IMG/VR virus record: IMGVR_UViG_3300037297_000328
DNA length: 64,000 nt
Source: an uncultured virus (IMG/VR IMGVR_UViG_3300037297_000328)
Lineage: Duplodnaviria; Heunggongvirae; Uroviricota; Caudoviricetes
Strand: one strand, 5' to 3'
Part shown: one piece after another, positions 1-64,000 of the stretch
Layout: the number at the start of each line of letters is the position of its first letter
Position numbering within the stretch: position 1 is the stretch's first letter
Notes under the pieces: generated by a model
Seen by the model: the letters and a program-made list of their open reading frames with translations, nothing else
Told to the model about the DNA's origin: nothing
Databases searched by the model: none
Program-made: the position numbers and the translations under genes

Positions 1-1
1 C

Positions 2-115
2 GGCTACTTTGGGCCACAGATGGAAATGGCCGTAAAAGCGGCGTTTGGTGTCTCCCAAATAAGCTACATGGAATTTTTAAAAATTAAACTGAAATATGAC
101 TCTACATACTATTAA
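2..115 (+). CDS. 3' end of a gene with a peptidoglycan-binding-like motif (partial)
   Basis: Frame 2 reads GYFGPQMEMAVKAAFG...STYY*, matching the DG.FGP.T..A motif also present in the next ORF. Confidence 0.55.
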   Translation, partial: GYFGPQMEMAVKAAFGVSQISYMEFLKIKLKYDSTYY

Positions 116-123
116 AATAAAAA

Positions 124-573
124 TTGAGAGAAATGAATAAGAAAAAAACATTAATAATAATCGGAGGATTAGTTGCGACCGGAACTGCAATTTATTTTAT
201 TTTCAGGAAAAAACCTGCATCAAAAGTAGGTGCTTTTATCCGAAAAACAGAAGATAAATTGTCATCTATTACAGGTACTTCAACTGCATCATTACCATCA
301 AGTAGTACGACTAAGATTACTTCTGTAAATATTGGGGGGCAAAAAATTACAGCACCAACCGGAGGAACACTTGGCCGTGGCTCTAAAGGCGAGGATGTGA
401 AGAATCTTCAAACTTTGCTAAATGCAGTGTATGGGGCAAATTTACAGGTTGATGGCATATTTGGTCCTTTAACCGAGGCTGCCCTTGTGGATGCTACCGG
501 CAAGACAGAATTAACAAAAGCGGATGCTGAAAAGTTAATTCAGGCGGCGGCGGCATCAATGGGCTTAGGTTAA
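124..573 (+). CDS. N-terminally membrane-anchored protein with PG_binding_1 domain
   Basis: TM LIIIGGLVATGTAIYFIF; LGRGSKGEDVKNLQTLLN...VDGIFGPLTEAAL. Confidence 0.85.
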   Translation: MREMNKKKTLIIIGGLVATGTAIYFIFRKKPASKVGAFIRKTEDKLSSITGTSTASLPSSSTTKITSVNIGGQKITAPTGGTLGRGSKGEDVKNLQTLLNAVYGANLQVDGIFGPLTEAALVDATGKTELTKADAEKLIQAAAASMGLG

Positions 574-606
574 TATGCTAATTTCTAATTTCTAATTTCT
601 ATTATT

Positions 607-783
607 ATGGACGAAGATTTATCAACATTCGATAAACTACTTGGTAACGAAGGGCTGAAAGTTGACGTAACGGCAAATCTTTCACCTGATATATATGCCA
701 AGCTATTTATAACTATAGCAGGCTCAATTATTATATCAAGCTTTGCTGTAACACTGATAAAAAATGTCATGGCTAAGAAATAG
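607..783 (+). CDS. small C-terminal TM protein (58 aa, not in ORF track)
   Basis: MDEDLSTFDKLLGNEGLKVDVTANLSPDIYAKLFITIAGSIIISSFAVTLIKNVMAKK; fills the gap in the operon. Confidence 0.7.
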   Translation: MDEDLSTFDKLLGNEGLKVDVTANLSPDIYAKLFITIAGSIIISSFAVTLIKNVMAKK

Positions 784-895
784 TCTGTTATTCTTATTCT
801 TAGCTGTTTTTTATTCTATCAACGATTTGGCTATAACAAAAACAGCCAAACGAATAAATAACAGAATTGTTTTTTTAATTGATGAACCGAAAAAA

Positions 896-1534
896 ATGGC
901 AGATTTTGCACCAATTTTTAAAAAGACAGAAGGATGGGAAGGCGGATATCAGAATTATCCCGAAGATAAAGCTAATTACACCAGTTCGGGTGATTTAGTC
1001 GGTACCAACAGAGGTATTTCTGCTATTGCATATGAGCAATATCTTGGACGAGAGCCTTCGGAATATGAAATGAGGGCTATAACGCAGCAAATTGCCGAAG
1101 TAGTCTACCGAAAACTTTTTTGGAACAAAATACGTGGCGATGAAATCAAGGACCAGGACGTAGCCGATATTATTTTTGCGACCTACATTGGCAATCCTGC
1201 AAAAAGCAATAAGATAGTGCAAGCGGCATTGGCAAGCCTTTACTTTGATGTGTCGGTATCAACACCTTATTCTGATGATGTAGTAAAAGCTATAAATAAA
1301 GCAAATCCTAAAAAGCTTTTTTACGCAATAAAAGAAGAAAAACGTATTTTTTTGGAAAGCCTGCGTGCAACATACCCGCAGTTTATCAATGGATGGATGC
1401 GTAAACTAGAAAGTTTTGAATACGGAAGTAAAAAAAAATGGATCATTATATCGGTAATTATAATTGCCTGTTTAGCAGGTGGATACGTGATGTACCGAAA
1501 GGGTCATTATAAAAAAATTAAAATACTAAATTAA
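896..1534 (+). CDS. GH108-family lysozyme with C-terminal TM anchor
   Basis: EGGYQNYPED...GTNRGI...YRKLFW motif and GWMRK; C-terminal WIIISVIIIACLAGGYVMY; likely start at MADF. Confidence 0.85.
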   Translation: MADFAPIFKKTEGWEGGYQNYPEDKANYTSSGDLVGTNRGISAIAYEQYLGREPSEYEMRAITQQIAEVVYRKLFWNKIRGDEIKDQDVADIIFATYIGNPAKSNKIVQAALASLYFDVSVSTPYSDDVVKAINKANPKKLFYAIKEEKRIFLESLRATYPQFINGWMRKLESFEYGSKKKWIIISVIIIACLAGGYVMYRKGHYKKIKILN

Positions 1535-1539
1535 AAGAT

Positions 1540-1794
1540 ATGGCAAGTATAGCTGATTTGGTAGGGATTACTGTAAAAACTGTAATAAACGACACAAGTA
1601 CTATCGATAATGGATTTCAATGTGCAAGTTTATCTAATTTGGGAAGTGCAAGTGCTACAATTACACAAAATGGACAATCTTTTATATTGCCATCTGGCAG
1701 CACATTTAATTTTCCCGTACGCGAAGGCAATAAATCGTGGTATGGATTAAGTATTGTTGCTACAACAACAACCGTTCAAGTCGTTTATTTTTAA
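1540..1794 (+). CDS. small beta-rich putative virion protein
   Basis: 84 aa ORF in structural operon. Confidence 0.5.
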   Translation: MASIADLVGITVKTVINDTSTIDNGFQCASLSNLGSASATITQNGQSFILPSGSTFNFPVREGNKSWYGLSIVATTTTVQVVYF

Positions 1795-1800
1795 GATAAT

Positions 1801-2310
1801 ATGATGAAATATTTCGGATTAAGTGGTGTCTTAGACAATAGTATAACAAATGCGAAATTAGCCCAGGTAGCGCAAAATATAATCAAAGGCCGTGTTTCGG
1901 AAGGAGCAGGAAATGTTGAAGACTTGACAGTGGCGCAAGTTAGGACATTGCTCGCCGTTGCTTATCAATCAATGACCGATGCATTTGCATTTGGAGGCCA
2001 AGCGCATAGTGGAAATCATGTAGAAACTTTTGCTGCCAGCAAAACCTTTAATGCCAATAATGGTACAAATCAATATATGTTAGTGTCAGGTGATTGTACG
2101 ATTAATATTAGTAACCTGAATAGGGGGGTTATGACTATCAAATTAAAAAATTCAGGGGCAGGGCATACGGTTACTATTGGAAGTAGCTTTGGTGCCCCAA
2201 TGGATGATATTGTAGAATTAAAGACTGAAGATGGTGATACTAATACTATCATGGTCATTAGAGGAGCAGATGATACTTATGAATACACAATTAACGGTAG
2301 AACAGTTTAA
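1801..2310 (+). CDS. putative spike/fibre protein
   Basis: DNSITNAKLAQVAQNIIKGR...EDLTVAQVRTLL fibre-type repeat; N-terminus MKYFGLS shared with 3642..4406. Confidence 0.55.
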   Translation: MMKYFGLSGVLDNSITNAKLAQVAQNIIKGRVSEGAGNVEDLTVAQVRTLLAVAYQSMTDAFAFGGQAHSGNHVETFAASKTFNANNGTNQYMLVSGDCTINISNLNRGVMTIKLKNSGAGHTVTIGSSFGAPMDDIVELKTEDGDTNTIMVIRGADDTYEYTINGRTV

Positions 2311-2335
2311 TTGTTAATTATAAAATTTTAAAATT

Positions 2336-2914
2336 ATGAAAATAACATTTCCAAAGACAAAAGCTATTTACGGCGGCGATTTATTTGAATTATATTATAA
2401 AATTGCCGTTGTAGAAGGCGACAATATTAATAAAACTCAAGACAATGGGACGGTAACATTGTCTGGTGATTACGAGTTAACAATATCTGAAATAGTAGAT
2501 ATTCTGATCGCGGGCGGCGAAGTAGAAGAATATCTGATGGCTATTAAAGCTGATATTGACATTCTTGGCGATTTATTGCCAGATATAGAGGACTTAGGAG
2601 CAACCCCACCAGTTCCTGAATTACCTAATAGGATTACGATAGACAGCACTGGCACAGAGGAAATCCGAGCCTTTAAAAACTGGTTTGGACAGAATTGTTC
2701 TGTGGTTAAAAAAGATGATGATACTAAAATCTATTTTACATCAAATCCTGTTGGGACGTCCGTTTCTCAATATCTAAAGGGTAGTCAGTTAAGAGCTTTA
2801 TTTCAATCATACGGCGGTGCAAGCCCTACAATTGTAGATAGAAATCTATTGGTAAAGACGATTACTGATTATGAAGCAGAAATTGCTTCTGGTTGGACAG
2901 AAATAATATTTTAA
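2336..2914 (+). CDS. hypothetical protein
   Basis: 192 aa ORF in operon. Confidence 0.6.
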   Translation: MKITFPKTKAIYGGDLFELYYKIAVVEGDNINKTQDNGTVTLSGDYELTISEIVDILIAGGEVEEYLMAIKADIDILGDLLPDIEDLGATPPVPELPNRITIDSTGTEEIRAFKNWFGQNCSVVKKDDDTKIYFTSNPVGTSVSQYLKGSQLRALFQSYGGASPTIVDRNLLVKTITDYEAEIASGWTEIIF

Positions 2915-2917
2915 TTT

Positions 2918-3580
2918 ATGTTAAATACACCTACGGGTTTATTAGCTCCGAAAGTTGGTGGAAGAATACCTACTGATGGATTAGTTGTTTATTACAAATT
3001 TGATAATGATTTGCTAGATAGTAGTGGTAACGGGTATAATGCTGGAGCATCAAATATAAGCTATGTAACAGATAGGCACAGTATAGCAAACGGAGCACTA
3101 AGATTTGACAATGCGTTAGGCTCCATACTGACCTGTCCTACTTTCCCTGGTCTATCCACAGAAGGTAGTCTAGTACTATGGATAAAAAACGACTATAATA
3201 CACCCCCAGCGGCTTCAGTTGCAGGAGGACCCGCACTTGCTCCCGTAATAGATGACTGTCATTACCCTTATACTAATGGAAAGGGTTATTTTTACACTCT
3301 TAGAAATGTAGCTAGTGGCAGGGTTAATAATGTAACATTATCAGCTGTAGATAGAGCTAATTGGCATATGTTAGCAATAACTCAAACACCGGGTACAAAT
3401 GGATATAAGATATATCAAAATGCATCATTAATATATCAAACAAATGGAGCGTCAGGCATACATATAAACGATACTAAGAATTTATTAAGTCGTAGAACAA
3501 TAGCTGAAGTGGATGACTATATAATCTATGACAGGGTGCTAGCACCAGAAGAAATAACAGGGATCTATGATTTAGGTTAA
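2918..3580 (+). CDS. LamG/concanavalin A-like lectin domain protein
   Basis: GLVVYYKFD..LLDSSGNG, WHMLAIT, VDDYIIYDRVL..EEI..IY. Confidence 0.9.
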   Translation: MLNTPTGLLAPKVGGRIPTDGLVVYYKFDNDLLDSSGNGYNAGASNISYVTDRHSIANGALRFDNALGSILTCPTFPGLSTEGSLVLWIKNDYNTPPAASVAGGPALAPVIDDCHYPYTNGKGYFYTLRNVASGRVNNVTLSAVDRANWHMLAITQTPGTNGYKIYQNASLIYQTNGASGIHINDTKNLLSRRTIAEVDDYIIYDRVLAPEEITGIYDLG

Positions 3581-3641
3581 GATTAAACTAATCAAAATTT
3601 AAAATATATGCCAGGTGATATACCAATTTTAAAACAATTTT

Positions 3642-4406
3642 ATGAAATATTTAGGGTTAAGTAGTTATGCATTACAGGGAGGAATTGCAAATATAACATA
3701 TGCTACTTTTGCCAATTTGCCTACTGTAGGTAATTCAAACATGCTGTATTATGTAATAGCCACCGGTTCATTTTATTACTGGAATGGGTCTGCTTATGTC
3801 TCCACAAGTTTTTCGGTACCTTCGGGTGCATTGACTAATGACATTACAAGTGGTGCCGGGTGGGATGCTGATACAAACGATCCTGAAATTGTTTCCGGTA
3901 CGGGAAATCAAGGAGATTTTGCAATTGTTTCAATAGCCGGCACTACTACAATAGATGGCATATCATCATGGCAGGTAGGCGATTATATATGGTATGATGA
4001 TGACAACAGTGTTTGGCGAAAAATTGATAACCAAGTAAGTAACCAGCAATTTGTAATAGAAGTTGCTTTAAGCAATATTGATGCAGATATTGAAGCAGTT
4101 GCAGGAGTGGCAAAATTCCCGATACCCGAAGATTTAACGTTTGTTGGTGCCTTTGTAAATGTTACTACTGCGCCCGTGGGCAGCGATGCTGTTTGGGATG
4201 TAAATATAACAGGTGTTGGAACTATTTTGAGTACAAAAATAACAGTAGAGGCCGGAGAAACATCGAGCCTTACTGCTACTAATCAACCGGTATTTTCAAC
4301 TACTGATTACAATCAGGGCGATGGCGTAACTGTTGATTGCGATCAGGAGGGTGCAAGCACGCCAGGCCAAAATGCAGTATTAGTATTAATTTATACAAAA
4401 CGATAA
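3642..4406 (+). CDS. putative spike/receptor-binding protein
   Basis: TFANLPTVG...YYWNGSAY and WDADTNDP...AGTTTIDGISSWQVGDYI...WRKIDN fibre modules. Confidence 0.65.
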   Translation: MKYLGLSSYALQGGIANITYATFANLPTVGNSNMLYYVIATGSFYYWNGSAYVSTSFSVPSGALTNDITSGAGWDADTNDPEIVSGTGNQGDFAIVSIAGTTTIDGISSWQVGDYIWYDDDNSVWRKIDNQVSNQQFVIEVALSNIDADIEAVAGVAKFPIPEDLTFVGAFVNVTTAPVGSDAVWDVNITGVGTILSTKITVEAGETSSLTATNQPVFSTTDYNQGDGVTVDCDQEGASTPGQNAVLVLIYTKR

Positions 4407-4409
4407 GAT

Positions 4410-4880
4410 ATGTACTATTACAACAATGAAATAAAGAAAAAATATCCAAGAAAAGATATAAAGGAAAAAATTGAGGGGCTAAAAGGTACATATTATAAGC
4501 TTATCGACCAAATTCCTGAATTTAATGAGATTACACAGAGCATTGTAAAAGATAAGATTGTTAAAACTAAAAAAAAATATCAAAATATTTCACATTTAAA
4601 AATCGCTTATCAAACCTATAAAGTAATCGATAAACCAGAAAGCCAGGTAATTTCAAAATTTGAACAGAAATTTGGTCAATGGCTTGATGAAATTTATCCA
4701 ATTTGGAAACGCCAAAAACATGCACTAGAAAGCGCTTTAAGTAATGGACAGCGAAAAAAAAATGCAGATGACTGGCGCAATTGGGAAATGTCTCAGCGAG
4801 AATTATTAGAGCAAAAAATAATTGATAAAGATTATACTTTTAGTTTTAAAATACTTGATGACATTAAGCAGGAAAAATAA
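4410..4880 (+). CDS. hypothetical protein
   Basis: 156 aa ORF in operon. Confidence 0.55.
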   Translation: MYYYNNEIKKKYPRKDIKEKIEGLKGTYYKLIDQIPEFNEITQSIVKDKIVKTKKKYQNISHLKIAYQTYKVIDKPESQVISKFEQKFGQWLDEIYPIWKRQKHALESALSNGQRKKNADDWRNWEMSQRELLEQKIIDKDYTFSFKILDDIKQEK

Positions 4881-4890
4881 AAGAAAATAT

Positions 4891-5964
4891 ATGTATATAG
4901 TTGACCAGCATGATGCCGAATCTTTTGTAATCACTACTGACCAAACTACTTTACAGACAGTTGGTATTACGCTTGTTTTTTTATCAGGTGTGTTTATGGT
5001 AGATTGGGGGGACGGTTCAGCGGCAGAACATTTTACAAGTGGAATTGAAAAAACTAAAAATTATGCTAGTACAGGAACCTACGAAATTAAGATTTCAGGT
5101 TGTTTAACAAAAATAACTCAGTTTATTGCTGACAATAGCCGGATAACAAGTATTACCGGATTAAAAACGGGATTATTAACTTTATTTAGATTAGAAAATA
5201 ATCTTTATTCCGGCAATTTAGATTTAAGTAGCGCTCCTGTAAGCAATTTTGTTTATTTATTTGGAAATTCATCTATGTCGGGAGTTACATTCGCTAGTAG
5301 CGGTAATGGGGTTGTTGAAAGAATGTGGATAGATCAGTGTGGCTTTACTAGTTTAGATTTCTCTAATATTACTATAATTGGATCACTCAGAGGTTATTCT
5401 AATACATCTTTATCAAGCGTAACAATATCTGCAGCTTCTAATGTATTTTCCAGTGTTGATTTTAATAATTGCAATTTATCAAGTTTAGATTTCATAAATT
5501 CTACTGTTAACGGGACGCTTGATATTAGCTCTAATCCAAATTTTTCATCTTTAATTATTGGGTCCGGAACTATTAGCACACTATACTTGGATAACTGTAA
5601 TTTATCTAGTTTAGATATATCAAATCTTACGCTTTCTGGATTTGTTTACTTATTCAACAATAGTTTATTATCAAGCTTAATACTGCCTGCTAGTTCAGCG
5701 TCTTTGACTAGATTTTGGGTTCATGGCTGCTCACTCACAAATATAGACTTCTCAATATTTTCAACATCCAATGGCGTCAATATTCGATTAGAAAATAATT
5801 CTATGTCATCTACGGAAGTAGATGACCAATTAATTAATCTTGATAATGTAGGATGGATTAATGGAATAGTTAATATTTCAGGAAATAATGCAGCAAGAAC
5901 AGTCGCAAGCGATACAGCTTATAATAATTTAGTGGCAAATGGATGGACAATAACAGTTAATTAA
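4891..5964 (+). CDS. PKD-like plus leucine-rich-repeat protein
   Basis: VDWGDG...YASTGTYEIKISG followed by L..CNLSSLD repeats. Confidence 0.8.
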   Translation: MYIVDQHDAESFVITTDQTTLQTVGITLVFLSGVFMVDWGDGSAAEHFTSGIEKTKNYASTGTYEIKISGCLTKITQFIADNSRITSITGLKTGLLTLFRLENNLYSGNLDLSSAPVSNFVYLFGNSSMSGVTFASSGNGVVERMWIDQCGFTSLDFSNITIIGSLRGYSNTSLSSVTISAASNVFSSVDFNNCNLSSLDFINSTVNGTLDISSNPNFSSLIIGSGTISTLYLDNCNLSSLDISNLTLSGFVYLFNNSLLSSLILPASSASLTRFWVHGCSLTNIDFSIFSTSNGVNIRLENNSMSSTEVDDQLINLDNVGWINGIVNISGNNAARTVASDTAYNNLVANGWTITVN

Positions 5965-5971
5965 AATTAAA

Positions 5972-6331
5972 ATGAAAAAACTAATAATAATACTATTTCT
6001 ATTACCTGTTTTGGCTTTTAGCCAGGAAAGCAAGTTAAACATACCAAAAGATAAAATCTTACATACATCAGTAAGCGGTGTTTTGGCAGAGGCCTGCTAT
6101 GTGCCTTATTATTGTAATAAATGGGATTTTGGCACAAGTACACGCATGTCGTTTGCTGTTTTTACAACCAGTTCAATGACAAAAGAAATGATTGATGCTT
6201 ACAGTGGTGGACGATTTTCTTTTGAGGATATTGGCTTTAATGCAATAGGATGGTTATTTACCGTTTCGGTAAACTATGGGATTCATAAAATAAGAATGAA
6301 AAAATACAATAAAAAACATAAAAACAAATAG
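5972..6331 (+). CDS. YfiM/DUF2279-like secreted membrane protein
   Basis: Signal peptide; DKILH..VSG, KEMID...GRFSFEDIGFNAIG. Confidence 0.6.
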   Translation: MKKLIIILFLLPVLAFSQESKLNIPKDKILHTSVSGVLAEACYVPYYCNKWDFGTSTRMSFAVFTTSSMTKEMIDAYSGGRFSFEDIGFNAIGWLFTVSVNYGIHKIRMKKYNKKHKNK

Positions 6332-6350
6332 AATTTTAATTTAATTTTTT

Positions 6351-7121
6351 ATGGATGTTCAAAATGATTTATTAGCTATAATTGCAGCAATTGGAGGATT
6401 AAGTGGTATTATTTCGCCAATTATTGTCGGAATATTTAATTCGCGCGCAAAAAGAAATGAGCAGGAATTTAAGCTAAAAATGGACGAGCGGGATAAACAG
6501 CGGGACGAAGATTTAAGGATTAGGGACGAAAAAGCACAGAAGAAAATAGAAGCAATTATTTTGGCGCTAAGTGAAAAATTTGGTTCTTTGGAACAAACAG
6601 TTAATAATATGGATAATACGGTCCAGGGATTAGTGTCGGAACGGGAGCTTAAAAAAAAGTTCTCAAAATATACTACAGGAATTATTGATGAAATTGTAGA
6701 AAAAAACTTTACATTGCAGGATTTTTATAAAAACGCGCTTAATTCCTGGGGTTATTTAATGAAGGCGTTTTTATGCAATTTCCATAGCTCACCCAGCCGA
6801 TACGATGGCAAACAAGACCGTCGAAGACTGGTAGCAGACCAAAAAAGGCGCGTTTATACTGCATTTGAAAAAATGCTTGATACTAATGATGTTATCAGAT
6901 TGTATAAAGGTGATAAGGTTAAGTTTTCTCAATTCTTACGAAAAATGAATGCATATGCAAGCTTTGAGTCGTTGTGCCTTGATTTGGAACGTAACGGGCT
7001 TGAAAATAACGAATTAATTGAAAAGTTTGGCGATCAGGTAGATAAATTTGCAGAATTAATTATTACCAGTTCGATTACGTGGAAAAGCTTGGATGAAAAT
7101 AAAATAAGAGAAAGTGCCTAA
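6351..7121 (+). CDS. N-terminal TM plus coiled-coil protein
   Basis: LLAIIAAIGGLSGIISPIIVGIF then charged helix. Confidence 0.6.
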   Translation: MDVQNDLLAIIAAIGGLSGIISPIIVGIFNSRAKRNEQEFKLKMDERDKQRDEDLRIRDEKAQKKIEAIILALSEKFGSLEQTVNNMDNTVQGLVSERELKKKFSKYTTGIIDEIVEKNFTLQDFYKNALNSWGYLMKAFLCNFHSSPSRYDGKQDRRRLVADQKRRVYTAFEKMLDTNDVIRLYKGDKVKFSQFLRKMNAYASFESLCLDLERNGLENNELIEKFGDQVDKFAELIITSSITWKSLDENKIRESA

Positions 7122-7509
7122 GAAAAAAAATAAACTTGAGCAATTGAGGCTATTGCGCGAACAGCAATCGGTAGATATGCCAAAATTTTTTTTTGACCGC
7201 AATGTGATTACGATTACCGGACGTGCGATGCCTGAATTTGCCGGGATGGCCTGGGCTCCACTCCTTGAGAAAATAGATGATTTTGTGAAAGGAAAGAAAA
7301 ATATTGTCTTTAATTTTAATCTGGATTATTTTAACAGCGCCAGCAGCCGATATGTAACCGACTTATTTAGCCGCCTTGAAAAATTATGGCCATCTACGCA
7401 TACCGAGGTCAATTGGTTTTTTGATGCTGATGACGAAAGCACTGAGGCGCATGCCGAAATCTACAAAAGCATACATCAGAAATTGAAATTTAAAATTCTG
7501 GAACGATGA
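7114..7509 (+). CDS. SiaC/DUF1987 family protein
   Basis: ITITGRAMPE, FNLDYFNSASSR, VNWFFDADDE. Confidence 0.8.
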   Translation: MPKKKNKLEQLRLLREQQSVDMPKFFFDRNVITITGRAMPEFAGMAWAPLLEKIDDFVKGKKNIVFNFNLDYFNSASSRYVTDLFSRLEKLWPSTHTEVNWFFDADDESTEAHAEIYKSIHQKLKFKILER

Positions 7510-7581
7510 CATATATATTTGCATAAATAAAATAAGTTCATTACTTTAGATGATTCAAAACAGTGCAGTAAAGGCACGAAT

Positions 7582-7617
7582 AAAAAAAGAGCCTTTGCGA
7601 TAAACAAAGGCTCTTTT
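7582..7617. terminator. bidirectional intrinsic terminator
   Basis: aaaagagcctttg-cgataaa-caaaggctctttt between convergent operons. Confidence 0.75.
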
Positions 7618-7790
7618 AAGAACTCCTCCCCTCTCTTATCCTATAAATAACGAGACAATACACCATCCGATAATTGCCAGTAATATCCATAGGAAAATAC
7701 CGATTGCAACCTCGATAGTCCTGGGAAAAATATTAAATCTTTTAAATATTAGATTTTGAAATGCTGTAATTAAATAGTTTTTCATTTAAG

Positions 7791-8015
7791 TTATTTTAAT
7801 TTGTCGTGTATTAGTTTAAAATAAAATTGAATTAACGATTTCATGTAATGAATGCTTGCAAACATCTGCAGCGATTGCTCCATCATTTTACTTAGTGGTT
7901 TTTTACCACTCAAGACTTCACTAAGATGATCTGGTCTGCACCCTATGGCATTTGCCAGGTCTTTTTGTTTAATTTTATGGCTTTTTAGCCATTTTTTGTA
8001 AGCTTCTATGTCCAT
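7791..8015 (-). CDS. XRE-family helix-turn-helix protein
   Basis: IKQKDLANAIGCRPDHLSEVLSGKKPLS; start reassigned to MDIEAY. Confidence 0.85.
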   Translation of the reverse strand: MDIEAYKKWLKSHKIKQKDLANAIGCRPDHLSEVLSGKKPLSKMMEQSLQMFASIHYMKSLIQFYFKLIHDKLK

Positions 8016-8016
8016 A

Positions 8017-8529
8017 TTATTTATGTATTTCTCCTCCGGTAAGCTCGCATAAGAACTTAAATACCATCTCCAACTCAGGGTTTCTAAACGCATATGAGAG
8101 GTAATCCTTTGGATTATTATAGTGGTAATCATTTAGCCTGATATGTTCCCTGCATGCCCTTTCAGTTAAAAAGGCATTTCTGTAAACCTTCTCTTTATCT
8201 TGATAGATTTTATCATAACCCATTTCTTCCATTATCTCATTTCTTTCCCATTCATCCATGTCCTGGTACATCTCTTCATGGATATCGGAATCAATATCCC
8301 ATTCTTTATATTCAAAAATGGAATCTTTTATTTCTTCATCGGTTTCAATTAAACCGCCATCCATATGCCATGCTATTGTGCCACATCCTTCTGGTACACA
8401 AATCGTTTCTTCTGTCTGCACCTGAAAAAAATAAGGCATCCGGGTGCCTCTATGGTCTTGGCTATTTAATTCTTTGGATGTCTCCATTAAAAAGTCATAC
8501 ATTTCATCTGATACTTCTATTGTTTTCAT
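8017..8529 (-). CDS. phage hypothetical protein
   Basis: 170 aa; QDHRGTRMPYF...AFLTERAC.EHI..N.YHY. Confidence 0.7.
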   Translation of the reverse strand: MKTIEVSDEMYDFLMETSKELNSQDHRGTRMPYFFQVQTEETICVPEGCGTIAWHMDGGLIETDEEIKDSIFEYKEWDIDSDIHEEMYQDMDEWERNEIMEEMGYDKIYQDKEKVYRNAFLTERACREHIRLNDYHYNNPKDYLSYAFRNPELEMVFKFLCELTGGEIHK

Positions 8530-8536
8530 TATTAAT

Positions 8537-9163
8537 TTACTTTATTATATTTGACATAAAATTATAGCATTTATCAAGGTACTGCTCCGTAGTTTCATTT
8601 TTTTTCCTTTCAATCCTTTCAGTCCATCCAGAATGTTCATATCCTTCCATCCTAAATGTGTAGGTATATTCAAAAAGGATTAAATAACCTAGTAGCACGC
8701 GTGGACTTCCTTTCAGGTAAGCGTTTTCCCTTTCTGGGAAAAATTCTCTCTGTGGATTATAATTTAAATCTAATGAATTAAACTCCTTAAATCTTGTAAT
8801 CTTGTTTATGCTTTTGCATCCTGGATCTTCTATTAATAAATAAGAATTATTTTTTTTAAACCTGAGTTTTTCTTTTAATTTTTCCACTGGTAAAAATTGT
8901 TCCCGCACTAAAAAGTTAAGAAGCAAATAATCAATTTTTTCTTTAATTAAATCATATTCCAGGGGTAGTGTTGTTAGTTCACACGGTTCATTATTAAATG
9001 AATATCCAAAAATGGATTTATTCGTGCCTAAGCGTGTCCATTTTCCTACCCATTCATTAATCTCGATCCCTTCTTTGATTATGTATGATATTACTTCAAT
9101 TAAGAATCCTGTGTCATAATAAATTCTATTGTTTAAAAATTTCTGCCAATAAAATCTTCTCAT
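8537..9163 (-). CDS. hypothetical protein
   Basis: 208 aa ORF in minus-strand operon. Confidence 0.6.
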   Translation of the reverse strand: MRRFYWQKFLNNRIYYDTGFLIEVISYIIKEGIEINEWVGKWTRLGTNKSIFGYSFNNEPCELTTLPLEYDLIKEKIDYLLLNFLVREQFLPVEKLKEKLRFKKNNSYLLIEDPGCKSINKITRFKEFNSLDLNYNPQREFFPERENAYLKGSPRVLLGYLILFEYTYTFRMEGYEHSGWTERIERKKNETTEQYLDKCYNFMSNIIK

Positions 9164-9175
9164 TTTACTTTACTT

Positions 9176-9553
9176 TTATAGTTCAACTAATTTGCGTTTC
9201 TTATCTCTCTTATTATCCAGTCCAATACTAACTGTCATCCCAATCGAGGCAACCATACTCCCATATACATTATATGCAGCACTATTCTTTTTGTTCTGCT
9301 CAAATATACTTAATACAATGCCTGTTAGAATAGAGGCTCCAACACCTATTGCCCTGCACTTATTTTGACTAAGATTTGTTTTTTGAAAACAAATCTCATA
9401 GGCCGCAAAATAAGCGGTTCCGGAAGCAAGTATGCTTTTGCTTACTTCCGGGATAACAATATCCGGCCTGGGTTTCTGAAGCTGTGCGCTCAATTTACAG
9501 CTCCAATGAGCTATAAATATCAATACTGCTATTATTCTTATCCACTTTTTCAT
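9176..9553 (-). CDS. secreted/membrane protein, weakly YfiM-like
   Basis: Signal peptide plus hydrophobic helices. Confidence 0.45.
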   Translation of the reverse strand: MKKWIRIIAVLIFIAHWSCKLSAQLQKPRPDIVIPEVSKSILASGTAYFAAYEICFQKTNLSQNKCRAIGVGASILTGIVLSIFEQNKKNSAAYNVYGSMVASIGMTVSIGLDNKRDKKRKLVEL

Positions 9554-9901
9554 TTCACTCGTCTTTTTTTTCTAAAATTATATAGTAATATTTTCCTCTT
9601 AAAAATGACCATCCGGTCAATATGGAGCTAATTTCTTTCCAACCTTCACCGGTATAGTATAATAAATCCCTTTCTACTGAGTTTTTCGTTTTTCTTTTAA
9701 TTGTTTTTTTCATGATTAAACTTCGTTTTGTTTTGGCTCTTCTTTTTTTGTTATATTAAAACTACAATTTTCACAATAAGCGTCGTGTTGTTCGTCGCTT
9801 TTTGTAGGTTGATTGCAAACCGGGCAATTGTTCTTTGAATTTTCCATATATTTACTTTTAATGATTTTCAATTATCTAACGAATATCTCCTGCTATCTAA
9901 G

Positions 9902-10321
9902 TTAAAAAAGCCTCCTTATTAGTGTCTTCAATAACTTTGTTCTGGTCTTCGATAATTTTATTAAATTCTTCAATATTAAATTCTTGTTTTTTCTTACTAT
10001 TTTTTTGCTCTTGCAGAAAAAATAGTAATCATTGAGTATCTCATCGATATCATCGATGTTAAAGAAGGGTTCACCCTTCATCCACTCAAGTAATTTCTTA
10101 TTTATTTTCCTTTTGGAGCCTTCGAAGTCTTTGGCCTTTATAATTTCAGATTGGTTTACTCGATTTTTAATTGACACGATTTTATTTCTTATCGTATGAA
10201 ATTTATCTGTATCTTTAAAAGCATCTAATTTTTGTTTAGTTGCTATTTTTTTACCAAGGGCTTCAATGGCAAATTGCATTGAGTCAATTATGTCCTCTAA
10301 TTCTTGTACTAATTCCATCAT
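9902..10321 (-). CDS. hypothetical protein
   Basis: 139 aa, overlaps stop of upstream gene (ATGA). Confidence 0.55.
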   Translation of the reverse strand: MMELVQELEDIIDSMQFAIEALGKKIATKQKLDAFKDTDKFHTIRNKIVSIKNRVNQSEIIKAKDFEGSKRKINKKLLEWMKGEPFFNIDDIDEILNDYYFFCKSKKIVRKNKNLILKNLIKLSKTRTKLLKTLIRRLF

Positions 10322-10542
10322 TTTAATTCTTTTGAAACTTTGGCCATATTTTCAGAAATTACGATGTAGTTATCCTCTAGTTCTTTGCATGTTTCAGCAA
10401 AATCTTTAATGTCATTCTCTAATTGTCTTTCCTTTTCATAAAGTTCCTCATTTTGTGTGAAAAACTCTCCTAAGATTTTCTTTTTTTCTTTAAGAATGCT
10501 TCTATCTAGCATTTTGTTGACAAATTCCTTTTCGTTTTTCAT
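10318..10542 (-). CDS. small coiled-coil protein
   Basis: 74 aa, coupled to downstream gene. Confidence 0.55.
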   Translation of the reverse strand: MKNEKEFVNKMLDRSILKEKKKILGEFFTQNEELYEKERQLENDIKDFAETCKELEDNYIVISENMAKVSKELK

Positions 10543-10561
10543 GGTAAATATGAGTTAATTA

Positions 10562-10750
10562 TTAATAATCCTTATGTCCACACCAATCACAAAACCACCC
10601 CTTAGAATCCCTACTCATTGGCGCTTCACATTCCGGGCAAAATTCAATTTTAATAAAGTCCTCTAGTTCCTCCCTTTTTTCTTTAGAAATATTCTTAGAA
10701 TCTTTGGCAATTTTTTTTGCCTCTTTCTTTACTTCTTTAGGCACTTTCAT
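10562..10750 (-). CDS. small zinc-ribbon protein
   Basis: CPEC...CDWCG. Confidence 0.65.
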   Translation of the reverse strand: MKVPKEVKKEAKKIAKDSKNISKEKREELEDFIKIEFCPECEAPMSRDSKGWFCDWCGHKDY

Positions 10751-11058
10751 AGTTTCTTGAATTTATTTTTAAGTTTTAAGTACTTGCTGTTTTTTCCAGC
10801 AAATACCACGGTGGTAGGTATTTCCTCATGGCCTGCATTTTTTGCAGCAATAATCCTATGATTGCCTTGGATCAAAAGGCCTTTACCTTCATGAACTACC
10901 AACTCAACAGGTTTCTTAATTTCACCACCTGCCTTTAGCTCATCTTCTATTTTCTTAATAGTGTAGTCCGAACTATCAAGAAATCCTTCAAATTTTTGTT
11001 TAGGGTCTTCACGGTCAAATTCCCGTAATCCCCATAACCAACTAATTTTTAATTTCAT
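10747..11058 (-). CDS. ParB/Srx-like domain protein
   Basis: IKKPVELV...LLIQGNHRIIAAKNAG.EEIP. Confidence 0.8.
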   Translation of the reverse strand: MKLKISWLWGLREFDREDPKQKFEGFLDSSDYTIKKIEDELKAGGEIKKPVELVVHEGKGLLIQGNHRIIAAKNAGHEEIPTTVVFAGKNSKYLKLKNKFKKL

Positions 11059-11379
11059 TTGCTAATTTTTAAATAGTTTAAAATTCTCTTAAAGTCTTAC
11101 CTGCACACAGCGTATGTTTTTGTATGAGCGGGTATGCATTTGTCAAGTGTTCAAAATTTTTAAAAGCTTCGTCAAACGAGCAATCAAGAGGTATATAATT
11201 TTCATATGTAAAAAGCTCATTGTCGGTTTCAAAACAGTATTGATTTTTACTTTCAAAGGCTATTATTTGCCCATATTCTAATTCTGCTATTTTCATCTTG
11301 AGAATTTTTAAATTTTTAATAGTTTTCACCCCAAAACCCCACGCCGTTGCTGGCAGTGGGGCGAAGTCCGCAAGAATTG

Positions 11380-11730
11380 TTATTTTATTTCTGGTAAATT
11401 TAATTCTATTTTTACCTTTTTTAGGCTTTTTAACCACATGCTAGCCCTTTTATAATCTTCGAGTTGTCGGCTATCAATCGTAACTGTTGATTGCCCTTTA
11501 GGTCTTTCATGTCCATCAAATGCACACATATGGCTTGCAATATGTTCCATGTAATTTAGTAAATTATAAGGCTCTTTTGATTCTAATTTATCTCTCTCTG
11601 TCCATCGGCAGTCTATTATTTCCTTTTTCAAATGGTCAATTATAAATCTTGAATCAAAATAATCATGGCCTTTTAGTGTTAATTCTACTTGTGTTATTTC
11701 CTTTTTTTCTTTTTTTTCCATTTTTGCCAA
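11380..11730 (-). CDS. hypothetical protein
   Basis: 116 aa ORF. Confidence 0.55.
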   Translation of the reverse strand: MAKMEKKEKKEITQVELTLKGHDYFDSRFIIDHLKKEIIDCRWTERDKLESKEPYNLLNYMEHIASHMCAFDGHERPKGQSTVTIDSRQLEDYKRASMWLKSLKKVKIELNLPEIK

Positions 11731-11813
11731 TTTTTAAGTTATTACTACTACCAAAGCCCGGAGACTGTTTCAACCCCGGGCGAAGTCCCGCAAGAATTAG
11801 CGAACCTAGCGGG

Positions 11814-12038
11814 TTAAAATTCTACAAAAATTATTTTTTCATCTGTATCTTTATCAGAAACTGTCATATAAGTTGAACCAAACTCAATTTTAAACCAATT
11901 AAAACCCATTAAAGATTTTTTTAGAAACGCCATATTTGTTCTAAGTTCAGCATTATTTTCTGAATCGATAATTTCATTTAGTATCATCTGGAATTCAGTA
12001 GTGTGGATGTTGAGTGTACTTTCTACTATTGCTTTCAT
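11814..12038 (-). CDS. hypothetical protein
   Basis: 74 aa, preceded by AAAAATTAGC motif. Confidence 0.55.
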   Translation of the reverse strand: MKAIVESTLNIHTTEFQMILNEIIDSENNAELRTNMAFLKKSLMGFNWFKIEFGSTYMTVSDKDTDEKIIFVEF

Positions 12039-12060
12039 GTCGCTAATTTTTTGTTATTAA

Positions 12061-12264
12061 TTATAAATTTTTAACAGTGGTAAAATTAACACTATCATAA
12101 TCAAACCCGTCGAAGTCAAGTTCTAATTTTTCACGTATAAAATCTAATACCTTGTCATTGCAAAAATCTTCTATTTCTGCATCCGTTTTACCTATTTGCA
12201 GCCATACAGGAAGTTCAAAGTCTTCTAGTAGGTCTATATCAAAAGATATTGTTATTCTTTTCAT
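12061..12264 (-). CDS. small acidic protein
   Basis: 67 aa, coupled to upstream gene. Confidence 0.5.
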   Translation of the reverse strand: MKRITISFDIDLLEDFELPVWLQIGKTDAEIEDFCNDKVLDFIREKLELDFDGFDYDSVNFTTVKNL

Positions 12265-12455
12265 TTATATTGCTTTAAAAATATAACGTCTTCTGGTTCC
12301 GCATATGTAACACCCCCATCATGACATATAATGTCTACTTGAGAGTGTTGTTTTGGGTGGTATATACCGTATCCATAAGCATAACCTTCGCCCCATTTAT
12401 ATTTTAGTTCATAAATTCTACCTTCTTGAACTTTTTTACCAGATTTAGTTTTCAT
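12261..12455 (-). CDS. hypothetical protein
   Basis: 64 aa ORF. Confidence 0.5.
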   Translation of the reverse strand: MKTKSGKKVQEGRIYELKYKWGEGYAYGYGIYHPKQHSQVDIICHDGGVTYAEPEDVIFLKQYK

Positions 12456-12608
12456 TTCCGTAATACTCCCCCTTTATAATTTGCCAACTATCTCTATAAT
12501 TCTTGCCTTTAAGGTTATACACCCCGTCTTCTTTAGGTGCATTTTTCTTTGCCTCTAAAATACTCTCGTATTCACCTACGAGTTTAAATCCTTTATATAG
12601 TTTGTATT

Positions 12609-13124
12609 TCATATCGCTAATTTTTTGTTATTAGTAAATCTCATTTTCTTTAATTTCTCTTTGGCTTTTTTGCTTTTATCTGAAATCATTGAAACAAATA
12701 AACTTTTTACACTCGAAAACAGTTCTTTTTCTAGGGTAAGCATAATTCTATCTTTATCTCTTTCAAGATATACCCTATCTAGGGCTGATTTATTTTGTAA
12801 AAATTTGTCAAAATCTGGCTTTATGTCATATTTCTTAATAAATTTTACAACATATTTATTAAGGAGTGCACCAGTTAAAGAGTGACCAATTTTTTCGCCT
12901 CCCATATTGTAAAAATCGTCTTTTGCGTTTTTTACAGGAATATTAAAATCACTTTTATAATAAGTATTAAACCATCTTCTTACTTTGAAGATATGGTATT
13001 TTTCTGAATAAAACACTTTGGCTTTACCAAGTTCGGTTCCAAAGCTGTATTCGCCGATTTCCGTGAATAATTTTGGAAATTCACCTTTATAACTTTCTAA
13101 TATTTTACTTAATTTATTTTCCAT
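12609..13124 (-). CDS. hypothetical protein
   Basis: 171 aa, preceded by AAAAATTAGC motif. Confidence 0.6.
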   Translation of the reverse strand: MENKLSKILESYKGEFPKLFTEIGEYSFGTELGKAKVFYSEKYHIFKVRRWFNTYYKSDFNIPVKNAKDDFYNMGGEKIGHSLTGALLNKYVVKFIKKYDIKPDFDKFLQNKSALDRVYLERDKDRIMLTLEKELFSSVKSLFVSMISDKSKKAKEKLKKMRFTNNKKLAI

Positions 13125-13159
13125 CTTGCTAATTTTTAAATTACTATCTAATTATTTAG

Positions 13160-13232
13160 CCCCACCAGGTCGAATCGAACGACCCCACGCTTTGTAACGT
13201 GCCCAGCATCGCTTTTCCTTAGAGTGGTGGAG
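13160..13232 (-). ncRNA. tRNA-like structure (non-canonical)
   Basis: Acceptor-like stem CTCCACCA/TGGTGGGG and T-arm GGTCG-TTCGATT-CGACC; D and anticodon arms are atypical. Confidence 0.4.
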
Positions 13233-13504
13233 TATATTTTAATGATTATCACAGATCCAATTAATCTTGCTCTCTTCCTTTTCAACTTTTTCATAATCTT
13301 CATTATTAAAATGAATTTCATCAAGAACTTCTTTTGTTTTCAATATATTTTTTTGAGCTCTTTTTAATAATATTATTGCTGCATTCATTTTTGCTAATTT
13401 TCTGATGATTTCTCCAGCAAAGTAAAGCATAAAATATGGAACAGCCAAATAAAAAGTGTTAAAAATTGTGAATAACCAAATAAAAGGATGTAAATAGTTG
13501 ATGG

Positions 13505-13741
13505 TCAGTGCGAAAAAATTGAGCCAATTCCATGAATAATTAAAAAAATAAATATTGCCAATAGAAAAATACCTGCCCAATGAAAGGGTGTAAAATCTTG
13601 TATCCCTTGTTTTTGTTGCTCTTTCTGTATTTTTCTATAACCTCTCAGTTCTTCTTCAAGCTTTATTACTTTATCTTCAAGTTTAATTGCTTTACTTTCA
13701 AGATAAGCAACATAATCTCTATTCCTTGAGGAGTTTGTCAT
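13505..13741 (-). CDS. small coiled-coil protein with C-terminal TM
   Basis: WAGIFLLAIFIFLIIHGIG. Confidence 0.55.
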   Translation of the reverse strand: MTNSSRNRDYVAYLESKAIKLEDKVIKLEEELRGYRKIQKEQQKQGIQDFTPFHWAGIFLLAIFIFLIIHGIGSIFSH

Positions 13742-14438
13742 ATTCTAGTATTGTAGCAATTAACATTTTAATAGTCGTGCGCTTAAATTTGCCGGGGTAT
13801 TTATTTTCAAGCATCCTTGCAAAGCGATTGATGCCATATGTCTCGAGTATTTTAACATCAACCGGTCGTCCAAATCTTTTGCGAAGCTCTTTGTAGATAT
13901 ATATTTTATCTTTTGGCAGGTCCAGTTCTTTAATGTCTGACCGGTCAAAATTTGTCAATGCATAGGTCGACCTGGTAGTCTGTGCTTTTTGCTTCTGTTG
14001 CAATGTCTGATTGTGATTGCTGCTTTCTGGATGGTTTTTATCATTTTTTTGACCGGTCAAAGGATTTTTTTTTGACTGGTCAAAAGCTGTTGCAGCCCAT
14101 GATTGTAATTCCTGTTTTTTTTTGAAGTTATAGGTCGACTTAGGTGTCTGGAGGTTTTGACCGGTCAAAGTGTTTTTTTTTTCAATAATTAACTGTTCTG
14201 TATCTTCTGGGAGTACAATACGTCCTTTTTCAATAAAATCGTTAATCATGACAAAAAAATCATCATATGTTTGTATAATGATTGGATTTGTACTATTTAT
14301 TTGAGATAAAATCTCATCCAGTCGTATAAAATCGTCAATAACGCTGTGCAAGTCGATCTCATTAGATGGAATAGCTTCCTTAATTATAGGCAGCAGTTGT
14401 TCTTTATTTTCTTTTTTTAGTTCTATCATGCAATCCAT
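13719..14438 (-). CDS. hypothetical protein containing palindromic DNA repeats
   Basis: 239 aa; TGAC(C/T)GGTCA four times. Confidence 0.6.
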   Translation of the reverse strand: MDCMIELKKENKEQLLPIIKEAIPSNEIDLHSVIDDFIRLDEILSQINSTNPIIIQTYDDFFVMINDFIEKGRIVLPEDTEQLIIEKKNTLTGQNLQTPKSTYNFKKKQELQSWAATAFDQSKKNPLTGQKNDKNHPESSNHNQTLQQKQKAQTTRSTYALTNFDRSDIKELDLPKDKIYIYKELRKRFGRPVDVKILETYGINRFARMLENKYPGKFKRTTIKMLIATILEYDKLLKE

Positions 14439-14665
14439 TTTTCAACATACTCATTTACTTTCTTTATAATTTCTTCTTGTTGCTCTTCGCTTAATTTATC
14501 ATAAATATCCGAGTGGATATAGCAACAACCTGTTTCCTCAGGAGCTAATTTATTATTGTAAACGTATGAAGCCATCCGTAAATCGGTACCATCATCTAAT
14601 TTAACAATAGTGGTGTATTGCTCTTCAACTTTTATATATTCCGAATCTGTTTTTATTATCTTCAT
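14426..14665 (-). CDS. hypothetical protein
   Basis: 79 aa ORF. Confidence 0.5.
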   Translation of the reverse strand: MKIIKTDSEYIKVEEQYTTIVKLDDGTDLRMASYVYNNKLAPEETGCCYIHSDIYDKLSEEQQEEIIKKVNEYVEKWIA

Positions 14666-14762
14666 TACTCATCGTATTTATTAAATTTTAATCTAAGCAT
14701 TGTCATCTTCATTCGCATTGCAATAGCCAGGGCTTCGGCCTCAGCTTCCAAATCATCCGTAT

Positions 14763-15842
14763 TTATTTTTTTTTTTCAATCACCCTTTCGTCAAATTCGG
14801 ATACTTCATCGGTCCATGTTCCTGATGAGTTTTCATGTGCTTTATCGGCTTCGGCCAATTGCTTATCCAAGCCTTTATTCCTTAGTTCGCTTTCTTTTGC
14901 TAATCGTTCTTTGCGTGTGCGCCTTGCAATTTCTTTTTCCTGTTTTTCGGCGTAAAAATCTTCCAGTGCCTCAATTTCTTCCACGTCCTTTTCAAGATCG
15001 TGGTAATATTGGCCTATAAAATTATAGGAAAACATTAAACCTGCTACTGCAATAATACCTGCAAAAAAGAAAATAATCATATATATCCATTCTTTTTTTC
15101 CGGCATGACTAATCCGATCCTTCATCAGGCTATCACCGGCATGACGAATTTCATTAATATCATCCCTTACCATGCTATTTTGAGTAATTAATTTTTCATT
15201 TTGAGCTTGCAGTTCCTTATTTCTTGCCTGGTAGCTGATTATTTGGGCATTCCCTTTTTTTGTGGCTGCAATGCCCTTTAATCCATCAATAAGCGTGTTG
15301 TTTTCGCGTATTATTTTATTATTGGCTTCAATTGTGGCGTTATTTTGTTTTAGTATTACTTTGTAGTCATGGATATCTTCTTTTTTTTCGGTCCTGGTCT
15401 GGGTTATCGCATTTTCCTTGCCATTATCAGTAATGTCTATTGCATTTACCCCGGATAATGCACTCAAAACAATACTAATTATTGCCAGGGTGTATGCAAT
15501 TCTTTTTTGCGATCTATTATTTTGGTTATGGCTATGCTTTCTAATATAGTAACTCATCAAACTATAAGCCAGGCCTATTTCTAATAATATCAGAATAATG
15601 AGTATGATTATATTACGGATGTAATCAATTGAAATATAACTATGCTGAAATAGTTCAATTAAGGTAGGCACATACAATATGAATGAGAGGAAGGAAAATG
15701 CAAACCTTAAAAAGTTGTAATGCAAATGATAACCTGTAAGGTGTAATTCAGCATTTGCTTTTTTTCTTATATTGTCTTCAGCAATAGGGTAAAGGTATTT
15801 CAATTTCTTTTCCCTTTGGTGTATTTTTTTTTCAATACTCAT
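14763..15842 (-). CDS. multi-pass membrane protein with long coiled coil
   Basis: Three N-terminal TMs, heptad region, fourth TM. Confidence 0.75.
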   Translation of the reverse strand: MSIEKKIHQREKKLKYLYPIAEDNIRKKANAELHLTGYHLHYNFLRFAFSFLSFILYVPTLIELFQHSYISIDYIRNIIILIILILLEIGLAYSLMSYYIRKHSHNQNNRSQKRIAYTLAIISIVLSALSGVNAIDITDNGKENAITQTRTEKKEDIHDYKVILKQNNATIEANNKIIRENNTLIDGLKGIAATKKGNAQIISYQARNKELQAQNEKLITQNSMVRDDINEIRHAGDSLMKDRISHAGKKEWIYMIIFFFAGIIAVAGLMFSYNFIGQYYHDLEKDVEEIEALEDFYAEKQEKEIARRTRKERLAKESELRNKGLDKQLAEADKAHENSSGTWTDEVSEFDERVIEKKK

Positions 15843-16048
15843 TTCTTTAATTTTTTCTCAATATGTTTTTTTATTGACTTCAATGTCTTCCCCCTTGCAG
15901 TAACTACTGTTACTTTTACTTTATTTTCACCATCTGGCAACTGCATACTAATAAAAGACTCGATGCCATAATTAACATGCAGTTGCTTTATTTTTTGATG
16001 AAAATCTTCCATCATAATGTTAAAATCTTTTTTTTCATTTCATGATTT

Positions 16049-16264
16049 TTACATAGCTTTATCCTCTCTGTTCGCACGAACACTAATAAGTATAATGATT
16101 ACCAACACCAATCCTATTAATACAAATGCTGCATTAATATTGTACTCCAAGGTATTAACTTTAGCTGCGGTGATGGTCTGAGGAAGGGGTTCCCTTTTTA
16201 TTGTCATTGCATCGCAGCTAAATAATGCGATGGATAAAATAATTGCTACTAAAAAAATTCTCAT
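16049..16264 (-). CDS. small lipoprotein-like membrane protein
   Basis: Lipobox-like LFSC plus C-terminal TM. Confidence 0.5.
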   Translation of the reverse strand: MRIFLVAIILSIALFSCDAMTIKREPLPQTITAAKVNTLEYNINAAFVLIGLVLVIIILISVRANREDKAM

Positions 16265-16301
16265 AATGCACTGTTTAATTTGTAAAAATATCTTGTCAGT
16301 G

Positions 16302-16381
16302 CAAATATATGAAAAAACATATTACATGCAATAAAAAAACTATGAAAAATAATATTTATTTTAAAAAATGTTTTATATTTG
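16302..16381. promoter_or_regulatory. divergent Bacteroidota-type promoters
   Basis: TATATTTG at 16374-16381 (+) and 16309-16302 (-), matching the TAnnTTTG -7 consensus at the strand switch. Confidence 0.65.
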
Positions 16382-16604
16382 CGTCATGAGTACAGCAAGA
16401 AACATTTTAAAAAACATTGAGCGGATAGCCATCAGGAAGAAGAAAAACCTTAATGATATTCTTAATGAGGCTGGTATTCCTTACCAGACATTTGTATGTA
16501 ATAGAAAAAAAGAAAAATTCACTACGGAACATATTGATAAGTTCTGTAAGGCATTACAAATAAAACCGGAGATATTAGTGAAAGAAATAAAAAATAGGTT
16601 TTAA
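16368..16604 (+). CDS. Cro/XRE-like HTH protein
   Basis: LNDILNEAGIPYQTF...IDKFCKALQIKPEIL; true start probably 16386. Confidence 0.7.
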   Translation: MFYICVMSTARNILKNIERIAIRKKKNLNDILNEAGIPYQTFVCNRKKEKFTTEHIDKFCKALQIKPEILVKEIKNRF

Positions 16605-16615
16605 AGAAATTCGTT

Positions 16616-17314
16616 ATGTTTTCATATTACGGAAGTAAAAGTAAAGTAGTTGATTATTACCCACCTCCGAAATTTAATAAGATTATTGAACCTTTTGCAG
16701 GGAGTGCAAGATATTCATTGAAGTATTTTAAAAATGAAGTTACTTTAATTGATAAAAACGAAATAATCATAGGTGTTTGGAATTATCTTAAGTCCTGTTC
16801 TTTTAATGATATTATGAGTTTACCGACACTAGAAATTGGCGATAGTATTGAACATATAAATTTTGATTGCCTAGAGCAAAAGTGGCTTATGGGGTTTTTA
16901 ATTTCAAATGGCGCAATAGTTCCTTCTAAAACGATGTCAAAATGGGGTTTTAAAGTGTTCCAAAAACAACGAAATGATATTGCCTGTAATTTATTTAAGA
17001 TTAAACACTGGAATATAAAGAAAGGAGATTATTCTGAAATTAAAAATGAAAGGGCTACTTGGTTTATTGATCCTCCCTATTTTGTTGGAGGGCATAAATA
17101 TAAATTTGGGAGTCAAAAGATTGATTATAAACACTTATCTAATTGGTGCAAGAATAGAAATGGCCAAATAATAGTTTGTGAAAATACAAATGCTTCATGG
17201 ATGGAATTTAAGCCAATTAAAAGGCAAAGAGGAGTTAAAAAAACTACAACCGAAGCAATTTGGAGCAATCATAAAACAAATTATGATGCTGTGCAACAAA
17301 CTTTGCCATTTTAA
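16616..17314 (+). CDS. Dam-like (D12 class) DNA adenine methyltransferase
   Basis: YYGSK, EPFAGS, FIDPPY. Confidence 0.9.
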   Translation: MFSYYGSKSKVVDYYPPPKFNKIIEPFAGSARYSLKYFKNEVTLIDKNEIIIGVWNYLKSCSFNDIMSLPTLEIGDSIEHINFDCLEQKWLMGFLISNGAIVPSKTMSKWGFKVFQKQRNDIACNLFKIKHWNIKKGDYSEIKNERATWFIDPPYFVGGHKYKFGSQKIDYKHLSNWCKNRNGQIIVCENTNASWMEFKPIKRQRGVKKTTTEAIWSNHKTNYDAVQQTLPF

Positions 17315-17435
17315 AAAATAAATTTGCATTAAGTTTGCATGGTATTAAATTAATGCTTAATTTTACTGTTCAGTTACAGGTTAATGTAAATTTTAAAGTG
17401 ATGAGTTTTAAGTAGTTTTAGATTATTGAAAGATA

Positions 17436-17459
17436 AAAGCCCCAAACGGGGCTTTTTTT
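17436..17459 (+). terminator. intrinsic terminator
   Basis: aaaagcccc-aaac-ggggcttttttt. Confidence 0.75.
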
Positions 17460-17543
17460 ATTCTATTCCATAAAAAAAATATTAAAAAGAATTTGGAATT
17501 GTCAGAAATATCCTGTTACTTTGTTAACCTCAATTAATAAGAT

Positions 17544-17801
17544 ATGGAATATTTAGCAGGAAAATACATTTTAGAAGGAATAGAAAAAGGCGATGTGAAA
17601 TATATTGCGGAATCTGTAATAAATATTAATACAGGTAATTACTATGGATATAATTTTACCCGCCGTGTTTTGCAAGGAGAAATTAAGGGTGCAGAACTAA
17701 GGAAAAATCATCCTATAATTTTATTTGCGAAAAAATACCTGAAAATGAAAAAGAAATTAAGGGAACAGGCTAAAGCGATGTATTATGAACAGCAACAATA
17801 A
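17544..17801 (+). CDS. hypothetical protein
   Basis: 85 aa ORF. Confidence 0.55.
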   Translation: MEYLAGKYILEGIEKGDVKYIAESVININTGNYYGYNFTRRVLQGEIKGAELRKNHPIILFAKKYLKMKKKLREQAKAMYYEQQQ

Positions 17802-17942
17802 AAAAAAAGGGCGACCGGTTAAGATGCCCTTTAGCTTTTAAAACAGTGCAAATTCAGGGGGATTTGTAGTAGGGAAATTAACGCCCCTGTTGCATTGGCA
17901 AAGATAAAAAAAGTTTTTTAATAAAAAAAATAATATTGTCAA

Positions 17943-18105
17943 ATGAGTAAAATACCTTGGACAGAAAAAACCTGGAACCCAATTATAGGATGCAAATGTG
18001 CCATTTTTCTTTAAGCAGTGGGGTGAAATTAAATTTTTTGAAGTGGGAGCAGAACCAGATATTCACTACTCTTCAAAAGAAATTGATACGCTCGATAGCA
18101 ATTAA
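17943..18105 (+). pseudogene. internally deleted Gp37/Gp68 (DUF5131) gene
   Basis: N-terminus MSKIPWTEKTWNPIIGC joined out of frame to C-terminus ANVPFFFKQWG. Confidence 0.8.
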
Positions 18106-18236
18106 TGCTAACGGTACTTGTGTAAATTTCAGTGCCATTATAGCCGATAAACTAATTTAAAAGTAAAATATTATGAATAAGCAAATAATTATCAAAAAGT
18201 ATGAAGGCAAGGCATTGAATTTACATAATGTTAGTT
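18106..18236 (-). repeat. attC-like site A1
   Basis: tgctAAC ggtacttg TGTAAATTTCAGTGCC...GGCATTGAATTTACA taat GTTagtt. Confidence 0.8.
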
Positions 18237-18487
18237 GCCGTAAATTTCAAGGTGAATTAATTGGAAGAAAAGATATTGACGGAACACCAATTAAAGAAGG
18301 TGATATTGTCAAAGTATATGATAAAATTGAGTGGGGTGGAATTGTTACATATAACGAAAAAGCCTGTGGTTTTTGTTTTGATGAAGAAGATATTGGTGAA
18401 TATTCTTTTGCGTGGGGTTGGGGTGAATCTCAGGAATCACATCCTGAAGAAAGTTGGAAAGTTGTTGGCTCTATTTATGGCAACTAA
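18173..18487 (+). CDS. YopX-like protein (cassette gene)
   Basis: IGRKDIDGTPIKEGDIV...KVVGSIY; start inside A1, stop in TAAC core. Confidence 0.75.
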   Translation: MNKQIIIKKYEGKALNLHNVSCRKFQGELIGRKDIDGTPIKEGDIVKVYDKIEWGGIVTYNEKACGFCFDEEDIGEYSFAWGWGESQESHPEESWKVVGSIYGN

Positions 18488-18599
18488 CATCGAGTATAAC
18501 AAACGTTTAAAACTGACTTAGAATTGAAAAATAGAATTAAATAATAACCACTTACCAAGCAACAACGAACTGATAAATGTTTGTTATATATTGTTAGGC
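18482..18599 (-). repeat. attC-like site A2
   Basis: aactAAC atcgag TATAACAAACGTTT...AAATGTTTGTTATA tatt GTTaggc. Confidence 0.8.
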
Positions 18600-18632
18600 T
18601 TTCGTTTTGTGCGGTGGGATAAAACTAAGATT

Positions 18633-18944
18633 ATGGATGTAGCAGAATTTATTACAAAAAAAATTAAAATACATTCTAAATGTCCTGAATGTAAAAAAAG
18701 AAAATTAGTAGAAGTGCATAGTACAAGTATTGATGCTTTTTATGATGAAAAAGGAAACATTAAAGACACCGTATGGTTCTTTCTAAATATTGATATTGTA
18801 TGTAAAAACAAAAAATGTAAATATAGAAGGTGTTTGGCAAGTGATAATGCTGGTAGTGAAAGTATAAAAGAAATAATGAAAAGTAAATATAAAGATACTA
18901 ATACTGGTATAATGCTTAGACGTGCGTTGGCAAATGAAGCCTAA
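18633..18944 (+). CDS. Cys-rich cassette protein
   Basis: CPEC...CKNKKC; stop in TAAC core. Confidence 0.6.
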   Translation: MDVAEFITKKIKIHSKCPECKKRKLVEVHSTSIDAFYDEKGNIKDTVWFFLNIDIVCKNKKCKYRRCLASDNAGSESIKEIMKSKYKDTNTGIMLRRALANEA

Positions 18945-18998
18945 CGGTACTTGTGTAAATTTCAGTGCCATTATAGCCGATAAACTAATTTAAAAGTA
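18941..18998. repeat. 58-bp exact copy of 18108-18165 (truncated attC-like site)
   Basis: ctaacggtacttgtgtaaatttcagtgccattatagccgataaactaatttaaaagta occurs twice. Confidence 0.9.
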
Positions 18999-19072
18999 TG
19001 GATGATAAAGGTAGGTAAAAAAGAAGCAGGAAGGATGCTTGACGATAAAATATATAACGAATATCCAAATTT

Positions 19073-20689
19073 ATGAAAAAATACTACAGCAAAATTAAGG
19101 TTGATAAATATGAAAGTATGCAAACCCTTGATTGGTATGCTACAAATATTTATCATCCAACGCAGCAGGACGAAGACGGAAAATTTAAAAAAGGGGCCTT
19201 GCGATTACGCGATACGCACCGCGAAATGTTTTCGGCATTGCTGGTGTTGCTTATTACGAAAACAATTTCCAGAAGAAATAAAATTAATGAATATAGCGAT
19301 AAATATATTCCTTATAATATAGAGAAAGGGTTGGAACTAAAAGTTCAACCCTACGAAATTAAGGCCATTATTACCAGGGGGCTTAAGAATGCAATAAGTC
19401 TTCAGACGACAAAAAACAGGATGGATAGGCTTGAAGAGTTAGGGGTTATTTCACGAAGATGGATCCGGAGCGAAGGAGTATTTTCCATCCTGTTTAATCC
19501 CCGGTTTTTAACAATAAAATGCGGAGAATCAGGAAAATTAATAAAGACCAATGATTTTGAAAATAACTCAGAATCAGTAGTATACAAAAGTAAAAATGAA
19601 AATTTAATAAATACTACTAAATATAAAAATAAAATAATACAGGATGAACCTGTTAACAAAAGGAATGTGCATTCGCACATTAATAATTCTTTAAAACCAA
19701 AACATCTTAAAAACCAAAACAAAACAGTGCAGAATAATTCTTTTGGTTCAACCAAAAATACAGATACTCCTCATGAACCCACCATTGCGGTTGAACGTAG
19801 TAATAGTATAACCAATGAAAAATTATGCCCGGAACTAGAGTCTTACAAGAAAAAAGCCGTAAATAAATTTTATGAGAAGTTTATTATGGCATTTTGGCAG
19901 CATTTGACCTCAATGTATTTAATTACACAGGCTCCAAGGCAAACATTGCACTATGTGGAGCAGGCTTATCAATCATTAATGACTGATGACTATTATTTTG
20001 GCGGATGCACCACAGAAAAACAGATAAATTATCAGTTAAACAAATTATTAAAGGCATTAAAAAGCACTATTAACCTGGTGAACGCCAGGAAAAAAGAAAA
20101 TACACGGTGGACAATGGATCACGTATATCCAAATCAATTTCTTTGTTTGCCGCCGGAAAAGGGTAAAATGCGTTTTAAAAATGCATTGCTGCATATCGAG
20201 GAATTTATGGCAATACATGATGAAATGGATATGCTTATTGAAAAACAGATGCAAAAATCGAGGGATAAAAAGAAAAAAAGCAGATATAATTATATCATTT
20301 CTCAAATTATAGCATGGATTATGCTAAATGCAAAAGAAAAAACGGTTTCACTTATTCGACAAGCAGGAGAATATCTGCGAGATATTCACCCAGAATTAAG
20401 CATGAAGCTACACACGGATTTTAACAATCCGTACCTTGTTAAAAAAATTATAAATGCGCATAAAACATTTGATTACAAGCTTATTAATGAGTGTTTTACT
20501 ACGCAAGCCCAAATTCAGGAAGAAATAAATAAACTATTGCCAAAAATGCAACAGTTAATTAGGCAAAATCGATTAACTATTAGTCCTAAAATGTTGATTC
20601 ATTTCAAAATCAGAGGTGATGAAATGAAACCAATCCCTAAAAAATATAACAAATATACACTAAACTTAATCAACAGGTTTTTACGTTAA
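19073..20689 (+). CDS. putative replication initiator / winged-helix protein
   Basis: ISLQTTKNRMDRLEELGVISRR wHTH-like segment, N/K-rich linker, helical C-terminus. Confidence 0.45.
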   Translation: MKKYYSKIKVDKYESMQTLDWYATNIYHPTQQDEDGKFKKGALRLRDTHREMFSALLVLLITKTISRRNKINEYSDKYIPYNIEKGLELKVQPYEIKAIITRGLKNAISLQTTKNRMDRLEELGVISRRWIRSEGVFSILFNPRFLTIKCGESGKLIKTNDFENNSESVVYKSKNENLINTTKYKNKIIQDEPVNKRNVHSHINNSLKPKHLKNQNKTVQNNSFGSTKNTDTPHEPTIAVERSNSITNEKLCPELESYKKKAVNKFYEKFIMAFWQHLTSMYLITQAPRQTLHYVEQAYQSLMTDDYYFGGCTTEKQINYQLNKLLKALKSTINLVNARKKENTRWTMDHVYPNQFLCLPPEKGKMRFKNALLHIEEFMAIHDEMDMLIEKQMQKSRDKKKKSRYNYIISQIIAWIMLNAKEKTVSLIRQAGEYLRDIHPELSMKLHTDFNNPYLVKKIINAHKTFDYKLINECFTTQAQIQEEINKLLPKMQQLIRQNRLTISPKMLIHFKIRGDEMKPIPKKYNKYTLNLINRFLR

Positions 20690-20789
20690 AAAAAGATAAA
20701 ATTATGGATATAATTTACAGAACAATAGGTTTTATTATTGTTCTGATTGCAAAACCTATATACTACCTTGTACGAAAAATATTTAAAAA

Positions 20790-21104
20790 ATGGAAAGACG
20801 AATAATTCATATTGACGAAATGGTGCAAATCTGCGGATATTTCACCACTGAAACTACTGTAAATAACGGCTATGGATGTAAACATCCCGACCAAGAAGAA
20901 CAAGATGAAGATTTATATACTGGAAGGCAACATGGCAAATGCTATGCATTCAATTGTCCACTTGCTCCAGAAGCAGATTTGCAGGACATGAAAGAATTGG
21001 ATCAGGAATTATATGATGAATGGAAGAATGAAGAATACGATCCTACCGAAATGGGCGGTAATTATTTGGTAGTTGATGAGAGTGTTTTGAGAAATGCATT
21101 TTAA
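20790..21104 (+). CDS. Cys-containing hypothetical protein
   Basis: CGYF...NNGYGCKHP...GKCYAFNCPLA; stop in TAAC. Confidence 0.65.
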   Translation: MERRIIHIDEMVQICGYFTTETTVNNGYGCKHPDQEEQDEDLYTGRQHGKCYAFNCPLAPEADLQDMKELDQELYDEWKNEEYDPTEMGGNYLVVDESVLRNAF

Positions 21105-21179
21105 CTCTGAGTTAGACAGCTTTTAAATGCTATTTAACGGTTTGGCTAAGAAGCGTATAGGCAACGTAATACTTAATAA

Positions 21180-21410
21180 ATGGAAAGAATAATAGAATTT
21201 TTGACAAAAAACGGATACAAAGAAGAAACAGAAAGAGGAGCCGAATACAGAAGTTTCTTTAAAGATGGATTAAGCTCCATTGATGTAAATAATGATGAAA
21301 TAGTATTCATTGGGGATAAAGGCGACTGGCTTCATATACCTGTGAATTACTATGCTTTGATTGGCGCATTATTACACCACAGGCAATTGGCGACTAATTA
21401 TGTAGCCTAA
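21180..21410 (+). CDS. cassette hypothetical protein
   Basis: Flanked by taggcaacgtaat / attatgtagcctaac. Confidence 0.65.
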   Translation: MERIIEFLTKNGYKEETERGAEYRSFFKDGLSSIDVNNDEIVFIGDKGDWLHIPVNYYALIGALLHHRQLATNYVA

Positions 21411-21457
21411 CGGTGATAATAAACCGTCGTTTTAATGCGGTTTATTATGTGTTACCG
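21405..21457 (-). repeat. minimal attC-like site A4
   Basis: gcctAAC ggtg ATAATAAACCG tcgttttaatg CGGTTTATTAT gt GTTaccg. Confidence 0.85.
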
Positions 21458-21492
21458 GCTGACACGGATTATTAACAACAAAAGATTATTAA

Positions 21493-22332
21493 ATGAACGG
21501 ACTTAGCAATAACAGTTTTTTGAGCGTTGGCAAAAACGGCTTTGCCGAACTTACACACGGTTCACTTTTTAGCGGTATTGGTGGATTTGAGGAAGGTTCA
21601 GAGCTGGCAGGAATAAAGACTATTTGGAATTGTGAACTTGAAGATTACCAAAGTAAAATATTAAAGCAGAATTACAATGATAGCAAACAATATAGAGATA
21701 TTACAGAGGCAGAAATCACCGAAAGAGTTAGCATTATTAGTGGAGGCTTTCCGTGCCAAGACATTAGCGTTGCGGGAAAAATGGAAGGTATCAAAGGAAA
21801 GCGCAGTGGGCTTTGGAGTGAGATGTTTAGAATTATTCGGAACATTAGACCTTACTACGTCATCATTGAAAACTCGCCAGCTTTGCTTATTCGAGGATTT
21901 GAACAATTCTTATGCGACCTTTCCGAAATCGGGTATAATGCAGAATGGCAAGTGCTTTCAAACATCGCTTTTGGATACCCACACAAAAGAGAAAGATTAT
22001 ACGCTATTGCCTACGCCAACGAAATCGGATTACAAAGCGACATTTGCACAGATAGAGGCTTTAACTCGATATTTAGAAAGTGGACACCAAATCAAAATGA
22101 TGGATATTCTTTGTCAAAAAGGATTCACGAAATCGGAGCGTGTACAGATATTCGAAATGGTGATGGGTTTCAATCCTGGACACACAGAGTTGGGAGCATA
22201 GGAAATGCAGTAAACCCAACACTTGCCTACTATTTATTTGAATGTATTAAATATCATTTTTTAAAAAGGAGGGAAGAAAAAACTGTTATTGCGGACTTAC
22301 AGCAGATAACTCGATTAAATGTACCGGCGTAG
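21493..22332 (+). CDS. C5 cytosine DNA methyltransferase, alpha polypeptide (cassette gene)
   Basis: LFSGIGG, GGFPCQD, ENS, RER, GNAV; motif IX absent. Confidence 0.92.
   Translation: MNGLSNNSFLSVGKNGFAELTHGSLFSGIGGFEEGSELAGIKTIWNCELEDYQSKILKQNYNDSKQYRDITEAEITERVSIISGGFPCQDISVAGKMEGIKGKRSGLWSEMFRIIRNIRPYYVIIENSPALLIRGFEQFLCDLSEIGYNAEWQVLSNIAFGYPHKRERLYAIAYANEIGLQSDICTDRGFNSIFRKWTPNQNDGYSLSKRIHEIGACTDIRNGDGFQSWTHRVGSIGNAVNPTLAYYLFECIKYHFLKRREEKTVIADLQQITRLNVPA
21677..22201 (+). CDS. overprinted beta polypeptide of the C5 methyltransferase (M.EcoHK31I-like)
   Basis: 174 aa alternative frame ending FEMVMGFNPGHT (motif IX-like). Confidence 0.75.
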   Translation: MIANNIEILQRQKSPKELALLVEAFRAKTLALREKWKVSKESAVGFGVRCLELFGTLDLTTSSLKTRQLCLFEDLNNSYATFPKSGIMQNGKCFQTSLLDTHTKEKDYTLLPTPTKSDYKATFAQIEALTRYLESGHQIKMMDILCQKGFTKSERVQIFEMVMGFNPGHTELGA

Positions 22333-22339
22333 TGTTTGC

Positions 22340-22472
22340 CGGTAACGTTGAGCGTATGAGCCTGTTGGCGTGTTAATTAGAATTACAAACTTCAAAAAAC
22401 AGATATAAAATGAGTAAAGAAAATAAAGCACAAGATACCACTAAGCCGATGGCGTATGACGCATTGTTACCT
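22340..22472 (-). repeat. attC-like site A5
   Basis: Minus strand: AAC aatgc GTCATACG...CTCATAC gctcaac GTT, with an extra base in the first L box. Confidence 0.8.
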
Positions 22473-22784
22473 GCCGTTATTTTAGACAACGAAGGATATC
22501 CAACTGATGAGTTTTTAGAATTTATTAGAAACTATACACATGAAACAATGCCAATACTTGATTTTATTGAAATATTGTGCGATGGGTGGTATCATGGAAA
22601 TTGGGGATATAAGCTCCATCGAAAGTATGCAGGTAAGAGAAAGTTTGAATTACATACAGGTGGATGGAGTGGTAACGAAGATACAATATCTGCACTTATA
22701 AGTAACATTTGGCTTACTCATTTTAAGATGAAATACGTGCGGTGGGAGACAGGGGGACACTACTACTTTGAAATTACTTGCTAA
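22410..22784 (+). CDS. cassette hypothetical protein
   Basis: LHTGGWSGNE..I...GGHYYF; start inside A5. Confidence 0.75.
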   Translation: MSKENKAQDTTKPMAYDALLPAVILDNEGYPTDEFLEFIRNYTHETMPILDFIEILCDGWYHGNWGYKLHRKYAGKRKFELHTGGWSGNEDTISALISNIWLTHFKMKYVRWETGGHYYFEITC

Positions 22785-22788
22785 TGGC

Positions 22789-22918
22789 AGGTAACAGTTG
22801 ACAATATGAAATGTATGGGATTAAAAGCGGTATCCTATCCCGATACATTAATGATAATTAAAGGTAGTACCGTACAATTTGGCACTAACACCAGTATATT
22901 TTATATTGTGTGCTAGGC
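22789..22918 (-). repeat. attC-like site A6 (core mutated, GCT for GTT)
   Basis: AATATGAAATGTATGG...CCAGTATATTTTATATT arms. Confidence 0.7.
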
Positions 22919-22936
22919 ACTTTAAAAATTACGGGT

Positions 22937-23134
22937 ATGAAAATAGAAGTATCACAAGATTGGTTTAAGAAAGTGTTAATTGAAAAATTAAAAGAAATTG
23001 ACAAGAAATTGATTAAAGCAGATGAAATGACATACTCAGAAAAAGAATTAAGTGAGGATAAGATACACGATGTGTGGAGTGAAATTAGAGATTCTAATTT
23101 AGAGATAGAAGAACTTATTGAGGCATTGGAGTAA
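22937..23134 (+). CDS. small acidic cassette protein
   Basis: Flanked by 21-bp near-perfect complementary ends. Confidence 0.6.
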   Translation: MKIEVSQDWFKKVLIEKLKEIDKKLIKADEMTYSEKELSEDKIHDVWSEIRDSNLEIEELIEALE

Positions 23135-23144
23135 TTTTTATTGT

Positions 23145-23275
23145 GCCTAACGGACAGCGGTATGCACTGGCCGGATTAACTGGCAGAAAGTTTAATTAAA
23201 TGACAAACATTATGAATACATCGAAACCTAAATTAAAAGTACAAACCCCGGCTTGCGTATTACCGCATATTAGCG
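23145..23275 (-). repeat. attC-like site A7
   Basis: GCGGTATGCA.TGGCCGG...CCGGCTTGCGTATTACCGC; core ATT for GTT. Confidence 0.75.
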
Positions 23276-23562
23276 GTATGTTTAAAGTGGTGGCAAGCGA
23301 TGGGGAGTTTATATTTCCAAAACTATGCCCTTATTGCGGTGGTGATTTATTTTATAGAGGTACTGGATGGATTGAAGATGAGCGAGGGCAGTGGAAAGTT
23401 GATATGATGGATTGCGAATGTTCAACCATGCCAGACTTTGATGATGAAGAATGGGACGACTGGATGAATAACCATAGTGAAATGCCTTATGTGCATCAGT
23501 TACCAGTTGATCAGGCAGTAATGAAATGGATTAATGCGCGGTTTCGCTTTGCGATGGATTAA
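23200..23562 (+). CDS. zinc-ribbon cassette protein
   Basis: CPYCGG; start inside A7. Confidence 0.65.
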   Translation: MTNIMNTSKPKLKVQTPACVLPHISGMFKVVASDGEFIFPKLCPYCGGDLFYRGTGWIEDERGQWKVDMMDCECSTMPDFDDEEWDDWMNNHSEMPYVHQLPVDQAVMKWINARFRFAMD

Positions 23563-23567
23563 ATTAC

Positions 23568-23700
23568 CGCTAACGGCTGCGTTATGCGGTCGTTGCCGAT
23601 ATATCAAATTAGTAATAACTTAAATACGAGGATAAAATTATGAACACAATAAAAAATATCAACGAGGAAAAAGGCAATGCCATATTACCACTTGTTATAG
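23568..23700 (-). repeat. attC-like site A8
   Basis: cgctAAC ggctgc GTTATGCGGTCGTTGCC...GGCAATGCCATATTAC cactt GTTatag. Confidence 0.75.
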
Positions 23701-23873
23701 AGCGTTTTAATATTGACATTCCTTATACTTGCGGGACATTAAAGCGAATAGAATTTAAAACCACAGGGAACGATAAGGTAACTCATTCTTGGTTAGTCCT
23801 GCATGGATTAAAAACTGGAGCTGGTAAAGAATCATTGACCATACACTTAGGCAGGGCTTTAAATGCTCTATAA
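23640..23873 (+). CDS. cassette hypothetical protein
   Basis: Start inside A8; stop in terminal TAAC. Confidence 0.65.
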   Translation: MNTIKNINEEKGNAILPLVIERFNIDIPYTCGTLKRIEFKTTGNDKVTHSWLVLHGLKTGAGKESLTIHLGRALNAL

Positions 23874-23910
23874 CTACTATATATAAGATTAACTTTTTAA
23901 ACAACTTAAT

Positions 23911-24084
23911 ATGAACAAGAAAGGAATATCAACTTTAGGAAAATTTAAAAATAATCTTAAACTTAAAAATTATTCTGATAATACTATTAATATATATATA
24001 CACTATATCTCAGGATTTATTTTAAGCTTTAATAAGCCTGCTCTTCATATAACTATTTTAGATATTAGACAATACAATGCCTAA
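23911..24084 (+). pseudogene. truncated tyrosine integrase N-terminal (SAM-like) domain, IntI-like
   Basis: MNKKGISTLGKFKNNLKLKNYSDNTINIYIHYISGFILSFNKPALHITILDIRQYNA*, matching the L.L.NYS..T...Y.....F pattern. Confidence 0.7.
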
Positions 24085-24571
24085 ATACAATTATAATTAT
24101 ATATTATACCTTACTGATGGACAGAATAAACAACGATGGCCGGCATTTAGTAAGCTTACTGAACAAAAGGCGATAGAACGTTTTAAAAAGCGTATTTTTA
24201 ACGAACGTTTTAATTTTCCAATTGCCCGGATTTACATTAACAATAAGTTAATGCATTCATTTGTTCAAGGTGTAGAGGTTCCAGTGGGAAAAAGTGGGGA
24301 AAAGTGGTATGGACCAAATATTTCGGCATTTAAATTAAAAATGATATTGTTGGATGGTTCGTTTATTGGTCCGTTTTACAGTAATTCTCATTTAGACATT
24401 AAAATGCAGCATGATACGTTAATTAGTGAATATTGTAAAGGAAAATACAACCGAAAATTTATTTCAGCTTTGATTTACTATATTCAGGAATCGCAAGAGC
24501 AGCTTGCAACACAGATAAAATATAATATCAATACAAATAAATATAGTATTAATAAAAATATAAAACTATGA
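24077..24571 (+). CDS. hypothetical protein
   Basis: 164 aa ORF. Confidence 0.55.
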   Translation: MPKYNYNYILYLTDGQNKQRWPAFSKLTEQKAIERFKKRIFNERFNFPIARIYINNKLMHSFVQGVEVPVGKSGEKWYGPNISAFKLKMILLDGSFIGPFYSNSHLDIKMQHDTLISEYCKGKYNRKFISALIYYIQESQEQLATQIKYNINTNKYSINKNIKL

Positions 24572-25122
24572 TAACTTTACAATTTACAGAAAATTTATTT
24601 AACCAATTATTAGAAATTATTCCAATAAATATTATTAACAAATTGGACAAGGATAGCGTGGAGCATTCCGGCGTATTAGATATAATTTACGCACGTGATG
24701 GCGATAATATTCAAGTTACTAGTGATTTAATAAATCAAATCACTAATGCATTTTATGCAAAAGACGAGAAATCACTTGACTTGAAAATTGAAGAGCAATT
24801 AAAAAATATTGCAATATTTGTAAGCAATTATTTTAATTTCGATATAAACTGTCTGAAACTAAAATCACGTAAAAGATTATATGTTTACGCTCGATATTAC
24901 ACCTGGGCGCTGGCAACAAAATATATTGATTTTCATCCAAGTTCCGAAAGTCATTTTTTTGAAGTAATAGGGCTTTATTTTAACAGGGATAGGACACAGG
25001 TATTACATGCATTTAAAGAGTTAGAAAAAGTGAGAGAATTAATTAAAGGGTATGTAGAGATAAGAAGTGCCTACGTGTCTGATATTTTAGGAAAGAAATA
25101 TAAACTATTAAAAATTGCATAA
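24568..25122 (+). CDS. protein with DnaA C-terminal-like HTH
   Basis: KSRKRLYVYAR...IGLYFNRDRTQVLHA. Confidence 0.7.
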   Translation: MITLQFTENLFNQLLEIIPINIINKLDKDSVEHSGVLDIIYARDGDNIQVTSDLINQITNAFYAKDEKSLDLKIEEQLKNIAIFVSNYFNFDINCLKLKSRKRLYVYARYYTWALATKYIDFHPSSESHFFEVIGLYFNRDRTQVLHAFKELEKVRELIKGYVEIRSAYVSDILGKKYKLLKIA

Positions 25123-25690
25123 TATGAAAGTACGTTATGATATTGTTAAAAAGAATGGCCGTAGAGAGCCATGGACAGGAATTTTTAAAAACGAAGAATT
25201 AGCAAATAAATGGTATCAAACACATGGGCAATTTTGGATAAACCTAGGCTATATATTAGCACCAGTAATACTACATGAACATATCTTAAAAAAATCAGCT
25301 AATAATAGTGAGAATATTAAACGTTACCAACGCAGTAATAAAAAAGGATATATTGTGCCTGCAAATTCTGTGCATGTTGATGCTCCGTCAAAATGGGCTT
25401 GCCCGTTAAAGCTAATGGGGGATACTATTTTTATAAATGCAAATCACCGCAGAAAAATATTAAGCCCTTGGGTTATTTTAAAAGAAAATGCTACAATGAA
25501 TGACTTGATTGATGCATATAAAAAATTATGGAGTAATAGAAAGTTATCAAATTATGATATGCAGCACTGGCAGAAAAAGCTTAAAGAAATGCCATTGCAT
25601 GAGTTAAAGGGAATGAATTTAGTCTCCTGGTGTAAATTGGACCAGCCAAGTTATGTTGATGTATTAATTGAAATCGCTAATAAGAAGTAA
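25115..25690 (+). CDS. DUF4326-like protein (degenerate motifs)
   Basis: VDAPSKWACP and LKGMNLVSWCKLDQPSYVDVL. Confidence 0.65.
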   Translation: MHNMKVRYDIVKKNGRREPWTGIFKNEELANKWYQTHGQFWINLGYILAPVILHEHILKKSANNSENIKRYQRSNKKGYIVPANSVHVDAPSKWACPLKLMGDTIFINANHRRKILSPWVILKENATMNDLIDAYKKLWSNRKLSNYDMQHWQKKLKEMPLHELKGMNLVSWCKLDQPSYVDVLIEIANKK

Positions 25691-25770
25691 AATAAACGGT
25701 CGGGTATTGGCTTTCGTTGCCTATGCTCAAATAACTACGAATGATTATTAAACGCTTAAAAATTAAATAT

Positions 25771-26103
25771 ATGAACACATTTTCACAAATAGTACAAGAC
25801 AATGAAGTTAATACCTTGTTACCTGCCGTATCATTTCAATTTTTATATCGAAAGAATAATAAGGAATTTTCACAGGAATTTGTTTCAAAGAAAAAAACAC
25901 TAATTGAAGCGATAGATGATTTTTTAACTCGGAAAGAGAATTTGTACGATATAGATGAAGAAGTTAAAGTTACCTATCAAGATGGTAAGCAAGAAATGGT
26001 ACAAGTTGATGCTCGCCAAGATTGGGATTCAAGTTGGTATTTTGTTCACGAAAATAATATTATTTGTGGCAATGGATATGCCTGTCAGCATAATGGCAGC
26101 TAA
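25771..26103 (+). CDS. cassette hypothetical protein
   Basis: Start inside attC loop; stop in TAAC. Confidence 0.6.
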   Translation: MNTFSQIVQDNEVNTLLPAVSFQFLYRKNNKEFSQEFVSKKKTLIEAIDDFLTRKENLYDIDEEVKVTYQDGKQEMVQVDARQDWDSSWYFVHENNIICGNGYACQHNGS

Positions 26104-26153
26104 CGGATACGCTTATATTTAGTGCTGATTTTGAAACAAAAAACTTCAATAGG

Positions 26154-26341
26154 ATGAAAATACTAATAGCTTGTGAGGAATCTCAAATTGTAACGAAAGC
26201 ATTTAGGGAATCAGGATTTTTGGCGTTCTCTAACGATATTATTGATTGTTCCGGAGCAAAACTTATGAAGGCATCGCACAAGCTATGGCGAACCAATGGG
26301 GAAAATTCCTTATGGAACGCAAACGTAGCATTTGTGCATAA
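26154..26341 (+). pseudogene. internally deleted phage cytosine methyltransferase-like gene
   Basis: N-terminus MKILIACEESQ...DIIDCSG joined out of frame to C-terminus RSKTYEGIAQAMANQWG. Confidence 0.75.
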
Positions 26342-26499
26342 CGGGTGGCCGTATGGTGGCGTACCGGATTTGAAAAACACAACTATCAATAAACAATGAA
26401 CTTAAATAGAAATCCAAACTTTCGCAAAGCACCGAGGCCGGTATGCACTATATGGCGTGTTACCGCCCGTTTTTCCCTTTGCGTCCTTAAATTTTTTAT

Positions 26500-27381
26500 A
26501 TGAAAGTAATAGTAGCATATTCAGGAGGTAAAGATTCTCAGGCTTGTTTGATTTGGAGCGTAAAACAATACGGAGTCAAAAATATTGAGGATGTTTTTTG
26601 TGATACTGGATGGGAGCATCCAAAAACCTATGAGCATATACAGACTACTACAAAAAATTTAGGCGTAAAATTGGTTACAGTTAAAAGCAAAAAATACGAT
26701 GGAATGGTTGATTTGGCAGAAAAGAAAAAAAGATTCCCAAGCTCACAAGCAAGGTTCTGTACTTCTGAATTAAAATCCATTCCATTTATCGACTATGTTT
26801 TGGAGCAAAAAGAACACTTAACAGTGATTCAGGGAATAAGGGCTTTAGAAAGCCACAACCGTAGCCAAATGCAAAAGCAATGTAGGTTTTTCAAATACTA
26901 TTTTGAGCCATATAATGCAAAAGGCAAAAAACATACATACAGGAGTAAAGATGTTAAGGAATGGGTATCCAAATATTCAGATGATATTTTGCGACCTGTA
27001 TTTGATTGGACAGGACAACAGGTGATTGATTATATAATTGAAAACGGACAAGAACCAAACGAACTATACAAGCAAGGTTTTAAACGTGTTGGTTGCTTTT
27101 CCTGTATAATGAGTGGACATAAAGAAGTATATGAAATTATAAAACGATACCCAGAGCGATTTAATGAAATTATTGAACATGAAAATAGAATTGGTTCCAG
27201 TTTCTTTAAAATAGATTTTGTTCCTGATTATGCACAAAGTGGAATTTGTGATAGAATCGGAAAGAAATATACAATTGGTGAAGATGTGAGAAAGTATTTA
27301 GAGGCTAAAAACCAAACAATGGATTTATTTGGTGAAGATAGCCCGATTTCATGTTCAAGTTATTATCACTTATGCGAGTAG
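26500..27381 (+). CDS. PAPS reductase-family protein (cassette gene)
   Basis: YSGGKDS, DTGWEHP, RFCTSELK, GIRALES, RVGCFSC. Confidence 0.92.
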   Translation: MKVIVAYSGGKDSQACLIWSVKQYGVKNIEDVFCDTGWEHPKTYEHIQTTTKNLGVKLVTVKSKKYDGMVDLAEKKKRFPSSQARFCTSELKSIPFIDYVLEQKEHLTVIQGIRALESHNRSQMQKQCRFFKYYFEPYNAKGKKHTYRSKDVKEWVSKYSDDILRPVFDWTGQQVIDYIIENGQEPNELYKQGFKRVGCFSCIMSGHKEVYEIIKRYPERFNEIIEHENRIGSSFFKIDFVPDYAQSGICDRIGKKYTIGEDVRKYLEAKNQTMDLFGEDSPISCSSYYHLCE

Positions 27382-27474
27382 CTCTTTGCGTCCTTAAATG
27401 GGCGGTAACGTGTTGTGTATTCGGTCATTGCTGTTTTGAAAGATAGTACAAATTTAGATTAAAGAACATAAGAT

Positions 27475-28089
27475 ATGAATATAAATACAGTTACAAAAAA
27501 GCCACAAGGCAATTCCGTATTACACGGTGTTAGTGGCAGTTATTCCTATGATAACCGATACTTGCATAGGTTTTTTAAAATGAATACCGCACCGCTGTTA
27601 ATGAGCATGAAAGTATTTCCGAATATTAAAGAAATAACCGAGAGTGTGGGAGCATTTGTGGCAATACAAGACCACTTAATTGATAAATATGTAAGCCGAA
27701 CAGATGAAGTTGATGTATATGTAGTAGGTGACGGACACAGCCCACGTACAGGTGCGTTGATAGCTTGCCTTACCAAATGGAATGTTAAAAGCATAGACCC
27801 ACAAATGCGTGGGAAACAATGGAATATTAAACGCTTAGAAACATATAAAAACAAAGCAGAAGAATTAAGCTTTGAAGGTAACAATAATAGTGCGGTGGTT
27901 GTTTGCGTACACTCCCATGCTAAAATAAGCGACTGCTTTAAAATGCTGCACGGATATTCGGAAATACATTTGGTTAATATACCCTGCTGCTTTAAAGCCG
28001 ATATCGATAAAAAACCTAATGTAAGTTACACCGATTTTGGCATACAAAGTGAAAAGCAAAAAGTTGACATCTACTTTAATTGCCACTAA
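27475..28089 (+). CDS. SAM-dependent methyltransferase-like cassette protein
   Basis: VYVVGDGHSPRTG, SIDP, HSH, IPCC. Confidence 0.6.
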   Translation: MNINTVTKKPQGNSVLHGVSGSYSYDNRYLHRFFKMNTAPLLMSMKVFPNIKEITESVGAFVAIQDHLIDKYVSRTDEVDVYVVGDGHSPRTGALIACLTKWNVKSIDPQMRGKQWNIKRLETYKNKAEELSFEGNNNSAVVVCVHSHAKISDCFKMLHGYSEIHLVNIPCCFKADIDKKPNVSYTDFGIQSEKQKVDIYFNCH

Positions 28090-28225
28090 CGGTTTTAATA
28101 AACACAGTATGGCAGCCCACCATACTTTAAACAATGGCAGAACCTTGCCCCTGCCATGTGGCAGTTATTCCTATGATAACCGATAATTGGGTTTATTTAT
28201 TATTAGGGCGAGTTAATTTTAAAGT

Positions 28226-28426
28226 ATGAAAACTTGTAAATACATAGCAATTAAAGTAGATGGTTTAAACCATTGGTTGTGGTTTGAGACCGAGAAGGTA
28301 ACTGAAAAAGATGGTAGATTCATTGGATTAGCTGGATGGGGTGAAGCTGGTAATTATACCGAAATAGATATTGATACTAATGAGATTATTGGAAGAATAC
28401 ATTCTGATTTTCCGCAGTATCGTTAA
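28226..28426 (+). CDS. cassette hypothetical protein
   Basis: Flanked by attagggcgagttaa / ttaattcgcctcaac. Confidence 0.65.
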   Translation: MKTCKYIAIKVDGLNHWLWFETEKVTEKDGRFIGLAGWGEAGNYTEIDIDTNEIIGRIHSDFPQYR

Positions 28427-28536
28427 TTCGCCTCAACGGTACGGCAATATGATTAGTTGCCATACCATAAACTTTAAAATTTAGTAATAACCTGACAGGC
28501 AATTAATTATATTGCTTATTATAAATCTGATAAATT

Positions 28537-28714
28537 ATGAGGCGTTTTAGAGCAGGATACTACAGATACAAAGGATACTTAGTTAGAAATCATGGATATT
28601 TCGTACCCGATAAATGCGTGTGGTGGGAGGCTATTAACGAATTAACTGAGAAGCTGATTACCACGCAAAAACAAAAAAAGAACTTAAACAACTTATTGAC
28701 GAAGGTGCGGAATA
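28537..28714 (+). pseudogene. frameshifted cassette gene
   Basis: ...WWEAINELT continues in another frame as EADYHAKTKKELKQLIDEGAE*, ending at the cassette end. Confidence 0.55.
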
Positions 28715-29005
28715 ATTTATTTGTTTATAACTACTATATATAACAACCTTTAATTATTGTATTGATAATCAATAAAATAAAAATATCAACTTTAGGAAAA
28801 TATAAAAAATATCCTAAACTTTAAAATTATTTTATGGATATAATAAATAAAATAAAATACGGAGTAATTGTTGTTGAATATAATAAACGTGCAAAATCAA
28901 AATATCCTTATGTTTTTGAATGGATAGAAGGGAAGAAACTTTTGGCTTGTACAGCAGATTGGGGATTTAATAGTCTTGATGATTTTGTTTCATTTTACAA
29001 TGAGG

Positions 29006-29554
29006 TTATTTCTTCTCAGCAATAACTAAATAAGTAACTTGTTTACCCTGAAATAGCATAATTGTTTTAATATTTAATATTTTACCGTATCGTTGATGGA
29101 TTTCTATTATATTAGGAAAAGCGATGTAAGTATCTGGTTGTTTAGAGCTTGGCAATGTAGCATAAATAGTGATACCTGTAGGTATTTCGTTAAGGATAAG
29201 TAAATCATTTTCAAAATATTCAAGCACTTCAATGGCTATGATGGTATTATACCTGCCAGATTTTAACGGCGAATAATCTTTTGAAATGTCGTGGTGTAAA
29301 AATCTTGATGGGAAGAACCCTTTTTGAGCTTCATCTATTAATTTTTTATCGCTATCAATACCTTGTTCATAGTGATATTTTTCATTGATTAGCTCTCTGG
29401 CTAAATTACCATTTTTGCATCCAATTTCAAGTACACGATCATAATGCTGCAGGTAATGCATTATTTGCTGTAATATTCTATATTTTACGCTGTCATTAAG
29501 CCTCCTGTTGCAATCAAATTGATATTCGTTTCGGTGTAGCATCTTAAAATCCAT
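29006..29554 (-). CDS. class I SAM-dependent methyltransferase
   Basis: VLEIGCKNG, GID, EVLEY. Confidence 0.85.
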   Translation of the reverse strand: MDFKMLHRNEYQFDCNRRLNDSVKYRILQQIMHYLQHYDRVLEIGCKNGNLARELINEKYHYEQGIDSDKKLIDEAQKGFFPSRFLHHDISKDYSPLKSGRYNTIIAIEVLEYFENDLLILNEIPTGITIYATLPSSKQPDTYIAFPNIIEIHQRYGKILNIKTIMLFQGKQVTYLVIAEKK

Positions 29555-30245
29555 TAATTTTAACAATATTTTTGCTCCGATGATATCCACGTGAATTTTT
29601 ACCGCAAAACGGGTCAAAAAGGCTCCCAATGTCAAGTAATGATATATTCATTCGTTCATTGTATTGAGAATAAATATCGTTAATTAATATTTTGGCCGGC
29701 ATACTGGCACACACCAGGAATAATATGTCTTTATTTTTAATGGCAGCACTATTAGCTAATTTGCTGCACGAATAAGACATTTCTTTATAAGCTTTCCAAC
29801 AATTTAATTCCGGGATAACAACTTGCCCGTTGAGTGTTATGTAGTTTTTCATTTCATCTAAATAGCTAGGACCAACCAATATGATATTATGCCTGGTATT
29901 TATTAAATCAAATAAGGTAGCTATTTTGCCTCGTGCGCTGGCGCGATGTAATATGTCTGCATTAAACCATTTTAAATCATTTAAATTGTGTTTTTTCTTG
30001 AATTCTTTAATTTCTTTACCTTTAATTCTCATCGCCAAATCCTGCATGCCAATATAATAGCCCGGCTTACTGATAAGTACTTTTCTTAATGCTTCACTCA
30101 TATCCGGATAATAAATATGTCCATCACAATTATGAGGCGTTTTGGTGCCTAATATTGCATTCCATTCCCCATCGCCCATTCTTATGAATGTAACGGGTTT
30201 CTTTTTTACGATTTTATCCAGCAATATGTCGTACGTTAATATCAT
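29544..30245 (-). CDS. GT-D fold (DUF1792-like) glycosyltransferase
   Basis: FIRMGDGEW, ILVGP, LDIGSLFD. Confidence 0.75.
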   Translation of the reverse strand: MILTYDILLDKIVKKKPVTFIRMGDGEWNAILGTKTPHNCDGHIYYPDMSEALRKVLISKPGYYIGMQDLAMRIKGKEIKEFKKKHNLNDLKWFNADILHRASARGKIATLFDLINTRHNIILVGPSYLDEMKNYITLNGQVVIPELNCWKAYKEMSYSCSKLANSAAIKNKDILFLVCASMPAKILINDIYSQYNERMNISLLDIGSLFDPFCGKNSRGYHRSKNIVKINGF

Positions 30246-30793
30246 TGCTTTTTATATTTAAATACTTCAAAATCTTTTCGATAATAGTCGTACACATGGT
30301 TAAGCATATTATCACTATAATACCAAAGATATTGCATCCGATCATTTGATTTATTATATGCTTTAAACTCTACTTTTTTATCGAATAATTTATATAGTTC
30401 ACTCCAGAAATAAGATTCAAACCTAAATACATGGTCTATCATCACTTTATCTTGCTTATTGCAAATAAATTCGTGCTGAGGTTTTAATAATACATTATTT
30501 TTATGATTTAAGTTCTTGCATAAATAATCAAACCCATTTTCATAATATATATAATATCTGCTTTTTTGGGGATGTTCATTATCGTACCATTTCATAAATT
30601 CATAGGCGCTTACCAGGCGGTCAAAAGGATTTCGAACAATAGCAAATGTTGTAAAGTTGGGGAATTTTTCATGGTAAAAACGATAATCTTCATGATTGCC
30701 TGTTACATCCATGTTAAAATTTTTTGCCACTGCTACACCGGATGTTTTAGGAATATGAATAAATGCTATTTTTTTACTTCGTAATATTGCCAT
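30242..30793 (-). CDS. sulfotransferase family 2
   Basis: FIHIPKTSG, VRNPFDRLVSAY, DFEVFKY. Confidence 0.9.
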   Translation of the reverse strand: MAILRSKKIAFIHIPKTSGVAVAKNFNMDVTGNHEDYRFYHEKFPNFTTFAIVRNPFDRLVSAYEFMKWYDNEHPQKSRYYIYYENGFDYLCKNLNHKNNVLLKPQHEFICNKQDKVMIDHVFRFESYFWSELYKLFDKKVEFKAYNKSNDRMQYLWYYSDNMLNHVYDYYRKDFEVFKYKKQ

Positions 30794-30798
30794 AATTA

Positions 30799-31434
30799 TT
30801 AGTGCTTCCAGCTATCCTTACTGTATCCTAAATAACGAAAATCATCCTGCATAAGATGATATACAAAGATAGCCTTTTTTTTGTTATAATAACTTTTATA
30901 GCCTAAATGGTTCCCTTTTCTTATGTGAGCTAGTTGTGTTTGAGGAAAGCCAATTATTTGACAAAAATTGTCAAAATCGCATTGCAGGTTCTCAAACCGT
31001 ATAGTAAAATTAACATCTAATCGCCCATTTACAATTAAGTCTTGTGTTAGCGGCCTGGTAATATGATATTTTATTGGTTCTGATATTTTAGTTAAATCTA
31101 TTTCCATGAGCTGTTCAAAAGTATATTGCGAAAGCAAATGTTTCCATGCGCTAATAAACCGGTCATAAGGATTTCTTATAATTAGTACCTTAAAAGCACT
31201 TTCCCATATTTGAGGGTACTTTTGTTTAAAAGTTAAAATTCCTTCGGCATAGCCAACATTATCGCTATGTACTTCGATAATTTTGCCAAATTTTGGCTTA
31301 ATTGTAATATCATTATGCTCTATAAAATCATTTCCGGGCGATTTGCCTGCAAAAGCAAAATGAAAAGAAGAACTTCCAACTTTCCCGGTGCGTATCCAGA
31401 TAATATGCTGCTTGTTCCAATCTATCTTTTTCAT
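30799..31434 (-). CDS. sulfotransferase family 2
   Basis: KVGSSS, RNPYDRFISAW, RFENLQ.DF, DFRYLGY. Confidence 0.85.
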   Translation of the reverse strand: MKKIDWNKQHIIWIRTGKVGSSSFHFAFAGKSPGNDFIEHNDITIKPKFGKIIEVHSDNVGYAEGILTFKQKYPQIWESAFKVLIIRNPYDRFISAWKHLLSQYTFEQLMEIDLTKISEPIKYHITRPLTQDLIVNGRLDVNFTIRFENLQCDFDNFCQIIGFPQTQLAHIRKGNHLGYKSYYNKKKAIFVYHLMQDDFRYLGYSKDSWKH

Positions 31435-31518
31435 TTAATTGTGTTTAAAAGTGTACATATTTCTTGTTGTAAAACATTAAAACGATTTTACAACACGGTA
31501 TATAATTAATAAAAACAC

Positions 31519-31809
31519 TTACTTCTCGGTAAATTTTGAGAGTTGTTCTATTAATTCAACTGCATCAGATTTTAAAATATCCAACGCTTTTTTGCTTGTT
31601 ACATCACCCAATACTTCTTTTATAGCATCTTCATCATCACCTATACCGTAGTCGCCAGACCAAACCCATTCTACATCGTGCAATGCTTTTGCTACCTTTT
31701 CAAGATGCTTACCAAATGCCCTTTGTAAAGGTGTGTTGTTTTTGTTTTGTAAATCACTTGCTACTTCATCAACTTTATAAGTCAAGTAATCCATACTTCC
31801 TCCGCTCAT
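31519..31809 (-). CDS. cassette hypothetical protein
   Basis: MSGGSMDY...LHDVEWVWSGDYG. Confidence 0.75.
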   Translation of the reverse strand: MSGGSMDYLTYKVDEVASDLQNKNNTPLQRAFGKHLEKVAKALHDVEWVWSGDYGIGDDEDAIKEVLGDVTSKKALDILKSDAVELIEQLSKFTEK

Positions 31810-31870
31810 ATTTTAAAATTTTATCGTTATTAAATCGTGTTTTTACTAATCATGTACCCATCCGTTAGGT

Positions 31871-32122
31871 TTAATTTGTTTTAAGTTGAACAAGCCCCGT
31901 CTTTTGTTTAGGCAGTAAAGTTTCCCAGCAACTACCTAACCCATACTCTTTACCAAACTTAAAACAAACTCCGCTCACATCTTTCCATATCATTAGTTGG
32001 TATTTTGTACCACCGTGCTTTCTATTATTCCACAAGGTTATTGTCTTATCGCTAAACCTAACAATGTATATAAAAACATTGCTAAGTGTGTACCAATTTT
32101 TACGTTTATATCTTTTATTCAT
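31871..32122 (-). CDS. cassette hypothetical protein
   Basis: Start inside attC loop. Confidence 0.6.
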   Translation of the reverse strand: MNKRYKRKNWYTLSNVFIYIVRFSDKTITLWNNRKHGGTKYQLMIWKDVSGVCFKFGKEYGLGSCWETLLPKQKTGLVQLKTN

Positions 32123-32179
32123 AATTGTAAGTGTTTTAAAGTTATTACTCTTAATCCGCAACGTTTCATACACTCAACG

Positions 32180-32467
32180 TTAGCAACCATTAAAAGACCG
32201 CCACAACTCGACAAACTTTTCTCTTTTCATTTGCCTTAATTCTCTATTGTCAGCATACTTTCTTTCGTGATAGATTTCAATTTCACTACCGCCAGTGAAG
32301 TAAACTGAATATCTCAACCAAGAACTATCACCACCTACTTTTCCAACTCTTTCCACTTTGCGTAAATCAATCGTGTCTCCGCAAATGTCGATAATAGGAT
32401 TAACGGCTGCTAACAAACGGTTAGCATCATTGCCGTTTTCGTGGTTAATTGAATTTTTGTTTTCCAT
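32180..32467 (-). CDS. cassette hypothetical protein
   Basis: Start inside attC loop; stop in core. Confidence 0.65.
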   Translation of the reverse strand: MENKNSINHENGNDANRLLAAVNPIIDICGDTIDLRKVERVGKVGGDSSWLRYSVYFTGGSEIEIYHERKYADNRELRQMKREKFVELWRSFNGC

Positions 32468-32629
32468 ATCAAATTTTGTTTTTAAGTGAATGTTTTGTGT
32501 TCCAAAGTCGGCAACGAACGCCAACCGCCAAAACGTTAACTACAAGCGGGTTTGGTGGCTCGTATTTAAGTTCCTGCGTATGCGAAGAAAAAAAATAAAA
32601 GCCCCCCGCTTTAGGTTTTTCAAACCCAT

Positions 32630-33418
32630 TTATATAAAAACAACATTTCCCTGTTTATGGTGTACATTATCAGAATCTAATATTTTCATCCATTCTTCTT
32701 TTGTTGCCGTGTAGCTTGCAAAAGTTGAGGCATTTTTAGCACACCATTCACAAAGTTCTTCAAATGTTTCAAATACTGGTGAACTTGGCGAACCTTCGCT
32801 TGTTGTTTCCCATAATTGAAATCCTTCGCCTGTTGGTGGTTCGTAATTTTCCCAATTTTCATATAATTCTTTTGCTCTTGAGTGTTGCCATTTTTCGCCT
32901 TCACCGTTACATTTAGGGCATGAAGATGATTTGCCTTCTCTTTTTAATCTTGCTTTTATACAATACCAAGCATTACTCGAATCATGTCCCATTCCTTTTA
33001 AATTCCACTCATTTACTTCTTTTGGTGTTGGAATATAACCGTTATTAAATGGAAGCCAGGAATTACCGCCATCGGCAATTTTTTGTTTTACTATTGCTTT
33101 TTGTTCGTCATTAATTGGAACTCTTGTGAAATCCCAAAGCCTATCAGCGTCTAAAAGTGCTTTTACATCATCTTCATTAAGGTTGTTATTCCAAGCGTTC
33201 GCATTGTATCTCCAACCTTCTCTGAAAGGATTAAGCTTATAATTTTCTTCTGTGTGATAGCCATACCACTCATCATGTAATTTATCATACTCTTTCGAGT
33301 ATCCGGTTCCTTTACAGTGTTTGCATTCATGCCTTGCGTGAGGGTTTAAATAACCACTCCAAATTTTTCCTATTTCCCAATCAAAATCTATTGGTACTCG
33401 TTTCATTGTTCGTCCCAT
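32630..33418 (-). CDS. cassette protein with CxxCxGxG zinc motifs
   Basis: CKHCKGTG, CPKCNGEG, EPPTGEGFQLWETTSEGSP.SPVF. Confidence 0.8.
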   Translation of the reverse strand: MGRTMKRVPIDFDWEIGKIWSGYLNPHARHECKHCKGTGYSKEYDKLHDEWYGYHTEENYKLNPFREGWRYNANAWNNNLNEDDVKALLDADRLWDFTRVPINDEQKAIVKQKIADGGNSWLPFNNGYIPTPKEVNEWNLKGMGHDSSNAWYCIKARLKREGKSSSCPKCNGEGEKWQHSRAKELYENWENYEPPTGEGFQLWETTSEGSPSSPVFETFEELCEWCAKNASTFASYTATKEEWMKILDSDNVHHKQGNVVFI

Positions 33419-33613
33419 GTTGTTTTTATATTTTAAATTTTCCCACCCTTCTTTTTATTTTTTTAGTGCTTCGTACAAGCGGCGGTGAGTAATTAATCCG
33501 CCAGTAGTTAACACGTTACATATTGCAAAAGCCAATTGGCGTTAGTGCGTTGAATCGGTCGATTGTGGTTGGCTTTCGACAACATGTAACCGGTCCGTTA
33601 GGCACAATAAAAA

Positions 33614-33871
33614 TTAAATAGCGTTGTGCAGTGCTTTTTCAATTTCTTCCTTACTGTAACCAAGCGCAATAAGTTCCTCGTGTTCCACAAAGTGCCTCAT
33701 TTCCCATTTACCGCAATGCTTACATTTTCGACTTACTTTAAATGTATCGCTCACGTATGTAATGTGTACGCCTATTTCTAATATTTCCCATTCGTGTGGC
33801 ATTGCTACCTCATATTCCCAAAATAGGAATCGTGCTTTGCGCTTTTCTCTTAATGGACATTTCCAGCTCAT
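33614..33871 (-). CDS. cassette protein with CxxC motif
   Basis: HEW...RKCKHCGK. Confidence 0.6.
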   Translation of the reverse strand: MSWKCPLREKRKARFLFWEYEVAMPHEWEILEIGVHITYVSDTFKVSRKCKHCGKWEMRHFVEHEELIALGYSKEEIEKALHNAI

Positions 33872-34004
33872 ATATTTAATTTTAAAAGTGCCTAATATGA
33901 TAAAACAAAGATTTTTGTATTACGCCTAGTTTTTTAAGTTTTTCAGCATAATTTAAATTGCAGCATTGTTTCTCTATATACATCTTATTAATTTTATTTC
34001 GTTT

Positions 34005-34238
34005 TTAGAACTCTTTCATTTTACGGTATTGCTTCAATTTTGCTATGGTCATATTTTGTTGTATAATTGTTTTGCTTAATTTTTGTGCTTGCCTTTGTTG
34101 GTTATAATCACCAGCAAATAATGATGCCTGCAAATTTTCATTAGTTAAAACAATTTTTTCTAAACCTGCTATTCCTTTATCCCACCCAACTTTTTCGCAC
34201 ATATCAATCAACATCTGAAAATCTGCATTTTTTTTCAT
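34005..34238 (-). CDS. hypothetical protein
   Basis: 77 aa ORF. Confidence 0.5.
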   Translation of the reverse strand: MKKNADFQMLIDMCEKVGWDKGIAGLEKIVLTNENLQASLFAGDYNQQRQAQKLSKTIIQQNMTIAKLKQYRKMKEF

Positions 34239-34263
34239 TATAATAATATTTAATAAGTTTTAA

Positions 34264-34854
34264 TCAATTACTATGTAATATTTTCACATTACCATGTAAT
34301 GCACCAGTATAACGCAAATGCGGCCTGTAATTCCAGTTTTTTGGCAAGACATAAGGGTGAAAATTCAAATCATGCATTGCATATGCAAGGTAGGGCTGAT
34401 CGTTTTCGCTGCTTTCAATATACTTAGTCAATAAGATTGACCAATACTCAAAAATCATTTCTGCTCTTTTTCTTTCGCTAAAAAATAATACACCACAATT
34501 ATATTGAGGCAAATCAACCGGCATTTTTGTGATTAAATCGTTTTTGTGCTGCTTTAACGCATCATATGCTGAACTTGCGGGAGCAATACAGCAGGCCAGT
34601 CCGTATTTTTCAGCCATTTCAAAGCCATAATCAATATTGTCCATAATTACGGTATCTGCATCCAGGTATAATGTAGTGTCAAAAGAAGATTTATAATACA
34701 AATCAATCCTTTTTCTAAAACCTTTATATTCGCTATTATCCCATACTACATCATAATCGTAGCCAAATTTTTTAGCGCTTTCAATCGAGCGTTCCAATAA
34801 TTTCTTTTGTTTAGGATCATTGCCCCACATATAATATAAAATTCCCCGGCTCAT
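34264..34854 (-). CDS. GT-A fold glycosyltransferase (GT8-like)
   Basis: TLYLDADT, YNCGVLFF, DQPYL, LPKNWN, KILH. Confidence 0.85.
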   Translation of the reverse strand: MSRGILYYMWGNDPKQKKLLERSIESAKKFGYDYDVVWDNSEYKGFRKRIDLYYKSSFDTTLYLDADTVIMDNIDYGFEMAEKYGLACCIAPASSAYDALKQHKNDLITKMPVDLPQYNCGVLFFSERKRAEMIFEYWSILLTKYIESSENDQPYLAYAMHDLNFHPYVLPKNWNYRPHLRYTGALHGNVKILHSN

Positions 34855-35420
34855 TCTTCTATTTTTACATAGGTTAAAAAAGTCTGCCCATTATTAACAA
34901 CTCCAGGCTGACTGCCATCGTAATGCAGTATTTCGTATTTTTCAATAAAATCGGGCAAAAAATGTTCTTCTTTTATTTCTTCCAGGGTAGAGCGTGGAGG
35001 ATTTTTAAACAAATGTAGTTTGTCTTTTGGCACATTATCATCAAATACAATATGCTTAAATCCTGAATAATAAGCCCACATTAACCTTGAAACCTGGCTG
35101 TAGTGATCGTCAAAGAAAATTAAGTCATTTATTTTTGCGTGATATTTATAACTATGTTCGTTAATATCATGTTCATGGTAATGTATTGATTTATCCTTGA
35201 ACATAAGATTAGAGTAATTAATATCGTAGGAATGAATTGTTGTATCGGGATTAAGTTTGCGGAATAGCCATAGACTATTTCCTTTCCATGTACCCGATTC
35301 TATAATTAATTTCGGTTTTAATTTTTGACAAATGTTGGCAAGGTGTCTTAATTTCCATGGCGCGCATGAGCCAATGTTTTGTTTATCAGGTCTGGTGTTT
35401 ATAATTTCTTCTACATTCAT
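34851..35420 (-). CDS. class I SAM methyltransferase-like protein
   Basis: IIESGTWKGNS, FFDDH, VFDDN. Confidence 0.75.
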   Translation of the reverse strand: MNVEEIINTRPDKQNIGSCAPWKLRHLANICQKLKPKLIIESGTWKGNSLWLFRKLNPDTTIHSYDINYSNLMFKDKSIHYHEHDINEHSYKYHAKINDLIFFDDHYSQVSRLMWAYYSGFKHIVFDDNVPKDKLHLFKNPPRSTLEEIKEEHFLPDFIEKYEILHYDGSQPGVVNNGQTFLTYVKIEE

Positions 35421-35992
35421 TTTTGTATAGTTATAATTATGTCATCAATTCTTTTACTATCGTTTGTCCAATCAAATACATTAATATTTCTCTTAGGTCC
35501 TTCATATAAAAATAATAGTTTGTCAAGATTGTTTTTATTGACATCTTCAATAATTAATATTCCATCCTCATATAAAAATTTTGGAAAATTATTAATTGCA
35601 AAGATTTGCGATTTCAGGGTGTGAGGACCATCATCAATAATAATATCAAATAAAGACTTATTCTTCCATTTGTTTTTGTATGAATAGGCATCATTATAAT
35701 ACATTTTCAGCCTTGGATAATCTATTTTATTTGCATTTTTCCATTCGTCTTTAATGTTAATACCAAAAATAGATGAATCTCGTAAATAATCGTGCATAAG
35801 TCTTACCGACCCACCATATTTTATTCCTATTTCGAGAACTTTTAATGGTTGCCAATCTTGTATCATTGAAAAAAACTCATCGTAAAAACCAGCATAGCTA
35901 TGTCCTTGTGGCAATTTGGTCCACGAACTTTTACCAAATTTATCGGTATCGTACAATACAGGGTTTGTTTGTTGTAATTCGCTAATTTTCAT
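35417..35992 (-). CDS. class I SAM (sugar O-)methyltransferase
   Basis: TDK...HSY, VLEIGI..GGS, FDIIIDDGPH, IIEDV. Confidence 0.88.
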   Translation of the reverse strand: MKISELQQTNPVLYDTDKFGKSSWTKLPQGHSYAGFYDEFFSMIQDWQPLKVLEIGIKYGGSVRLMHDYLRDSSIFGINIKDEWKNANKIDYPRLKMYYNDAYSYKNKWKNKSLFDIIIDDGPHTLKSQIFAINNFPKFLYEDGILIIEDVNKNNLDKLLFLYEGPKRNINVFDWTNDSKRIDDIIITIQK

Positions 35993-36009
35993 TATTTAAA
36001 ATTTTAAAT

Positions 36010-36621
36010 CTATAATTTTTTCATATAAAATGCATCCCCCCAAATTCCTCCAGCCCAATTAGTCTCTACACGCTCAAAACCAAAAATGGCTAAAAATGAA
36101 TCTATCTGCTGCACTTGTGCGCAATTTTCATAGACTTCATCCCGGTTTACTTCTGCCATAATGTAATCAATGTATTGCAGCGTGTTTTTTGCCCCTTTAA
36201 ATACTTCAAGCTCGTAACCCTGCACATCAATATTTATGAAATTATACAATGAAGCGTTAAATAAAATATTATCCAACTTATTGATCAATACTTTTTTACT
36301 ATCCTCAAATTTTACATTAGGGTGGCGGGTTAGGTGTTTTTTAGGTTTTAATATAGAGGAAGAAGCGCCGCCATTTGAGGCAACATTAAAATTAATAAGT
36401 CCTTTTTTGTTTCCAAGCGCAACATTGTAACACAATGCATTATTACGGACAACAGTAGTTAATAGCTTAAATGTTTCCGGATCGGGTTCAAAATACATGA
36501 TATTTTTTATTCCCGAAGCAATGTATAATTTATGTTCGGTGCCTATATGAGCGCCAATATGTATTACGCCTTTTATTTTAAGGCTGTATTTGCGCATTAA
36601 TTCTGCCCAGTCTAGTATCAT
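36010..36621 (-). CDS. FkbM-family methyltransferase
   Basis: HIGAHIG, FEP, SSSIL, IDVQGYELEV.KGA. Confidence 0.93.
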   Translation of the reverse strand: MILDWAELMRKYSLKIKGVIHIGAHIGTEHKLYIASGIKNIMYFEPDPETFKLLTTVVRNNALCYNVALGNKKGLINFNVASNGGASSSILKPKKHLTRHPNVKFEDSKKVLINKLDNILFNASLYNFINIDVQGYELEVFKGAKNTLQYIDYIMAEVNRDEVYENCAQVQQIDSFLAIFGFERVETNWAGGIWGDAFYMKKL

Positions 36622-36622
36622 T

Positions 36623-36919
36623 TTATTTATTTTTCAACCACCATTCAAGTTCTTTCTCTATATCAAAATTTCCTGCAAATCCGTAACGAAAAGCACAGTG
36701 AAATGTAAAGTCTTTTAATTGTTTTCTTGTGAACATCGGTTCGTTTACTTTCTTTACCCATTTATTTTTTTCCCAGCAATTGATAGTAAAAGGAGAATAT
36801 GACTCTCTTCCAAGTTGTTTAGACCATGGAGTGTAAAAGAAACTTATATCTTTCTCATAGTTCTCTAATATAAGTCCTTTTTTCAGCCATCCATGTTTTT
36901 TTGTCACAATGTATTTCAT
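36623..36919 (-). CDS. hypothetical protein
   Basis: 98 aa ORF. Confidence 0.5.
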   Translation of the reverse strand: MKYIVTKKHGWLKKGLILENYEKDISFFYTPWSKQLGRESYSPFTINCWEKNKWVKKVNEPMFTRKQLKDFTFHCAFRYGFAGNFDIEKELEWWLKNK

Positions 36920-37262
36920 AATAGTATAATTTATACTCCAAATAATTCATAAAACGATAATTTTTTCAATTTATTAATAGCTTTTTGTAGTTTTTTTACA
37001 AAAAAAGGTTTTGAATTTAGGCAATATTCAGGCTTTTTGTATTCGTCAAAAAATGGTTCATATGGGCTTGAGAGCATTGAATTAGGAGTAAGTGTTTTCA
37101 TTTCTTCACTGTCTATTTCTCTGATTTGTACATCTTTTTCGTAGAAAATAACAGGTGCTATAATGATATATTGTTTTTTGTCTGGTAACATTTTATTTAG
37201 TTCAGCACTATTAGCGATAATTATTCGTCCGTTTTGGGCATATAATTTTAAATATGTAGTTT

Positions 37263-38099
37263 TCATCTTAATATAAAATTGGGTGGATAAAAACCTTCGC
37301 CTAAATCTTTTTCTAAAAACCAATATTTTTTAGGCGCAATGGTTATTTTGTTTTTATCTGCATTTAAAAACCCTACCCACCAACTAAATGACGAAATAGG
37401 GGAGAGGATATAATGGTCGCATTGTTGCATTAATGCAAAGTCGTTAATTGTCGTGTGTTCATAATCGGGAAATAAAAATTTATCACTTCCTTTAAAATAA
37501 TTACGGCACCATCTATAATCTTCATTATTTCTGGCGTATCGTTGCCCCCCGGTAAATATCAGAAATTTTATTTTCCTGTCTTTTAGTACTTCTTTTGCCC
37601 TGTAAAAATAAATTGGCCATTTTTCTTCATACATATTAAGTGCCGTATCGCCACGTCGCAAGTGCAGGGCAACAATTTCATACCCTTTATTTTGCTTTTT
37701 GATTTGCTGCATTTGTTTTTTTGCCCAGGTTACGAGTGGTTCTTTTAATGATAGCTCTTTACGGAGTAAATCAACATGATCCTGATAATATTGATAGTTT
37801 TGAAAAAAGCCAAGGATATCGTAACCATCTCGAATGTGATAAATAATTCCGGGAGTATAAGAAAAATTTTTGTTTCTAGCTTCAAATAGTGTTTTTTCGA
37901 TTTTATCATCAGAAGATAGAAATTCAGCAGTAATATTAAAGTTTCCTAATAAGCATTGTTGACCGTGCCAGCTATGCTGTCTGTAATCAGGTATTTTTAT
38001 TTTAAGCTCTTTTATTTGTCCAACAACAAGCAGAAAAGCATATTGAAATAGCTGATTTCCTAGTCGTCCGTATCTTCCAAGTTTTGAAAATGTAATCAT
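37263..38099 (-). CDS. GT11 alpha-1,2-fucosyltransferase
   Basis: GRLGNQLFQYA, GFFQ, HLRRGD, SSFSWW. Confidence 0.93.
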   Translation of the reverse strand: MITFSKLGRYGRLGNQLFQYAFLLVVGQIKELKIKIPDYRQHSWHGQQCLLGNFNITAEFLSSDDKIEKTLFEARNKNFSYTPGIIYHIRDGYDILGFFQNYQYYQDHVDLLRKELSLKEPLVTWAKKQMQQIKKQNKGYEIVALHLRRGDTALNMYEEKWPIYFYRAKEVLKDRKIKFLIFTGGQRYARNNEDYRWCRNYFKGSDKFLFPDYEHTTINDFALMQQCDHYILSPISSFSWWVGFLNADKNKITIAPKKYWFLEKDLGEGFYPPNFILR

Positions 38100-38239
38100 T
38101 TTTTGGTCATTAAGTCATTAATCAGAAAAAGTATTCATTTTTTTTAATATTTTTAAATTTTCCTAAAGTTGATTTTACATTATATTAATAATCAACTATT
38201 TAGAAGTTGGTGTTTATATATAATAGTTAGCAACAATGC

Positions 38240-38584
38240 CTAATACTGTTGCACTATTTCGGTATCTGGTATAATTCGAGTTTGCTTATTAGCCACCGCA
38301 CGCAAATTATAGTAGTTACTTTCTTTGTCGCTATTTAGGTGCATTGCTACCCAATATTTTTTGCCTTTATGTTCTTTAAGCCTTACCCACTTGTACATAT
38401 AATGGTGTTTTCGGCCCCTGCCTTGGTCATTAACTCCGAAGAAGTGGTACACCTTTAAAACCGCAAACTCTTTAATCTGCTTTCCTTTTTTATCAAAGTA
38501 TGGAGCTTCAGTGTCGGCACAGTTGCTAACACACGGTAAAACTCCATTACCTTTCTGTTTTTGTTGCTTAATATCTTCATTCAT
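38240..38584 (-). CDS. cassette hypothetical protein
   Basis: Start inside attC loop; YFDKKG..I....VLKVYHF. Confidence 0.7.
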   Translation of the reverse strand: MNEDIKQQKQKGNGVLPCVSNCADTEAPYFDKKGKQIKEFAVLKVYHFFGVNDQGRGRKHHYMYKWVRLKEHKGKKYWVAMHLNSDKESNYYNLRAVANKQTRIIPDTEIVQQY

Positions 38585-38686
38585 AATTCCTACTATTTTG
38601 AAAATTTATCTCTCGTATTTAAAACGGCAACGAGAGTTTACCGTCAAACGTTATTGGCAGGCTGAACGAACAGCCTGCCCATTAAG

Positions 38687-38865
38687 TCATTTTTTAGACT
38701 TTTCCATTTTTGTCACAGCATTCATTGCCATTTGGTTTGAAATACCGTACTTTCTAGCTCTCTGATAAATCCCAAACTTCACCTTACCAATAGGTATTCT
38801 TTGGCTAATTTATCGGCTCTTTTTCTTCTCTCTTTTAAAGAAAGTCTTTTATCAACTTGTGACAT
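38687..38865 (-). pseudogene. frameshifted cassette gene
   Basis: MSQVDKRLSLKE... stops early; another frame gives RIPIGKVKFGIYQRARKYGISNQ...KK*. Confidence 0.45.
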
Positions 38866-39291
38866 AATATTGAAATTAAAGCCAGCCCACAACAATAAAT
38901 AAACCCCATAGAGCTGATTATGGAAGTTTATCTTTTATATATTTTGCTAAGTTACTAATAATACGAAACATTGTCAATTTTAATCTCTACGGTATTTATT
39001 ATAGTCGTTGGGCGCAATTTTAGACATCCCCTAATCGGATTTCGTTTTCACCCTTGCAATCATAATGTCTCATTCCTTTCCAACTTCCAAACAGTACCCC
39101 CATTTCACTTCCTTTATCTACAACAGGGCATCCATCTTGCCCCCATCGTACGTCCTTGCCACAAATCATGCAAGGGTTTTCAATTTGCTTTTTTTTCTTA
39201 GTTTTCGTTTTCATAATAATAATTGCTATAATATCAATAGGACAGCATAGCCATCTCCAAATATTTTTCATAACGTATTTTTTAAATTTTC

Positions 39292-39855
39292 CTAAACCAA
39301 ATGTGATTTATCCCAAAGATTCCCAAACCGGTAAACATGATACATATACACAGCTTTCATAACATACACTTTTTTGCCTGCCTCAAACAAATCCTGATGC
39401 ATACGACTATCTACACCTAAAATATTAGATTGTTCGTCCCATGGCTTAAAACCACCTATTTCTTTCCATAGTTTTTTCTGTATCACCATTAAAAATCCGG
39501 AAAGGTGGCATGGCTTAGGCACCGAATAATCAATTATCTGGTTCCTGAACGCAATATAGGTTTCGCCTCCAATTCTCCAGTGCTGTTTAAAATCATCTCC
39601 TGTTATTCGTAGAGATGCTTTTTGATGCATATTGGTTTCATTAATCCTATTGGTTACACCCGTGAAAAAGCGGCACTCAGGATATCTTTTTATGTAATCA
39701 AATATTTGATTGTACCAATAATAGGTGGTAAAATGTGCATCGTGGTCCTTTAAAATAAGAAAATCATTATCCTTTGGCACTCTTTTCACTTCATCATTGT
39801 AGGCTTTTACCAGGTTTTTGTCGGGGCTAAATGGTATTGAGGTGTATAAATTCAT
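39292..39855 (-). CDS. GT2-like glycosyltransferase
   Basis: LILKDHD, LSGFLM....W.EIGGF, LGVD, YMYH.YR. Confidence 0.75.
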   Translation of the reverse strand: MNLYTSIPFSPDKNLVKAYNDEVKRVPKDNDFLILKDHDAHFTTYYWYNQIFDYIKRYPECRFFTGVTNRINETNMHQKASLRITGDDFKQHWRIGGETYIAFRNQIIDYSVPKPCHLSGFLMVIQKKLWKEIGGFKPWDEQSNILGVDSRMHQDLFEAGKKVYVMKAVYMYHVYRFGNLWDKSHLV

Positions 39856-39856
39856 G

Positions 39857-40150
39857 TTATTTATCTTTTTCCGATTTATCTTCCAAGTAATTAAAAACAA
39901 ATCTACCTAATCCAGTCAAAAAAGTTTTTACAACAAATATATCTCTGTGTGAAAATATTGTTTCATGGGGAGATGTTATTATAAATTCGCCTTCATTATG
40001 TTTCTTTGCATTTCTATCTGTACGGAATGAAGGTTTAATTCGATATTTGCTTTCTTCATCAATATCTAATCGTTCACAAATTATTTTACAATTAAATATT
40101 AGGGCATTATAAGCATCAATTATTTCTTTTTGGTCGTTAATTGCACTCAT
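39857..40150 (-). CDS. hypothetical protein
   Basis: 97 aa ORF. Confidence 0.5.
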   Translation of the reverse strand: MSAINDQKEIIDAYNALIFNCKIICERLDIDEESKYRIKPSFRTDRNAKKHNEGEFIITSPHETIFSHRDIFVVKTFLTGLGRFVFNYLEDKSEKDK

Positions 40151-40154
40151 GGCT

Positions 40155-40604
40155 TTACATATAATAATTTAAAAAACAATCAAAAAAATCTTTATATATA
40201 GATAGGGTTCCTCCTACCTGTTTGTTTTCTTCATAGGTTCTTTTTAATAATGAGAGGAGTCCTTTATCCATTCCGTTTATTAACTCTTTTGCCTGCTCTA
40301 TCTTTTTAAGTTTTATAGTTTGATCCGAAATTCTTATTGTTTTATCATTTAATTTATCTTCTGTAATTAATTTTAGATCAATCAATTTAAGGTTATTATT
40401 ACGAATATCTTCATCTTGCTTAATTAATAAGTTTAAAATTTCATCACTTTTTTTATCCCCTGCAACAATTTTTTCTGTTTTCCCATCGCTAAATTTGAAC
40501 TGTTTAGGAAAACTAATAGTATGTACAAAAAATTTACCTTCACGAGCTAAATACTCGTAATAATTTCGATCAGTTATTTCTTCAGTTATTTTTAATATAA
40601 GCAT
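40155..40604 (-). CDS. hypothetical protein
   Basis: 149 aa ORF. Confidence 0.5.
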   Translation of the reverse strand: MLILKITEEITDRNYYEYLAREGKFFVHTISFPKQFKFSDGKTEKIVAGDKKSDEILNLLIKQDEDIRNNNLKLIDLKLITEDKLNDKTIRISDQTIKLKKIEQAKELINGMDKGLLSLLKRTYEENKQVGGTLSIYKDFFDCFLNYYM

Positions 40605-40614
40605 ATTTAAATTA

Positions 40615-40920
40615 TTATAGTGACATTATCTGTTGAAACTTAATTTTAAAAATATAATCAATTTTTCTAAAAGAAAGTAATGTCGTTACTATGTTCTGAT
40701 TGATGGATACATCGATATCATCGGAAAAACACATATTGTCCTCTAAAAATCTTCCAAAAGAATCGTGAAAGCTTAGACAAAAACATTTAAAAACGACATC
40801 GGGTTTAAATTCAAGGTTGAATAATGTAGTATGCCTGCGTATACATTCTTTTAAAATAAATCCAGCATTGCTTGATAATATCTCTTCATATTCTCTGTAT
40901 AATTGATTATAGTCCTCCAT
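40615..40920 (-). CDS. hypothetical protein
   Basis: 101 aa ORF. Confidence 0.45.
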   Translation of the reverse strand: MEDYNQLYREYEEILSSNAGFILKECIRRHTTLFNLEFKPDVVFKCFCLSFHDSFGRFLEDNMCFSDDIDVSINQNIVTTLLSFRKIDYIFKIKFQQIMSL

Positions 40921-40948
40921 CAGTCTATTAATATTTTATAAATTTCCC

Positions 40949-41308
40949 TCACTTAATCGGCTCTAGTAATTCAATCCTGTCATCAATATATTGGTCAAAA
41001 AATATAGTCTTGTTATCATATTTACGTTGTGCCAATTCTTGATTCCATTTAACAACTTCTTTTGTTATAGCTGCTGTTTCATACTGATTGCCATTTTCTC
41101 TTGCATTTTTTAGTGTCTTTTCAAATGCATTTCTTTTTTCTACAAATAGACCATATTCATATGGAGAGATAGCAATAATAAATATATGTATTAATAGCAA
41201 TAAGCTAAATACATAACACATAAGAATTCCTTGAGTGTCATATATCTCGTGTCGGATTAAACGAACTCCTAATAAAATCAATACAATCAAAATAATACCT
41301 ATAATCAT
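40949..41308 (-). CDS. two-TM membrane protein
   Basis: Two hydrophobic N-terminal segments. Confidence 0.65.
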   Translation of the reverse strand: MIIGIILIVLILLGVRLIRHEIYDTQGILMCYVFSLLLLIHIFIIAISPYEYGLFVEKRNAFEKTLKNARENGNQYETAAITKEVVKWNQELAQRKYDNKTIFFDQYIDDRIELLEPIK

Positions 41309-41318
41309 AATTTTCTTT

Positions 41319-41897
41319 TTAAAATATTAAATTAAAATCTTCCCCACTTATAATTCTCATCTTTTCGCGGTTGCGCACAAACCAGTCATAAGTTAATTTA
41401 CCATAACTGATAAGTTCTTGCTGTCCCCGCTGTATTACTCCACAACCATAGTCGGTATCAACTACATACATTTGTAAATCGCTACGTGTGCCTCTTAATA
41501 TTACCCACGCTTTCCAGCCATCACCGGTCCACGATGGTTGTGGGCGTGGTACCCGTTGGTGCAATTCATCAGGTGGTAGCATGTCGTGGCAAACTATTGT
41601 TCCACCCTTATTAAGTATTTTTAGGGCGTTTATGATGTCTGTATATACCTGCTTAAATTCGTGCAATCCATCAATAAATACAATATCAAAGTTTCGCTTA
41701 TTTTGAGCAAAAAAATCATCGGAAGTCATAATCAGGCAATCATTTACATATTGCTTAACGTTAATATCCGGATCTACCCCAACTTTATCTTTGCATTTTA
41801 CCTGGTTAAAACTGGCCCCATTCTGAACACCTATTTCAAGATAGCTTTTATAGCCTTTTTTTTCTATTAATTTGTTGATAATGTCTATTCTATTCAT
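41319..41897 (-). CDS. Methyltransf_24-like SAM methyltransferase
   Basis: YLEIGV, GVDP, FIDGLH, HD.LP, WTGDGWK, DTDYGCG. Confidence 0.9.
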   Translation of the reverse strand: MNRIDIINKLIEKKGYKSYLEIGVQNGASFNQVKCKDKVGVDPDINVKQYVNDCLIMTSDDFFAQNKRNFDIVFIDGLHEFKQVYTDIINALKILNKGGTIVCHDMLPPDELHQRVPRPQPSWTGDGWKAWVILRGTRSDLQMYVVDTDYGCGVIQRGQQELISYGKLTYDWFVRNREKMRIISGEDFNLIF

Positions 41898-42264
41898 TGT
41901 CTTGACTTAAATTTTTATTAACTCGTTCAATTGTAAAAAAACTTTCTTTAATTGCTAATATTAACCTATATGCTACTGCATCTGAAAATGTTTTATGGTA
42001 TTTTACATTATGTAGAAGTGAATTTCCTGTATAATATTTTTTTTTAATATAAGAATATTCTATACCAGAAATACCTTCACTCATTTGCACTAATTCTCCT
42101 GCCGTAAATGCCGATGTTGGATCTCCATTTTTAAAATCAATGCTGGATTTAGGCATAATTCCCCAATCTGAATGTGTGTAGTAAAATAATGATTCTTGTT
42201 TTACCCCTAGTTCTTTTAATTTTTCTGCATATTCAATACTGCAAACCTGATCGTCTAAATACAT
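41890..42264 (-). CDS. phage hypothetical protein
   Basis: QVCSIE.A.KLKELGV.QESLF, SAFTAGEL. Confidence 0.7.
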   Translation of the reverse strand: MYLDDQVCSIEYAEKLKELGVKQESLFYYTHSDWGIMPKSSIDFKNGDPTSAFTAGELVQMSEGISGIEYSYIKKKYYTGNSLLHNVKYHKTFSDAVAYRLILAIKESFFTIERVNKNLSQDNE

Positions 42265-42291
42265 TTCTAATTTTTAATTTAAAATTTATAA

Positions 42292-42921
42292 TTAACCTAT
42301 ATGTTTTCGGTGAATAAAATGTGTTTTCAAAACTTCGTATGGTATTTTTTCAACCACTACAGGCTTTTTCCACAAAGTGTAATTAAAACTTAACTGATCG
42401 CGTATACTGCCATTTTGCAGCTCTATAAACCAGTACTCGCAAAAAAGGTTCATTTTATACGTATTGTGCCTAAAAAGTAATCCGGAGGCTATTAAGCCAT
42501 TATTCCTCGGGTAGTTTTCGCGTTTGTATTTTTCTATCTGGTCTGCGATTTTTCTATCGCTATCTTTACCTCTTAGTATACATTCGTTTGCTTCCTGATA
42601 GATGCATGTCCGGTGAGGGTGGCACATGGCAATAATATCAAAATTATCGGTCCTTATTAGACCGTTGATATTAGCAGTTTGCTGTATGCTGGCATCGTGC
42701 CAAACAGTAAAATTATAGGAAGGCAAAAAAATATGTGGACGAAGCTTGATCTCACGTCCTTTTCTTGCATCTCCTTCCATCCGAACTACTTTGTATACAC
42801 GTGATTTTATGGGCTGGTCCGTAAATATATAATAATCGTACCCGGTGTTTACGTATTCCGGGTCGTAAAATCGATCGTAAGGGCCAAATAGTGCGGTGTA
42901 TATTGCTTTCTTATTACTCAT
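42292..42921 (-). CDS. DUF616 (TOD1/MUCI70-like) glycosyltransferase
   Basis: IYTALFGPYD, K..PH, W.D, HP.R.CIY.EA, RDQLSFNY. Confidence 0.88.
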   Translation of the reverse strand: MSNKKAIYTALFGPYDRFYDPEYVNTGYDYYIFTDQPIKSRVYKVVRMEGDARKGREIKLRPHIFLPSYNFTVWHDASIQQTANINGLIRTDNFDIIAMCHPHRTCIYQEANECILRGKDSDRKIADQIEKYKRENYPRNNGLIASGLLFRHNTYKMNLFCEYWFIELQNGSIRDQLSFNYTLWKKPVVVEKIPYEVLKTHFIHRKHIG

Positions 42922-42939
42922 TCGCCTTTGATAACATAA

Positions 42940-43311
42940 TTAAAATTTCTCCTTTGGTTTTTGTTTGTAGGTTTTCTCTGTATTTTTAAGAAATGAAAAA
43001 AAAGAATCAAATATTGAATACTTTTTATTTTTACTTTCGATTACAGGAAGTGAATTAGATTTTTTCTCTCTTTCTAAAATAAAATCGTTTTTTTCAATAT
43101 ATTCCTGCATCATTGTAGCTCCAATTTTAAATCCTTGCTCAAATTCCCATGTAAGCATACTTGAATATCCTCTATGAACCTCATTTTCTGCATGTTGCAG
43201 CCATAATTTGTCTGGATTCATATGCATTTTAAATGGACTTTTTCCCATTGAGCTGGCTGTACAACTTTCATCATCAATTACTAAACGATAGTAGTCTTTA
43301 TCTTTTTCCAT
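42940..43311 (-). CDS. hypothetical protein
   Basis: 123 aa ORF. Confidence 0.5.
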   Translation of the reverse strand: MEKDKDYYRLVIDDESCTASSMGKSPFKMHMNPDKLWLQHAENEVHRGYSSMLTWEFEQGFKIGATMMQEYIEKNDFILEREKKSNSLPVIESKNKKYSIFDSFFSFLKNTEKTYKQKPKEKF

Positions 43312-43334
43312 ATCCGTAATTTTTTTAAAGTAGA

Positions 43335-43535
43335 TTACTTTTTACAAACATTCTCCCCACCACCCATCATTGTTGTAAACCCTGGATTATTACTTTCCAT
43401 TATTTCGCCACATTTCGGACAAATAGAACCTGTATCAATGCTTTTCCCGTTTTTTATTCTAATTCTTGATTTCAGTACTACAGTTGTCATCTTGTAGCGT
43501 GGGCATTCTTCGTTTATGCATGTGTATTTAGGCAT
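43335..43535 (-). CDS. small zinc-ribbon protein
   Basis: MPKYTC...EC...CPKCG. Confidence 0.65.
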   Translation of the reverse strand: MPKYTCINEECPRYKMTTVVLKSRIRIKNGKSIDTGSICPKCGEIMESNNPGFTTMMGGGENVCKK

Positions 43536-43550
43536 GTTGTTAAATTTAAA

Positions 43551-43787
43551 TTACTTCTTAACTATTTTGATATTAACAGACAGGTCTTTTATCTTGGTCG
43601 TTTTCATTAACTCAATCAATTGCTTTTCAGTTTGAGCGCCTTTATTTTTAGCAAACCTTTCAAACTGTTGGTTTAAGCCATTTAGGAAGGTGCTGGCCAT
43701 ATGTGCTATATCAAATACTTTAAAATCATCAATATTATTGACAATTTTTATTTCATATTTGTCTTCTAGTTTTAAGTGTAGCTCCAT
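43551..43787 (-). CDS. hypothetical protein
   Basis: 78 aa ORF. Confidence 0.5.
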   Translation of the reverse strand: MELHLKLEDKYEIKIVNNIDDFKVFDIAHMASTFLNGLNQQFERFAKNKGAQTEKQLIELMKTTKIKDLSVNIKIVKK

Positions 43788-43811
43788 TGTATTCTAATTT
43801 TTAATCTATAA

Positions 43812-44357
43812 TCAATACCCCTCATTCCTTAACCTCAACAGCACCGCAACAAGCCTTGGCGTACTTTTTATTGTTTCCAACGCTTTAAATGTACTCCTTT
43901 GTCGCAAAATAAAATATCCTTCATTATTTTTTATAAAATAATAATCTTCATTATCTTTAAAAACATAATGGTCATTGCAGTCGCCACTATGTCTTCTCAT
44001 CCCAATATCCGACAATGCTGCATCTGGTAGCTTACTTATTTCCTCCATCTCATCAAGTTTTAATTTTTCCCATTTTGTCTCGAGATAATCAAGCGTTGAA
44101 CTGCTTTTTATCTTTAACAGCTTGCGATTGACTGTATTTAATTGCGGCGTACCGATATGATTAAAGATGATTTCTACCTGTTCAGCAGTAAAATGCTTAC
44201 TTTTACTTTTATATCCTGTATTTGTTAGTTTTTTAAGGCATTCTTCGTTTGATTTTATCTCTTTCATGAGCTTGGCTACGCTCCAATTCACTTCTCCCTC
44301 GTTATCATAAAGTAAAGCAAGCGTTGTCTTATAGTAACTTCTTATTGGAACCTTCAT
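43812..44357 (-). CDS. DUF4248-like DNA-binding domain protein
   Basis: IRSYYKTTLALLY...TGY......FTAEQVEIIFNHIGTP. Confidence 0.7.
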   Translation of the reverse strand: MKVPIRSYYKTTLALLYDNEGEVNWSVAKLMKEIKSNEECLKKLTNTGYKSKSKHFTAEQVEIIFNHIGTPQLNTVNRKLLKIKSSSTLDYLETKWEKLKLDEMEEISKLPDAALSDIGMRRHSGDCNDHYVFKDNEDYYFIKNNEGYFILRQRSTFKALETIKSTPRLVAVLLRLRNEGY

Positions 44358-44451
44358 AATTTTGCATAAAAAAACACCCTAAAGCTATCATTATCTATTT
44401 AATGCTATACTGCAGGGTGTTTCATGTGAAAAAATTAGCCTAAAATTTATT

Positions 44452-44459
44452 TATCTTTG
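44452..44459 (+). promoter_or_regulatory. Bacteroidota -7 promoter element
   Basis: TATCTTTG at strand switch; similar elements at 55174 and 59028. Confidence 0.55.
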
Positions 44460-44509
44460 CAAAGATACTATTTTTTTAAAAGAAATAGCTAATCTTTTGA
44501 TAAAAAATC

Positions 44510-47095
44510 ATGAAAAAGAAAATACCTTTCCGAATAAGTAAAATATCTACTTCCCGTCAAAAATATTATACTGCGGCAATTGATGGTTTAAAAATGGGCT
44601 ACACTTTAAGGGGAAAAGATTTTGAAACATTGGACCAGTTATTAAAAAACATTGGAGCAACCCGCTATTATAAAAAAAGGAGAGCATGGCGATTTGAGTC
44701 AAGCCCACGTACAAGGCTTGCTAATATTGAAATTGATGTTGTAGAAGATTACAGAAGATTAGGCCGTCCACGAAAAATGAGCAATGGAGGAATAATAGAA
44801 ACCCATGATGGTAAAAAAGGCGGAACCATTGAAGGAAAAACACATGCGCAAGGTGGCGTTGATGCTGTAGTAATAACAGATAATAACCGACCCGTAGAAT
44901 TGGAAGAAGGCGAAGGTGTATTGTCTGCTAATACAATGAAAGGTGAAAAAAAATACCTTTTTGAAGGAGAAAAACTTACCGCAAAAGAAATTGCAAGCAA
45001 ATTAAACGTGGACCATGGCGGGCGTACATTGATGGAAAAAGGTGGGGTGGTGAAAGAGGAAGATGTACTTGTTGAAGCAAGACTTAAATTTACGGGCAAT
45101 GATGCCGATCATATCATCGATTATATTGATCCGGAAGATTTATTATCTGAAGATATTGAATTTAATGGAAATGGAGAATATTATTTATATTTTTATTATC
45201 CTTCACTAAATTATAAACCTTTTGATAAGAGAAGGATGGAAAGTGGAATATTTATGGATATTGAAAATATATTGAGACAAGATGATGTTGATGCCGATAT
45301 TGAATCGGTAGATATAGTTAATTCAGGTAAATTTGAAGAATATAATAAAGGTGGTGAAATAAAAAAAGAAGCAGATATTGATGAAGATACCCCTACTTCT
45401 CAAATGACCTACCAACAATATGTTGATATCTCAAAAAAAGAGTATGCATGGAAAAACAATGAAGCCATAAGGCAGGCTTATAAATTATCGTTATTACGAG
45501 AAATTTTTGATAAAGAGATTGCCGCAGATAATATGGGGACAAATATTAGCCGGTTTGGGGGCAATACAAATACATTTATCCTTAACAATATTTCAAAGGT
45601 AAAAATAGAAAACCAAACTAGCTATCAGGCTGCCGAAAAAAATATAAAAGAGCTAATAGAAAAAGCTATTTTTGAAAATAAACAACTTCCAGATGAATTG
45701 CTTAAAGATTATCCGAATCTAAAAAAACAATATGATTACATCCGGGAAATCCCCATAACCATTAATCAAAATGATTTAGATTATGAAGTAGCTAGGCGTG
45801 CGCATTATGCAACAAGTTTTAGCCCCGAAAAACGCGCCGTTCAACATCAAAAAGATTATGTTAGGAGCATGATTAATTTTTGGCTTACTTTTAGCCCATT
45901 GGCAAAAAACGAAAGACAAAAAGAAATATTGGCCGAGCGGATGACCGGATACAAGGATGTATATCTTAAATTTATGAAAGATTACTTGTATTCTCATGCC
46001 AATGTTATGTCGGCTATGATTACCGGTCCTGCAAATTTTCCAGTAAGGCAAAATGAGAAAGCAAACCGTGCGGCTGACAATAAAATGAATACTTTTATTG
46101 AGAAAACAAACAAATTTAAAAATAATACCCGCAAAATGCTCAACGAAGCAAAAACGAAGGAGCAAAAAGCAAGCGAGGTAAAACAGGTAATAAAAAACAG
46201 GCTTGATGATGGTATCCAAACAATAATTGAAATTGATACAGGCGTGAATAATTACTCCAGTCGTCCTCTTTTTGTTCAGAATTTACAAGGTTATATTGAG
46301 CGCATGGCAAAAAACGGGCGTGTTGAAGATGTTAAATATGCCTTAAATTATATAAAAGAGCGGCAAAAAGACATGAAAAAGCCTGTTTTTGCAGCTCGCA
46401 ATAGCATTTGGAATGCTGTAGAAATTGCAAAATCAAAAGTTCAAAGTCTGGAGGACAAAAAAGAAAACCCTGAGGAAGTTGAATACATTGGGGCAAAAAT
46501 AGTAAGAAACTATGACGATGACCGGATACAAATATTTTTTGATGAAATTCCGGCTCCCGAAATACGTGCAAAACTAAAAAGTAAAGCGTTTAAATGGTCT
46601 CCACGAAATAAAGCGTGGCAACGAAAAAATACCATTGCAGGATATAGAGAAGCCGTTTTAGTGGTAAATGAATTTTTTAAAAAGAAGGAGCAGGAAAAAA
46701 AGCCGTTTAAGAAAAAAGCGGCTTCGGAAAAATTAATTGGCGGTGTAGCCGACAATAAAACATTAAAAGAAATTGCAGAGGAACAGGGCAAAGACCTGCC
46801 ATTTACTTTCGCCCAATTAAAAAAAGGCATAAAAGTAGAAATGGAACATACCAACGATCCGGAAAAAGCAAAAGAAATTGCCTTTGACCATCTTTATGAA
46901 AATCTCAATTACTATATTGAGCTTGAAAAAATGGAGAAAAAGCTCGAAGACAAACCCAAGCAATCAGAAAAAGCTAAAATACAAGCCAAAATCGATGGTT
47001 TTAAGGTATTATTAGAACTTGCCGACACTGAGGCCGAAAAAGAAAAATTACAGGCTAAAATTGAGGGTTTTGAGGTATTATTGGATATAAACTAA
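44510..47095 (+). CDS. large polyvalent multidomain protein with C-terminal DUF5661-like domain
   Basis: G.THAQGGV..VELEEGE; SAMITGPANFP; DRIQIFFD..P...R.KLK..AFKWSP...AWQR; QLKKGIKVEMEHT...EIAFDHL.E...YY. Confidence 0.7.
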   Translation: MKKKIPFRISKISTSRQKYYTAAIDGLKMGYTLRGKDFETLDQLLKNIGATRYYKKRRAWRFESSPRTRLANIEIDVVEDYRRLGRPRKMSNGGIIETHDGKKGGTIEGKTHAQGGVDAVVITDNNRPVELEEGEGVLSANTMKGEKKYLFEGEKLTAKEIASKLNVDHGGRTLMEKGGVVKEEDVLVEARLKFTGNDADHIIDYIDPEDLLSEDIEFNGNGEYYLYFYYPSLNYKPFDKRRMESGIFMDIENILRQDDVDADIESVDIVNSGKFEEYNKGGEIKKEADIDEDTPTSQMTYQQYVDISKKEYAWKNNEAIRQAYKLSLLREIFDKEIAADNMGTNISRFGGNTNTFILNNISKVKIENQTSYQAAEKNIKELIEKAIFENKQLPDELLKDYPNLKKQYDYIREIPITINQNDLDYEVARRAHYATSFSPEKRAVQHQKDYVRSMINFWLTFSPLAKNERQKEILAERMTGYKDVYLKFMKDYLYSHANVMSAMITGPANFPVRQNEKANRAADNKMNTFIEKTNKFKNNTRKMLNEAKTKEQKASEVKQVIKNRLDDGIQTIIEIDTGVNNYSSRPLFVQNLQGYIERMAKNGRVEDVKYALNYIKERQKDMKKPVFAARNSIWNAVEIAKSKVQSLEDKKENPEEVEYIGAKIVRNYDDDRIQIFFDEIPAPEIRAKLKSKAFKWSPRNKAWQRKNTIAGYREAVLVVNEFFKKKEQEKKPFKKKAASEKLIGGVADNKTLKEIAEEQGKDLPFTFAQLKKGIKVEMEHTNDPEKAKEIAFDHLYENLNYYIELEKMEKKLEDKPKQSEKAKIQAKIDGFKVLLELADTEAEKEKLQAKIEGFEVLLDIN

Positions 47096-47113
47096 TGACT
47101 TAATGACAATATT

Positions 47114-47869
47114 ATGACACAAGCAGAAATAAAAGAAAAAATAAAAAAACTCGAAAATGCCATTGAGCGCATTGGCGATGGGGAAGACAAGGATTCTATT
47201 GAATTGCAAAAAGCGGTTGACCGACTTAAAAAAAAGCTGGAGATGGAGGTAAAAAAGCCAGCAAAGAAAGTAAGCAGTGGCGCTAAGCAGGAAAAAAAGC
47301 CGGTTCAAAAGAAACCAGCAACCAGCACCAAGAAACCAGCTAAAAAACTCATCCTTAAAAAAGCCATCGAAACCCAAAAGCAACCCAAAGACATTACCAT
47401 TAAAAAGGGCGAAAAAAAGGAAACACACACGATTAATACGGCTTTTGCGGAGGATATACACGGAGCTATATTGGTACTCAATAAAGAGCGTTATGTAATT
47501 CGTGAGAAAAAAGACCGGAAAACCGGAAAAATGGAACAGGTAAAACATTCTCCTGAATATAAAAACGCTAAAACAATTGAAAAACGGGTGAATACTATAT
47601 TTAATTCATCAATTTACGATATTGCAAAAACCGCAAAGGAGAAAAAAGAAAAAAAAGATGTAATTGACGAGGCCGAGGCTATTCGCGACCTTACAACATT
47701 GTGGCTAAACGAGGTGGATATCTTAATTAATAATGAAGATGTGGCCGACCTTGCAAAAATTAAAAAATTGATGCTTGGATTGATAAAAGAAGCAAGAAAA
47801 AATGACCCCAAAGATAAATATAAACTTCAGGGTGGATTAAGTAAAATTGCTGAAAAATATGGATTGTAA
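47114..47869 (+). CDS. Lys-rich hypothetical protein
   Basis: 251 aa with KKPA repeats. Confidence 0.65.
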   Translation: MTQAEIKEKIKKLENAIERIGDGEDKDSIELQKAVDRLKKKLEMEVKKPAKKVSSGAKQEKKPVQKKPATSTKKPAKKLILKKAIETQKQPKDITIKKGEKKETHTINTAFAEDIHGAILVLNKERYVIREKKDRKTGKMEQVKHSPEYKNAKTIEKRVNTIFNSSIYDIAKTAKEKKEKKDVIDEAEAIRDLTTLWLNEVDILINNEDVADLAKIKKLMLGLIKEARKNDPKDKYKLQGGLSKIAEKYGL

Positions 47870-48293
47870 AAATAATAGCATAATGAAAGAAACTTATAGT
47901 TTTCGTATAAAAAACAATCATCCTGTAGTTCCGAAATACGCATTACTACTAGGAAGTAATATAAATTTGAATGGTGAACTTGATGATGATTTTATTGATA
48001 TTGATTTAGCAGAATCATCTCACATTGAATTGAAACGAGAATTACTTGGCTCAAAACAAAAAATTGTTGAATTAACAATTATTCCCAAAACTCGTATTAA
48101 TAATTGCAGAATAGCTATTTGTAACCGAAAAGCTTGTGGTATGACTTCTAGCCGAATAATACATTTGGGACGGATAACAGAATTACATGTTGAAAAGATT
48201 GAAATAGTTATATCGTCCAACTTATATTTTTTAGTTTTATTAGACCCTGATGAAGAGGTGGGTATAATTATGAAAACTGACAGTGAAATTTAA
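47859..48293 (+). CDS. divergent paralogue of 60638..61228
   Basis: IDLAESSHIELKRE versus VAISESSHIQVKKA. Confidence 0.5.
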   Translation: MDCKNNSIMKETYSFRIKNNHPVVPKYALLLGSNINLNGELDDDFIDIDLAESSHIELKRELLGSKQKIVELTIIPKTRINNCRIAICNRKACGMTSSRIIHLGRITELHVEKIEIVISSNLYFLVLLDPDEEVGIIMKTDSEI

Positions 48294-48347
48294 TATAATT
48301 TTTAATGATTAATGACTTAATGACTAAAAAGTTTAATAATAAAAAAT

Positions 48348-48800
48348 ATGCTTGAACTGGTAATAAAAAACAGCCCTAAAATAATTGAAAATCAAATTAT
48401 TGATATAATAAATGGCGTGGCGCGAGAACATAATATTGATGCAAGAGAAATATACGCAATGCTTAAATTTATTTCAGTAGGCGAGGAAAAAAAGTCAAGG
48501 TTGCGTGTTTTTACGCATTACCAAGGCAAACGATTAAATGATTTCCCGTTAAACCAAGTTGCCGGAGGTATTACCAGTAAAATTGAAGGATATGTCGCAG
48601 GTTTGTATATGCGCGATGCAAAAGTATTTGGCGTGGATCCTGCATTTGTAAATTATGTATTTCAATTAAACCAGGGCAATGAGCTGTTCGTTTCGCCAAA
48701 TATTGCCGGCAAATGGCAAGGCTGGTATAAATTGAAAGCAGTAATGGAAGGCAATTTTAGTAAAGAAATGAATAAGGAGACCTATTTAAATAATGACTAA
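48348..48800 (+). CDS. hypothetical protein
   Basis: 150 aa ORF. Confidence 0.6.
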   Translation: MLELVIKNSPKIIENQIIDIINGVAREHNIDAREIYAMLKFISVGEEKKSRLRVFTHYQGKRLNDFPLNQVAGGITSKIEGYVAGLYMRDAKVFGVDPAFVNYVFQLNQGNELFVSPNIAGKWQGWYKLKAVMEGNFSKEMNKETYLNND

Positions 48801-49488
48801 TAACAAAAAAATGGCAAAGCAAAAAACAACAACAAAGCAAAAAACAACAACAAAGCAAAAAACTACCAGTCGCGGGCAAGCAAGAAAAAAACGATTAATC
48901 AGCAAAACATTTAAGCTGGTAAAAGATTTAGATATTCATCCGAGAACACCTGAATTTATGGCCTTGGGTAGCGATGTCGTTTCGGCCTATGCCGAATTGC
49001 AGGAAATTAAGTCGCAAGCTAATCCCGATTCAAACCTTTTTAAATCATTGGATAAAACGGCTTATGACCTTATTTCTGAACGCGTTGGAGGTGTGAAGCA
49101 GGAAATTGAAGCGAGTGCAGGGATGGGCCTTGGTGAGTTACTCAGAGAGGTAGCATTAAAGGCTAATATTCCCCCAAGTCTGGCTATGTTAATGCTTAAA
49201 GAAGCAGGTGGAAACTATCAGTTAATAGCGCTGAATGTGGATCGAACACCTGTTATGTTTGAAAAAAAACCATTAATTTTTGGATTAGGCAGTGTACAAG
49301 AGCGTGGTTTTACCAAACAAAATTTGGATCGAAAATTTCAAGAACAGCATGATCAGGATATCAAAAGTGTTCAATTTTTATTGTTTATGCCAAAAAATGA
49401 TGTATTTGTTAAATTATTGGCAAAAGGCGAAGAAAGAGTTGCATTTGGACAGAAACTATTGTCCGAATGGTTGGGTGTTATTTTTTAA
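48793..49488 (+). CDS. hypothetical protein with KQKTTT repeats
   Basis: 231 aa ORF. Confidence 0.6.
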   Translation: MTNNKKMAKQKTTTKQKTTTKQKTTSRGQARKKRLISKTFKLVKDLDIHPRTPEFMALGSDVVSAYAELQEIKSQANPDSNLFKSLDKTAYDLISERVGGVKQEIEASAGMGLGELLREVALKANIPPSLAMLMLKEAGGNYQLIALNVDRTPVMFEKKPLIFGLGSVQERGFTKQNLDRKFQEQHDQDIKSVQFLLFMPKNDVFVKLLAKGEERVAFGQKLLSEWLGVIF

Positions 49489-49559
49489 TTGAGATGGTGG
49501 GTGGTATGAATACAATCAGTAGTACCACCCATGATTTAAAAATTTAAAAAAATTGGAAT

Positions 49560-50603
49560 ATGGAAAATACAAAAATTTACAAAGAACTAAAGGCAATAAA
49601 AGCATTGCCTGATATGAAATACTGGGACGAATTGCACGAGCAGTTTAAAGAGAAATATCGTGAAATGCAAGCATTCTTTGCCGATGGCAACAATGACACT
49701 ACCAAATATACTGGGCAAATTGCAGAAATGGATAAGCATCTGGTGAAACTGTTCTATGACCTGCATGATGTTGAAGAAGATAATAAGCTGCAGGAAGAAG
49801 AAGTAAAAGAAGAGGTTAAGGTTGAGGTAAAGGAGGAGGAAGTAAAAGAAGAGGTTGAGGTTAAGGCTGAGGTAAAGGAGGAGGAAGTAAAAGAGGAGGT
49901 TAAGGTTGAGGCTGAGATAAAAGAGGAGGAACTAAAAGAGGAGGTTAAGGTTAAGGCTGAGGTAAAGGAGGAGGAACTAAAAGAGGAGGTTGAGGTTAAG
50001 GCTGAGGTAAAGGAGGAGGAAGTAAAAGAAGAGGTTGAGGTTAAGGCTGAGGTAAAGGAGGAGGAAGTAAAAGAAGAGGTAAAGGAGGAAAAAGTAAAAG
50101 AGGAGGTTAAGGTTGAGGCTAAGGTAAAGGAAGAGAAAGTGAAAGAAGAAAATACTGAAAAAGAAGAAAATATGAGCAAAAATAAAAAGGAAAAATCATT
50201 GAAAGATGACAAAGTGGCTACATTAGAAAAGGAAAAAGAGGAGCTGATCATGGAAAAAAACAGTGAAGGAAAAAATTCTGTAGAAAAAGCTCCTGTTGTT
50301 CCTGATGACGAAAAAACCATAGAGGAGTTGGCCGCAACGCTTCCCGATGTGAAAGAAACAACTGGAGTTACTGAAACCGTGACAGAGGTTGTTGAAGAAG
50401 TTGCTCCACCACCACAATCACCTTACCGTCAGTTTATTGAATTTGCAAAATCGAGAAAAACAGTCTCAGCAAAGGATTTGGTGAAGTTTAATATTCCTGA
50501 CGCAATATGGAAAGCCGGTGCGGTAAAATTTACAATTGACGAAGTTACATTTGAGAAAACCGTTCCAGGACTAATGTTTAATAAGTGGATTGTTATTTTT
50601 TAA
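49560..50603 (+). CDS. Glu/Lys/Val-rich repeat protein
   Basis: Tandem EEVKEEVEVKAEVKE units. Confidence 0.75.
   Translation: MENTKIYKELKAIKALPDMKYWDELHEQFKEKYREMQAFFADGNNDTTKYTGQIAEMDKHLVKLFYDLHDVEEDNKLQEEEVKEEVKVEVKEEEVKEEVEVKAEVKEEEVKEEVKVEAEIKEEELKEEVKVKAEVKEEELKEEVEVKAEVKEEEVKEEVEVKAEVKEEEVKEEVKEEKVKEEVKVEAKVKEEKVKEENTEKEENMSKNKKEKSLKDDKVATLEKEKEELIMEKNSEGKNSVEKAPVVPDDEKTIEELAATLPDVKETTGVTETVTEVVEEVAPPPQSPYRQFIEFAKSRKTVSAKDLVKFNIPDAIWKAGAVKFTIDEVTFEKTVPGLMFNKWIVIF
49790..50150 (+). repeat. coding tandem repeat (about 48-bp unit)
   Basis: gaggttgaggttaaggctgaggtaaaggaggaggaagtaaaagaa repeated with variants. Confidence 0.85.
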
Positions 50604-50703
50604 CTATATAACTTAAAACCAGGGATTGAAAGTGCCATATCTTAAACACTGATTTCCCTCTGTGCGGGGTTAGGCTTTTCCCTGGTTTTTTAAATATTGG
50701 AAT

Positions 50704-50907
50704 ATGAAAAGAAAAACGCATTATGAATTCGTAGATTATATGGCTTTACTCAAAAAGCATGATGTAAGACTAAATGGGCACCATATATCTATTTTAAAAA
50801 GTAACAGCCCTTTTGCAAAACATGATTTAGGCAATAAAAGTTGGGGTAAAATAGATTTTTTGGTTAATCATTGTGGCTATTCTCGCGAGTTTGTATATAA
50901 ATTTTAA
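50704..50907 (+). CDS. hypothetical protein
   Basis: DLGNKSWGKIDFLVN. Confidence 0.6.
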   Translation: MKRKTHYEFVDYMALLKKHDVRLNGHHISILKSNSPFAKHDLGNKSWGKIDFLVNHCGYSREFVYKF

Positions 50908-51108
50908 ATCCGATAGCATGAAGACAGTTACAGTAAGAAATACAGATACAGTTGATAGGATAGTAAAGAACAAAAAAGGCCGATACGTAAAGATTGAGCG
51001 AAATAAAAAAGATATTTTGTTATCTAATAGAAAGCTGGCAGATAATGTGACAGATGATAAAGATGCTTTTTATATGAGATTTGATGATGTGGTTTTTAAA
51101 ATATTAAA

Positions 51109-51573
51109 ATGAAATCATATCCAATAATCGATATGTATACTGAATTGGAACAATCAATAAATAAAGTGTTGCAAAAAGTTGGTACACGTTCATTAATCAG
51201 GTACCTGAATAATTTTGAACGTAATTTTAATTACCGTGCCGATACATTGTTTCAAATTATAGAGGGAATTGTTTGTCAGTATTTCGAAATATCAGCTAAA
51301 AAATTGTATGAAGACATTACAAGCATTAATGCTGCAAATGCCAGGCGTACCATGGTGTTTTTGCTTAAAGAAAAAACAATGTTTACTGATAAAGAAATCA
51401 GGGATCAACTGAGTATTAGTCGGCAATCATACAGCAGTTATGTGAATAACATAAAAAATGTATTGGACAATAAAGCTGCCGACTTGAAATTATACGAAGC
51501 GATTCAGGAAACGAATGAAATGTTTGAAATAAAAAATGATAATAAATGGAAAATAAGGAAGAAGCAAAAGTAG
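51109..51573 (+). CDS. DnaA C-terminal-like HTH protein
   Basis: IEGIVCQYFEIS...ANARRTMVFLLKE...KEIRDQL. Confidence 0.55.
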   Translation: MKSYPIIDMYTELEQSINKVLQKVGTRSLIRYLNNFERNFNYRADTLFQIIEGIVCQYFEISAKKLYEDITSINAANARRTMVFLLKEKTMFTDKEIRDQLSISRQSYSSYVNNIKNVLDNKAADLKLYEAIQETNEMFEIKNDNKWKIRKKQK

Positions 51574-52382
51574 TTGATATTAATCGCTATAAATCAACCG
51601 TAAAAAATTCACCATTGCTGGCGGGCGATTCTGTGTCGGTGAAAGCATACAGTGTATCTTTAAATCAAAACACCGGTGATCATGTTCAGCAACCACCACT
51701 TTCAAAAGAGTCGGAAGTGAAAAAGGAGGCACCAACATTTCAAAAACAAACAAGTAATCAGCCCCCACCACCTCCTCCGCCACAAAACGAGCCAGTTGAC
51801 GCCGGGTTTAATAATCAATATCAAAACGATAATATTGATCCGATGGACTTTTCCGGTGCCCCGGAACCAGAAATGGATGAAAAGGATCGGAAAGCTGCTG
51901 AAGCGGTAGCGGGTGGAGGTGCCGACATGTTAATTGGATTGTACAGTAGTTTCGTGCCTCCTATTTTGGCGGATATGGCAAAGGCTAATGTTAGTAAAAT
52001 TAAAGATATTTTTAATAATAATAGCCAGGTACCTTCTGATAAGGTAAAGCATATTGAGCGCTTTTTGGCAACTAATAATAAGCAGATAGAAGAAGCCCTT
52101 AAGTTAACACCTGAACAGGTTGCCATGCTAAAGGCCGCGTTATCTAAGGTATTAGAGCAGTATAACTTCCAACCGCAAAACCCGGTGGTTAATTTAATCA
52201 TGGTTGTGGCTACTATTGCAGTAATGCAGTATATGACAGTAAGCCGATTGATTAAGCAGCGCGAAGAGGAATTGTTATCCCTTATTAAACAATTCGAGGT
52301 CAGAGTGCCTGATGGTATGGAAAGCCCGTTTAAAAAGAAAAAATTGTTTATTAAAAAAGAAGATTTGGAAAAAGCAGCATAG
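51546..52382 (+). CDS. Pro-rich protein with C-terminal TM
   Basis: QPPPPPPPQ; NPVVNLIMVVATIAVMQY. Confidence 0.65.
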   Translation: MENKEEAKVVDINRYKSTVKNSPLLAGDSVSVKAYSVSLNQNTGDHVQQPPLSKESEVKKEAPTFQKQTSNQPPPPPPPQNEPVDAGFNNQYQNDNIDPMDFSGAPEPEMDEKDRKAAEAVAGGGADMLIGLYSSFVPPILADMAKANVSKIKDIFNNNSQVPSDKVKHIERFLATNNKQIEEALKLTPEQVAMLKAALSKVLEQYNFQPQNPVVNLIMVVATIAVMQYMTVSRLIKQREEELLSLIKQFEVRVPDGMESPFKKKKLFIKKEDLEKAA

Positions 52383-52416
52383 AGAATTATAAATTATAAA
52401 TTTAAAATTAAAAATT

Positions 52417-53145
52417 ATGAATTGGAATACGGATTTAACAATTGTATCGTTTTTCGTAGCGATTTTTTTAATTATTATTTTTTTAGTAATTAAATTTTTA
52501 AAGAAGCGGGAAAATGAGGTTTATCGAAACATTATTCAATTGCATTTAAAATTGAAAATAATTGCTGAAAGTTTAAAAACTAATAATATTAATATTTTTC
52601 TTGAAGATATTGCCAACTCTTTTACTAGGGAGGAGATGAATGATTTAAAATTGATTGGAGTGGATGAAAAATTAATTGAAAAAATATTTAAATTAAGTCC
52701 ATTTTATAAAGAAAATAATAATATTTTTCATCGTGAAGAAGTTACACAAGTTGTTTTAAATAAAAAAGACTTAAAAGTGATTAGAACCAAAAAAATTCCT
52801 AAGTGGAAACATCGGGTTGTGCATATTGCACGAAAGTTCCCATGGTTAATAAGATTGCTTAATTTTAAATACTCTTATTGCGAAAAATGCGGGTTAACAT
52901 GGAATTGGGTTGAGCCTTTTGTTGTGGAAACTGGTAAATATTTTGGCGTTTTTGCAGTATGCGAACATTGCTTTAAAAAGTCGACAATTGAACAGCTAAA
53001 AGAATATTATACTTCTATTTACTTAATGCAAAAAAAGGCTATGGCTCAAATTGGCTATAATGATCCTTACTTTTCATTAAAGCATTTATTAAACTGTGTG
53101 GAAGATTCTTATAATGAAATTAATAATCTAAGTTCTAATAACTAG
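52417..53145 (+). CDS. N-terminal TM protein with CxxC...CxxC
   Basis: CEKC, CEHC. Confidence 0.55.
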   Translation: MNWNTDLTIVSFFVAIFLIIIFLVIKFLKKRENEVYRNIIQLHLKLKIIAESLKTNNINIFLEDIANSFTREEMNDLKLIGVDEKLIEKIFKLSPFYKENNNIFHREEVTQVVLNKKDLKVIRTKKIPKWKHRVVHIARKFPWLIRLLNFKYSYCEKCGLTWNWVEPFVVETGKYFGVFAVCEHCFKKSTIEQLKEYYTSIYLMQKKAMAQIGYNDPYFSLKHLLNCVEDSYNEINNLSSNN

Positions 53146-53396
53146 TTTCTAATATCTAATACAAGACAAAAATACCAAGAAGAATAAGACAAGACTTGAT
53201 TTCCGAAACAGAATCAAATATTGATGTTGCGATTGCAGGCGTGGAATTACTTGGTGCCAATGAAAAATTAACCGAGGCTATAATGTTGTTATCTAAAGCC
53301 AGGGAAATTGTGTCAGATTATATTGATGGTCAAATAAATGAATGTGAACTAAGTTCTAATAACTAATTTCTAAGTTCTAATATATAAATAAAATAC

Positions 53397-54230
53397 ATGG
53401 AAAACAGGAACATAAACAACCAAACAAAGTACATAATTGCAGTGCATAATAAATTTGATAAATATGCTATTCAAACTTCAATCGAAGAGGCTAACAATTA
53501 TTTAGAGCGCTTCCCCGAAAGAAAGGCAATAATTGTGTCCGGCATATATCGCAATGATGATATTGCTAAAGAAAAATACACGCAATCAATGGCCGCAAGA
53601 AATAAAGGCAAACTAAAATTAATGACATTTGAAGGAACACCGCACGAAGATGTATTAAGTACAATTTTGCTTGGTTTTAAAAATGGGTTGATAATTATTC
53701 ATGAAATGCAATTTAATGAAACATTTCTGGAAAAATTAATTAATTATCACGAAAAAAACATTGATGTAATTATTCATCGCAATAAAATGCTGTTCAGTAT
53801 GGCCGAAGTAGCTTACTTCAATCAACAGTCGCGTATTATTCAGCAATTTGTTGATCGCGGAGAAAATTATATTATGCCCCGCCGTATTATTGTTCGCATG
53901 CACAACGACAATGATTTTGCGATTAACAAGGAGGGACTAATACGCTACATGCAGGAGTTTGGAGAAAAAATTGGATACAAATTATTCCTTTGTCAGTTTA
54001 TTTTGCTTAAAAAAAGGCATGGATTAAGACGGGAACTGGAAAGGGTTTGTGCAGTTGAGAATGAAAAATTTGAAGATTTTATCGATCCTTATTTTTTTGA
54101 GAAAGAAACAGCAAATTACGTATATTTCGAAATGGCATCAATGGATATTATTGCAAATGCTGATATTGACTTAATAAAAGAAAGCGAAAAAGATTTAATA
54201 AGAATATTACAAGAAAACGAGGAGGTATAA
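53397..54230 (+). CDS. degenerate paralogue of the adjacent ATPase
   Basis: FKNGLIIIHE...NIDVIIH...VRMH aligns with YKNGLLILEE...GVDVILH...LRLH; no Walker A. Confidence 0.55.
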   Translation: MENRNINNQTKYIIAVHNKFDKYAIQTSIEEANNYLERFPERKAIIVSGIYRNDDIAKEKYTQSMAARNKGKLKLMTFEGTPHEDVLSTILLGFKNGLIIIHEMQFNETFLEKLINYHEKNIDVIIHRNKMLFSMAEVAYFNQQSRIIQQFVDRGENYIMPRRIIVRMHNDNDFAINKEGLIRYMQEFGEKIGYKLFLCQFILLKKRHGLRRELERVCAVENEKFEDFIDPYFFEKETANYVYFEMASMDIIANADIDLIKESEKDLIRILQENEEV

Positions 54231-55162
54231 TGGCATCCAGGGACGCACTGGCACAAATAGTCGTAGGCAAGCAGGGTTCTGGTAAAACTTACTCTACTAA
54301 TGAAGAGATTGCTATTTATCGAGGTAAATTTAAGAGGCCGGTACTGATCATCGATAGGAAAGGTGAATATACTAATTACAAATCAGTATATTATGACCCT
54401 GATGTAAAAGACCGCGAGAAAAGAGCTAAAGGGAATCCTAATAGCGGGCATGGGATTAAATCCATTCACTTGCCACATATTTACCGCATTGTTTGTTTCG
54501 ATAAAAACCAGCGACCAATGGATGCAAACCAGATGGTTGAATTGATTTTAACTATTGCCGACTATTATAAAAACGGTCTGCTAATTCTCGAAGAAATGAA
54601 TAGCTACATACGTCGTACTATTCCTCCGGCTTTTTATGCATTTCTTACCACATTGCGGCACAATGGCGTAGATGTAATACTCCATTTTCAGGCCAACGGC
54701 GACGCACACCCTGATATCTGGAGTCAATGCACTACATTACGTCTACACAAAGCAAATGATAGTGTAACATCAATAGTTGGTAAGCGCGGTTTTGATGCCG
54801 ACCGCTTTGAATTGGCACGTATAGCTGAACTGGCTATTTATGAAAAATACCAGAAAGGGGTAAAATTAAAAAAAGCTGCAATGCTAAAGTACGGGCATGA
54901 AGAAAATTTCCCAAAAGAGGTAAAAGAAGAAATAAACAGGCATATTTATTACATGGTTTATTGCGATTTCGATCTAAGCCAGATAAGTAATATGCACCCA
55001 GTTGATTTTAGGAAAGCATGTACAATATTTTTATACCAGGAAAAAACGCAGATAAAAGATTTGATGCAGATTGAAGATGAACATGGGCGAAAGATTTACC
55101 CAAATAAAAATGCTGCGATTCAAAAATTAGTTAGCGATAAAGAACTGGTTTACATTAATTGA
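54230..55162 (+). CDS. FtsK/HerA-superfamily (A32/P9-like) genome packaging ATPase
   Basis: Walker A GKQGSGKT, Walker B LLILEE, LRHNGVDVILHFQ arginine-finger/sensor motif. Confidence 0.8.
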   Translation: MASRDALAQIVVGKQGSGKTYSTNEEIAIYRGKFKRPVLIIDRKGEYTNYKSVYYDPDVKDREKRAKGNPNSGHGIKSIHLPHIYRIVCFDKNQRPMDANQMVELILTIADYYKNGLLILEEMNSYIRRTIPPAFYAFLTTLRHNGVDVILHFQANGDAHPDIWSQCTTLRLHKANDSVTSIVGKRGFDADRFELARIAELAIYEKYQKGVKLKKAAMLKYGHEENFPKEVKEEINRHIYYMVYCDFDLSQISNMHPVDFRKACTIFLYQEKTQIKDLMQIEDEHGRKIYPNKNAAIQKLVSDKELVYIN

Positions 55163-55186
55163 GCAAAAAAACGTATCTTTGTAGAA

Positions 55187-55420
55187 ATGAAAAAGAAAAA
55201 ACCATCTTTAGGATTAACAAAAAAACAGCGAAGTGCCATTGTGAAAAAGGCACGTGCAAAAAAGGACTTAGGAAAGCCTGGCAAGGATTTTAAGAAAGTG
55301 GAGACAAAAGCGTATACCTATTACCGAAAGAAAGGAAAAAGTCCGGCAACGGCCAGAAAAATAGCTAAAAAAGTGGCTGCAAGTCAGTTTTGGAAAACGC
55401 AGGCAAAAAATAAAAGATAA
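55187..55420 (+). CDS. small highly basic protein
   Basis: 77 aa, K/R/A-rich. Confidence 0.7.
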   Translation: MKKKKPSLGLTKKQRSAIVKKARAKKDLGKPGKDFKKVETKAYTYYRKKGKSPATARKIAKKVAASQFWKTQAKNKR

Positions 55421-55807
55421 TGGCACAAGGAATACAAGTAAATAACAGTGGAGAAACAGATATTTTTTATATAGAAAGAAAAAAAAGAGAACTATATCAA
55501 TATCGTGAAAGACATAGTAATTCTGATATAAAAATGGTTGTTTCAACTGTTGAAAATAAGCACCTAGCAGATAAAGGGATAATAAATAGAATTAAAAAAA
55601 TACCCGTTAATGGTAAGGGACGGAATATAAGTAACCTAGGAAAGCTTATATTCCGAATGGCCCGAAAAATAATAATAGCTCTAAGAATTAGATTCTAATT
55701 TCAGGGTTTTAATTTCTAAAAAAATACCGGAATACAGGAAAGTTTTAATAAAGTATTGAGATATTTGTCTAATAGCTTATATCTCAATACTAAATACTTA
55801 TTTAAAT

Positions 55808-56659
55808 ATGGAAGAATTTAATAAGATTAAACAAAACACTGGAACATTCCTGTTGAATATGAAAAAATCTCCGTTGGATGACAGGGATTTTAAAGCTGAA
55901 ACTATCTATCCGGATCAGGTAGAGCTCCCAAAGAAACTTGACCTAAGACCTTATCTATACCCTGTGGTTAATCAGGGTGTTCAGGGTACGTGTAGTGCAC
56001 AAGTAGCAGCCTGTATGAAAGAATACCAGGAATATAAGTTACAGAAATTAACGGGCATTGAAGGTGATATGTCGCCTCAGTTTGTATACAATTTGCGCGA
56101 AGAGCCAGATTACGAAGGCATGACGCCGCGCGAAACAATGAAAATTTTGCAACAATATGGTATTTGCCGTGAAGCCATATATCCTTATAATACTATTGAA
56201 TACCCAATGTATATTTCGCAGGATGCCTATGCCGATGCACTTACTTTTCGTATTCAAAATTATGCACAAATCAATACAATTGATGCACTGAAAAAAGCAT
56301 TAGTAAAGGATGGTGTATGTTATATTTGTTTTCCAGTGTATAACTCAGGTATGCAAATGTGGAAGGCCGCACAGGGAGATATAGATATGGGTGGCCATGC
56401 GATGGCTGTAGTAGGCTATGATGACGACAAAGAACATTTTATCATTCGCAACTCATGGGGCGAAGATTGGGGTGATAATGGCTATACCTATTATCCGTAT
56501 GAAGATTTTGGGGCGCATTGGGAAATATGGGGTAGTGTGGACAAAGAGAGCGCATGGCCGGAATTTGATGTGAGTGAATATAAACAGCCTATTAAGGCAA
56601 GTCATTTACTTTGGATAGGTGCGGCAATATTGTTAATATATGTTTATGCAACTAAGTAA
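55808..56659 (+). CDS. papain-like C1 cysteine peptidase with C-terminal TM
   Basis: QG.QGTC, GGHAM.VVGYDD, IRNSWG.DWGDNGY; LLWIGAAILLIYVY. Confidence 0.93.
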   Translation: MEEFNKIKQNTGTFLLNMKKSPLDDRDFKAETIYPDQVELPKKLDLRPYLYPVVNQGVQGTCSAQVAACMKEYQEYKLQKLTGIEGDMSPQFVYNLREEPDYEGMTPRETMKILQQYGICREAIYPYNTIEYPMYISQDAYADALTFRIQNYAQINTIDALKKALVKDGVCYICFPVYNSGMQMWKAAQGDIDMGGHAMAVVGYDDDKEHFIIRNSWGEDWGDNGYTYYPYEDFGAHWEIWGSVDKESAWPEFDVSEYKQPIKASHLLWIGAAILLIYVYATK

Positions 56660-57140
56660 AGAGCAAAACAAATCGTGTTGGCAGTTATTTATTTTATAAT
56701 TGCCCTGGTTTATTCTTTATTTTTGGCATACGTGGCTGATAAAATAAAGCATTACGAGTCAACTGAATTCGTTATTATCACATTTGCCATCCTTGTTTCA
56801 GCTTTTTTTATTATATTTGCATTAGTCGCGATTGGAAAATGTTTTTTTAGAATAGATGATTAAAGAAATTATAAATTATAGATTATAAATTAAAAATCAT
56901 GAAAAAAGTAAAGAAAACTACAAAATACTTAGTATCAAGAACTGTTTTTTCAGACTATGAATTAAAACTAATTTCCGATAAAGGAATTAAACTTAAAAAA
57001 AGAAACAATAGATATTATGTTACGGTGAAACCTAAATTTACGGGCAATTTTAATTCTGTAGACGTTTTAGTTGTAGGTTATCCTACAATGACGAAAACTC
57101 TAAATACTGGATACTTAAAGTCTTACTAATTTCTAAATAC

Positions 57141-57406
57141 ATGCCACTATTCGTTTCGAAAACTGCGGTACCATTGATAATACCGCACTAGGTTTTTACT
57201 GGTGCCGTAAAAGCATTCGTTTTAAAAGCAAACAACTGGATGGAAAGGCATTGTGTTCTGAATGTGTTCCACCTGAATTTTACGATGGAAGCAAGAACGA
57301 TGGAGGAAAATGGCATAACAAGTTTCCCAAAGAAAAATTTGATATAAAAAAGCACGATACAAACGATTATATTAATATTAATCAAAAAGGCGAGATAATA
57401 CATTGA
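57141..57406 (+). pseudogene. frameshifted Cys-rich phage gene
   Basis: MPLFV then shifted frame ENCGTIDNTALGFYW...ALCSEC.P...GKWH.KF. Confidence 0.55.
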
Positions 57407-57589
57407 AAAATACCAGGACATATCAGAACTTAATCAGTCGTCTTGGAATTGTTTATTGGAGCAATTCTACATGGGAAATAGTTGATATCAATGTAAAAGA
57501 AGAATAATTTATATTAGGAGTATTATATAAGCACATTGAGATAAGGTCAATGTTTCATATTTTACAGTCAAATAATTAAATAGGAATAC

Positions 57590-57814
57590 ATGGTATTAAA
57601 AACTAAATACAACATTGGCGATAAGATATGGTTTGTATCGCACAATATGGTAAATTCAGGACGTATTGATGCGGTAAGTGCTTCAGTAATTAAGAGGATA
57701 TCAGGGGTTTCATCTCGTGTATTTTATCGTATAGAAGGCACGCTTGTTGAAATAGATGAAAAATATGCATTTGAATCGAAAGAGGATTTGAAAAACGCCT
57801 TATTTTCTGAATAA
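57590..57814 (+). CDS. small phage hypothetical protein
   Basis: TKYNIGDKIWF...FESKEDL. Confidence 0.7.
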   Translation: MVLKTKYNIGDKIWFVSHNMVNSGRIDAVSASVIKRISGVSSRVFYRIEGTLVEIDEKYAFESKEDLKNALFSE

Positions 57815-58509
57815 TGAAAAAAGTCCTGATAGCAACTCCAACCAGTACAAACAAAGACTATATTTTCCTTGACTGGTTTATCCATACCAGCAATTTTACT
57901 TATCCGAATAAAGAAATAATTATCTGCGATAATTCCCATGATATTACTTATCATGAGAAATTAAAAGCAATGGGTGTAAATTGCCTGTATGTGGCACCAA
58001 AAAGCCGGCGATCTCATGATTACATTACCGAGAGCCAAAACGTGCTCAGGGATTATTTTTTAAAAGGCAATTACGATTATTTTTTTTCATTAGAGGTCGA
58101 TATTTTTCCTCCGCGCAATATAATTGAGAAACTATTAACTGCAAATAAAAAGATAGTGGCGGCTCCTTATTTTTGGAATTTCGGAAAACAAAGCCAGGTG
58201 TTGTTGGTTTATTTCAGGCAAACCGGCGAAAAAGAATTTATTACCCATGAACCCGATTTTGCTGAAACCCTGCAGTTCTTCGATGGTAATGTAAATCAAA
58301 TTTACGAAAATGGTATTGGTTGCACATTAATTTCCCGGGAAATAATCGAAAAAATACCCTTTCGTGTTGAGTCCGGGAAACCTGGTTATTCTGATACTTA
58401 TTTTTATATCGATTTATTTAAGCTAGGATATAAAAACTGGATGGATACCAGCGTATTTTGTAAGCATTACAATAGCGATTGGGGCGGAATTATTGATAAT
58501 TATGTATAA
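57814..58509 (+). CDS. GT2-like glycosyltransferase
   Basis: KVLIATPT, DNS, YFFSLEVD, GIGCTLI.R, SD..F, DTSV.CKH. Confidence 0.85.
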   Translation: MKKVLIATPTSTNKDYIFLDWFIHTSNFTYPNKEIIICDNSHDITYHEKLKAMGVNCLYVAPKSRRSHDYITESQNVLRDYFLKGNYDYFFSLEVDIFPPRNIIEKLLTANKKIVAAPYFWNFGKQSQVLLVYFRQTGEKEFITHEPDFAETLQFFDGNVNQIYENGIGCTLISREIIEKIPFRVESGKPGYSDTYFYIDLFKLGYKNWMDTSVFCKHYNSDWGGIIDNYV

Positions 58510-58850
58510 CGTATGGTGGTATGGATTAAAATTTTAACGGATTAGAAATATGGAATTTATAGAATACTTTAAAGAACGAGAAAAAGACCTAATAAAAGCA
58601 GTTGGTGAAAAAGAATGGGAAGATAACAAGGTATATTATGTAGAAGAAATAATTGAAATAGTAAACGAATGGCAATTAAAATTTTTACCTATATCACGTG
58701 TTAGCAATTTGTTGTGTGGCTTTTTCGGGCCTAAAAATGACAGTAGTTCAGCAACAATATGTAAGCATTGTGGAAGAGAAAAATGGATGCACCCAAAAGT
58801 CACATAATTGTTGCTAACGCTGAGCTAAACAGCGTTTTAATGCTGTTTAA
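58504..58850. mobile_element. single cassette E with long attC-like site followed by a minimal site
   Basis: gtatAAC gtatg GTGGTATGG.TTAAAATTTTAA...TTAAAATTTTTACCTATATCAC gt GTTagcaa; end ttgctAAC; then TAAACAGC gttttaat GCTGTTTA. Confidence 0.7.
58550..58807 (+). CDS. cassette hypothetical protein
   Basis: First about 50 codons lie within the attC-like site; CKHCG. Confidence 0.65.
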   Translation: MEFIEYFKEREKDLIKAVGEKEWEDNKVYYVEEIIEIVNEWQLKFLPISRVSNLLCGFFGPKNDSSSATICKHCGREKWMHPKVT

Positions 58851-59077
58851 GGTATGAAAAGGATATATTAAATTTCAAGCAAGCAATCAAAGAAGTTAAA
58901 AGTGAGTGGGGTAAATTTTTGAATTTAAGCTAACGACTTTATTTATCTTATTTTCAACTACTTGCGATTTATTTCAAATAATCTTGAAAAAAAAACGATT
59001 AAATGTATTTTATATTAAAATAATGTTTATATTTGTAGAGTCAAAAGCAATAAAGCAAAAACTTAAAAATTTTAAAA

Positions 59078-59308
59078 ATGGGAAAAATATTAACTTATGA
59101 TAAAGCTCGAAAAAGTGGCACAAAAATTATTGGTAAAAACACTAAAAAGTACCACGCTAAATTTATTGAAAGTACTAAAAATGGACAGGTTAGTATTTGG
59201 AAAATTAAAGGTGGTTATGCTGTTACAAGATTTTCAGATAGTTTTTCAACTATTTACAAAACAATTAGAGGTTGTAAAATGACTAAATTGTGGCAATTGC
59301 ATAAATAA
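59078..59308 (+). CDS. hypothetical protein
   Basis: 76 aa downstream of TATATTTG promoter. Confidence 0.55.
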   Translation: MGKILTYDKARKSGTKIIGKNTKKYHAKFIESTKNGQVSIWKIKGGYAVTRFSDSFSTIYKTIRGCKMTKLWQLHK

Positions 59309-59309
59309 A

Positions 59310-59480
59310 ATGAAAAATACTCACGGAGGTAAAAGAAAAAACGTAGGAAGAAAACCTGTAATTGATAAAAAGTTACAGGTTTCTTTTTACATAGAACAAT
59401 CCAAGATTGAGAGATTTGGAGGATTGAAAGAATTTAAGGCTAAAATTATTGCTCACATCAATAAAGTTGCTGCGAAGTAA
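59310..59480 (+). CDS. small DNA-binding-like protein (56 aa, not in track)
   Basis: MKNTHGGKRKNVGRKP motif. Confidence 0.6.
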   Translation: MKNTHGGKRKNVGRKPVIDKKLQVSFYIEQSKIERFGGLKEFKAKIIAHINKVAAK

Positions 59481-59775
59481 TATAGTGAATAACACTGAGC
59501 TAAACAGCGTTTTAATGCTGTTATATTTTGGTTTTTAAAATTTCAGCGATGGCAAAAGAACAGCAAAAAATAAAAGCGTTTGTAACTGAATGGACAGATA
59601 AAACAGTTACATACAACTGCTTTGAAATAGGACAAACAAGATTCTCAGATTTGAAACCATTGTTTGATGGGATGAAATTATTTAAAGGGAAAAATATTTG
59701 GTTTGAAACCGAAATAATACCAGGAATAATGACAATAAAAAACAACGAAAGCAAGAAAAACCGTTTTATTCAGCT

Positions 59776-60324
59776 TTGGAATTACTACGTGCATGGGAAA
59801 TTTTAAAAACTTTAATTGTTATAATTAATCAAAAAACAATGAGAACACCAAAAAAGATAGATTTTAATTTATTAAAGCAGGAAGCCGAAACCCAAATAGG
59901 TGAGCTGGAGAAGCTAATAGAAGAAACCCAGAACGAAATAAAAGAACTTTCGGCAAAAGAAGAGCTTACCGCCGATGAACGAAAGTTTCTTAATTTTATT
60001 AAAAATGAAGTTATTGAGCACGGGAAAAGCCTTCGTGCAAAAAAGATGCTATATGATGAATACCTTATTTGTTCTCAGGAACAAGAAATTCTTGATCAGA
60101 GGGAAAGAATTGAATGCCGTAAAAATTTTAAGTTTGTTTATCGGCAGGCTTTAAAATTGAAAAAAGATTTTGATATTCTTCCTGCTCTTCGTGCGCATTT
60201 ATCCAAAGTCTTAAAAGAATACAAAGATAGTTTTTCTCCTGAGGAAAAAACTTTATATTATATGAGTTTGAAAAGAGAGGTGAAAATATGTACCGAATAT
60301 AAAAAGAATACAGTGAAACGATAA
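59776..60324 (+). CDS. coiled-coil hypothetical protein
   Basis: Likely start MRTPKK. Confidence 0.6.
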   Translation: MELLRAWEILKTLIVIINQKTMRTPKKIDFNLLKQEAETQIGELEKLIEETQNEIKELSAKEELTADERKFLNFIKNEVIEHGKSLRAKKMLYDEYLICSQEQEILDQRERIECRKNFKFVYRQALKLKKDFDILPALRAHLSKVLKEYKDSFSPEEKTLYYMSLKREVKICTEYKKNTVKR

Positions 60325-60491
60325 AATCATTGACATTATAAAATAACTTAGTTACAATATCTCATTGTAATAGCTGTAATCCCTGACATTTTTTGTCAGG
60401 GATTATTGTTTTTATACTTGTATAATTATATAGAACTTAGTAGTTGATTTTTTAAAGCACAAGAGGGAGCCAGTAAATTAAATTCAAAACA

Positions 60492-60599
60492 ATGGAAGAT
60501 TTGAATTGGAAATATGTCGGTATTACTGCTTTAGTTGCACTGGGCGTTGTTATTATGTATGACCGTGTATTGAAGGATTATATTCCAGGCGGTAAGTAG
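60492..60599 (+). CDS. 35-aa single-TM protein (not in track)
   Basis: MEDLNWKYVGITALVALGVVIMYDRVLKDYIPGGK. Confidence 0.7.
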   Translation: MEDLNWKYVGITALVALGVVIMYDRVLKDYIPGGK

Positions 60600-60637
60600 A
60601 CAGTAAACTTATGGTTTAACTTTTTACACTTAAAAAA

Positions 60638-61228
60638 ATGGATTATAAACAAAGAATTGCCATGTATCATAATAAGGCAAACGGTGCGTACAATAACGCA
60701 AACGGTGGATTAGTCAGGGGGGCGCAAGCTCTTAATCCTGTCGATAGGACGTTGAGTGTTACACTTACTCCTATTTCAACTACTATTTCTGGTGCTGCTC
60801 GTATTTTTGGTGCTTTTGTCTCTCCTGATGAGACTTATAATACTGCCAATAACATGACAGTCGCTATATCTGAAAGTTCTCACATCCAGGTGAAAAAAGC
60901 TTCTGAAGCCAACCCGTTTAGGGTTAAAGGTGTTTTATACACCGTATCGAATGCTCTTCAGTTAGCTCAGCCTATTGTGATCACAAAGGCCAGCATAGCT
61001 GGTAGTTCTGAGATTGCCACTTGGCAGCCTCAAAATTACACTGCACCAACCAATTACAACGCTTTACAGATTAAAACATCTGCATTGCAGGCTGTGATTG
61101 ATGGTTACACCAGATTCGATATAAATTTTCTTGCGGGGTATAATGCGTCAATGATATTGACCATAAACGATAAGGTGGATCAGAGTTCACTATTATCTAA
61201 TAAGGTGCCTATCAAATCGGCAGAATAA
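60638..61228 (+). CDS. candidate major capsid protein (single jelly-roll sized)
   Basis: 196 aa, beta-strand pattern, own terminator, heads the membrane-protein cluster; fold not verified. Confidence 0.45.
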   Translation: MDYKQRIAMYHNKANGAYNNANGGLVRGAQALNPVDRTLSVTLTPISTTISGAARIFGAFVSPDETYNTANNMTVAISESSHIQVKKASEANPFRVKGVLYTVSNALQLAQPIVITKASIAGSSEIATWQPQNYTAPTNYNALQIKTSALQAVIDGYTRFDINFLAGYNASMILTINDKVDQSSLLSNKVPIKSAE

Positions 61229-61252
61229 ATCCTGTATTCCAATAATCATTTT

Positions 61253-61290
61253 AAGACGGGTTGGGAAAGTCCCAGGCCCGTCTTTTTTTT
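61253..61290 (+). terminator. intrinsic terminator
   Basis: aagacgggttggga-aag-tcccaggcccgtctttttttt. Confidence 0.85.
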
Positions 61291-61303
61291 AAATGCTCCT
61301 TTT

Positions 61304-61693
61304 ATGGATGATGAAAAAATACTTTGGACTGAATATATAGCAAGAAATAATCCTGATGCATTAAACTACTTGTTGGAGCAATATGGCTATTTACGTGCAT
61401 ACAGTCTGGAAGAAAGGTTGACCGCAATAGATACCTTGCAGCAAGAATATGGACACGAAGCAACAATCAATCTATTGCGCATCCATCCCGATTATGAGAT
61501 GATAGTTGAAGACAATGAACAACTTAACCCGCCAAAAGAAATAATAAAAGAGGTTGAAGTTCAGCAACCTCAAGTACAGGTAAGTGATCCTGTAAAAGTA
61601 AGTGTTGATAATGGATTTCATAATACATTAAAGGATGTATTACTGATTATTGGTGCTATTTGGCTCGTAAAAATAATAATATCAAAAGATTAG
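61304..61693 (+). CDS. putative virion membrane protein (C-terminal TM)
   Basis: HPDYE; VLLIIGAIWLVKIII. Confidence 0.7.
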   Translation: MDDEKILWTEYIARNNPDALNYLLEQYGYLRAYSLEERLTAIDTLQQEYGHEATINLLRIHPDYEMIVEDNEQLNPPKEIIKEVEVQQPQVQVSDPVKVSVDNGFHNTLKDVLLIIGAIWLVKIIISKD

Positions 61694-62166
61694 TGAAAGT
61701 AAATAATAAAATAATACAGCGAGCAGTTGCTCAGTCAATAGTAAGGGATACGCCCGACTTAATAAAGTTGGTGAAAAAATATAAGCCTGTTGATGATAAT
61801 ATAAGTTTGCTCGATTTATTATTTGATGTTCAATATTTGCTCGAAAATGATAGAAAATTTGCAGCAGAATACACAAATTTTCTTTTACAGAAAAAAAGAC
61901 TTATCAATTATAATAGTGCAACAGGTTTGCTTGCCGGGGTTACTAATTTAATAGGCTCTGTTGTAAATTCAAGCACCCAAAAAAAAGAGCAACAATTAGA
62001 GTATTCGAAGCTTAGTTCTCAGAATACTCAGCAATTAATGCAATTTATGATGCAGGAGGAGCAAGCGCAGCTTGAAAAGGAGAAACAAAAAACAAATATT
62101 ATATATATAGCAATAGGTTCATTCGTATTGCTGACAGGAATTGTAATTTTTGCTAAAAAAATGTAA
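61693..62166 (+). CDS. putative virion membrane protein (C-terminal TM)
   Basis: IIYIAIGSFVLLTGIVIFAKK; GTG start likely. Confidence 0.7.
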   Translation: MKVNNKIIQRAVAQSIVRDTPDLIKLVKKYKPVDDNISLLDLLFDVQYLLENDRKFAAEYTNFLLQKKRLINYNSATGLLAGVTNLIGSVVNSSTQKKEQQLEYSKLSSQNTQQLMQFMMQEEQAQLEKEKQKTNIIYIAIGSFVLLTGIVIFAKKM

Positions 62167-62168
62167 AA

Positions 62169-62426
62169 ATGTGTTGTAATAATGCAAATGGAGACATATT
62201 AAGCGGTATTGGCGATTTATTTATCTCTGATGAACAAAAAAAATTAAATGAATCGTACTTGCAGGATGCTGAATTGGAAAGGCAAAAGACAGAAGCCATG
62301 ATAGAATATCTTAGTAAGCGAAAGGCTTTGGCCGGTTCGCCAAGTGCCGGGATGGATCAGCAGACATTAATTGTTCTTGGAGGTGTTGGCGTATTAGCCG
62401 TATTTGTTATAATAATGATGACATAA
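62169..62426 (+). CDS. putative virion membrane protein (C-terminal TM)
   Basis: LIVLGGVGVLAVFVIIMM. Confidence 0.7.
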   Translation: MCCNNANGDILSGIGDLFISDEQKKLNESYLQDAELERQKTEAMIEYLSKRKALAGSPSAGMDQQTLIVLGGVGVLAVFVIIMMT

Positions 62427-62437
62427 ATAAGAATACT

Positions 62438-63019
62438 ATGAAAGGTGATGTTTTTTCAGCAACAAGCTATTATATGCCAGGCAATCAATGGAATTTTGCA
62501 GAAGGAGATATTTTCTCGGCAATAGGAGATATAATGGAGCCGTGCGAACTTGATCTGCCTTATCCTGACTCACGTTTGCAAATGCTGCGGGATACTGTTG
62601 AATTAAGGCGTGAAACGTGGGCGCAGGCGAAAGCTGCAAGGGATATTGCGTACAAGGATTGGGCCGATTGTAAGCGAAAACTATTTTGCAATGCAGGACC
62701 AAAAAATTCAACATTGAATGCCCGCGAAGGCGAAGAAGAAGCTGCGCGCGTTGCGCTTGAGTCTGCCGAGAAAAACCTTTCGCAGGCTGTGGCTGCTAAT
62801 GAGGATGCCGAGGATGATTATCGTTTTTGTGTCGATCAGTACGCGAGGATCATGAGCCAGCAATCAAAAATTGAGAGTGAAGAGCAAAAACTGGATATTG
62901 AAGAACAAAAAGTCTCAACAGTAAAACTTGAAACCAGTAAGGATTATGCCAAATATGGCCTTATCGGACTGGGTGTTGCGGGATTATTTGTATTTGGTTA
63001 TTTAATTTTTAAAAAATAA
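62438..63019 (+). CDS. coiled-coil protein with C-terminal TM
   Basis: YGLIGLGVAGLFVFGYLIFKK. Confidence 0.7.
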   Translation: MKGDVFSATSYYMPGNQWNFAEGDIFSAIGDIMEPCELDLPYPDSRLQMLRDTVELRRETWAQAKAARDIAYKDWADCKRKLFCNAGPKNSTLNAREGEEEAARVALESAEKNLSQAVAANEDAEDDYRFCVDQYARIMSQQSKIESEEQKLDIEEQKVSTVKLETSKDYAKYGLIGLGVAGLFVFGYLIFKK

Positions 63020-63030
63020 AAGCTAAAAAA

Positions 63031-63195
63031 ATGGCAAAGAAAAAATCATTAAAAGTGTATAGAGATTACACTAAGACGCATAAAAACCAAAAGGCTGCCA
63101 AAAGTCATGCCGCAAGAATACGAAAGCGTGGAGGAATGGTATCTGTAGAAAAAACTTCTGCGGGATACAGGGTAAGGTCATCATATAAAAAATAG
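63031..63195 (+). CDS. small basic protein (54 aa, not in track)
   Basis: MAKKKSLKVYRDYTKTHKNQKAAKSHAARIRKRGG... Confidence 0.6.
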   Translation: MAKKKSLKVYRDYTKTHKNQKAAKSHAARIRKRGGMVSVEKTSAGYRVRSSYKK

Positions 63196-63200
63196 AAGTC

Positions 63201-63440
63201 ATGGGAATGATGTATGTTGAGGATCCTAATAAATACTTTAATATTCCTTATATAGAGTATTTACAAAGTACTGTAGGCGATACCGGTGAGCAATTGCTTG
63301 AAGAAAAAGAGACAGAAATTGCACAGCGCAATGTCGAGGTGGGCGCTTCGAATATAGGCAAAACGCCGTTTATTATACTTGGTCTGGCAGTAATAGGATT
63401 GGTTACGATTGTGATTTTAAAAAAGAAAAAAATAATTTGA
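63201..63440 (+). CDS. putative virion membrane protein (C-terminal TM)
   Basis: FIILGLAVIGLVTIVILKKKK. Confidence 0.7.
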   Translation: MGMMYVEDPNKYFNIPYIEYLQSTVGDTGEQLLEEKETEIAQRNVEVGASNIGKTPFIILGLAVIGLVTIVILKKKKII

Positions 63441-63441
63441 G

Positions 63442-64000
63442 ATGAAATCAAGTAGAAAAATAGGAATATTCATTTTTGGGTTAGGCATAGCTGGCATAGC
63501 GGTTGCAACTTATTTTTTATTAAAAAAAGAAAAAAAAGCTAAAGTTGCGATACCTGTTCAGGATAGTGATATGCTATCCGGGGAAAAAGAGAATATTTCC
63601 GAAAGCTCTATTGATAACACCCAAACTTCAACAGATACTAAGCCTGTAGAAGTTAGACATATGACTATGTATGATATTCCTCGTCCAACTTGGTATACGC
63701 AGGAAATGGAGAAGAAATTCAGAAATAGTTATCAGGGTTACATGAGTGGCGGCGATGCCATGAAGCAAAAATACAAAGACTGGATTGCTAAGTGGCCTGG
63801 CGAAGCCTTTAGAGTAGATACTTTTGACGATTATTGTATTGAAAGTGCATTGCAGGATATTCATGCTGCATTTAGTCTTAATTTTCTGCAACTATCTGAA
63901 TTAAGAAGGTTCTATGGCGTAGGCCGCGACCGCTTGTTGCCTAAAGACCCCGAACAACCTAAGCCTGAGTGGCTGAATAAAAATGATATGGAATACCATA
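63442..64000 (+). CDS. N-terminal TM protein, runs off window end
   Basis: MKSSRKIGIFIFGLGIAGIAVATYFLLKK..., open to 64000. Confidence 0.7.
   Translation, partial: MKSSRKIGIFIFGLGIAGIAVATYFLLKKEKKAKVAIPVQDSDMLSGEKENISESSIDNTQTSTDTKPVEVRHMTMYDIPRPTWYTQEMEKKFRNSYQGYMSGGDAMKQKYKDWIAKWPGEAFRVDTFDDYCIESALQDIHAAFSLNFLQLSELRRFYGVGRDRLLPKDPEQPKPEWLNKNDMEYH

What the first reader, a model, noticed from the sequence alone, without database searches (positions are those of the whole stretch)
18106..38656. Cassette ORFs are inverted relative to canonical attC polarity and start inside the recombination site
Seen: the fixed 5-nt spacer and the extra L-box base always lie on the strand opposite to the genes (minus for arrays A, B, E; plus for C, D). 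In ten cassettes the ATG lies in the attC loop (18173, 22410, 23200, 23640, 25771, 27475, 32122, 32467, 38584, 58550). One attC arm is therefore translated into look-alike N-terminal peptides on unrelated proteins (ALNLHNVSCR, GNSVLHGVSGS, GNGVLPCVSNC, GNAILPLVIER, MAYDALLPAV, DANRLLAAV). Many stops are the TAA of the next TAAC core. Established: canonical cassettes have attC downstream of the ORF. Inference: here attC is at the 5' end and carries the translation start, so each cassette keeps its own start after recombination, and transcription runs toward attI, fitting phage operons rather than a Pc promoter.
Basis: partly seen in the sequence, partly recalled or inferred. Interest (0 to 1): 0.9.

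Follow-up and report, generated by a model that had tools for sequence, protein, structure and literature searches.

The report
Backwards gene cassettes in a phage
This phage stores small accessory genes as swappable cassettes, each led by a folded DNA site that also holds the gene's start codon, so the layout is an integron with its genes turned round and a different, simpler recombinase.

Summary
The repeats are real. They are a covarying TAAC...GTTA hairpin family, mostly 123-130 nt. All 18 matches in the window lie on the gene strand. I found it in 57 other loci, which are phage contigs plus a few Bacteroidota MAG contigs, and in cultured Polaribacter phages.

Nine of the ten reported in-loop ATGs are confirmed; 58550 is not. 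The look-alike peptides come from the translated 3' arm.

Five cassette gains, losses or moves between near-identical metagenomic contigs, and four steps among Polaribacter phage Freya isolates, all break at the sense-strand AAC core upstream of the hairpin. So a cassette is hairpin (leader, ATG, about 19 codons) + ORF + TAA.

In relatives, arrays end at an AT-rich attI-like site followed by a co-oriented Xer-like recombinase of about 270 aa. This enzyme lacks the insertion typical of integron integrases. The window holds only three decayed copies of that end.

The bulge geometry would by itself predict canonical polarity, so these sites are attC-like, not proven attC.

My paper searches found no description. 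This scan has noted the same system on other DNA before, including one note on reversed polarity.

The parts
18109..18233 (+). Hairpin element a (125 nt, TAAC..GTTA). Loop ATG at 18173 opens a 104-aa YopX-like ORF (18173-18487). The cassette ends at the TAA of TAAC 18485-18488.
   Evidence: R2 81.9 bits; table; 3' flank pairs 13/13 with the 5' flank of the next core; weak Pfam YopX match
18485..18596 (+). Weaker element b (112 nt). No long ORF opens from its loop.
   Evidence: R2 25.5 bits, E 0.0048; arm duplex; table
18933..18998 (+). 95% identical copy of the 5' arm and half the loop of element a (half-site)
   Evidence: repeat family D4
21408..21454 (+). Short 47-nt hairpin d leading the C5 DNA methylase cassette (ORF 21493-22332). 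The cassette ends at TAAC 22343-22346.
   Evidence: R2 25 bits; flank pairing 11/13; Pfam DNA_methylase 3e-42
22343..22469 (+). Element e. Loop ATG at 22410, ORF 124 aa. The cassette ends at TAAC 22792-22795.
   Evidence: R2 112.4 bits; flank pairing 12/13
23148..23271 (+). Element f, with a degenerate 3' core ATTA. Loop ATG at 23200, ORF 120 aa.
   Evidence: R2 81.2 bits
23571..23697 (+). Element g. Loop ATG at 23640, ORF 77 aa. The cassette ends at TAAC 23871-23874.
   Evidence: R2 106.2 bits; flank pairing 12/13
23871..24084 (+). Decayed array end 1: TAAC followed by an AT-rich attI-like stretch and a 57-aa stump of the Xer-like recombinase (its N-terminal SAM-like domain)
   Evidence: Pfam Phage_int_SAM_4, 27.0 bits, at the cut-off. 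The same TAAC + AT-rich motif lies upstream of intact recombinase genes in G005, G022, G024, G032 and G034, and the stump resembles their N-termini by eye. tblastn finds no intact recombinase in the window.
25694..25821 (+). Element h (5' core AAAC). Loop ATG at 25771 (or 25741), ORF 110-120 aa. The cassette ends at TAAC 26101-26104.
   Evidence: R2 98.3 bits
26339..26462 (+). Long-class element whose ORF (PAPS reductase, 26500-27381) starts after GTTA. The cassette ends at TAAC 27406-27409.
   Evidence: R2 68.6 bits; flank pairing 11/13; Pfam PAPS_reduct 1.1e-24
27406..27532 (+). Element i. Loop ATG at 27475, ORF 204 aa. The cassette ends at TAAC 28087-28090.
   Evidence: R2 109.4 bits; flank pairing 11/13. 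A contig of another sample (run X3, record 22) matches the window only over 27406-28092.
28743..28850 (+). Decayed array end 2: TAAC + AT-rich attI-like stretch + a degenerate copy of the recombinase 5' end
   Evidence: repeat family D3; sequences compared
33509..33600 (-). Element n (92 nt) leading ORF 33418-32630 (262 aa). The cassette ends at TAAC 32538-32535.
   Evidence: R2 19.4 bits, E 0.084; flank pairing 11/13
32411..32538 (-). Element l. Loop ATG at 32467, ORF 95 aa. The cassette ends at TAAC 32182-32179.
   Evidence: R2 117.6 bits; flank pairing 12/13
32059..32182 (-). Element k. Loop ATG at 32122, ORF 83 aa.
   Evidence: R2 69.7 bits
38527..38653 (-). Element m. Loop ATG at 38584, ORF 114 aa. 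The cassette ends at TAAC 38229-38226.
   Evidence: R2 117.1 bits; flank pairing 11/13
38874..39016 (-). Weaker element upstream of m
   Evidence: R2 32 bits, E 0.00023
38120..38229 (-). Decayed array end 3: TAAC + AT-rich attI-like stretch + a degenerate copy of the recombinase 5' end
   Evidence: sequences compared; intergenic listing

Best explanation
The window carries several worn arrays of an integron-like gene-cassette system of Bacteroidota-type phages.

Each cassette reads, on the gene strand: C; then an imperfect hairpin (TAAC-G, a 4-5 nt bulge, an interrupted stem of about 18 bp, a loop of about 74 nt); then GTTA; then about 15 nt that pair with the cassette's own tail; then the ORF; then that tail; then TAA. 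In the long class, the loop supplies the leader, the ATG and about 19 codons, and the 3' arm is translated.

Cassettes are gained, lost and moved by site-specific recombination whose crossover lies at AA|C of the core upstream of the hairpin. Each gene therefore travels with its own start and its own stop.

New cassettes enter at an AT-rich attI-like site at the downstream end of the array, next to a co-oriented Xer-like tyrosine recombinase of about 270 aa.

What is shown: the structure, the position of the crossover, and the layout of the array.

What is inferred: that this recombinase does the job, that the substrate is the folded gene-sense single strand, and that the loop ATGs are the starts actually used.

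The window has no intact recombinase. Its arrays are frozen, or are served in trans.
For: Structure. There is covariation on 15 sequences and on 150. The cores are TAAC in 137 of 150 and GTTA in 145 of 150, and 119 of 150 elements are 123-130 nt long. In the 36 loci with >=2 matches, all matches lie on one strand. All 18 window matches lie on the gene strand.

Cassette ends. The 3' flank of element k pairs with the 5' flank of element k+1. This holds in 8 of 8 consecutive pairs in G001, read by eye. Over the wider set it holds in 19 of 87 pairs at >=10/12 Watson-Crick, against 0 of 150 for the flanks of one hairpin and 15 of 4906 random pairs. With shifts and G.T allowed it holds in 40 of 87, against 8 of 150 and 352 of 5000. 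Nine such pairs in the window are anchored on elements.

Crossover. Five independent polymorphisms between near-identical contigs (L154/L211, L155/L172, L156/L158, L160/L178, L180/L199) all break at the sense TAAC, with 4-7 nt shared at the junction. One cassette sits at two different array positions. It begins with T in place of C while the upstream ends read cAA and TAA, which places the exchange within or just after AA. Freya_1/2/5/8/10 show units U1, U2 and U3 present or absent in combinations, with every junction at AAC| directly upstream of the integrase.

Array end. The recombinase lies downstream on the same strand in G005, G024, G032 and G034, and TAAC plus an AT-rich site lies upstream of it in those four and in G022.

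Starts. Of 127 long-class elements, 105 have a loop ATG opening an ORF of >=50 aa that runs through GTTA. The ATG lies a median of 70 nt after the T of TAAC.

Strand. The sense-strand arms are more stable in 134 of 144 elements, by a mean of 2.53 kcal/mol. G.T pairs number 431 against 41 A.C (143 against 41 without two near-invariant columns). This matches the bias reported for the recombined strand of attC (PMC5027507, passages).
Against: No intact recombinase lies in the window.

No PF00589 match was found in 30 of the 38 virus records searched, or in 15 of the 20 that are >=90% complete. None was found in the 191-kb G001, which carries a dense array. So the link between enzyme and arrays rests on adjacency in a minority of records.

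[quoted passage not shown] That is the opposite of where extrahelical bases sit on a canonical attC bottom strand.

The strand bias is weak on the first 15 sequences when the helix register is chosen from Watson-Crick pairs only (23 G.T against 17 A.C). The 150 matches were picked by a model trained on the sense strand. The same bias would also arise from selection on the mRNA.

No expression or proteomic data exist for the starts.

The flank rule fails in about half of the consecutive pairs. One plausible cause is that only 150 of the 172 matches were used, so some elements between neighbours are missing.
Confidence: 0.8

Rival explanations
1. A canonical-polarity integron or CALIN. Each hairpin would belong to the ORF upstream of it, and the crossover would lie at G|TT downstream of the hairpin. 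The first ~19 codons of every gene would then be supplied by the preceding cassette.
For: The bulge geometry matches a canonical bottom strand on the non-coding strand. Upstream ORFs often stop in the TAAC core: 40 of 145. Only two reading frames are used across GTTA, 51 and 50 of 105, which would suit in-frame swapping.
Against: None of the junctions lies at GTT, in either the 5 metagenomic cases or the 4 Freya steps. All lie at the AAC core about 125 nt upstream. A related cassette in run X3 matches the window from 27406, the TAAC, and not from the GTTA.
Confidence: 0.04
2. Regulatory RNA hairpins, or mobile regulatory cassettes like the PeSL elements of T4-type phages, shuffled by homologous recombination between repeats. 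No dedicated site-specific enzyme would be involved.
For: The sense-strand G.U bias fits an mRNA structure. The loop holds the translation start. Partial copies of elements exist in the window: D4, D12.
Against: The hairpins on the two sides of an insertion belong to different sequence subfamilies and share only TAAC(G) at the junction. The cores are near-invariant while the stems covary. Each cassette's ends pair with each other, which serves no purpose in a linear mRNA. Insertions pile up at one site beside a recombinase gene. I recall PeSL from memory and did not read the paper.
Confidence: 0.07
3. Single-strand transposition by an HUH (IS200/IS605-like) enzyme or another unrecognised enzyme. 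The Xer-like gene would be a neighbour with a different job, for example lysogeny, as it was annotated.
For: Most records with arrays lack any tyrosine recombinase. The authors read the cultured phages' 'integrase' as a lysogeny marker (PMC8776804, passages). The single-strand hairpin plus short cleavage motif resembles IS200/IS605 ends; this resemblance is recalled, not tested.
Against: No Y1 transposase (PF01797) was found in 5 of 5 array-bearing records. The recombinase gene follows the last core within about 70-130 nt in five metagenomic records and in Freya. Cassette number varies exactly at that junction. The window keeps three decayed copies of 'array end + recombinase 5' end'.
Confidence: 0.07

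Closest known systems
Integrons (IntI integrase, attI, attC-bounded cassettes), especially sedentary chromosomal integrons with uniform attC sites
   Same: One-stranded arrays of single-gene cassettes separated by imperfect hairpins with conserved AAC/GTT cores. The crossover is at AA|C. Each cassette's ends pair with each other, as expected for a circular intermediate. New cassettes enter at a distinct site beside a tyrosine recombinase gene. The better-folding strand carries the extra G.T pairs. If the whole platform is flipped, the recombinase gene points away from the array as intI does.
   Different: The ORFs lie on the opposite strand relative to the site, so the hairpin precedes its ORF and transcription runs toward the attI-like end; a Pc-type promoter there could not drive them. 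The hairpin loop usually encodes the leader, the ATG and about 19 codons. The recombinase is about 270 aa, closest to archaeal XerA-type models, and lacks about 46 residues where IntI4 carries its insertion. The large bulge sits on the crossover arm. Pairing of cassette ends extends about 15 nt beyond the 4-nt core. The hosts are phages.
CALINs and integrons reported in phage genomes (Qi et al. 2023, PMC9892861; passages read via find)
   Same: Clusters of cassette recombination sites in phage genomes, many without an integrase.
   Different: That work concerns canonical attC sites found with integron tools. Its text holds no occurrence of 'Bacteroid', 'Flavobacter', 'Xer' or 'start codon'. 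I could not run IntegronFinder's attC model on these sites.
Xer/dif recombination and Xer-exploiting mobile elements
   Same: The recombinase scores best against NF040815 (XerA-type / integron integrase), then against XerC and XerD. It aligns end to end with Pyrococcus XerA-like 4A8E.
   Different: All scores are under the curated cut-offs (159-207 against 220). The sites are many, hairpin-shaped and variable in sequence, rather than one 28-bp dif-like duplex site. The dif description is recalled, not tested.
PeSL mobile regulatory cassettes of T4-type phages (recalled; not read here)
   Same: Repeated intergenic stem-loops that flank small accessory genes in hyperplastic phage regions.
   Different: Here the breakpoints are confined to a 4-7 nt core, and a recombinase and an entry site go with the arrays.

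Membership tests
Integron | IntI-type tyrosine recombinase with the extra (I2) insertion | tested here: not met
   The array-linked recombinases of relatives score 138-168 bits on TIGR02249 (cut-off 265) and 86-107 on NF011946 (cut-off 435). Against IntI4 (2A3V) they align in two blocks, query 16-178 with 13-178 and query 210-260 with 256-306, so about 46 residues of IntI4 have no counterpart. The window holds only a 57-aa stump.
Integron | attC: imperfect hairpin with conserved AAC...GTT cores and otherwise free sequence | tested here: met
   TAAC in 137/150 and GTTA in 145/150. The stems covary: 95.3% paired against 69.8% in shuffles and 15 of 23 pairs compensatory on 15 sequences.
Integron | Unpaired bases on the arm opposite the cleaved AAC of the recombined strand | tested here: not met
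   A 4-5 nt bulge directly follows the AAC-G at which the junctions map, in 138/150; the opposite side has 1 nt. The rule is taken from PMC5027507 (passages).
Integron | Crossover within the AAC/GTT triplet | tested here: met
   All junctions lie there. Cassette X places the exchange within or just after AA.
Integron | Cassette = ORF followed by its attC, with the ORF on the non-recombined (top) strand | tested here: not met
   The units that come and go begin with the hairpin and end with ...TAA. In 105 of 127 long elements the ORF start lies in the hairpin loop.
Integron | attI entry site beside the integrase gene | tested here: met
   This is met in relatives. L178 has 1167 nt more than L160, inserted exactly at the TAAC + AT-rich site upstream of the recombinase. 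The Freya units all enter at AAC| before the integrase. The window has three decayed copies.
Integron | Single-stranded folded substrate and replicative resolution | not testable with these tools
   Only indirect evidence exists: the strand bias in stability and in G.T pairs.
CALIN (attC cluster without integrase) | Two or more attC sites close together with no integron integrase nearby | tested here: inconclusive
   The window has arrays and no intact recombinase. Whether the sites pass the standard attC model could not be tested, because that model is not on hand.
IS200/IS605-type single-strand transposons | Y1 HUH transposase | tested here: not met
   PF01797 was found in 0 of 5 array-bearing records; the control genomes gave matches in 6 of 14.
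Rfam RNA families | Match to a curated RNA family | tested here: not met
   There were 0 matches at gathering score over the window. Over 17500-39500 there was one chance-level match at E 0.88.

The most novel reading that the evidence does not exclude
Bacteroidota phages carry their own lineage of integron. A small Xer-like recombinase without the I2 insertion recombines folded hairpins on the coding strand. The hairpin doubles as a portable translation-initiation module (leader, ATG, about 19 codons), so every captured gene is ready to be translated wherever it lands in a phage operon. If so, single-strand hairpin recombination does not need the IntI-specific insertion, and phages have a dedicated engine for swapping accessory genes. 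Cassettes in this window encode a C5 DNA methylase and a PAPS reductase.
Probability: 0.5. Interest if true: 0.9.

Novelty: new variant of a known kind. Interest (0 to 1): 0.8.

Why it matters
Integrons are known as bacterial platforms whose genes point away from the entry site and depend on one promoter. Here the same recombination logic runs backwards, and each cassette brings its own start.

The sites occur in 57 of the loci I fetched and in cultured Polaribacter phages whose 'integrase' was read as a sign of lysogeny (PMC8776804).

Three consequences follow.

- A common cause of phage genome mosaicism could be tested directly. Freya isolates from one host already differ only by whole cassettes.
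- The view that the I2 insertion made hairpin recombination possible could be tested against a natural enzyme that lacks it. I know that view only from the abstract start of PMC7790495 in the listing.
- Gene callers and lifestyle predictors may misread these regions.

Tried and rejected
- A naive TAAC...GTTA arm-alignment scan did not beat shuffles. A loose motif scan was only about 1.5 times shuffles.
- Cofold ranking was swamped by folds within single arms.
- Megablast of 17800-29000 against the phage collection gave no match.
- No whole genome is held for the window.
- The primase protein found no relatives in viral contigs.
- The first pattern scan gave mostly chance matches. nhmmer found real elements in 5 of the loci held (L012, L016, L040, L045, L106), which come from 4 contigs.
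- Model R1 came out without base pairs, because RNAalifold found none on A3, and was not used.
- The generic search for terminal inverted repeats in the window is at background level: 56 pairs against 42-65 in shuffles. Only pairs anchored on elements were used.
- Of the 80 genome-contig loci searched, 68 had no element, being chance pattern matches.
- No RNA holder was listed for the window.
- The runs laid were contigs only. Several short-sided joints in X3, at under 95% likeness, were not interpreted.
- R2 gave only one match at E<0.001 in Freya_10, at 32.7 bits, so Freya's hairpins are mostly beyond this model. The Freya junctions rest on sequence comparison, not on the model.
- Paper searches found no description of this system.
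- I did not test promoters in the loops.
- I did not fold the recombinase.
Full report
**What the window is.** It reads as a phage of the Bacteroidota type. G+C is about 33%. It carries endolysins, tail-like proteins, a primase, a terminase-like protein and many methyltransferases and glycosyltransferases, plus DUF4248 and a BspA-type repeat. Genes lie in five one-stranded blocks. No whole genome is held for it. Megablast of 17800-29000 against the phage collection found nothing.

**The observation.** On the gene strand, nine of the ten quoted ATGs have the same surroundings. Upstream lies a TAAC followed by G and a G+C-rich arm. The leader is A-rich, and the ATG sits at a fixed place. About 19 codons later comes the complementary arm, ending in GTTA. 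The nine whole elements align end to end (61% mean column identity), so the leader and the first codons are part of the repeat.
- The quoted peptides are the translated 3' arms.
- A covariance model built from 15 elements with a stem that I derived scores the nine at 69.7-117.6 bits. It finds a tenth strong element at 26333-26478 and eight weaker ones. All 18 are on the strand of the neighbouring genes.
- Nothing is found at 58550.
- No Rfam family matches.

**Is the hairpin real?**
- On the 15 sequences, 84.6% of cells pair, against 72.6% in shuffles and 34-54% when the partner is slid. Fifteen of 23 pairs show changes on both sides.
- On 150 matches from other DNA the figures are 95.3% against 69.8%, with the caveat that this alignment is fitted to the model.
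- The cores are TAAC in 137 of 150 and GTTA in 145 of 150.
- 119 of 150 elements measure 123-130 nt from T to A, 17 measure 84-92, and 3 measure 48.

**Spread.** A pattern taken from the arms found 74 viral loci. The model found 209 matches at E<=0.001 in the 70 of those loci that I searched.
- In the 150 best matches of a second search, 57 loci are represented. In the 36 loci with two or more matches, all matches lie on one strand.
- Of 80 bacterial or archaeal genome loci searched, 12 hold elements. Most of these 12 are MAG contigs labelled Bacteroidota: Paludibacteraceae, Chitinophagales, Flavobacterium, Muribaculaceae, Bacteroidales.
- Polaribacter phage Leef_1 has three matches (62, 28 and 27 bits) just upstream of its 'integrase'.

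**Cassette logic.** The ~15 nt after GTTA of one element are the reverse complement of the ~15 nt before TAAC of the next element. They are not the complement of the flank of their own hairpin.
- This holds in 8 of 8 neighbouring pairs in the G001 array, read by eye.
- In the wider set, 19 of 87 neighbouring pairs reach >=10 of 12 Watson-Crick pairs, against 0 of 150 for same-hairpin flanks and 15 of 4906 random pairs.
- With small shifts and G.T allowed, the counts are 40 of 87 against 8 of 150 and 352 of 5000.
- In the window, nine such pairs are anchored on elements. The unanchored search is at background level and was not used.
- So each gene segment has ends that would close into one long hairpin in a circle.

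**Where the crossover lies.** An all-against-all BLAST of the loci gave eight rows, which make five independent cases once duplicate contigs are merged.
- In four cases one contig has an extra unit of 186 to 1167 nt. In the fifth, a ~375-nt cassette sits at two different places in the array.
- In every case the shared sequence runs up to TAAC and diverges right after it. The extra unit begins with a hairpin arm and ends in ...TAAC. Only 4-7 nt are shared at the junction.
- The hairpins on the two sides are of different subfamilies, which rules out homologous exchange between repeats.
- The moved cassette begins with T instead of C, while the upstream ends read TAA in one place and cAA in the other. 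The exchange therefore lies within or just after AA.
- In L178, 1167 nt are inserted exactly between the last TAAC and an AT-rich stretch that precedes a recombinase gene.
- The same holds in cultured phages. Freya_1, 2, 5, 8 and 10 differ by three units (U1, U2, U3), present in combinations directly upstream of the integrase, and every junction is at AAC|.
- A contig of another sample matches the window only over 27406-28092, that is from the TAAC of element i to the next TAAC.
- No junction lies at the GTT core.

**The enzyme and the array end.** A ~270-aa tyrosine recombinase lies just downstream of the array, on the same strand, in G005, G024, G032 and G034. G022 has one behind an array of its own.
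- Upstream of each lies TAAC followed by an AT-rich stretch.
- The protein scores best on the XerA-type model NF040815 (159-207 bits, cut-off 220), then on XerC, XerD and integron integrase models, all under their cut-offs.
- It aligns end to end with a Pyrococcus Xer-like structure, but only in two blocks with IntI4, which has about 46 more residues between them.
- The window has no intact copy. It does have three decayed copies of 'TAAC + AT-rich stretch + recombinase 5' end', at 23871, 28743 and 38229. The first still encodes 57 residues of the N-terminal domain.
- Most array-bearing records have no tyrosine recombinase at all: 30 of 38 virus records, 15 of the 20 that are >=90% complete, and the 191-kb G001.
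- No HUH Y1 transposase was found in 5 of 5 records.

**Starts.** Of 127 unique long-class elements with enough downstream DNA, 105 have a loop ATG that opens an ORF of >=50 aa through the 3' arm.
- The ATG lies a median of 70 nt after the T of TAAC and 57 nt before the end of GTTA. Two frames are used about equally (51 and 50, against 4 in the third).
- In the short class, 16 of 17 ORFs start after GTTA.
- One element outside the window encodes a lipoprotein-like signal peptide across the arm (read by eye). This suggests that pairing, rather than the peptide, is what is kept.
- The core TAA is the stop of a frame of >=50 codons in 40 of 145 elements.

**Which strand?** The sense-strand arms are the more stable in 12 of 13 window elements and in 134 of 144 elements overall, by a mean of 2.53 kcal/mol. 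G.T pairs number 431 against 41 A.C, or 143 against 41 without two near-invariant columns. This is the bias reported for the recombined strand of attC sites: more G:T mispairs and about 2.1 kcal/mol (PMC5027507, passages). It agrees with a crossover at 5'-AA|C-3' on the gene strand.
Three cautions apply.
- On the first 15 sequences the bias nearly vanishes if the helix register is chosen from Watson-Crick pairs alone (23 against 17, compared with 53 against 10).
- The 150 matches were chosen by a sense-strand model.
- Selection on the mRNA would give the same bias.

The bulge geometry points the other way. The 4-5 unpaired nt follow the crossover core on the same arm, whereas canonical sites carry their unpaired bases on the opposite arm.

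**Comparison with what is known.** If the platform is flipped it has the integron layout: recombinase gene pointing away, entry site, then cassettes each ending in a hairpin. The ORFs, however, are on the other strand. The enzyme lacks the IntI insertion. The loop is coding, and the hosts are phages.
- Qi et al. 2023 (PMC9892861) report canonical integrons and CALINs in phages. Their text holds none of the words Bacteroid, Flavobacter, Xer or start codon.
- Bartlau et al. (PMC8776804) read the Freya, Leef and Ingeline integrases as signs of a temperate lifestyle. The words cassette and integron do not occur in their text.
- Six searches of the paper library found no description. The library is not complete.
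- This scan has noted the system on other DNA at least eight times, and reversed polarity once. Those notes agree with this report but were read after my reading was formed, and they are not independent evidence.

**Verdict.** The system is a new variant of the integron kind, and it can be tested directly in cultured phages.

Noticed in passing
window 49725-50168: Eleven in-register copies of a 45-nt-period repeat (60-83% identity to the reference copy) lie inside the 347-aa ORF 49560-50603. This would make a repetitive protein segment of unknown kind.
   Followed up: no
window 578-605, 53128-53175, 53349-53396, 55688-55735: Intergenic runs of CTAA(n)TTCTAAT-type short repeats recur between genes of the plus-strand blocks. 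They could be a promoter or terminator motif.
   Followed up: no
window 58815-58847, 59490-59522, 21102-21134: Three copies of a ~33-nt unit that starts with TAAC, forms a very short stem-loop ending in GTT, and follows an ORF stop with the usual ATTG...TAAC flank. They may be minimal or decayed members of the hairpin family. Model R2 does not score them.
   Followed up: partly
window 27533-27577 and 28158-28202: An 84% identical 45-nt stretch lies just after the GTTA of element i (inside ORF 27475-28089) and again in the next intergenic region. This looks like a partial duplication of a cassette's 5' end.
   Followed up: no
window 17945-18105: A short ORF directly upstream of the first element looks, from recall of that family's motifs only, like the joined N- and C-terminal scraps of a larger phage gene. 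It may be an internal deletion at the edge of the array.
   Followed up: no
window 29006-44357 (minus strand): A long run of glycosyltransferase, sulfotransferase and methyltransferase genes lies between and beside the cassette arrays. It looks like a surface-sugar modification block carried by the phage.
   Followed up: no
L350/L352 and L349 (Polaribacter phages Freya_10 and Leef_1): In GenBank these small genes are annotated as ordinary hypothetical proteins and the recombinase as 'integrase'. In Freya, an HNH endonuclease gene directly follows the recombinase gene.
   Followed up: partly

Follow-up and report, generated by a model that had tools for sequence, protein, structure and literature searches.

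The 64-kb window (the whole stretch of phage DNA analysed) carries runs of small genes with imperfect palindromes between them, each flanked by AAC and GTT cores, and this description, made in the first-pass annotation, was confirmed in the intervals it named. The sites fall into four arrays, at 18.1-23.9, 25.7-28.8, 31.4-33.6 and 38.2-39.0 kb, with an outlying group at 58.7-59.5 kb; all placed sites are on the gene-sense strand, and no such sites were found in the stretches 19.0-20.8, 24.0-25.7, 29.0-31.4 and 34.0-38.1 kb. Sixteen sites are fixed by their R'' and R' words, and there are ~7 partial places (left arm only, degenerate core, or covariance-model match only), so that the earlier count of "about 20" attC-like sites was a fair one. 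The features are listed below, with the R'' and R' words of each site and the number of 300 shuffles whose arm pairing was as good, and with the enclosing words of each cassette body and the match between them; R1 is a site model trained on IMG/VR sites only.

Array A (18.1-23.9 kb, + strand)
18104..18239, +, site A1: R'' AATGCTAAC, left arm, ATG 18173 in loop, right arm, R' GTTAGTTGCC; 0/300
18230..18488, +, cassette body A1 (YopX-like): GTTAGTTGCC / GGCAACTAAC, 10/10
18479..18601, +, site A2: GGCAACTAAC ... GTTAGGCTT; 1/300
18593..18945, +, cassette body A2 (Cys-rich small protein): GTTAGGCTT / AAGCCTAAC, 9/9
18937..18998, +, site A3, truncated: repeats the opening 58 nt of A1 (18108-18165) exactly, without right arm and R'
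21096..21148, +, site A4, weak: GCATTTTAAC ... GTTTGGCTA; core like that of the 58810 site; arm pairing no better than in shuffles
21402..21459, +, site A5, 48-nt class: TAAC, 4 nt, 11-bp stem, loop TCGTTTTAATG, stem, 2 nt, GTTA
21451..22346, +, cassette body A5 (C5 DNA methyltransferase): GTTACCGGC / GCCGGTAAC
22338..22475, +, site A6: GCCGGTAAC ... GTTACCTGCC; includes ATG 22410; arm pairing no better than in shuffles
22466..22795, +, cassette body A6: GTTACCTGCC / GGCAGGTAAC, 10/10
22786..22920, +, site A7: GGCAGGTAAC ... GCTAGGCAC; core GCT replaces GTT; 8/300
22912..23151, +, cassette body A7: GCTAGGCAC / GTGCCTAAC, 8/9
23143..23278, +, site A8: GTGCCTAAC ... ATTAGCGGTA; includes ATG 23200; 0/300
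23269..23574, +, cassette body A8 (Cys-rich protein): ATTAGCGGTA / TACCGCTAAC, 9/10
23565..23703, +, site A9: TACCGCTAAC ... GTTATAGAGC; includes ATG 23640; 8/300
23694..23874, +, cassette body A9, the last of array A: GTTATAGAGC / GCTCTATAAC, 10/10
23871..23886, +, attI-like junction A: TAAC then TACTATATATAA, the motif found before intact recombinase genes of relatives
23911..24084, +, recombinase remnant A: 57-aa ORF, N-terminal SAM-like domain only; PF13495, 27 bits

Array B (25.7-28.8 kb, + strand)
25690..25827, +, site B1: AAATAAAC ... GTTACCTGCC; includes ATG 25741; 10/300
25818..26104, +, cassette body B1: GTTACCTGCC / GGCAGCTAAC, 9/10
26095..26150, +, site B2, partial: CAGCTAAC and family-type left arm; R' not found
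26437..26468, +, site B3, degenerate: GGCCGGTAT ... GTTACCGCCC
26459..27409, +, cassette body B3 (PAPS reductase): GTTACCGCCC / GGGCGGTAAC, 10/10
27400..27538, +, site B4: GGGCGGTAAC ... GTTAGTGGCA; includes ATG 27475; 13/300
27529..28090, +, cassette body B4: GTTAGTGGCA / TGCCACTAAC, 10/10
28081..28210, +, site B5: TGCCACTAAC ... ATTAGGGCG; core ATT; arm pairing no better than in shuffles
28430..28536, +, site B6, partial: CGCCTCAAC, left arm of the family type, long AT-rich palindrome; clear R' not found
28728..28743, +, attI-like junction B: TAAC then TACTATATATAA
28768..28830, +, recombinase remnant B: ~21 codons of recombinase N-terminus with internal stop; tblastn E 0.59, weak alone

Array C (- strand)
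33504..33605, -, site C1: GTGCCTAAC ... GTTAACTAC; 0/300
32535..33512, -, cassette body C1 (262-aa Cys-rich protein and terminator-like hairpin): GTTAACTAC / GTAGTTAAC, 9/9
32405..32543, -, site C2: GTAGTTAAC ... GTTAGCAGCC; 0/300
32179..32414, -, cassette body C2: GTTAGCAGCC / GGTTGCTAAC, 9/10
32053..32188, -, site C3: GGTTGCTAAC ... GTTAGGTTTA; 0/300; R1 E 0.086
31864..32062, -, cassette body C3: GTTAGGTTTA / TAAACCTAAC, 10/10
31810..31873, -, site C4, partial: AACCTAAC and left arm of the family type, no R' found
31453..31507, -, hairpin with loop CGTTTTAATG: enclosed by GTTGTAAAA / TTTTACAAC; R1 E 5.6e-5

Array D (- strand)
38885..39015, -, site D1: GCGCCCAAC ... GTTGTGGGC; 3/300
38522..38658, -, site D2: GCCAATAAC ... 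GTTAGCAAC; includes ATG 38584; 0/300
38226..38530, -, cassette body D2: GTTAGCAAC / GTTGCTAAC, 9/9
38214..38229, -, attI-like junction D: TAAC then TATTATATATAA
38140..38172, -, recombinase remnant D: STLGKFKNIKK (11 codons); weak by itself at tblastn E 3.2

Outlying (+ strand)
58700..58859, +, outlying unit: R' GTTAGCAATT, R'' TGTTGCTAAC (8/10), then hairpin with loop GTTTTAATG
59485..59528, +, another, weak copy of the hairpin type at 58810: R1 E 0.39

Among the 16 placed sites, the AAC-to-GTT distance is 116-120 nt in nine, 104-113 nt in three, and 84, 39 and 34 nt among the others. Arm pairing was matched by at most three of 300 shuffles in nine of these sites and by 8-13 in four, while in the remaining three (A4, A6 and B5) it was no better than in shuffled sequence. 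The example singled out earlier, at 38524-38656, is real and corresponds to site D2, with arms ACGGTAAACTC / GGAGTTTTACCGT and one unpaired base. Of the spacers proposed, the 5 nt after TAAC hold for the 48-nt class, but 2 nt rather than 6-9 precede GTTA. The start codon of the next ORF lies within nine of the placed sites. A feature previously missed is that in most sites, which are ~135 nt long, the right arm and GTTA fall within the 5' end of the following ORF; in site A1, the right arm and R' GTTAGTTGCC lie inside the YopX-like ORF.

Several sites have relatives elsewhere: A1 is ~78% identical to an element in L001-L003, its 58-nt segment repeated in A3 is a 58-nt contig with double depth in run X1, and the hairpin at 31453..31507 has 91.5% identity over 47 nt with Cellulophaga phage phi39:1. 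Model R1 scores site A5 at 58.5 bits (E 1.7e-10) and the outlying hairpin at 58810-58859 with E 0.0017. The cargo is phage-type, as had been proposed: Pfam matches identify the C5 DNA methyltransferase of A5 (PF00145, 3e-42) and the PAPS reductase of B3 (PF01507, 1e-24), and the YopX-like protein of A1 scores 22.2 bits, just below the Pfam cut-off of 22.4. The extent had been overestimated, since the cassettes make up roughly 10-11 kb of the window and not most of 18-39 kb.

Gene-flanking complementarity and breakpoints in relatives

Exact 9-10-nt R'/R'' pairs enclose at least 11 gene bodies in the window. Exact 9-mer pairs of the form GTT[AG]N5 and its reverse complement, up to 2 kb apart, number 20 in the window (14 of them inside 18106-39280), against 8.9 (sd 3.0, maximum 15) in 50 Markov-1 simulations. 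Complementarity anchored at the core and reaching at least 6 nt beyond GTT was seen in 4/23 adjacent intergenic pairs versus 8/401 non-adjacent ones; loose whole-window counts were at background (10-mers with one mismatch, 36 vs 35.8), as were unanchored inverted matches (mean 7.67 vs 7.13). The word CTAACGG occurs nine times, always in gene sense and at or within ~15 nt after a listed ORF stop codon (a count that includes a doubtful ORF before 18108), versus a shuffle expectation of 2.67 (sd 1.58), and none of 100 shuffles reached nine.

The complementarity is maintained in relatives by paired changes. The PAPS reductase pair, GTTACCGCCC/GGGCGGTAAC in the window, appears as compensated GTTACCGCCA/TGGCGGTAAC in L011 and GTTAGAAAC/GTTTCTAAC in L012, and the methyltransferase pair GTTACCGGC/GCCGGTAAC as compensated GTTACGCGC/GCGCGTAAC in L091, L092 and L095; the PAPS reductase homologs of L013-L015 have no such sites. 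For 81 IMG/VR sites, the complement of GTTA+5 within 1.2 kb lies downstream in 37 and upstream in 5, and permuting the extensions among these sites gave a mean of 2.5 (maximum 8, 200 runs). The inner 11-bp helix, compared over 54 distinct sites of 46-49 nt, is 91.1% paired; 10 of its 11 pairs have changed on both sides, and its covariation score is 0.526 vs 0.171 (0/500 shuffles reach 0.526). For the flanks of one site, pairing is seen in only 49.8% of cells.

Breaks at the cores are found both in viral contigs other than the window and in contigs from separate sequencing runs. A TAAC-to-TAAC segment is common to L001 and L002, run X2 has contigs that break at 32535, and in a contig of run X3 the match to the window begins at TAAC 27406 and stops, where the contig itself stops, shortly beyond the following TAAC at 28092. 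Between L001 and L003, one inner hairpin occurs in exactly inverted form. Other breaks fall on the GTTA side instead (the window vs L090; L091, L092 and L095 mutually) and are not explained by a single crossover point, and three insertions of small genes that distinguish two related 31-kb phages are at plain gene junctions with no sites. Among the assembled contigs there was no instance of excision, of a circle or of an empty site.

Recombinase genes and junction motifs

The array-end motif, TAAC followed by TAYTATATATAA, has three matches in the window where 0.03 are expected; all three stand at array ends and precede a fragment of the N-terminus of a ~270-aa Xer-like recombinase. Remnant A is 65-69% identical to the first 55 residues of P0003/P0004 (269-270 aa), and remnants B and D, both located after the attI-like motif, each share the 12-mer ATCAACTTTAGG. 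There is no intact recombinase gene in the 64-kb window, and because all three copies are truncated, the arrays are probably relics or reliant on an enzyme encoded elsewhere.

Intact counterparts occur in relatives. Among 12 IMG/VR loci inspected for a recombinase homolog and the attI-like motif, L283-L288, L290, L291, L293 and L295 have a full-length homolog (~245-270 residues matched) after the motif, the L294 homolog is matched at residues 20-76 only, and L292 has no clear motif. A scan for R'/R'' pairs across 10 loci gave 44 on the upstream side of the recombinase gene and 2 on the downstream side, with arrays present in eight loci (L287 has no pair and L286 one). In the seven arrays checked, 59/63 ORFs are on the recombinase strand; site-model matches are upstream in 13/14 cases and on that strand in 14/14. 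The core of window site C2 is homologous to a connector of the L291 array, which adjoins an intact recombinase gene. In a Bacteroidota genome (L312), a 346-aa relative of the recombinase is followed by 12 consecutive exact pairs, with near-identical connectors of 136-140 nt; gene direction in the phage arrays is opposite to that in this bacterial array.

Archaeal XerA (4a8e, 5hxy) provides the closest solved structures to the recombinase, and NF040815 is its best-scoring model in NCBIfam. Scores against TIGR02249 (131-205 bits) are below its 265-bit cut-off, and the protein has 21 residues where VchIntIA (2a3v) has 63, so that it lacks the IntI-specific domain. The enzyme linked to the arrays is a tyrosine recombinase of ~270 aa, Xer/XerA-like and related to IntI without its extra domain.

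Proposed mechanism and alternative explanations

A unit of this system consists of a gene body within its own inverted repeat, with GTTA plus 5-6 nt upstream and the complement plus TAAC downstream, and connectors spanning TAAC to GTTA join the units. Connector arms pair, and therefore a single strand can fold like an attC site. With its gene directly after the attI-like junction at the array end, the recombinase may cleave the conserved core (TAA↓C in gene sense, equal to G↓TTA in the frame of the bacterial array) and release a cassette, comprising connector and gene body, as a circle in which the cassette's own R'' and R' would pair; the circle could then re-enter at the attI-like site or at another connector. 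The phage connector stands upstream of its gene, often giving it a start codon and ~18-23 leader codons.

A reading of the sites as plain hairpins was rejected: they are cassette boundaries because gene-closing, gene-specific inverted repeats, attI-like array ends with recombinase remnants, and recombinase-linked arrays elsewhere accompany them. The connectors are unlikely to be promoter, leader and terminator-hairpin modules for gene regulation, comparable to the PeSL of T4-type phages, with genes shuffled by homologous recombination between the modules and no dedicated recombinase. Their position upstream of genes, with nine placed sites including the next ORF's start codon, the connector families common to unrelated phages, and breakpoints at either connector end would all suit such modules; for PeSL, exchange and mini-circles are reported in PMC2839356. 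Homologous exchange does not, however, predict gene-specific inverted repeats with compensatory changes, a fixed attI-like junction beside a recombinase gene (as in most phage loci examined), or a bacterial array headed by a recombinase. Promoter matches are not enriched in a scan covering the sigma-70 type, with Bacteroidota promoters outside it (99 vs 96.6), and terminator-like sites only slightly (17 vs 11.5, sd 3.4).

The identical cassettes found in differing neighbourhoods, with breaks exactly at cores, and the exact inversion between L001 and L003, a DNA event, make it quite improbable that hairpins and gene-flanking repeats act at the RNA level only, as terminators or as processing or stabilising stems joining messenger 5'/3' ends, and spread by descent; the recombinase gene and fixed junction motif linked to the arrays also argue against this, even though the sites are exclusively sense-strand, loop CGTTTTAATG is conserved over covarying stems as in protein-bound RNA hairpins, and some bodies have a terminator-like hairpin of their own. 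Movement by a single-strand HUH transposase (IS200/IS605, REP/RAYT-type), recognising subterminal hairpins and inserting after TAAC, would account for hairpins adjoining a conserved 4-nt word and for module starts directly following TAAC. It is nevertheless highly improbable: the enzyme co-occurring with the arrays is a tyrosine recombinase, gene-specific terminal inverted repeats are absent from HUH elements, and no Y1/HUH transposase family match was found in the 115 window ORFs scanned (E up to 0.01). Very probably, the four decayed arrays belong to an integron-like cassette system found in Bacteroidota-type phages and at least one Bacteroidota chromosome; the proposal of a phage-borne system of mobile cassettes gains support from R'/R'' complementarity, breakpoints at cores, attI-like junctions and intact platforms in relatives.

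Comparison with known systems

The system appears integron-like in its working yet is no integron, and its attC layout is best regarded as analogy, not membership. In common with integrons, especially sedentary chromosomal ones, it has tandem small genes between imperfect palindromes with AAC/GTT cores, complementary gene-flanking words as expected for crossover within the core box, and a tyrosine recombinase gene with a fixed junction site at one array end; the near-identical repeats of L312 recall Vibrio integron arrays. Unlike in integrons, the linked recombinase is without the IntI-specific domain; in phages the folding site precedes the gene and often includes its start codon, with genes directed toward the recombinase gene; and the short site class has a conserved loop and 5/2-nt spacers. 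The enzyme is like simple tyrosine recombinases of the XerA, XerC and XerD type, its best solved relatives being archaeal. The task of Xer enzymes is chromosome-dimer resolution at one dif site, whereas the recombinase gene here is at a cassette-array end, behind a TA-rich junction motif.

The PeSL of T4-type phages (Arbiol et al. 2010, PMC2839356) are similar in being short conserved intergenic stem-loop modules of variable regions that border small accessory genes and mediate modular shuffling. They differ in being promoter-plus-terminator units exchanged by homologous recombination, described in the accessible part of that paper without gene-specific inverted repeats, AAC/GTT cores, an associated recombinase or a junction site.

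Phage attC clusters are already published, and we found no description in the literature searched of this cassette system linked to an Xer-like recombinase. CALINs (attC clusters without integrase) were reported in phages by Qi, Rajabal, Ghaly, Tetu and Gillings (2023, PMC9892861), who give 17 CALINs with at least two sites each. As here, attC-type clusters occur in virulent phages with DNA methyltransferase cargo; unlike here, that account, in its accessible part, is without an Xer-like recombinase, an attI-like motif or gene-flanking complementarity. The paper states that P12002L_attC1 did not recombine with IntI1 and that P12002L attC2 did; attC2 is read on the opposite strand. P12002L_attC1 belongs to the site family of the window (loop TCGTTTTAATG), and its failure with IntI1 counts against IntI being the enzyme but not against recombination in general. 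In P12002L, where PMC9892861 gives two sites, the site model has seven matches (E up to 0.0044).

Folding sites and the words that close each gene body

The small genes of four arrays in the window (A, 18.1-23.9 kb; B, 25.7-28.8 kb; C, 31.4-33.6 kb; D, 38.2-39.0 kb) are separated by folding sites, here termed connectors. When every intergenic stretch was read in gene sense and then folded, these emerged as imperfect palindromes that begin with (C)TAAC and finish with GTTA. The word CTAACGG occurs nine times in the window (2.67 in shuffles), always on the gene-sense strand and at, or no more than ~15 nt past, the stop codon of a listed ORF (the ORF before 18108 is doubtful). Sixteen sites were placed with both ends fixed, and ~7 further places are partial; in apparent half sites, the next ORF holds the right arm and GTTA within its first 18-23 codons. 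Among the placed sites, the AAC-to-GTT spacing is 116-120 nt in nine and 104-113 nt in three, with the rest at 84, 39, and 34 nt. The arms pair so well that at most 3 of 300 shuffles match them in nine sites and 8-13 of 300 in four, while the pairing of A4, A6, and B5 (three of the 16) is not above shuffles. The first-pass annotation had read these palindromes as attC-like, and the attC-type layout (R''-L''-loop-L'-R', bounded by AAC and GTT) is indeed present, with arms beyond shuffles in 9-13 of the 16 sites; its example at 38524-38656 is a real site, D2, in which one base is unpaired. Connectors lie upstream of their genes, and nine of the 16 placed sites contain the ATG start codon of the next ORF.

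The word following the upstream GTTA (R') is the exact complement of the word preceding the downstream TAAC (R'') of the same gene, and is not complementary to the TAAC end of its own hairpin. Exact closing pairs are 9-10 nt long.

Closing pairs in the window (start of R', start of R'')
18230, 18479: exact
18593, 18937: exact
21451, 22338: exact
22466, 22786: exact
23694, 23865: exact
26459, 27400: exact
27529, 28081: exact
31864, 32053: exact
32535, 33504: exact
38226, 38522: exact
22912, 23143: one mismatch
23269, 23565: one mismatch
25818, 26095: one mismatch
32179, 32405: one mismatch

Core-anchored complementarity of at least 6 nt was found in 4 of 23 neighbouring intergenic pairs versus 8 of 401 non-neighbouring ones, and the window holds 20 exact pairs versus 8.9 simulated (sd 3.0, maximum 15). 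Looser counts do not rise above background: for neighbouring intergenic regions, the longest unanchored inverted matches show no separation (7.67 versus 7.13), and 10-mers with one mismatch number 36 across the entire window versus 35.8 simulated. The signal therefore rests on exact, core-anchored words in an AT-rich background. As in integrons, a cassette's 5' core word is complementary to its own inverse core and not to that of the neighbouring site; judged from sequence, the folding sites are the boundaries of cassettes.

Several smaller features accompany these sites. An exact 58-nt duplicate (18108-18165 and 18941-18998) corresponds to the left arm of site A1; past its second copy, the sequence is unrelated and includes a 538-aa ORF (19073-20689) that matches no family, a pattern that looks like an interruption of the array. 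The hairpin GGTACTTG...CAGTGCC within this element was considered as a full small site and rejected, since it forms the left arm of A1 (136 nt). In most cases, (T)ATT precedes the word before TAAC, e.g., TTTATT-NNNNN-TAAC (IMG/VR sites; window 23135-23151 and 33597-33613), which makes the downstream box longer than its upstream counterpart, and the window genes ending at 23134 and 33614 have an identical 21-nt tail, TTTTTATTGTGCCTAACGGAC. Close to each R box of the PAPS reductase cassette, on the inner side, is one copy of a 16-nt direct repeat, CTTTGCGTCCTTAAAT (26477-26492 and 27384-27399; two matches in the window versus 0 expected). The related locus L011 retains the downstream copy only; because the upstream copy is absent there, a PAPS reductase insertion that entered a hairpin loop and duplicated a 16-nt target was rejected.

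The same design and its breakpoints in related phages

Homologous genes elsewhere have the same closing design, with compensatory changes. The PAPS reductase is closed by GTTACCGCCC/GGGCGGTAAC in the window, by GTTACCGCCA/TGGCGGTAAC in L011 (77% identity), and by GTTAGAAAC/GTTTCTAAC in the related locus L012 (80%); the methyltransferase is closed by GTTACCGGC/GCCGGTAAC in the window and by GTTACGCGC/GCGCGTAAC in three relatives (L091, L092, and L095). A search of IMG/VR with the pattern of a 48-nt class of site (TAAC, stem, TCGTTTTAATG, stem, GTTA) matched more than 132 stretches, with 84 distinct sites among the matches listed. For the 81 sites with enough flank among the matches listed, a search within 1.2 kb places the complement of GTTA+5 downstream of 37 and upstream of five, and permuted GTTA extensions gave a mean of 2.5 and a maximum of 8 for the same sites. 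Across 54 distinct sites of this class, pairing in the 11-bp inner helix reaches 91.1%, with two-sided change in 10 of 11 pairs and a covariation score of 0.526 versus 0.171 (reached by none of 500 shuffles); the five bases either side of one site are paired in only 49.8% of cells. A covariance model built solely from 48-nt-class IMG/VR sites matched seven places in Polaribacter phage P12002L (E ≤ 0.0044) and four in the window.

Covariance-model matches in the window
21403-21459, gene sense, E 1.7e-10
31453-31507, gene sense, E 5.6e-5
58810-58859, gene sense, E 0.0017
32054-32187, gene sense, E 0.086

The hairpin at 31453-31507, with covarying stems and the loop CGTTTTAATG (conserved in more than 80 IMG/VR sites among the matches listed), is common to the window and Cellulophaga phage phi39:1 (NC_021804, 2960-3045), where two tandem copies are flanked by the small terminase gene and gp03. 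This hairpin may have a role in protein binding. One connector of L001 and L003, two otherwise near-identical 31-kb phage contigs, has a flipped inner stem-loop: the stretch at ~3330-3360 of the former is the exact reverse complement of that in the latter (reverse strand).

The first-pass annotation expected gene content to break at the cores. L001 and the related locus L002 have a TAAC-to-TAAC segment in common, and one contig begins to match the window at TAAC (27406); several comparisons show breaks on the GTTA side, and other gene indels among related small phages involve no sites. The GTTA-side breaks imply that connectors and gene bodies have been re-assorted, which could occur via recombination of either strand of the site or via gene conversion through the conserved right arm. 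The three sequencing runs were compared as assembled contigs, which are unable to reveal circles, starts, or rare deletions, and listed contig joints, with sides of 20-34 nt and unknown content, were excluded as evidence of excision. In one 31-kb phage, a homing-endonuclease-like ORF of GIY-YIG type (20944-21279 of its contig, G001), named by eye from a GIYGI...YIGQS motif, lies directly upstream of a cassette and is missing from that phage's relative.

A recombinase gene, its junction motif, and bacterial arrays

Directly after array A, a 57-aa ORF (23911-24084) matches the integrase SAM-like N-terminal domain; its full-length relatives are tyrosine recombinases of 269-270 aa, 65-69% identical across the remnant. 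Arrays B and D are followed by shorter remnants of the recombinase N-terminus, each weak alone, which have both a 12-mer, ATCAACTTTAGG, and their position in common. No intact recombinase gene was found in the 64-kb window, and the 164-aa ORF at 24077-24571 was rejected as the lost catalytic half, having neither a Pfam match nor recombinase motifs. Ahead of each of the three remnants stands TAAC|TAYTATATATAA, joined to the R'' of the last cassette (three matches in the window versus 0.03 expected). Twelve IMG/VR loci were inspected upstream of the recombinase match: ten (L283-L288, L290, L291, L293, and L295) have a full-length or near-full-length homolog behind the motif, the distance from motif to ATG being 50-60 nt in 10 of the 12; in L294 only recombinase residues 20-76 were matched, and in L292 inspection revealed no clear junction motif. 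In integrons, attI separates the integrase gene from the first cassette; this motif may act as an attI-like insertion point.

The arrays lie to one side of the recombinase gene, with 44 R'/R'' pairs upstream and two downstream in ten scanned loci; eight of these have contiguous arrays (L287 has no pairs and L286 one). Covariance-model matches near recombinase genes are upstream in 13 of 14 cases and on the recombinase strand in all 14; 59 of 63 ORFs in the seven arrays checked are also on the recombinase strand. Window site C2 is homologous to one L291 connector. The 37 nt between the attI-like motif and remnant B (28753-28789) also occur in a 10-kb contig with ~800-fold depth in sequencing run X1 and ~80-fold in X2; this piece is therefore shared with another, abundant element.

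Of 401 genomes from the phylum to which a Chitinophagaceae MAG belongs, 83 have recombinase homologs (E ≤ 1e-45), a count that does not imply an array head in each; a profile search of genome contigs with the recombinase alignment gave only 33-36% matches among the matches listed. The junction motif lies upstream of the best bacterial homolog (L300; 268 aa, 47% identity), and in five of 11 other bacterial loci an R'/R'' pair begins 92-130 nt past the stop of a longer relative. One of these five, L312, when extended, has 12 consecutive exact pairs with near-identical connectors of 136-140 nt, much like a sedentary chromosomal integron. With TATATATTA|GTTA at its junction and spacers of 3 and 7 nt in its connectors, L312 mirrors the phage layout, in which the spacers measure 5 and 2 nt. 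It follows that phage genes would be antisense in the frame of the sites, and that, read in phage gene sense, the canonical G|TT crossover would become TAA|C. This frame fits the position of the junction, the TAAC-to-TAAC segment of L001 and L002, a contig from another study that matches the window from TAAC (27406) to the contig end at 28092, and the published IntI1 junction in attC2 of P12002L. That junction, G|TTAGGC, at which IntI1 recombined attC2 according to PMC9892861, reads on the opposite strand as GCCTAAC, the gene-sense sequence after gp35. The same paper has P12002L_attC1 detected by HattCI only and giving no recombination with IntI1; its primer sequence in the supplement is a member of this site family.

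By its sequence features, the system is not an integron in the strict sense. Its recombinases (full-length relatives, 268-346 aa) lack the IntI-specific domain around patch III of IntI-type integrases: in an alignment to the VchIntIA structure (2a3v), the 63 residues of IntI4 in the region of that domain (183-245) stand opposite just 21. They score 131-205 bits in two stretches against TIGR02249 (cut-off 265), and align best to archaeal XerA structures. In integron cassettes, attC lies downstream of a usually promoterless ORF, and ORFs point away from attI, whereas ORFs of the phage arrays face the junction and recombinase gene (the 59 of 63); the bacterial L312 array has the canonical gene direction. 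A CALIN is a cluster of at least two close attC sites with no nearby integrase, and the window has many candidate attC sites and no intact recombinase. A PeSL combines a strong sigma-70-like promoter with a following terminator stem-loop; in the window, promoter-like matches are not enriched (99 versus 96.6, in a scan that does not model Bacteroidota promoters) and terminator-like matches number 17 versus 11.5. IS200/IS605 PATE and REP/RAYT elements have an associated HUH (Y1) transposase and a hairpin with a guide word; no HUH (Y1) family was found among 115 window ORFs scanned with Pfam (E up to 0.01), and the arrays, unlike such HUH-driven elements, co-occur with a tyrosine recombinase. In the available portions of the literature on phage CALINs, integrons (including archaeal ones), tyrosine recombinase classification, and PeSL, we found no description of an Xer-like recombinase with such a junction motif and connectors.

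Our wider reading, to which we give roughly an even chance, is of a second integron lineage, spread across Bacteroidota chromosomes and their phages and driven by an Xer-like, IntI-related recombinase that lacks the IntI domain. Its sites would double as expression adaptors (promoter region, start codon, and a leader of ~18-23 codons), with gene bodies plugged in frame behind interchangeable heads, forming a phage engine that shuffles methyltransferases and other counter-defence or host-takeover genes. With recombination possible on either strand of a site, connectors would assort independently of gene bodies. The gain and swap of small accessory genes by phages is mostly ascribed to illegitimate or homologous recombination; the finding suggests instead that phages and their Bacteroidota hosts possess an integron-style, site-specific engine whose recombinase family, junction, and site geometry are its own. 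If so, cassette boundaries would be predictable from sequence alone, the occurrence of methyltransferase and other cassettes in unrelated phages would be explained, as would the stray sites that are all integron-finding software calls in such phages, and bench work would gain a compact pair of recombinase and site.

Gene content of the phage

The window looks like part of a large phage, with a G+C content of 29-38% and many methyl-, glycosyl-, and sulfotransferase genes.

Phage genes in the window
124-1534: endolysin and peptidoglycan-binding genes
near 3.6 kb: tail-like proteins
44510-47095: 861-aa primase-like protein
54230: terminase-like ATPase

The host is probably of Bacteroidota type, judging from PF14053/DUF4248 in the window and from the relatives found. 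No close GenBank phage relative emerged (megablast of 18-40 kb gave a 47-nt hairpin match only), and the primase-like protein has only distant matches among phages. The DnaA-HTH protein of the window has no relatives in IMG/VR, so there is no close sister genome for a presence/absence comparison. Rfam, which contains no attC model, has no matches across the entire window, and scanning detected no tRNA or tmRNA genes in it.

Three closely packed minus-strand blocks without cassette sites (29006-31434, 34264-38099, and 39292-42921) encode sulfotransferases, family 8 and 11 glycosyltransferases, and FkbM and other methyltransferases, and look like a phage-borne glycan-modification set. Uncommon phage cargo is also present: a homolog of the SiaC-family regulatory phosphoprotein (7114-7509; PF09345, 3e-22) and a papain-family C1 peptidase (55808-56659; PF00112, 4e-18).

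Follow-up and report, generated by a model that had tools for sequence, protein, structure and literature searches.

A truncated recombinase gene and an attI-like docking site at the end of a hairpin-bounded cassette array in a large phage probably infecting Bacteroidota

The window analysed here is the whole 64-kb stretch of DNA from an uncultured Caudoviricetes virus (IMG/VR record IMGVR_UViG_3300037297_000328). It is low in GC (about 29-38% per 2 kb) and filled with dense, small, co-oriented ORFs; its products include a GH108 lysozyme and a DUF4248 protein, and searches of the window for tRNAs and RNA families found none. On the plus strand, between 18108 and 23874, small ORFs alternate with CTAAC-G junctions (18108, 18485, 18941, 21407, 22792, 23147 and 23570) that were delineated with a covariance model and blastn, and that carry full hairpins at some positions and stubs at others. 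The last cassette of this array, array A, spans 23571-23874 (plus strand): it opens with TAAC at 23571 and a minimal, 10-bp hairpin (23566-23590, z -5.1), contains an ORF at 23640-23873, and closes with TAAC at 23871-23874, the TAA stop of the ORF being the TAA of this TAAC.

An earlier note on this DNA had placed an attI-like site at the end of array A, followed by a 57-codon ORF, and both are borne out. The docking site, TAAC-TACTATATATA, occupies 23871-23885 on the plus strand; its motif is kept in relatives, where it stands before full-length homologues of the recombinase described below and where unrelated left sides abut at TAAC. The 5' to 3' order is TAAC, TACTATATATA, a 25-nt spacer and the ATG at 23911 that opens the ORF (23911-24084, plus strand), which is confirmed from the sequence. 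The 57-aa peptide matches Pfam Phage_int_SAM_4, the profile that the note had suggested for a check, with an E value of 5.9e-6 and a score of 27 bits that coincides with the curated cut-off, residues 11-55 aligning to positions 4-49 of the 85 in the profile. A search of longer proteins returned two full-length relatives among 15 candidates, P0001 (269 aa, 65% identical) and P0002 (270 aa, 69% identical), each covering 96% of the peptide and each with both the SAM_4 and the Phage_integrase (PF00589) domains. When these two proteins were compared with the window by tblastn, residues 1-55 aligned to 23911-24075 (E 2e-18 and 6e-18; 38/55 identities), and weak traces appeared at 28768-28830 and 38172-38140. 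The ORF is thus identified, by homology over these 55 residues, as a true recombinase N-terminus that is cut after codon 55.

The remainder of the gene is missing from the window. Nothing credible corresponds to recombinase residues 56-270 in the 64 kb (tblastn, up to E≤100), and a Pfam scan of 111 window ORFs revealed no tyrosine-recombinase catalytic domain, in agreement with the note's statement that the window contains no intact integrase. An NYNY match in another frame after 24075, spotted by eye, was dropped, as tblastn did not report it. The truncation junction at ~24076 sits inside a single 24,863-bp contig that was assembled independently by Logan from the likely source run, so a misassembly of the window does not explain the truncation. 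There is no hairpin behind this point, and the next three genes (24077-25690) overlap without sites. We therefore read the loss as an ordinary deletion or illegitimate joining rather than a cassette insertion, which leaves it unexplained by the system's own chemistry. Elsewhere too the gene decays: in two relatives (L061 and L062) it has suffered internal deletions that join the N-terminal 27-64 codons to the C-terminal 70-100 codons, with the upstream arrays still there. None of the metagenome relatives of the 57-aa peptide (17 loci, top identity 57%) offered a syntenic genome in which the gene is intact at the corresponding place, and cultured phages gave no megablast match to 19000-29000 and no tblastn match to the peptide.

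The docking site recurs within the window. Its 15-mer, TAACTACTATATATA, has two exact matches on the plus strand, at 23871 and 28728, and one match with a single mismatch on the minus strand (38229-38215); at ≤3 mismatches there are 16 matches, compared with 6.75 +/- 2.67 in shuffled sequence, and 0/100 shuffles reach 16. The second copy (site B, 28728-28742, plus strand) is followed by a decayed recombinase start with an in-frame stop (28768-28849), identified through repeat D1 (77%) and tblastn, the whole feature spanning 28728-28849. The third (site C, TAACTATTATATATA, 38229-38215) lies on the minus strand and precedes a ~40-nt trace of a recombinase start at 38178-38140, in which tblastn aligned residues 7-17 with 9/11 identical; this feature extends over 38229-38140. 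Aligned with their trailing stretches, the three copies show 76% mean column identity and a near-invariant block, ATCAACTTTAGGAAAATTTAAAAAT; in copies two and three the recombinase start contains stops or ends after ~40-80 nt. About 165, 80 and 40 nt of recombinase gene are left at the three docking sites, and the 64 kb contain no catalytic domain; the gene appears to have been lost repeatedly.

The docking site has no hairpin of its own (DNA fold of 23864-23945, -0.7 kcal/mol, z +1.28), in contrast to the array hairpin at 21402-21460, which folds (z -3.84). Scans of 23400-24400 found fewer promoter-like sites than in shuffled sequence and no terminator. In the Logan assembly of the likely source run, 23809-24007 is represented by a separate 199-bp contig with a depth of 4.1, flanked by contigs of depth 15.2 and 14.7; AT-bias, population variation or a minority arrangement around the docking site may account for the low depth. 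A 37-nt part of the spacer behind docking site B (28753-28789) also matches very-high-depth contigs in two wetland runs (~800 and 82, compared with ~15 for the window phage). On neither side of the match do these contigs resemble the window, which suggests that they come from an abundant relative or that a short element is shared.

Two further sets of cassettes accompany array A. Array B (24077-28743, plus strand) begins with the hairpin-free three-gene block and continues through junctions at 25694, 26100, 27406, 28086 and 28433. A minus-strand set (31868-33606), delineated by covariance model and blastn, has TAAC junctions at 33600, 32538, 32182 and 31867 and includes an ORF at 32180-32524 that is shared with a recombinase-bearing relative (L014). 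The covariance model (R1) scored 28427-28527 at 52.4 bits (E 6.5e-8), 33606-33503 (minus strand) at 35.1 bits (E 1.8e-4), 18479-18600 at 22 bits and 21402-21460 at 19.8 bits. Sites of the long class were added by blastn at 22792-22918, 25695-25821, 32198-32058 (minus) and 32538-32411 (minus), the first being 81-85% identical to hairpin sites of two relatives (L001 and L010). Junctions 18108, 18941, 23147, 26100 and 27406 keep CTAACG and have no convincing hairpin. A strict TAAC..GTTA energy scan of the window passed only 21408-21454 within the arrays, the other sites being variants or stubs.

Array cargo includes two DNA methyltransferases and a gene resembling PAPS reductase; a PHROGs search of 24 array ORFs returned methyltransferases, PAPS reductase and otherwise unknowns. 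When 53 window ORFs were compared by tblastn with the recombinase loci, only three had matches, one of them the informative match to L014. Several smaller repeats and gene runs were also observed. The intervals 18100-18165 and 18933-18998 are 66-nt copies, 95% identical, that start with CTAACGG and lack a good hairpin, so that the same stub follows two different ORFs. A 45-nt piece from the start of the coding region of ORF 27475-28089 (27533-27577) recurs at 28158-28202 (84%), just past the CTAAC end of its own cassette. Downstream of docking site C, a long minus-strand run (29006-38099) of methyltransferases, two sulfotransferases and glycosyltransferases (GT11, GT8-like and GT-D-like) is interspersed with TAAC junctions.

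What an intact locus looks like can be seen in the full-length relatives. Those of P0002 comprise 67 loci in viral contigs and 8 in prokaryote genome contigs, including Flavobacteriaceae, Mesonia, Sunxiuqinia, Polaribacter and Prolixibacteraceae. The homologues are 266-270 aa long and, when their surroundings were checked for arrays, were found directly after arrays of the same hairpin sites. A docking motif lies about 40-50 nt upstream of the full-length recombinase in 55 of the 56 distinct upstream regions: in 50 by the regular expression YAAC-N(2-5)-WTATAT and in five as a variant (TATATGTA / TAACTACTATATGTA), with L073 alone lacking it. The consensus is aT-nnnnn-a-TAAC-TA-tta-TATAT-aaa, in short form TAAC-TAYTATATATA, and docking site A of the window agrees with it at all conserved positions. 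The layout in intact relatives, all on one strand, is a series of hairpin-ORF units, TAAC-TAYTATATATA, a spacer of ~40-50 nt and an Xer-like tyrosine recombinase of 266-270 aa. In L046, for example, five small ORFs, four hairpins, the docking site and an intact recombinase share one strand; ORFs 1-4 are each followed by TAAC-G(G/T)-stem-loop-stem-GTTA and ORF 5 by TAAC-TAGATTATAT, and the 266-aa recombinase starts 50 nt past the docking site. One further locus (L076), a 3.4-kb contig in a Promethearchaeota MAG bin, encodes a C-terminal fragment 62% identical to P0002; a viral or bacterial contig that ended up in the bin is a likelier explanation than an archaeal gene.

Among cultured phages the relatives are the genes annotated 'integrase' in Freya and Leef (Polaribacter phages) and Ingeline (Cellulophaga phage), which are 32-36% identical over their full length; they form a distant subfamily with another sequence after TAAC than in the system described here. 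Isolates of Freya, one phage species, range from 43,978 to 48,920 bp. In Freya_10 (L068, 1-4962), 10 small hypothetical ORFs lie just upstream of the 'integrase' and end in ...ttgttgCTAAC, and the Freya_1 record (L069) starts at AACACCCCTATAAC, directly after the CTAAC point of Freya_10.

The hairpins of these loci are a structured, oriented family tied to the recombinase strand. Each is built of TAACG, a bulge of 3-4 nt on the 5' arm only, a long stem, a variable loop, the returning stem and TGTTA, with size classes of 48, ~88 and ~125 nt. When the loci were scanned by DNA folding energy for hairpins of the form TAAC..GTTA, the recombinase strand had 123 upstream of the gene (in 409 kb) versus 14 downstream (in 572 kb), and the other strand had 28 and 5, respectively, mostly the same palindromes. 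RNAalifold folded an alignment of 51 sites into 22 pairs, 15 of which show compensatory double changes. A covariance model built from this alignment, which represents a single size class at the very loci that were then searched, yielded 245 hits (E≤0.01) across 1.09 Mb. The 51 training sites are counted among them, as are four pairs of duplicate loci. Of the 245 hits, 236 fall on the recombinase strand, where the hit table places 223 upstream and 13 downstream. In cultured phages, hairpin plus leader (L038:6410-6640) had no blastn match. This leader, a conserved stretch of ~100 nt after some of the 88-nt hairpins (L006 19010-19205, L035 3471-3666, L038 6422-6621 and L064 7902-8093), ends ATATTTATATATAA..AAA just before the ATG and may serve as a promoter or translation start that is carried by the cassette.

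Comparisons between loci indicate what is exchanged and where. A 422-nt unit, 97.6% identical between L019 (7996-8417) and L064 (7488-7909), runs from TAAC to the next ATAACG with differing flanks on both sides. A contig from a lagoon metagenome matches 27406-28092 of the window, the match starting at the T of TAAC, preceded by unlike DNA, and ending at the next CTAACGG. Such units, shared from TAAC to TAAC, define the mobile unit as hairpin first and gene second. The attC-type order, in which the site is 3' of the gene and the crossover falls at G/TT of the 3' box, is therefore not the order seen here, the hairpin being 5' of the ORF in shared units. Among the starts of 485 inter-locus HSPs, the T of TAAC is the favoured position (24 at offset 0, 15 at -1). 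Eleven groups of loci have a near-identical docking site and recombinase start (93-100% identity over 200 nt); in five of them homology stops at TAAC, with unrelated sequence (25-55% identity) in the 56 nt on its left, and the other six are duplicates. The window takes part in this variation: its ORF 32180-32524 (minus strand) matches L014:1-127 at 90% identity as far as CTAAC, where the two diverge, and L014 continues from there with a further small ORF, then a hairpin, its docking site and a recombinase gene that is intact. These comparisons indicate that gene content varies at the docking site, and the crossover probably lies at or within its TAAC.

The earlier note had taken the gene for an integron integrase, and here its reading stands only in part: the N-terminus is that of a recombinase, as the SAM_4 and tblastn matches indicate, and it is not that of an IntI. 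The pattern L.L..YS..T...Y..F, cited as typical of integron-type integrases, is general to Xer/IntI-type SAM-like domains. The proposal that this is where intI would sit divergently from attI holds by site polarity only, since the recombinase is on the cassette strand, downstream of the cassette ORFs. Four full-length homologues score 129-157 bits against the integron integrase family TIGR02249 (cut-off 265), matching it in two stretches, and 73-95 bits against NF011946 (cut-off 435). The best family is XerA_Arch (NF040815) at 169-187 bits (cut-off 220); XerC gives 130-151 (cut-off 335) and XerD 136-148 (cut-off 330). P0002 aligns end to end, in a single stretch, with Pyrococcus XerA (4a8e, 108.8 bits), and this alignment includes stretches that presumably represent the catalytic motifs conserved in tyrosine recombinases. 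With Vibrio IntI4 (2a3v) it aligns in two parts, residues 8-180 to chain positions 5-180 and residues 212-269 to 259-316. P0002 has 31 residues where IntI4 has 78, and the IntI-specific insertion (the I2 helix region), for which the homologues were also to be checked, is hence absent. Judged by its sequence, the enzyme is not an IntI, and it is integron-like by layout. The insertion is held essential for integron function (PMC8138268; I2 helix, PMC7790495), which keeps the action of this enzyme on hairpins putative and would make an insertion-free recombinase family tied to covarying hairpin arrays notable. The relevant passage of Smyshlyaev et al. 2021 (PMC8138268) describes the insertion as incompletely conserved in an 'integron-like' subgroup, and the authors of IntegronFinder, where they address recombinases without that domain beside attC sites, regard them as not IntI (PMC4889954).

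Together, these comparative results make it very probable that the interval 23868-24084 is what decay has left of the end module of an integron-like cassette array, carried by a large phage, most likely one infecting Bacteroidota. In such a system the recombinase would join the docking site to folded or extruded hairpins by strand exchange at TAAC, so that cassettes would be inserted and excised next to the recombinase's own gene. In the window phage this gene would have been lost at ~24076 by deletion or illegitimate joining, with two further losses in the same genome, and the arrays would now change only if another part of the genome, or a relative infecting the same cell, provided a recombinase. 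An intact copy may lie outside the 64-kb window.

Several features could instead be accommodated by ordinary lysogeny, with the recombinase as a phage integrase, TAAC-TAYTATATATA as an attP core and the hairpins as terminators or repeats between early genes. The cultured flavobacterial phage relatives are annotated 'integrase', and in the pertinent part of Bartlau et al. 2021 (PMC8776804) the gene in Freya, Leef and Ingeline figures as a sign of a temperate lifestyle only; moreover, the gene lies near the contig end in many viral loci, and copies occur in Bacteroidota genomes (Mesonia, Sunxiuqinia and Prolixibacteraceae). A relic of lysogeny sits poorly with three copies of site plus gene start within one genome, with a TAAC core and left-flank pattern common to hairpins and docking site, with the movement of whole one-gene, TAAC-bounded units between contigs, and with hairpins that are one-sided and one-stranded relative to the gene, and we consider it unlikely.

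The kinship of the enzyme would also fit a different role, in which a small Xer-type recombinase resolves phage multimers at the TAAC site and the arrays are unrelated to it. XerA, XerC and XerD, which act at dif, are indeed the nearest relatives of the phage enzyme in sequence and among solved structures, the top matches being XerA-type (NF040815 and 4a8e). Every Xer equivalog score nevertheless falls under its cut-off, the docking site lacks dyad symmetry, variable gene content breaks at that site, and the cassette arrays occur in viral contigs with no chromosomal dif context, which together render this role very improbable. The hairpins themselves recall IS200/IS605-type elements, which insert next to a short target, and palindrome-associated elements of this type, inserting 3' of a TAAC target with the recombinase as a bystander, would account for units that open with a hairpin right after a fixed tetranucleotide. 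The same TAAC, however, marks either end of a unit, the cargo consists of ordinary genes, no transposase family was hit in the scan of 111 window ORFs, and the hairpins are tightly linked, in a fixed orientation, to a single recombinase family that has a TAAC site of its own; we give this explanation the least credence, and almost none.

The integron-like reading can be set against classical integrons (IntI, attI and attC), especially the sedentary chromosomal ones. In both, a tyrosine recombinase lies beside a docking site that is not palindromic and beside an array whose units mostly contain one gene; the imperfect hairpins that bound these units end in conserved AAC/GTT and have variable, covarying stems with an asymmetric bulge, and breakpoints coincide with the conserved core. 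The combination of recombinase, docking site and hairpin-bounded cassette array is present in relatives, and in the window as a relic only. Unlike integrons, the phage system has a compact enzyme of 266-270 aa, without the IntI insertion and under the TIGR02249 cut-off, that is encoded downstream of and co-directionally with the cassette genes; the hairpin is 5' of the gene within the unit; and the carrier is a phage with a host phylum of Bacteroidota. The window also resembles CALINs in having several hairpin sites, scored here with our own covariance model rather than the published attC model, without a working recombinase in 64 kb, and it differs from them in that its site family is tied to a non-IntI recombinase with its own docking site. 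Clusters of attC sites without an integrase have been described in virulent phages, including a Polaribacter phage, and IntI1 can recombine them (Qi et al. 2023, PMC9892861, in the portion concerned with these clusters); the cassettes described there, like the window cargo, include DNA methyltransferases, and section 3.4 of that paper names no partner recombinase of the present kind. A full-text literature search, with subscription journals and supplements outside its scope, returned no description of the present pairing of recombinase and array.

We lean, if only slightly, towards a broader interpretation: that large Bacteroidota phages possess a gene-capture class of their own, in which a compact Xer-like recombinase without I2 would act on structure-defined hairpins at TAAC and dock hairpin-first cassettes before its own gene. 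Such a class would be an independent or ancestral solution, and the window, with three arrays whose recombinase genes are eroded to stubs, would reflect its life cycle. If this is true, these phages would offer a testable case of hairpin recombination without the IntI insertion, and the system would give them a means of modular accessory-gene swapping. The relic in the window also shows that arrays of this kind persist after their enzyme is gone, as CALINs do in bacteria.

Follow-up and report, generated by a model that had tools for sequence, protein, structure and literature searches.

Genes of the packaging region

The window, i.e. the whole stretch of 64,000 nt analysed here, is part of a ~72.8-kb genome from an uncultured virus of wetland origin (~33% GC overall, 29–38% across the window; features lie on the plus strand unless stated otherwise), and our negative results on window genes cover those 64 kb. 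At 54230..55162 it encodes a 310-aa ATPase for packaging the genome, a member of the FtsK/HerA superfamily, A32/B204-type, recognised by its motifs and by structure search. The motifs listed in a preliminary description of this DNA were all found (Walker A GKQGSGKT, residues 13–20; LLILEE, 117–122; RHNG, 143–146; Q154), with the trivial correction that RHNG and Q are spaced by seven residues and not six, and G13, G16, G18, K19, R143, H144, G146 and Q154 are invariant in 8/8 aligned homologues. Structural comparison, which that description had proposed, matched the protein to STIV2 B204 and to the ATPases of sphaerolipovirus PH1 (the best viral match), corticoviruses and A32-type viruses; no terminase was among the 50 matches listed. 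Leaving aside phrog_2666, which is labelled 'terminase large subunit' and matches this ORF at E 1.6e-13, the modelled fold shows a B204/A32-like ATPase. A weak Pfam Zot match (E 3e-4) was also seen.

The ATPase is present and conserved in the window and in the relatives G001 and G003, the latter a complete, circular genome of 70.5 kb in which 110 ORFs were scanned. It had no match in 50,697 GenBank phages and none in plasmids. A GTDB scan with the ATPase alignment gave no usable result, its sole match being a Walker A fragment of 36 residues from an archaeal bin. Overlapping the start of the ATPase gene, 53397..54230 is tentatively a degenerate ATPase paralogue that lacks Walker A: hhalign gave a probability of 64% over 44 columns spanning Walker B to the RH region, with 9.0 bits reached by 0/1000 shuffles and an E of 0.057, under the HMM inclusion threshold. 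Further upstream, 51109..51573 encodes a DnaA_C-like HTH protein (Pfam Bac_DnaA_C, E 2.5e-4), with a G003 counterpart at E 0.0044, and 51546..52382 a protein of 278 aa that has a single hydrophobic segment. Relatives have these two positions occupied ahead of the ATPase as well, ORFs of 298 and 311 aa directly preceding it in G001 and G003, a likeness of position only.

A single-jelly-roll capsid candidate and its paralogues

A jelly roll had been expected at 60638..61228, and the structure model of this 196-aa candidate major capsid protein has one, although as one barrel instead of the double jelly roll of STIV/STIV2, PRD1 and PM2. The computed model shows a single-jelly-roll capsid-type protein, and a homo-oligomer is supported by the prediction that it self-associates without a partner. 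An ESM Atlas single-sequence model was poor and uninformative (pLDDT 0.32). Foldseek returned weak, mixed jelly-roll rows only among the matches listed; sphaerolipovirus and P23-77 capsid proteins were absent from them, which leaves room for kinship, and the helvetiavirus major capsid proteins (VP4/VP7, VP16/VP17) gave no close structural match there. No double-jelly-roll-type protein was matched by HMM in 116 window ORFs and 110 G003 ORFs, two ORFs having been folded.

A second, short and divergent jelly-roll paralogue, a possible minor or second major capsid protein, lies at 47847..48293 and matches the capsid-family HMM at E 3.5e-11 (38.8 bits, reached by 0/1000 shuffles). It has 148 aa and a long tree branch, lacks the N-terminal helix and is 12.8 kb from 60638..61228. 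G001 carries two jelly-roll copies in total and G003 three. In a FastTree phylogeny of 155 sequences and 181 columns, whose deep support is weak, no single clade unites the second copies from G001, G003 and the window, and the three G003 copies cluster together.

The capsid family is without a Pfam or PHROG model, the one PHROG match among 149 members falling in an unrelated endolysin part, and it had no match in 50,697 GenBank phages or in a GTDB scan with the capsid alignment. When subfamily alignments were run against IMG/VR, one led to G003 and another to no match, so the genome census is far from complete; in runs X2 and X3, parts of 44–64 kb were without cover, where absence is not inferable. 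Capsid-family comparison ruled out L001 as a member.

Membrane-anchored proteins and enzymes

ORFs with hydrophobic 19-mers (Kyte-Doolittle at least 1.6; the ORFs at 7791, 13239 and 17957 excluded as overlapping or doubtful) are concentrated at the two ends of the window, with 6/7 in 60601–64000 and 5/12 in 1–7600, as against 4/15 in 51501–60600 and 5/81 in 7601–51500 (two end blocks versus middle, Fisher p 1.5e-6). The anchored proteins reported earlier at both ends are present, but to reach the stated count of at least ten one must include the lysozyme and 5972/6351. Six consecutive single-anchor proteins (61304, 61660, 62169, 62438, 63201 and 63442; 61304..64000) are candidate virion-membrane components. 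Another relative, L003, has orthologues of five of them after its capsid gene and in the same order, with E values of 3e-16 to 9e-32, and 4e-12; in G003, orthologues exist for 61304 and 61660. A weak match links 62438..63019 to phrog_509, 'terminase small' (E 0.006). N-terminal amphipathicity lent no support. From the enrichment of anchored proteins, an indirect sign, we infer that the virion probably contains an internal membrane.

Both enzymes previously described as anchored were recovered. The GH108 lysozyme at 764..1534 (PF05838, E 1.7e-14), an entry or lysis enzyme, has a C-terminal hydrophobic segment and, within the G003 virion block, an orthologue that is likewise anchored (E 1e-31). 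The protease at 55808..56659 is of the papain family (C1; PF00112, E 4.1e-18) and has a C-terminal hydrophobic segment that is weak, at 1.66; it is a candidate maturation protease. A peptidoglycan-binding protein with an N-terminal anchor (124..573; PF01471, E 2e-6) is matched by homologues in two relatives, G001 (E 1e-10, 2e-7) and L003, within their virion blocks.

Spikes, cargo and replication

An 84-aa beta-rich protein at 1540..1794 may serve as the penton (vertex protein). Its G003 orthologue occupies the same position ahead of the fibre genes (E 1.4e-5) and G001 has a look-alike by position, while a word-based search returned no homologue. The following genes (1801..5964) are candidates for spike or fibre and receptor-binding functions, with LamG-like and tail-fibre-like segments and an LRR protein (PF13385, E 3e-5; PF13306, E 9e-6), and segments of 3642..4406 match 'tail/minor tail' PHROGs. 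The late operon is headed by an 861-aa protein (44510..47095; DUF5661, E 3e-10), and at this position the relatives have large polyvalent/anti-restriction proteins; in G001 and G003 the virion block has ART-PolyVal, LPD and SNF2/DarB-like proteins upstream of it. On the minus strand, 29006..42921 holds, among small ORFs, a glycan-modification set of glycosyl-, sulfo- and methyltransferases (GT8, GT11, GT-D, two Sulfotransfer_2, FkbM and other methyltransferases), like those of L003, G001 and G003. The window gave no match to a polymerase, primase or helicase, so replication would depend on host enzymes. For the 538-aa product of 19073..20689, a highly speculative candidate for the replication initiator, searches of Pfam, PHROGs, NCBIfam and the PDB sequences brought no informative match.

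A probable tailless virus

In Pfam and PHROGs searches of 116 of the 179 window ORFs of at least 60 aa (overlapping shadow ORFs omitted), portal, HK97 capsid and tape measure proteins were matched by none, as first reported; nor was there an HMM match to a terminase large subunit, the labels of phrog_2666 and phrog_509 aside. No head-tail hallmark was matched at this level in the 110 ORFs of G003, and when tested in this way both sequences appear to lack the Caudoviricetes hallmarks. The proposed reading, a tailless jelly-roll virus of more than 64 kb, is supported: we consider it likely that this is a nearly complete, probably circular dsDNA genome of ~72.8 kb from an icosahedral phage that lacks a tail, contains an internal lipid membrane and infects a wetland Bacteroidota bacterium. 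A direct terminal repeat is present in a relative's genome.

It is very improbable that this is an ordinary tailed phage, with terminase, portal and HK97 genes in the 8.8 kb beyond the window or too divergent for detection and the jelly roll as a decoration protein, given the complete relative without such matches and the size and B204 fold of the ATPase. Moreover, L003 carries more anchored proteins in the 7.5 kb after the position of 63442, which accounts for the stretch beyond the window. The weak Zot match and the many small membrane proteins would also fit an extrachromosomal element resembling a virus, or else a virus that is pleomorphic, extruded or packaged in vesicles. The ATPase would then be a Zot-like motor for assembly or DNA transfer, and the jelly roll a surface or minor protein instead of an icosahedral shell; we regard this reading as quite unlikely. 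Inoviridae-type filamentous phages have a membrane-anchored Zot/pI assembly ATPase and a small ssDNA genome, which were not found here. A parallel for the element reading is offered by Borgs, whose virions are unproven. They share with this virus several copies of single-jelly-roll capsid-like proteins, for which homohexamers are predicted, and glycoconjugate (glycosylation) gene clusters, but they belong to archaea, have linear DNA of up to 1.1 Mb and in most cases miss a packaging ATPase (bioRxiv 2024.11.05.622173). Charybdis elements, reported at 4.6 kb, were rejected.

Another comparison is with Halopanivirales (Sphaerolipoviridae, Simuloviridae, Matsushitaviridae; Helvetiavirae, Singelaviria), which likewise have more than one single-jelly-roll capsid-type protein, an FtsK-type ATPase, many membrane proteins, spike genes and no tail. 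Two single-jelly-roll major capsid proteins are the defining mark of Helvetiavirae (PMC10848233). These proteins form homo- and heterodimers, and the barrels stand vertically on an icosahedral lattice around an internal lipid membrane. The window has a single-jelly-roll major capsid candidate and an FtsK-HerA superfamily packaging ATPase closest among the listed viral structures to that of PH1, and each long genome examined (the window, G001 and G003) carries jelly-roll paralogues, two or three in number. Yet an oversized helvetiavirus, with 60638..61228 and 47847..48293 as co-major proteins in heterodimeric pseudo-hexamers, seems rather unlikely in view of the short, distant and helix-less paralogue, the scattered second copies (with weak deep support) and the predicted self-association of 60638..61228. 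Sphaerolipoviruses are linear, of 28–31 kb, with inverted terminal repeats, 67–68% GC and a haloarchaeal host (PMC12643093), and simulovirus genomes are reported at 16–19 kb; here we find 72.8 kb, low GC, peptidoglycan enzymes, a relative with a direct terminal repeat, a mesophilic wetland setting and one conserved capsid protein with variable paralogues. The host is probably Bacteroidota; archaeal and eukaryotic hosts are excluded because peptidoglycan enzymes are present. A tailless virus of another Shine-Dalgarno-less lineage is unlikely: GTDB scans with the capsid and ATPase alignments gave no direct host link, the promoter motif count is not enriched and accessory genes shift between phages, but the window, G001 and G003 share an A-rich, SD-less start context, the best matches of the two genes tested are Bacteroidales phages and the G003 virion block contains a CarboxypepD_reg domain, which is associated with Bacteroidota.

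Proposed life cycle and significance

On the model of PRD1-, STIV- and sphaerolipovirus-type viruses, tail-anchored proteins would enter the host inner membrane and start a lattice of ring-shaped capsomers, chiefly of 60638..61228 and probably homohexameric, with 47847..48293 as minor capsid protein and 1540..1794 plus the fibre genes as vertex spikes. The ATPase would pump the genome via a special vertex into a membrane-lined procapsid, matured by the anchored C1 protease. During infection, spikes would attach to glycans at the surface, wall opening would fall to the anchored lysozyme and the peptidoglycan-binding proteins, and the membrane would deliver the DNA.

The host of SSIP-1, Salisaeta, belongs to the wider Bacteroidota/Rhodothermota group. 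SSIP-1 is a circular dsDNA, membrane-containing, tailless virus (T=49, 100 nm) with probable single jelly rolls (PMC6260650); like the present genome, it encodes anchored proteins and a lytic enzyme in its late block, but it has 43,788 bp and 57% GC. With 40/57 CDS compared, gp45, gp46, gp47 and the ATPase gp40 showed no sequence or profile similarity to this family, and SSIP-1 was rejected as a relative (capsid-profile HMM E above 1; hhalign probabilities 0.1%, 0.2% and 7%). Scaling SSIP-1 at equal packing density gives, as arithmetic only, a particle of ~118 nm and T ~69. Portogloboviridae (SPV1) have one single-jelly-roll major capsid protein, as seems the case here, and an internal membrane, a proposed ancestral state preceding gene duplication (PMC8812541), but no packaging ATPase.

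More tentatively, and with somewhat less than even confidence, we propose an unnamed, diverse group at order or class level that reaches 70–80 kb or more, with an FtsK-type motor and a membrane-lined capsid of T ~70 built from homohexamers of one single-jelly-roll protein. As part of this same tentative reading, the one-protein-plus-ATPase state may, within the published scenario, lie between portogloboviruses (one protein, ATPase absent) and Halopanivirales (two proteins, ATPase present), or reflect independent jelly-roll recruitment. Known genomes span 7–18 kb (PMC5894146), or under 20 kb (PMC8812541), for prokaryotic double-jelly-roll viruses, ~30 kb for sphaerolipoviruses (PMC12643093) and 43.8 kb for SSIP-1 (PMC6260650), which no bacterial or archaeal entry of the published table compared exceeds. 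If real, the group would roughly double the size range of tailless membrane viruses of prokaryotes, with cargo resembling that of tailed phages (glycosylation clusters, primase/helicase and polyvalent anti-restriction proteins), carry single-jelly-roll viruses from hot and hypersaline sites into common wetland habitats and one of the major bacterial phyla, and offer a test case for the origin of vertical jelly-roll capsids, with one protein at first and duplication later. Its capsid clusters, at 50% identity, would number around a hundred or above, and it would have been missed in metagenomes or mislabelled Caudoviricetes. Since no Pfam or PHROG capsid model exists and look-alike ATPase clusters carry a Uroviricota label, such genomes probably go unnoticed or are filed under the wrong group. 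As markers for them, the capsid and ATPase alignments from this analysis are usable.

Gene content of the window

A search of 116 of the 179 window ORFs of at least 60 aa (shadow ORFs left out) against Pfam and PHROGs, extended to NCBIfam for 30 of them, returned no match to a portal, HK97 capsid or tape measure, which confirms what the preliminary description had read from the sequence. The only head-and-packaging labels of note were phrog_2666 (‘terminase large subunit’), which matches the packaging ATPase itself (54230..55162, plus strand; E 1.6e-13), and phrog_509, a weak match to an anchored coiled-coil protein. The anchored lysozyme and protease reported earlier proved to be real, a GH108 enzyme (764..1534) and a C1, papain-family protease (55808..56659) that both terminate in hydrophobic segments. 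ORFs with such segments were indeed concentrated at the window ends, accounting for 11 of the 19 ORFs in the two end blocks (60601-64000 and 1-7600) versus 5 of 81 in the middle (p 1.5e-6, with three doubtful ORFs excluded).

Several other features were seen. The gene that overlaps the ATPase start codon (53397-54230) may be an ATPase paralogue lacking Walker A, and its product could act as a cofactor in packaging. The virion block closes (6351-7509) with an anchored 256-aa protein and, after it, a regulatory phosphoprotein of the SiaC family (PF09345, E 3e-22). The Logan assembly breaks at a gene for a 347-aa low-complexity Glu/Lys/Val repeat protein (49560-50603) and at a QKTTTK triplet repeat (48793-48860).

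Related genomes and probable circularity

The same capsid family was found in three relatives. In a 46.9 kb JGI contig (L003), of which 19 kb was examined, the capsid gene has 50% identity to that of the window (60638..61228, plus strand). Five of the window's six anchored genes (61304, 61660, 62169, 62438, 63201 and 63442) have orthologues after it in the same order, and 7.5 kb of further anchored proteins come next. A 79.8 kb IMG/VR genome that CheckV scores as incomplete (G001) carries two capsid paralogues and the ATPase in the gene order of the window. It also encodes primase, DnaB, UvrD and polyvalent proteins, and a scan of 112 of its 113 ORFs gave no match to a head-tail hallmark. The third (G003; 70,501 bp, CheckV 100%) has three tandem capsid paralogues adjoining the ATPase, and a direct terminal repeat (228 bp, 99.6%) indicates that it is a complete circle. 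Across 110 of its 111 ORFs there was no match to terminase, portal or HK97 capsid, but only to segments of fibre/spike and polyvalent proteins. Besides the capsid protein and the ATPase, it has in common with the window two anchored proteins, the anchored lysozyme and an 84-aa penton candidate (1540..1794). This complete relative lends support to the earlier interpretation as a large tailless phage, and we consider it likely that the window represents a lineage of tailless phages with a large genome, a single-jelly-roll capsid protein and an FtsK-type ATPase.

In both G001 and G003, counterparts of the window-start genes come after those of the window-end genes, an order which implies that the window's contig would be circular too; the closing distance would be 13.1 kb, similar to the 11.7 and 9.8 kb of the relatives. 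In a quick tree of the capsid family with weak deep support, second copies (47847..48293 in the window) were not united, which suggests that they arose by repeated duplications.

L003 also encodes a 567-aa protein (13702-15405) in which a beta-propeller-looking repeat region precedes a C-terminal part in the capsid family (E 9e-13), with a membrane anchor after it; the capsid gene may here have given rise to a turret or spike. In G003 (L012 15836-L013 6300) and G001 (L008), the virion block is immediately preceded by very large polyvalent proteins with DarB-like helicase/methylase, ddrB-ParB, zeta-toxin-like kinase, LPD11, LPD23 and ART-PolyVal segments. The polyvalent proteins of tailed phages are co-injected, which poses the question of their delivery by a tailless virion.

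Contig and metagenome cover

Across the window, GC content is low (29-38% in 2-kb steps) and genes are densely packed, and no tRNAs were found. Three window proteins trace to a recorded contig 72,800 bp long, which therefore extends 8.8 kb beyond the window. The DNA is present in three public wetland metagenomes from three separate studies, one of them probably the source. In the probable source run, flat depth (~14) and overlapping exact contigs over 44001-64000 indicate that this part belongs to one replicon; a second DNA run gave short, exactly matching pieces within it. Exact contigs from an RNA library (60629-60793, 60826-61198 and 61218-61446) cover the capsid candidate, although they give no ranking of expression and the library possibly contains DNA.

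Host

The peptidoglycan enzymes indicate a bacterial host. Shine-Dalgarno motifs are lacking at the starts (5 of 97; control, 6%), and the window, G001 and G003 share a start context that is A-rich at -13 to -10 and -3, the pattern reported for Flavobacterium johnsoniae (PMC6847099). The two accessory genes tested matched mainly Bacteroidales phages. The promoter motif examined showed no enrichment, and GTDB scans with capsid and ATPase alignments found no prophage, MAG or spacer link. Taken together, the host is very probably a member of the Bacteroidota.

Proposed mode of action and comparison with known viruses

The jelly-roll fold and self-association predicted for the capsid candidate, the ATPase class, the conserved block of anchored proteins and the lack of head-tail matches in the complete relative are computed results. 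By analogy with membrane-containing icosahedral viruses, adsorption would occur via spikes and the wall would be opened by enzymes anchored in the virion; procapsid assembly would be seeded by membrane, the genome packaged at a vertex in an ATP-driven step, and the particle matured by the protease. Replication would fall to host enzymes, since polymerase, primase and helicase had no match in the window. Scaling from SSIP-1, a tailless membrane phage of Salisaeta, under the assumption of equal packing density gives a predicted particle of ~118 nm with T near 69.

This mode of working would be like that of Halopanivirales and SSIP-1. The window virus falls outside the definition of Sphaerolipoviridae (PMC12643093). 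It differs from portogloboviruses in having the ATPase (PMC8812541), has no sequence link to SSIP-1 (PMC6356626, PMC6260650) and shows parallels to Borg elements (bioRxiv 2024.11.05.622173); double-jelly-roll viruses of prokaryotes have genomes of 7-18 kb (PMC5894146), and Singelaviria is a realm (PMC12451622, PMC10848233, bioRxiv 2025.02.15.638363). The entries listed from a literature drawn mostly from outside subscription journals contained no description of the lineage, and supplements could name such contigs.

Glycan-modifying genes, variable region and repeats

Glycosyl-, sulfo- and methyltransferases are numerous in the window (29006-42921 and 57814-58509), and each of the four genomes examined has a version of this set. 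Such a set is unusual in a tailless prokaryotic virus, and could serve virion decoration or change the host surface.

In the variable region (18100-33620), many small ORFs terminate at a common CTAACG-type core (for example at 18941, 21407, 23147, 26100 and 28086, and on the minus strand at 31862, 32177 and 33595), and there is a 66-nt direct repeat (18100/18933) and a perfect 24-nt inverted pair (23132/33593). The region looks like an integron-type cassette array. The window gave no sign of an integrase, but G003 (PF00589) and, as judged by eye, L003 (1059..1859) have tyrosine recombinases. Inside ORF 13719..14438, near the divergence point at ~16.3 kb, 36-nt inverted arms separated by 158 nt (13938-14167), the outer part of which pairs perfectly (TGACCGGTCAAAA), form a possible origin or binding site. 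Finally, an AT-rich intergenic element of ~30-80 nt is repeated in both orientations (23911-23992, 28768-28849 and 38127-38181), and is possibly a promoter or operator.
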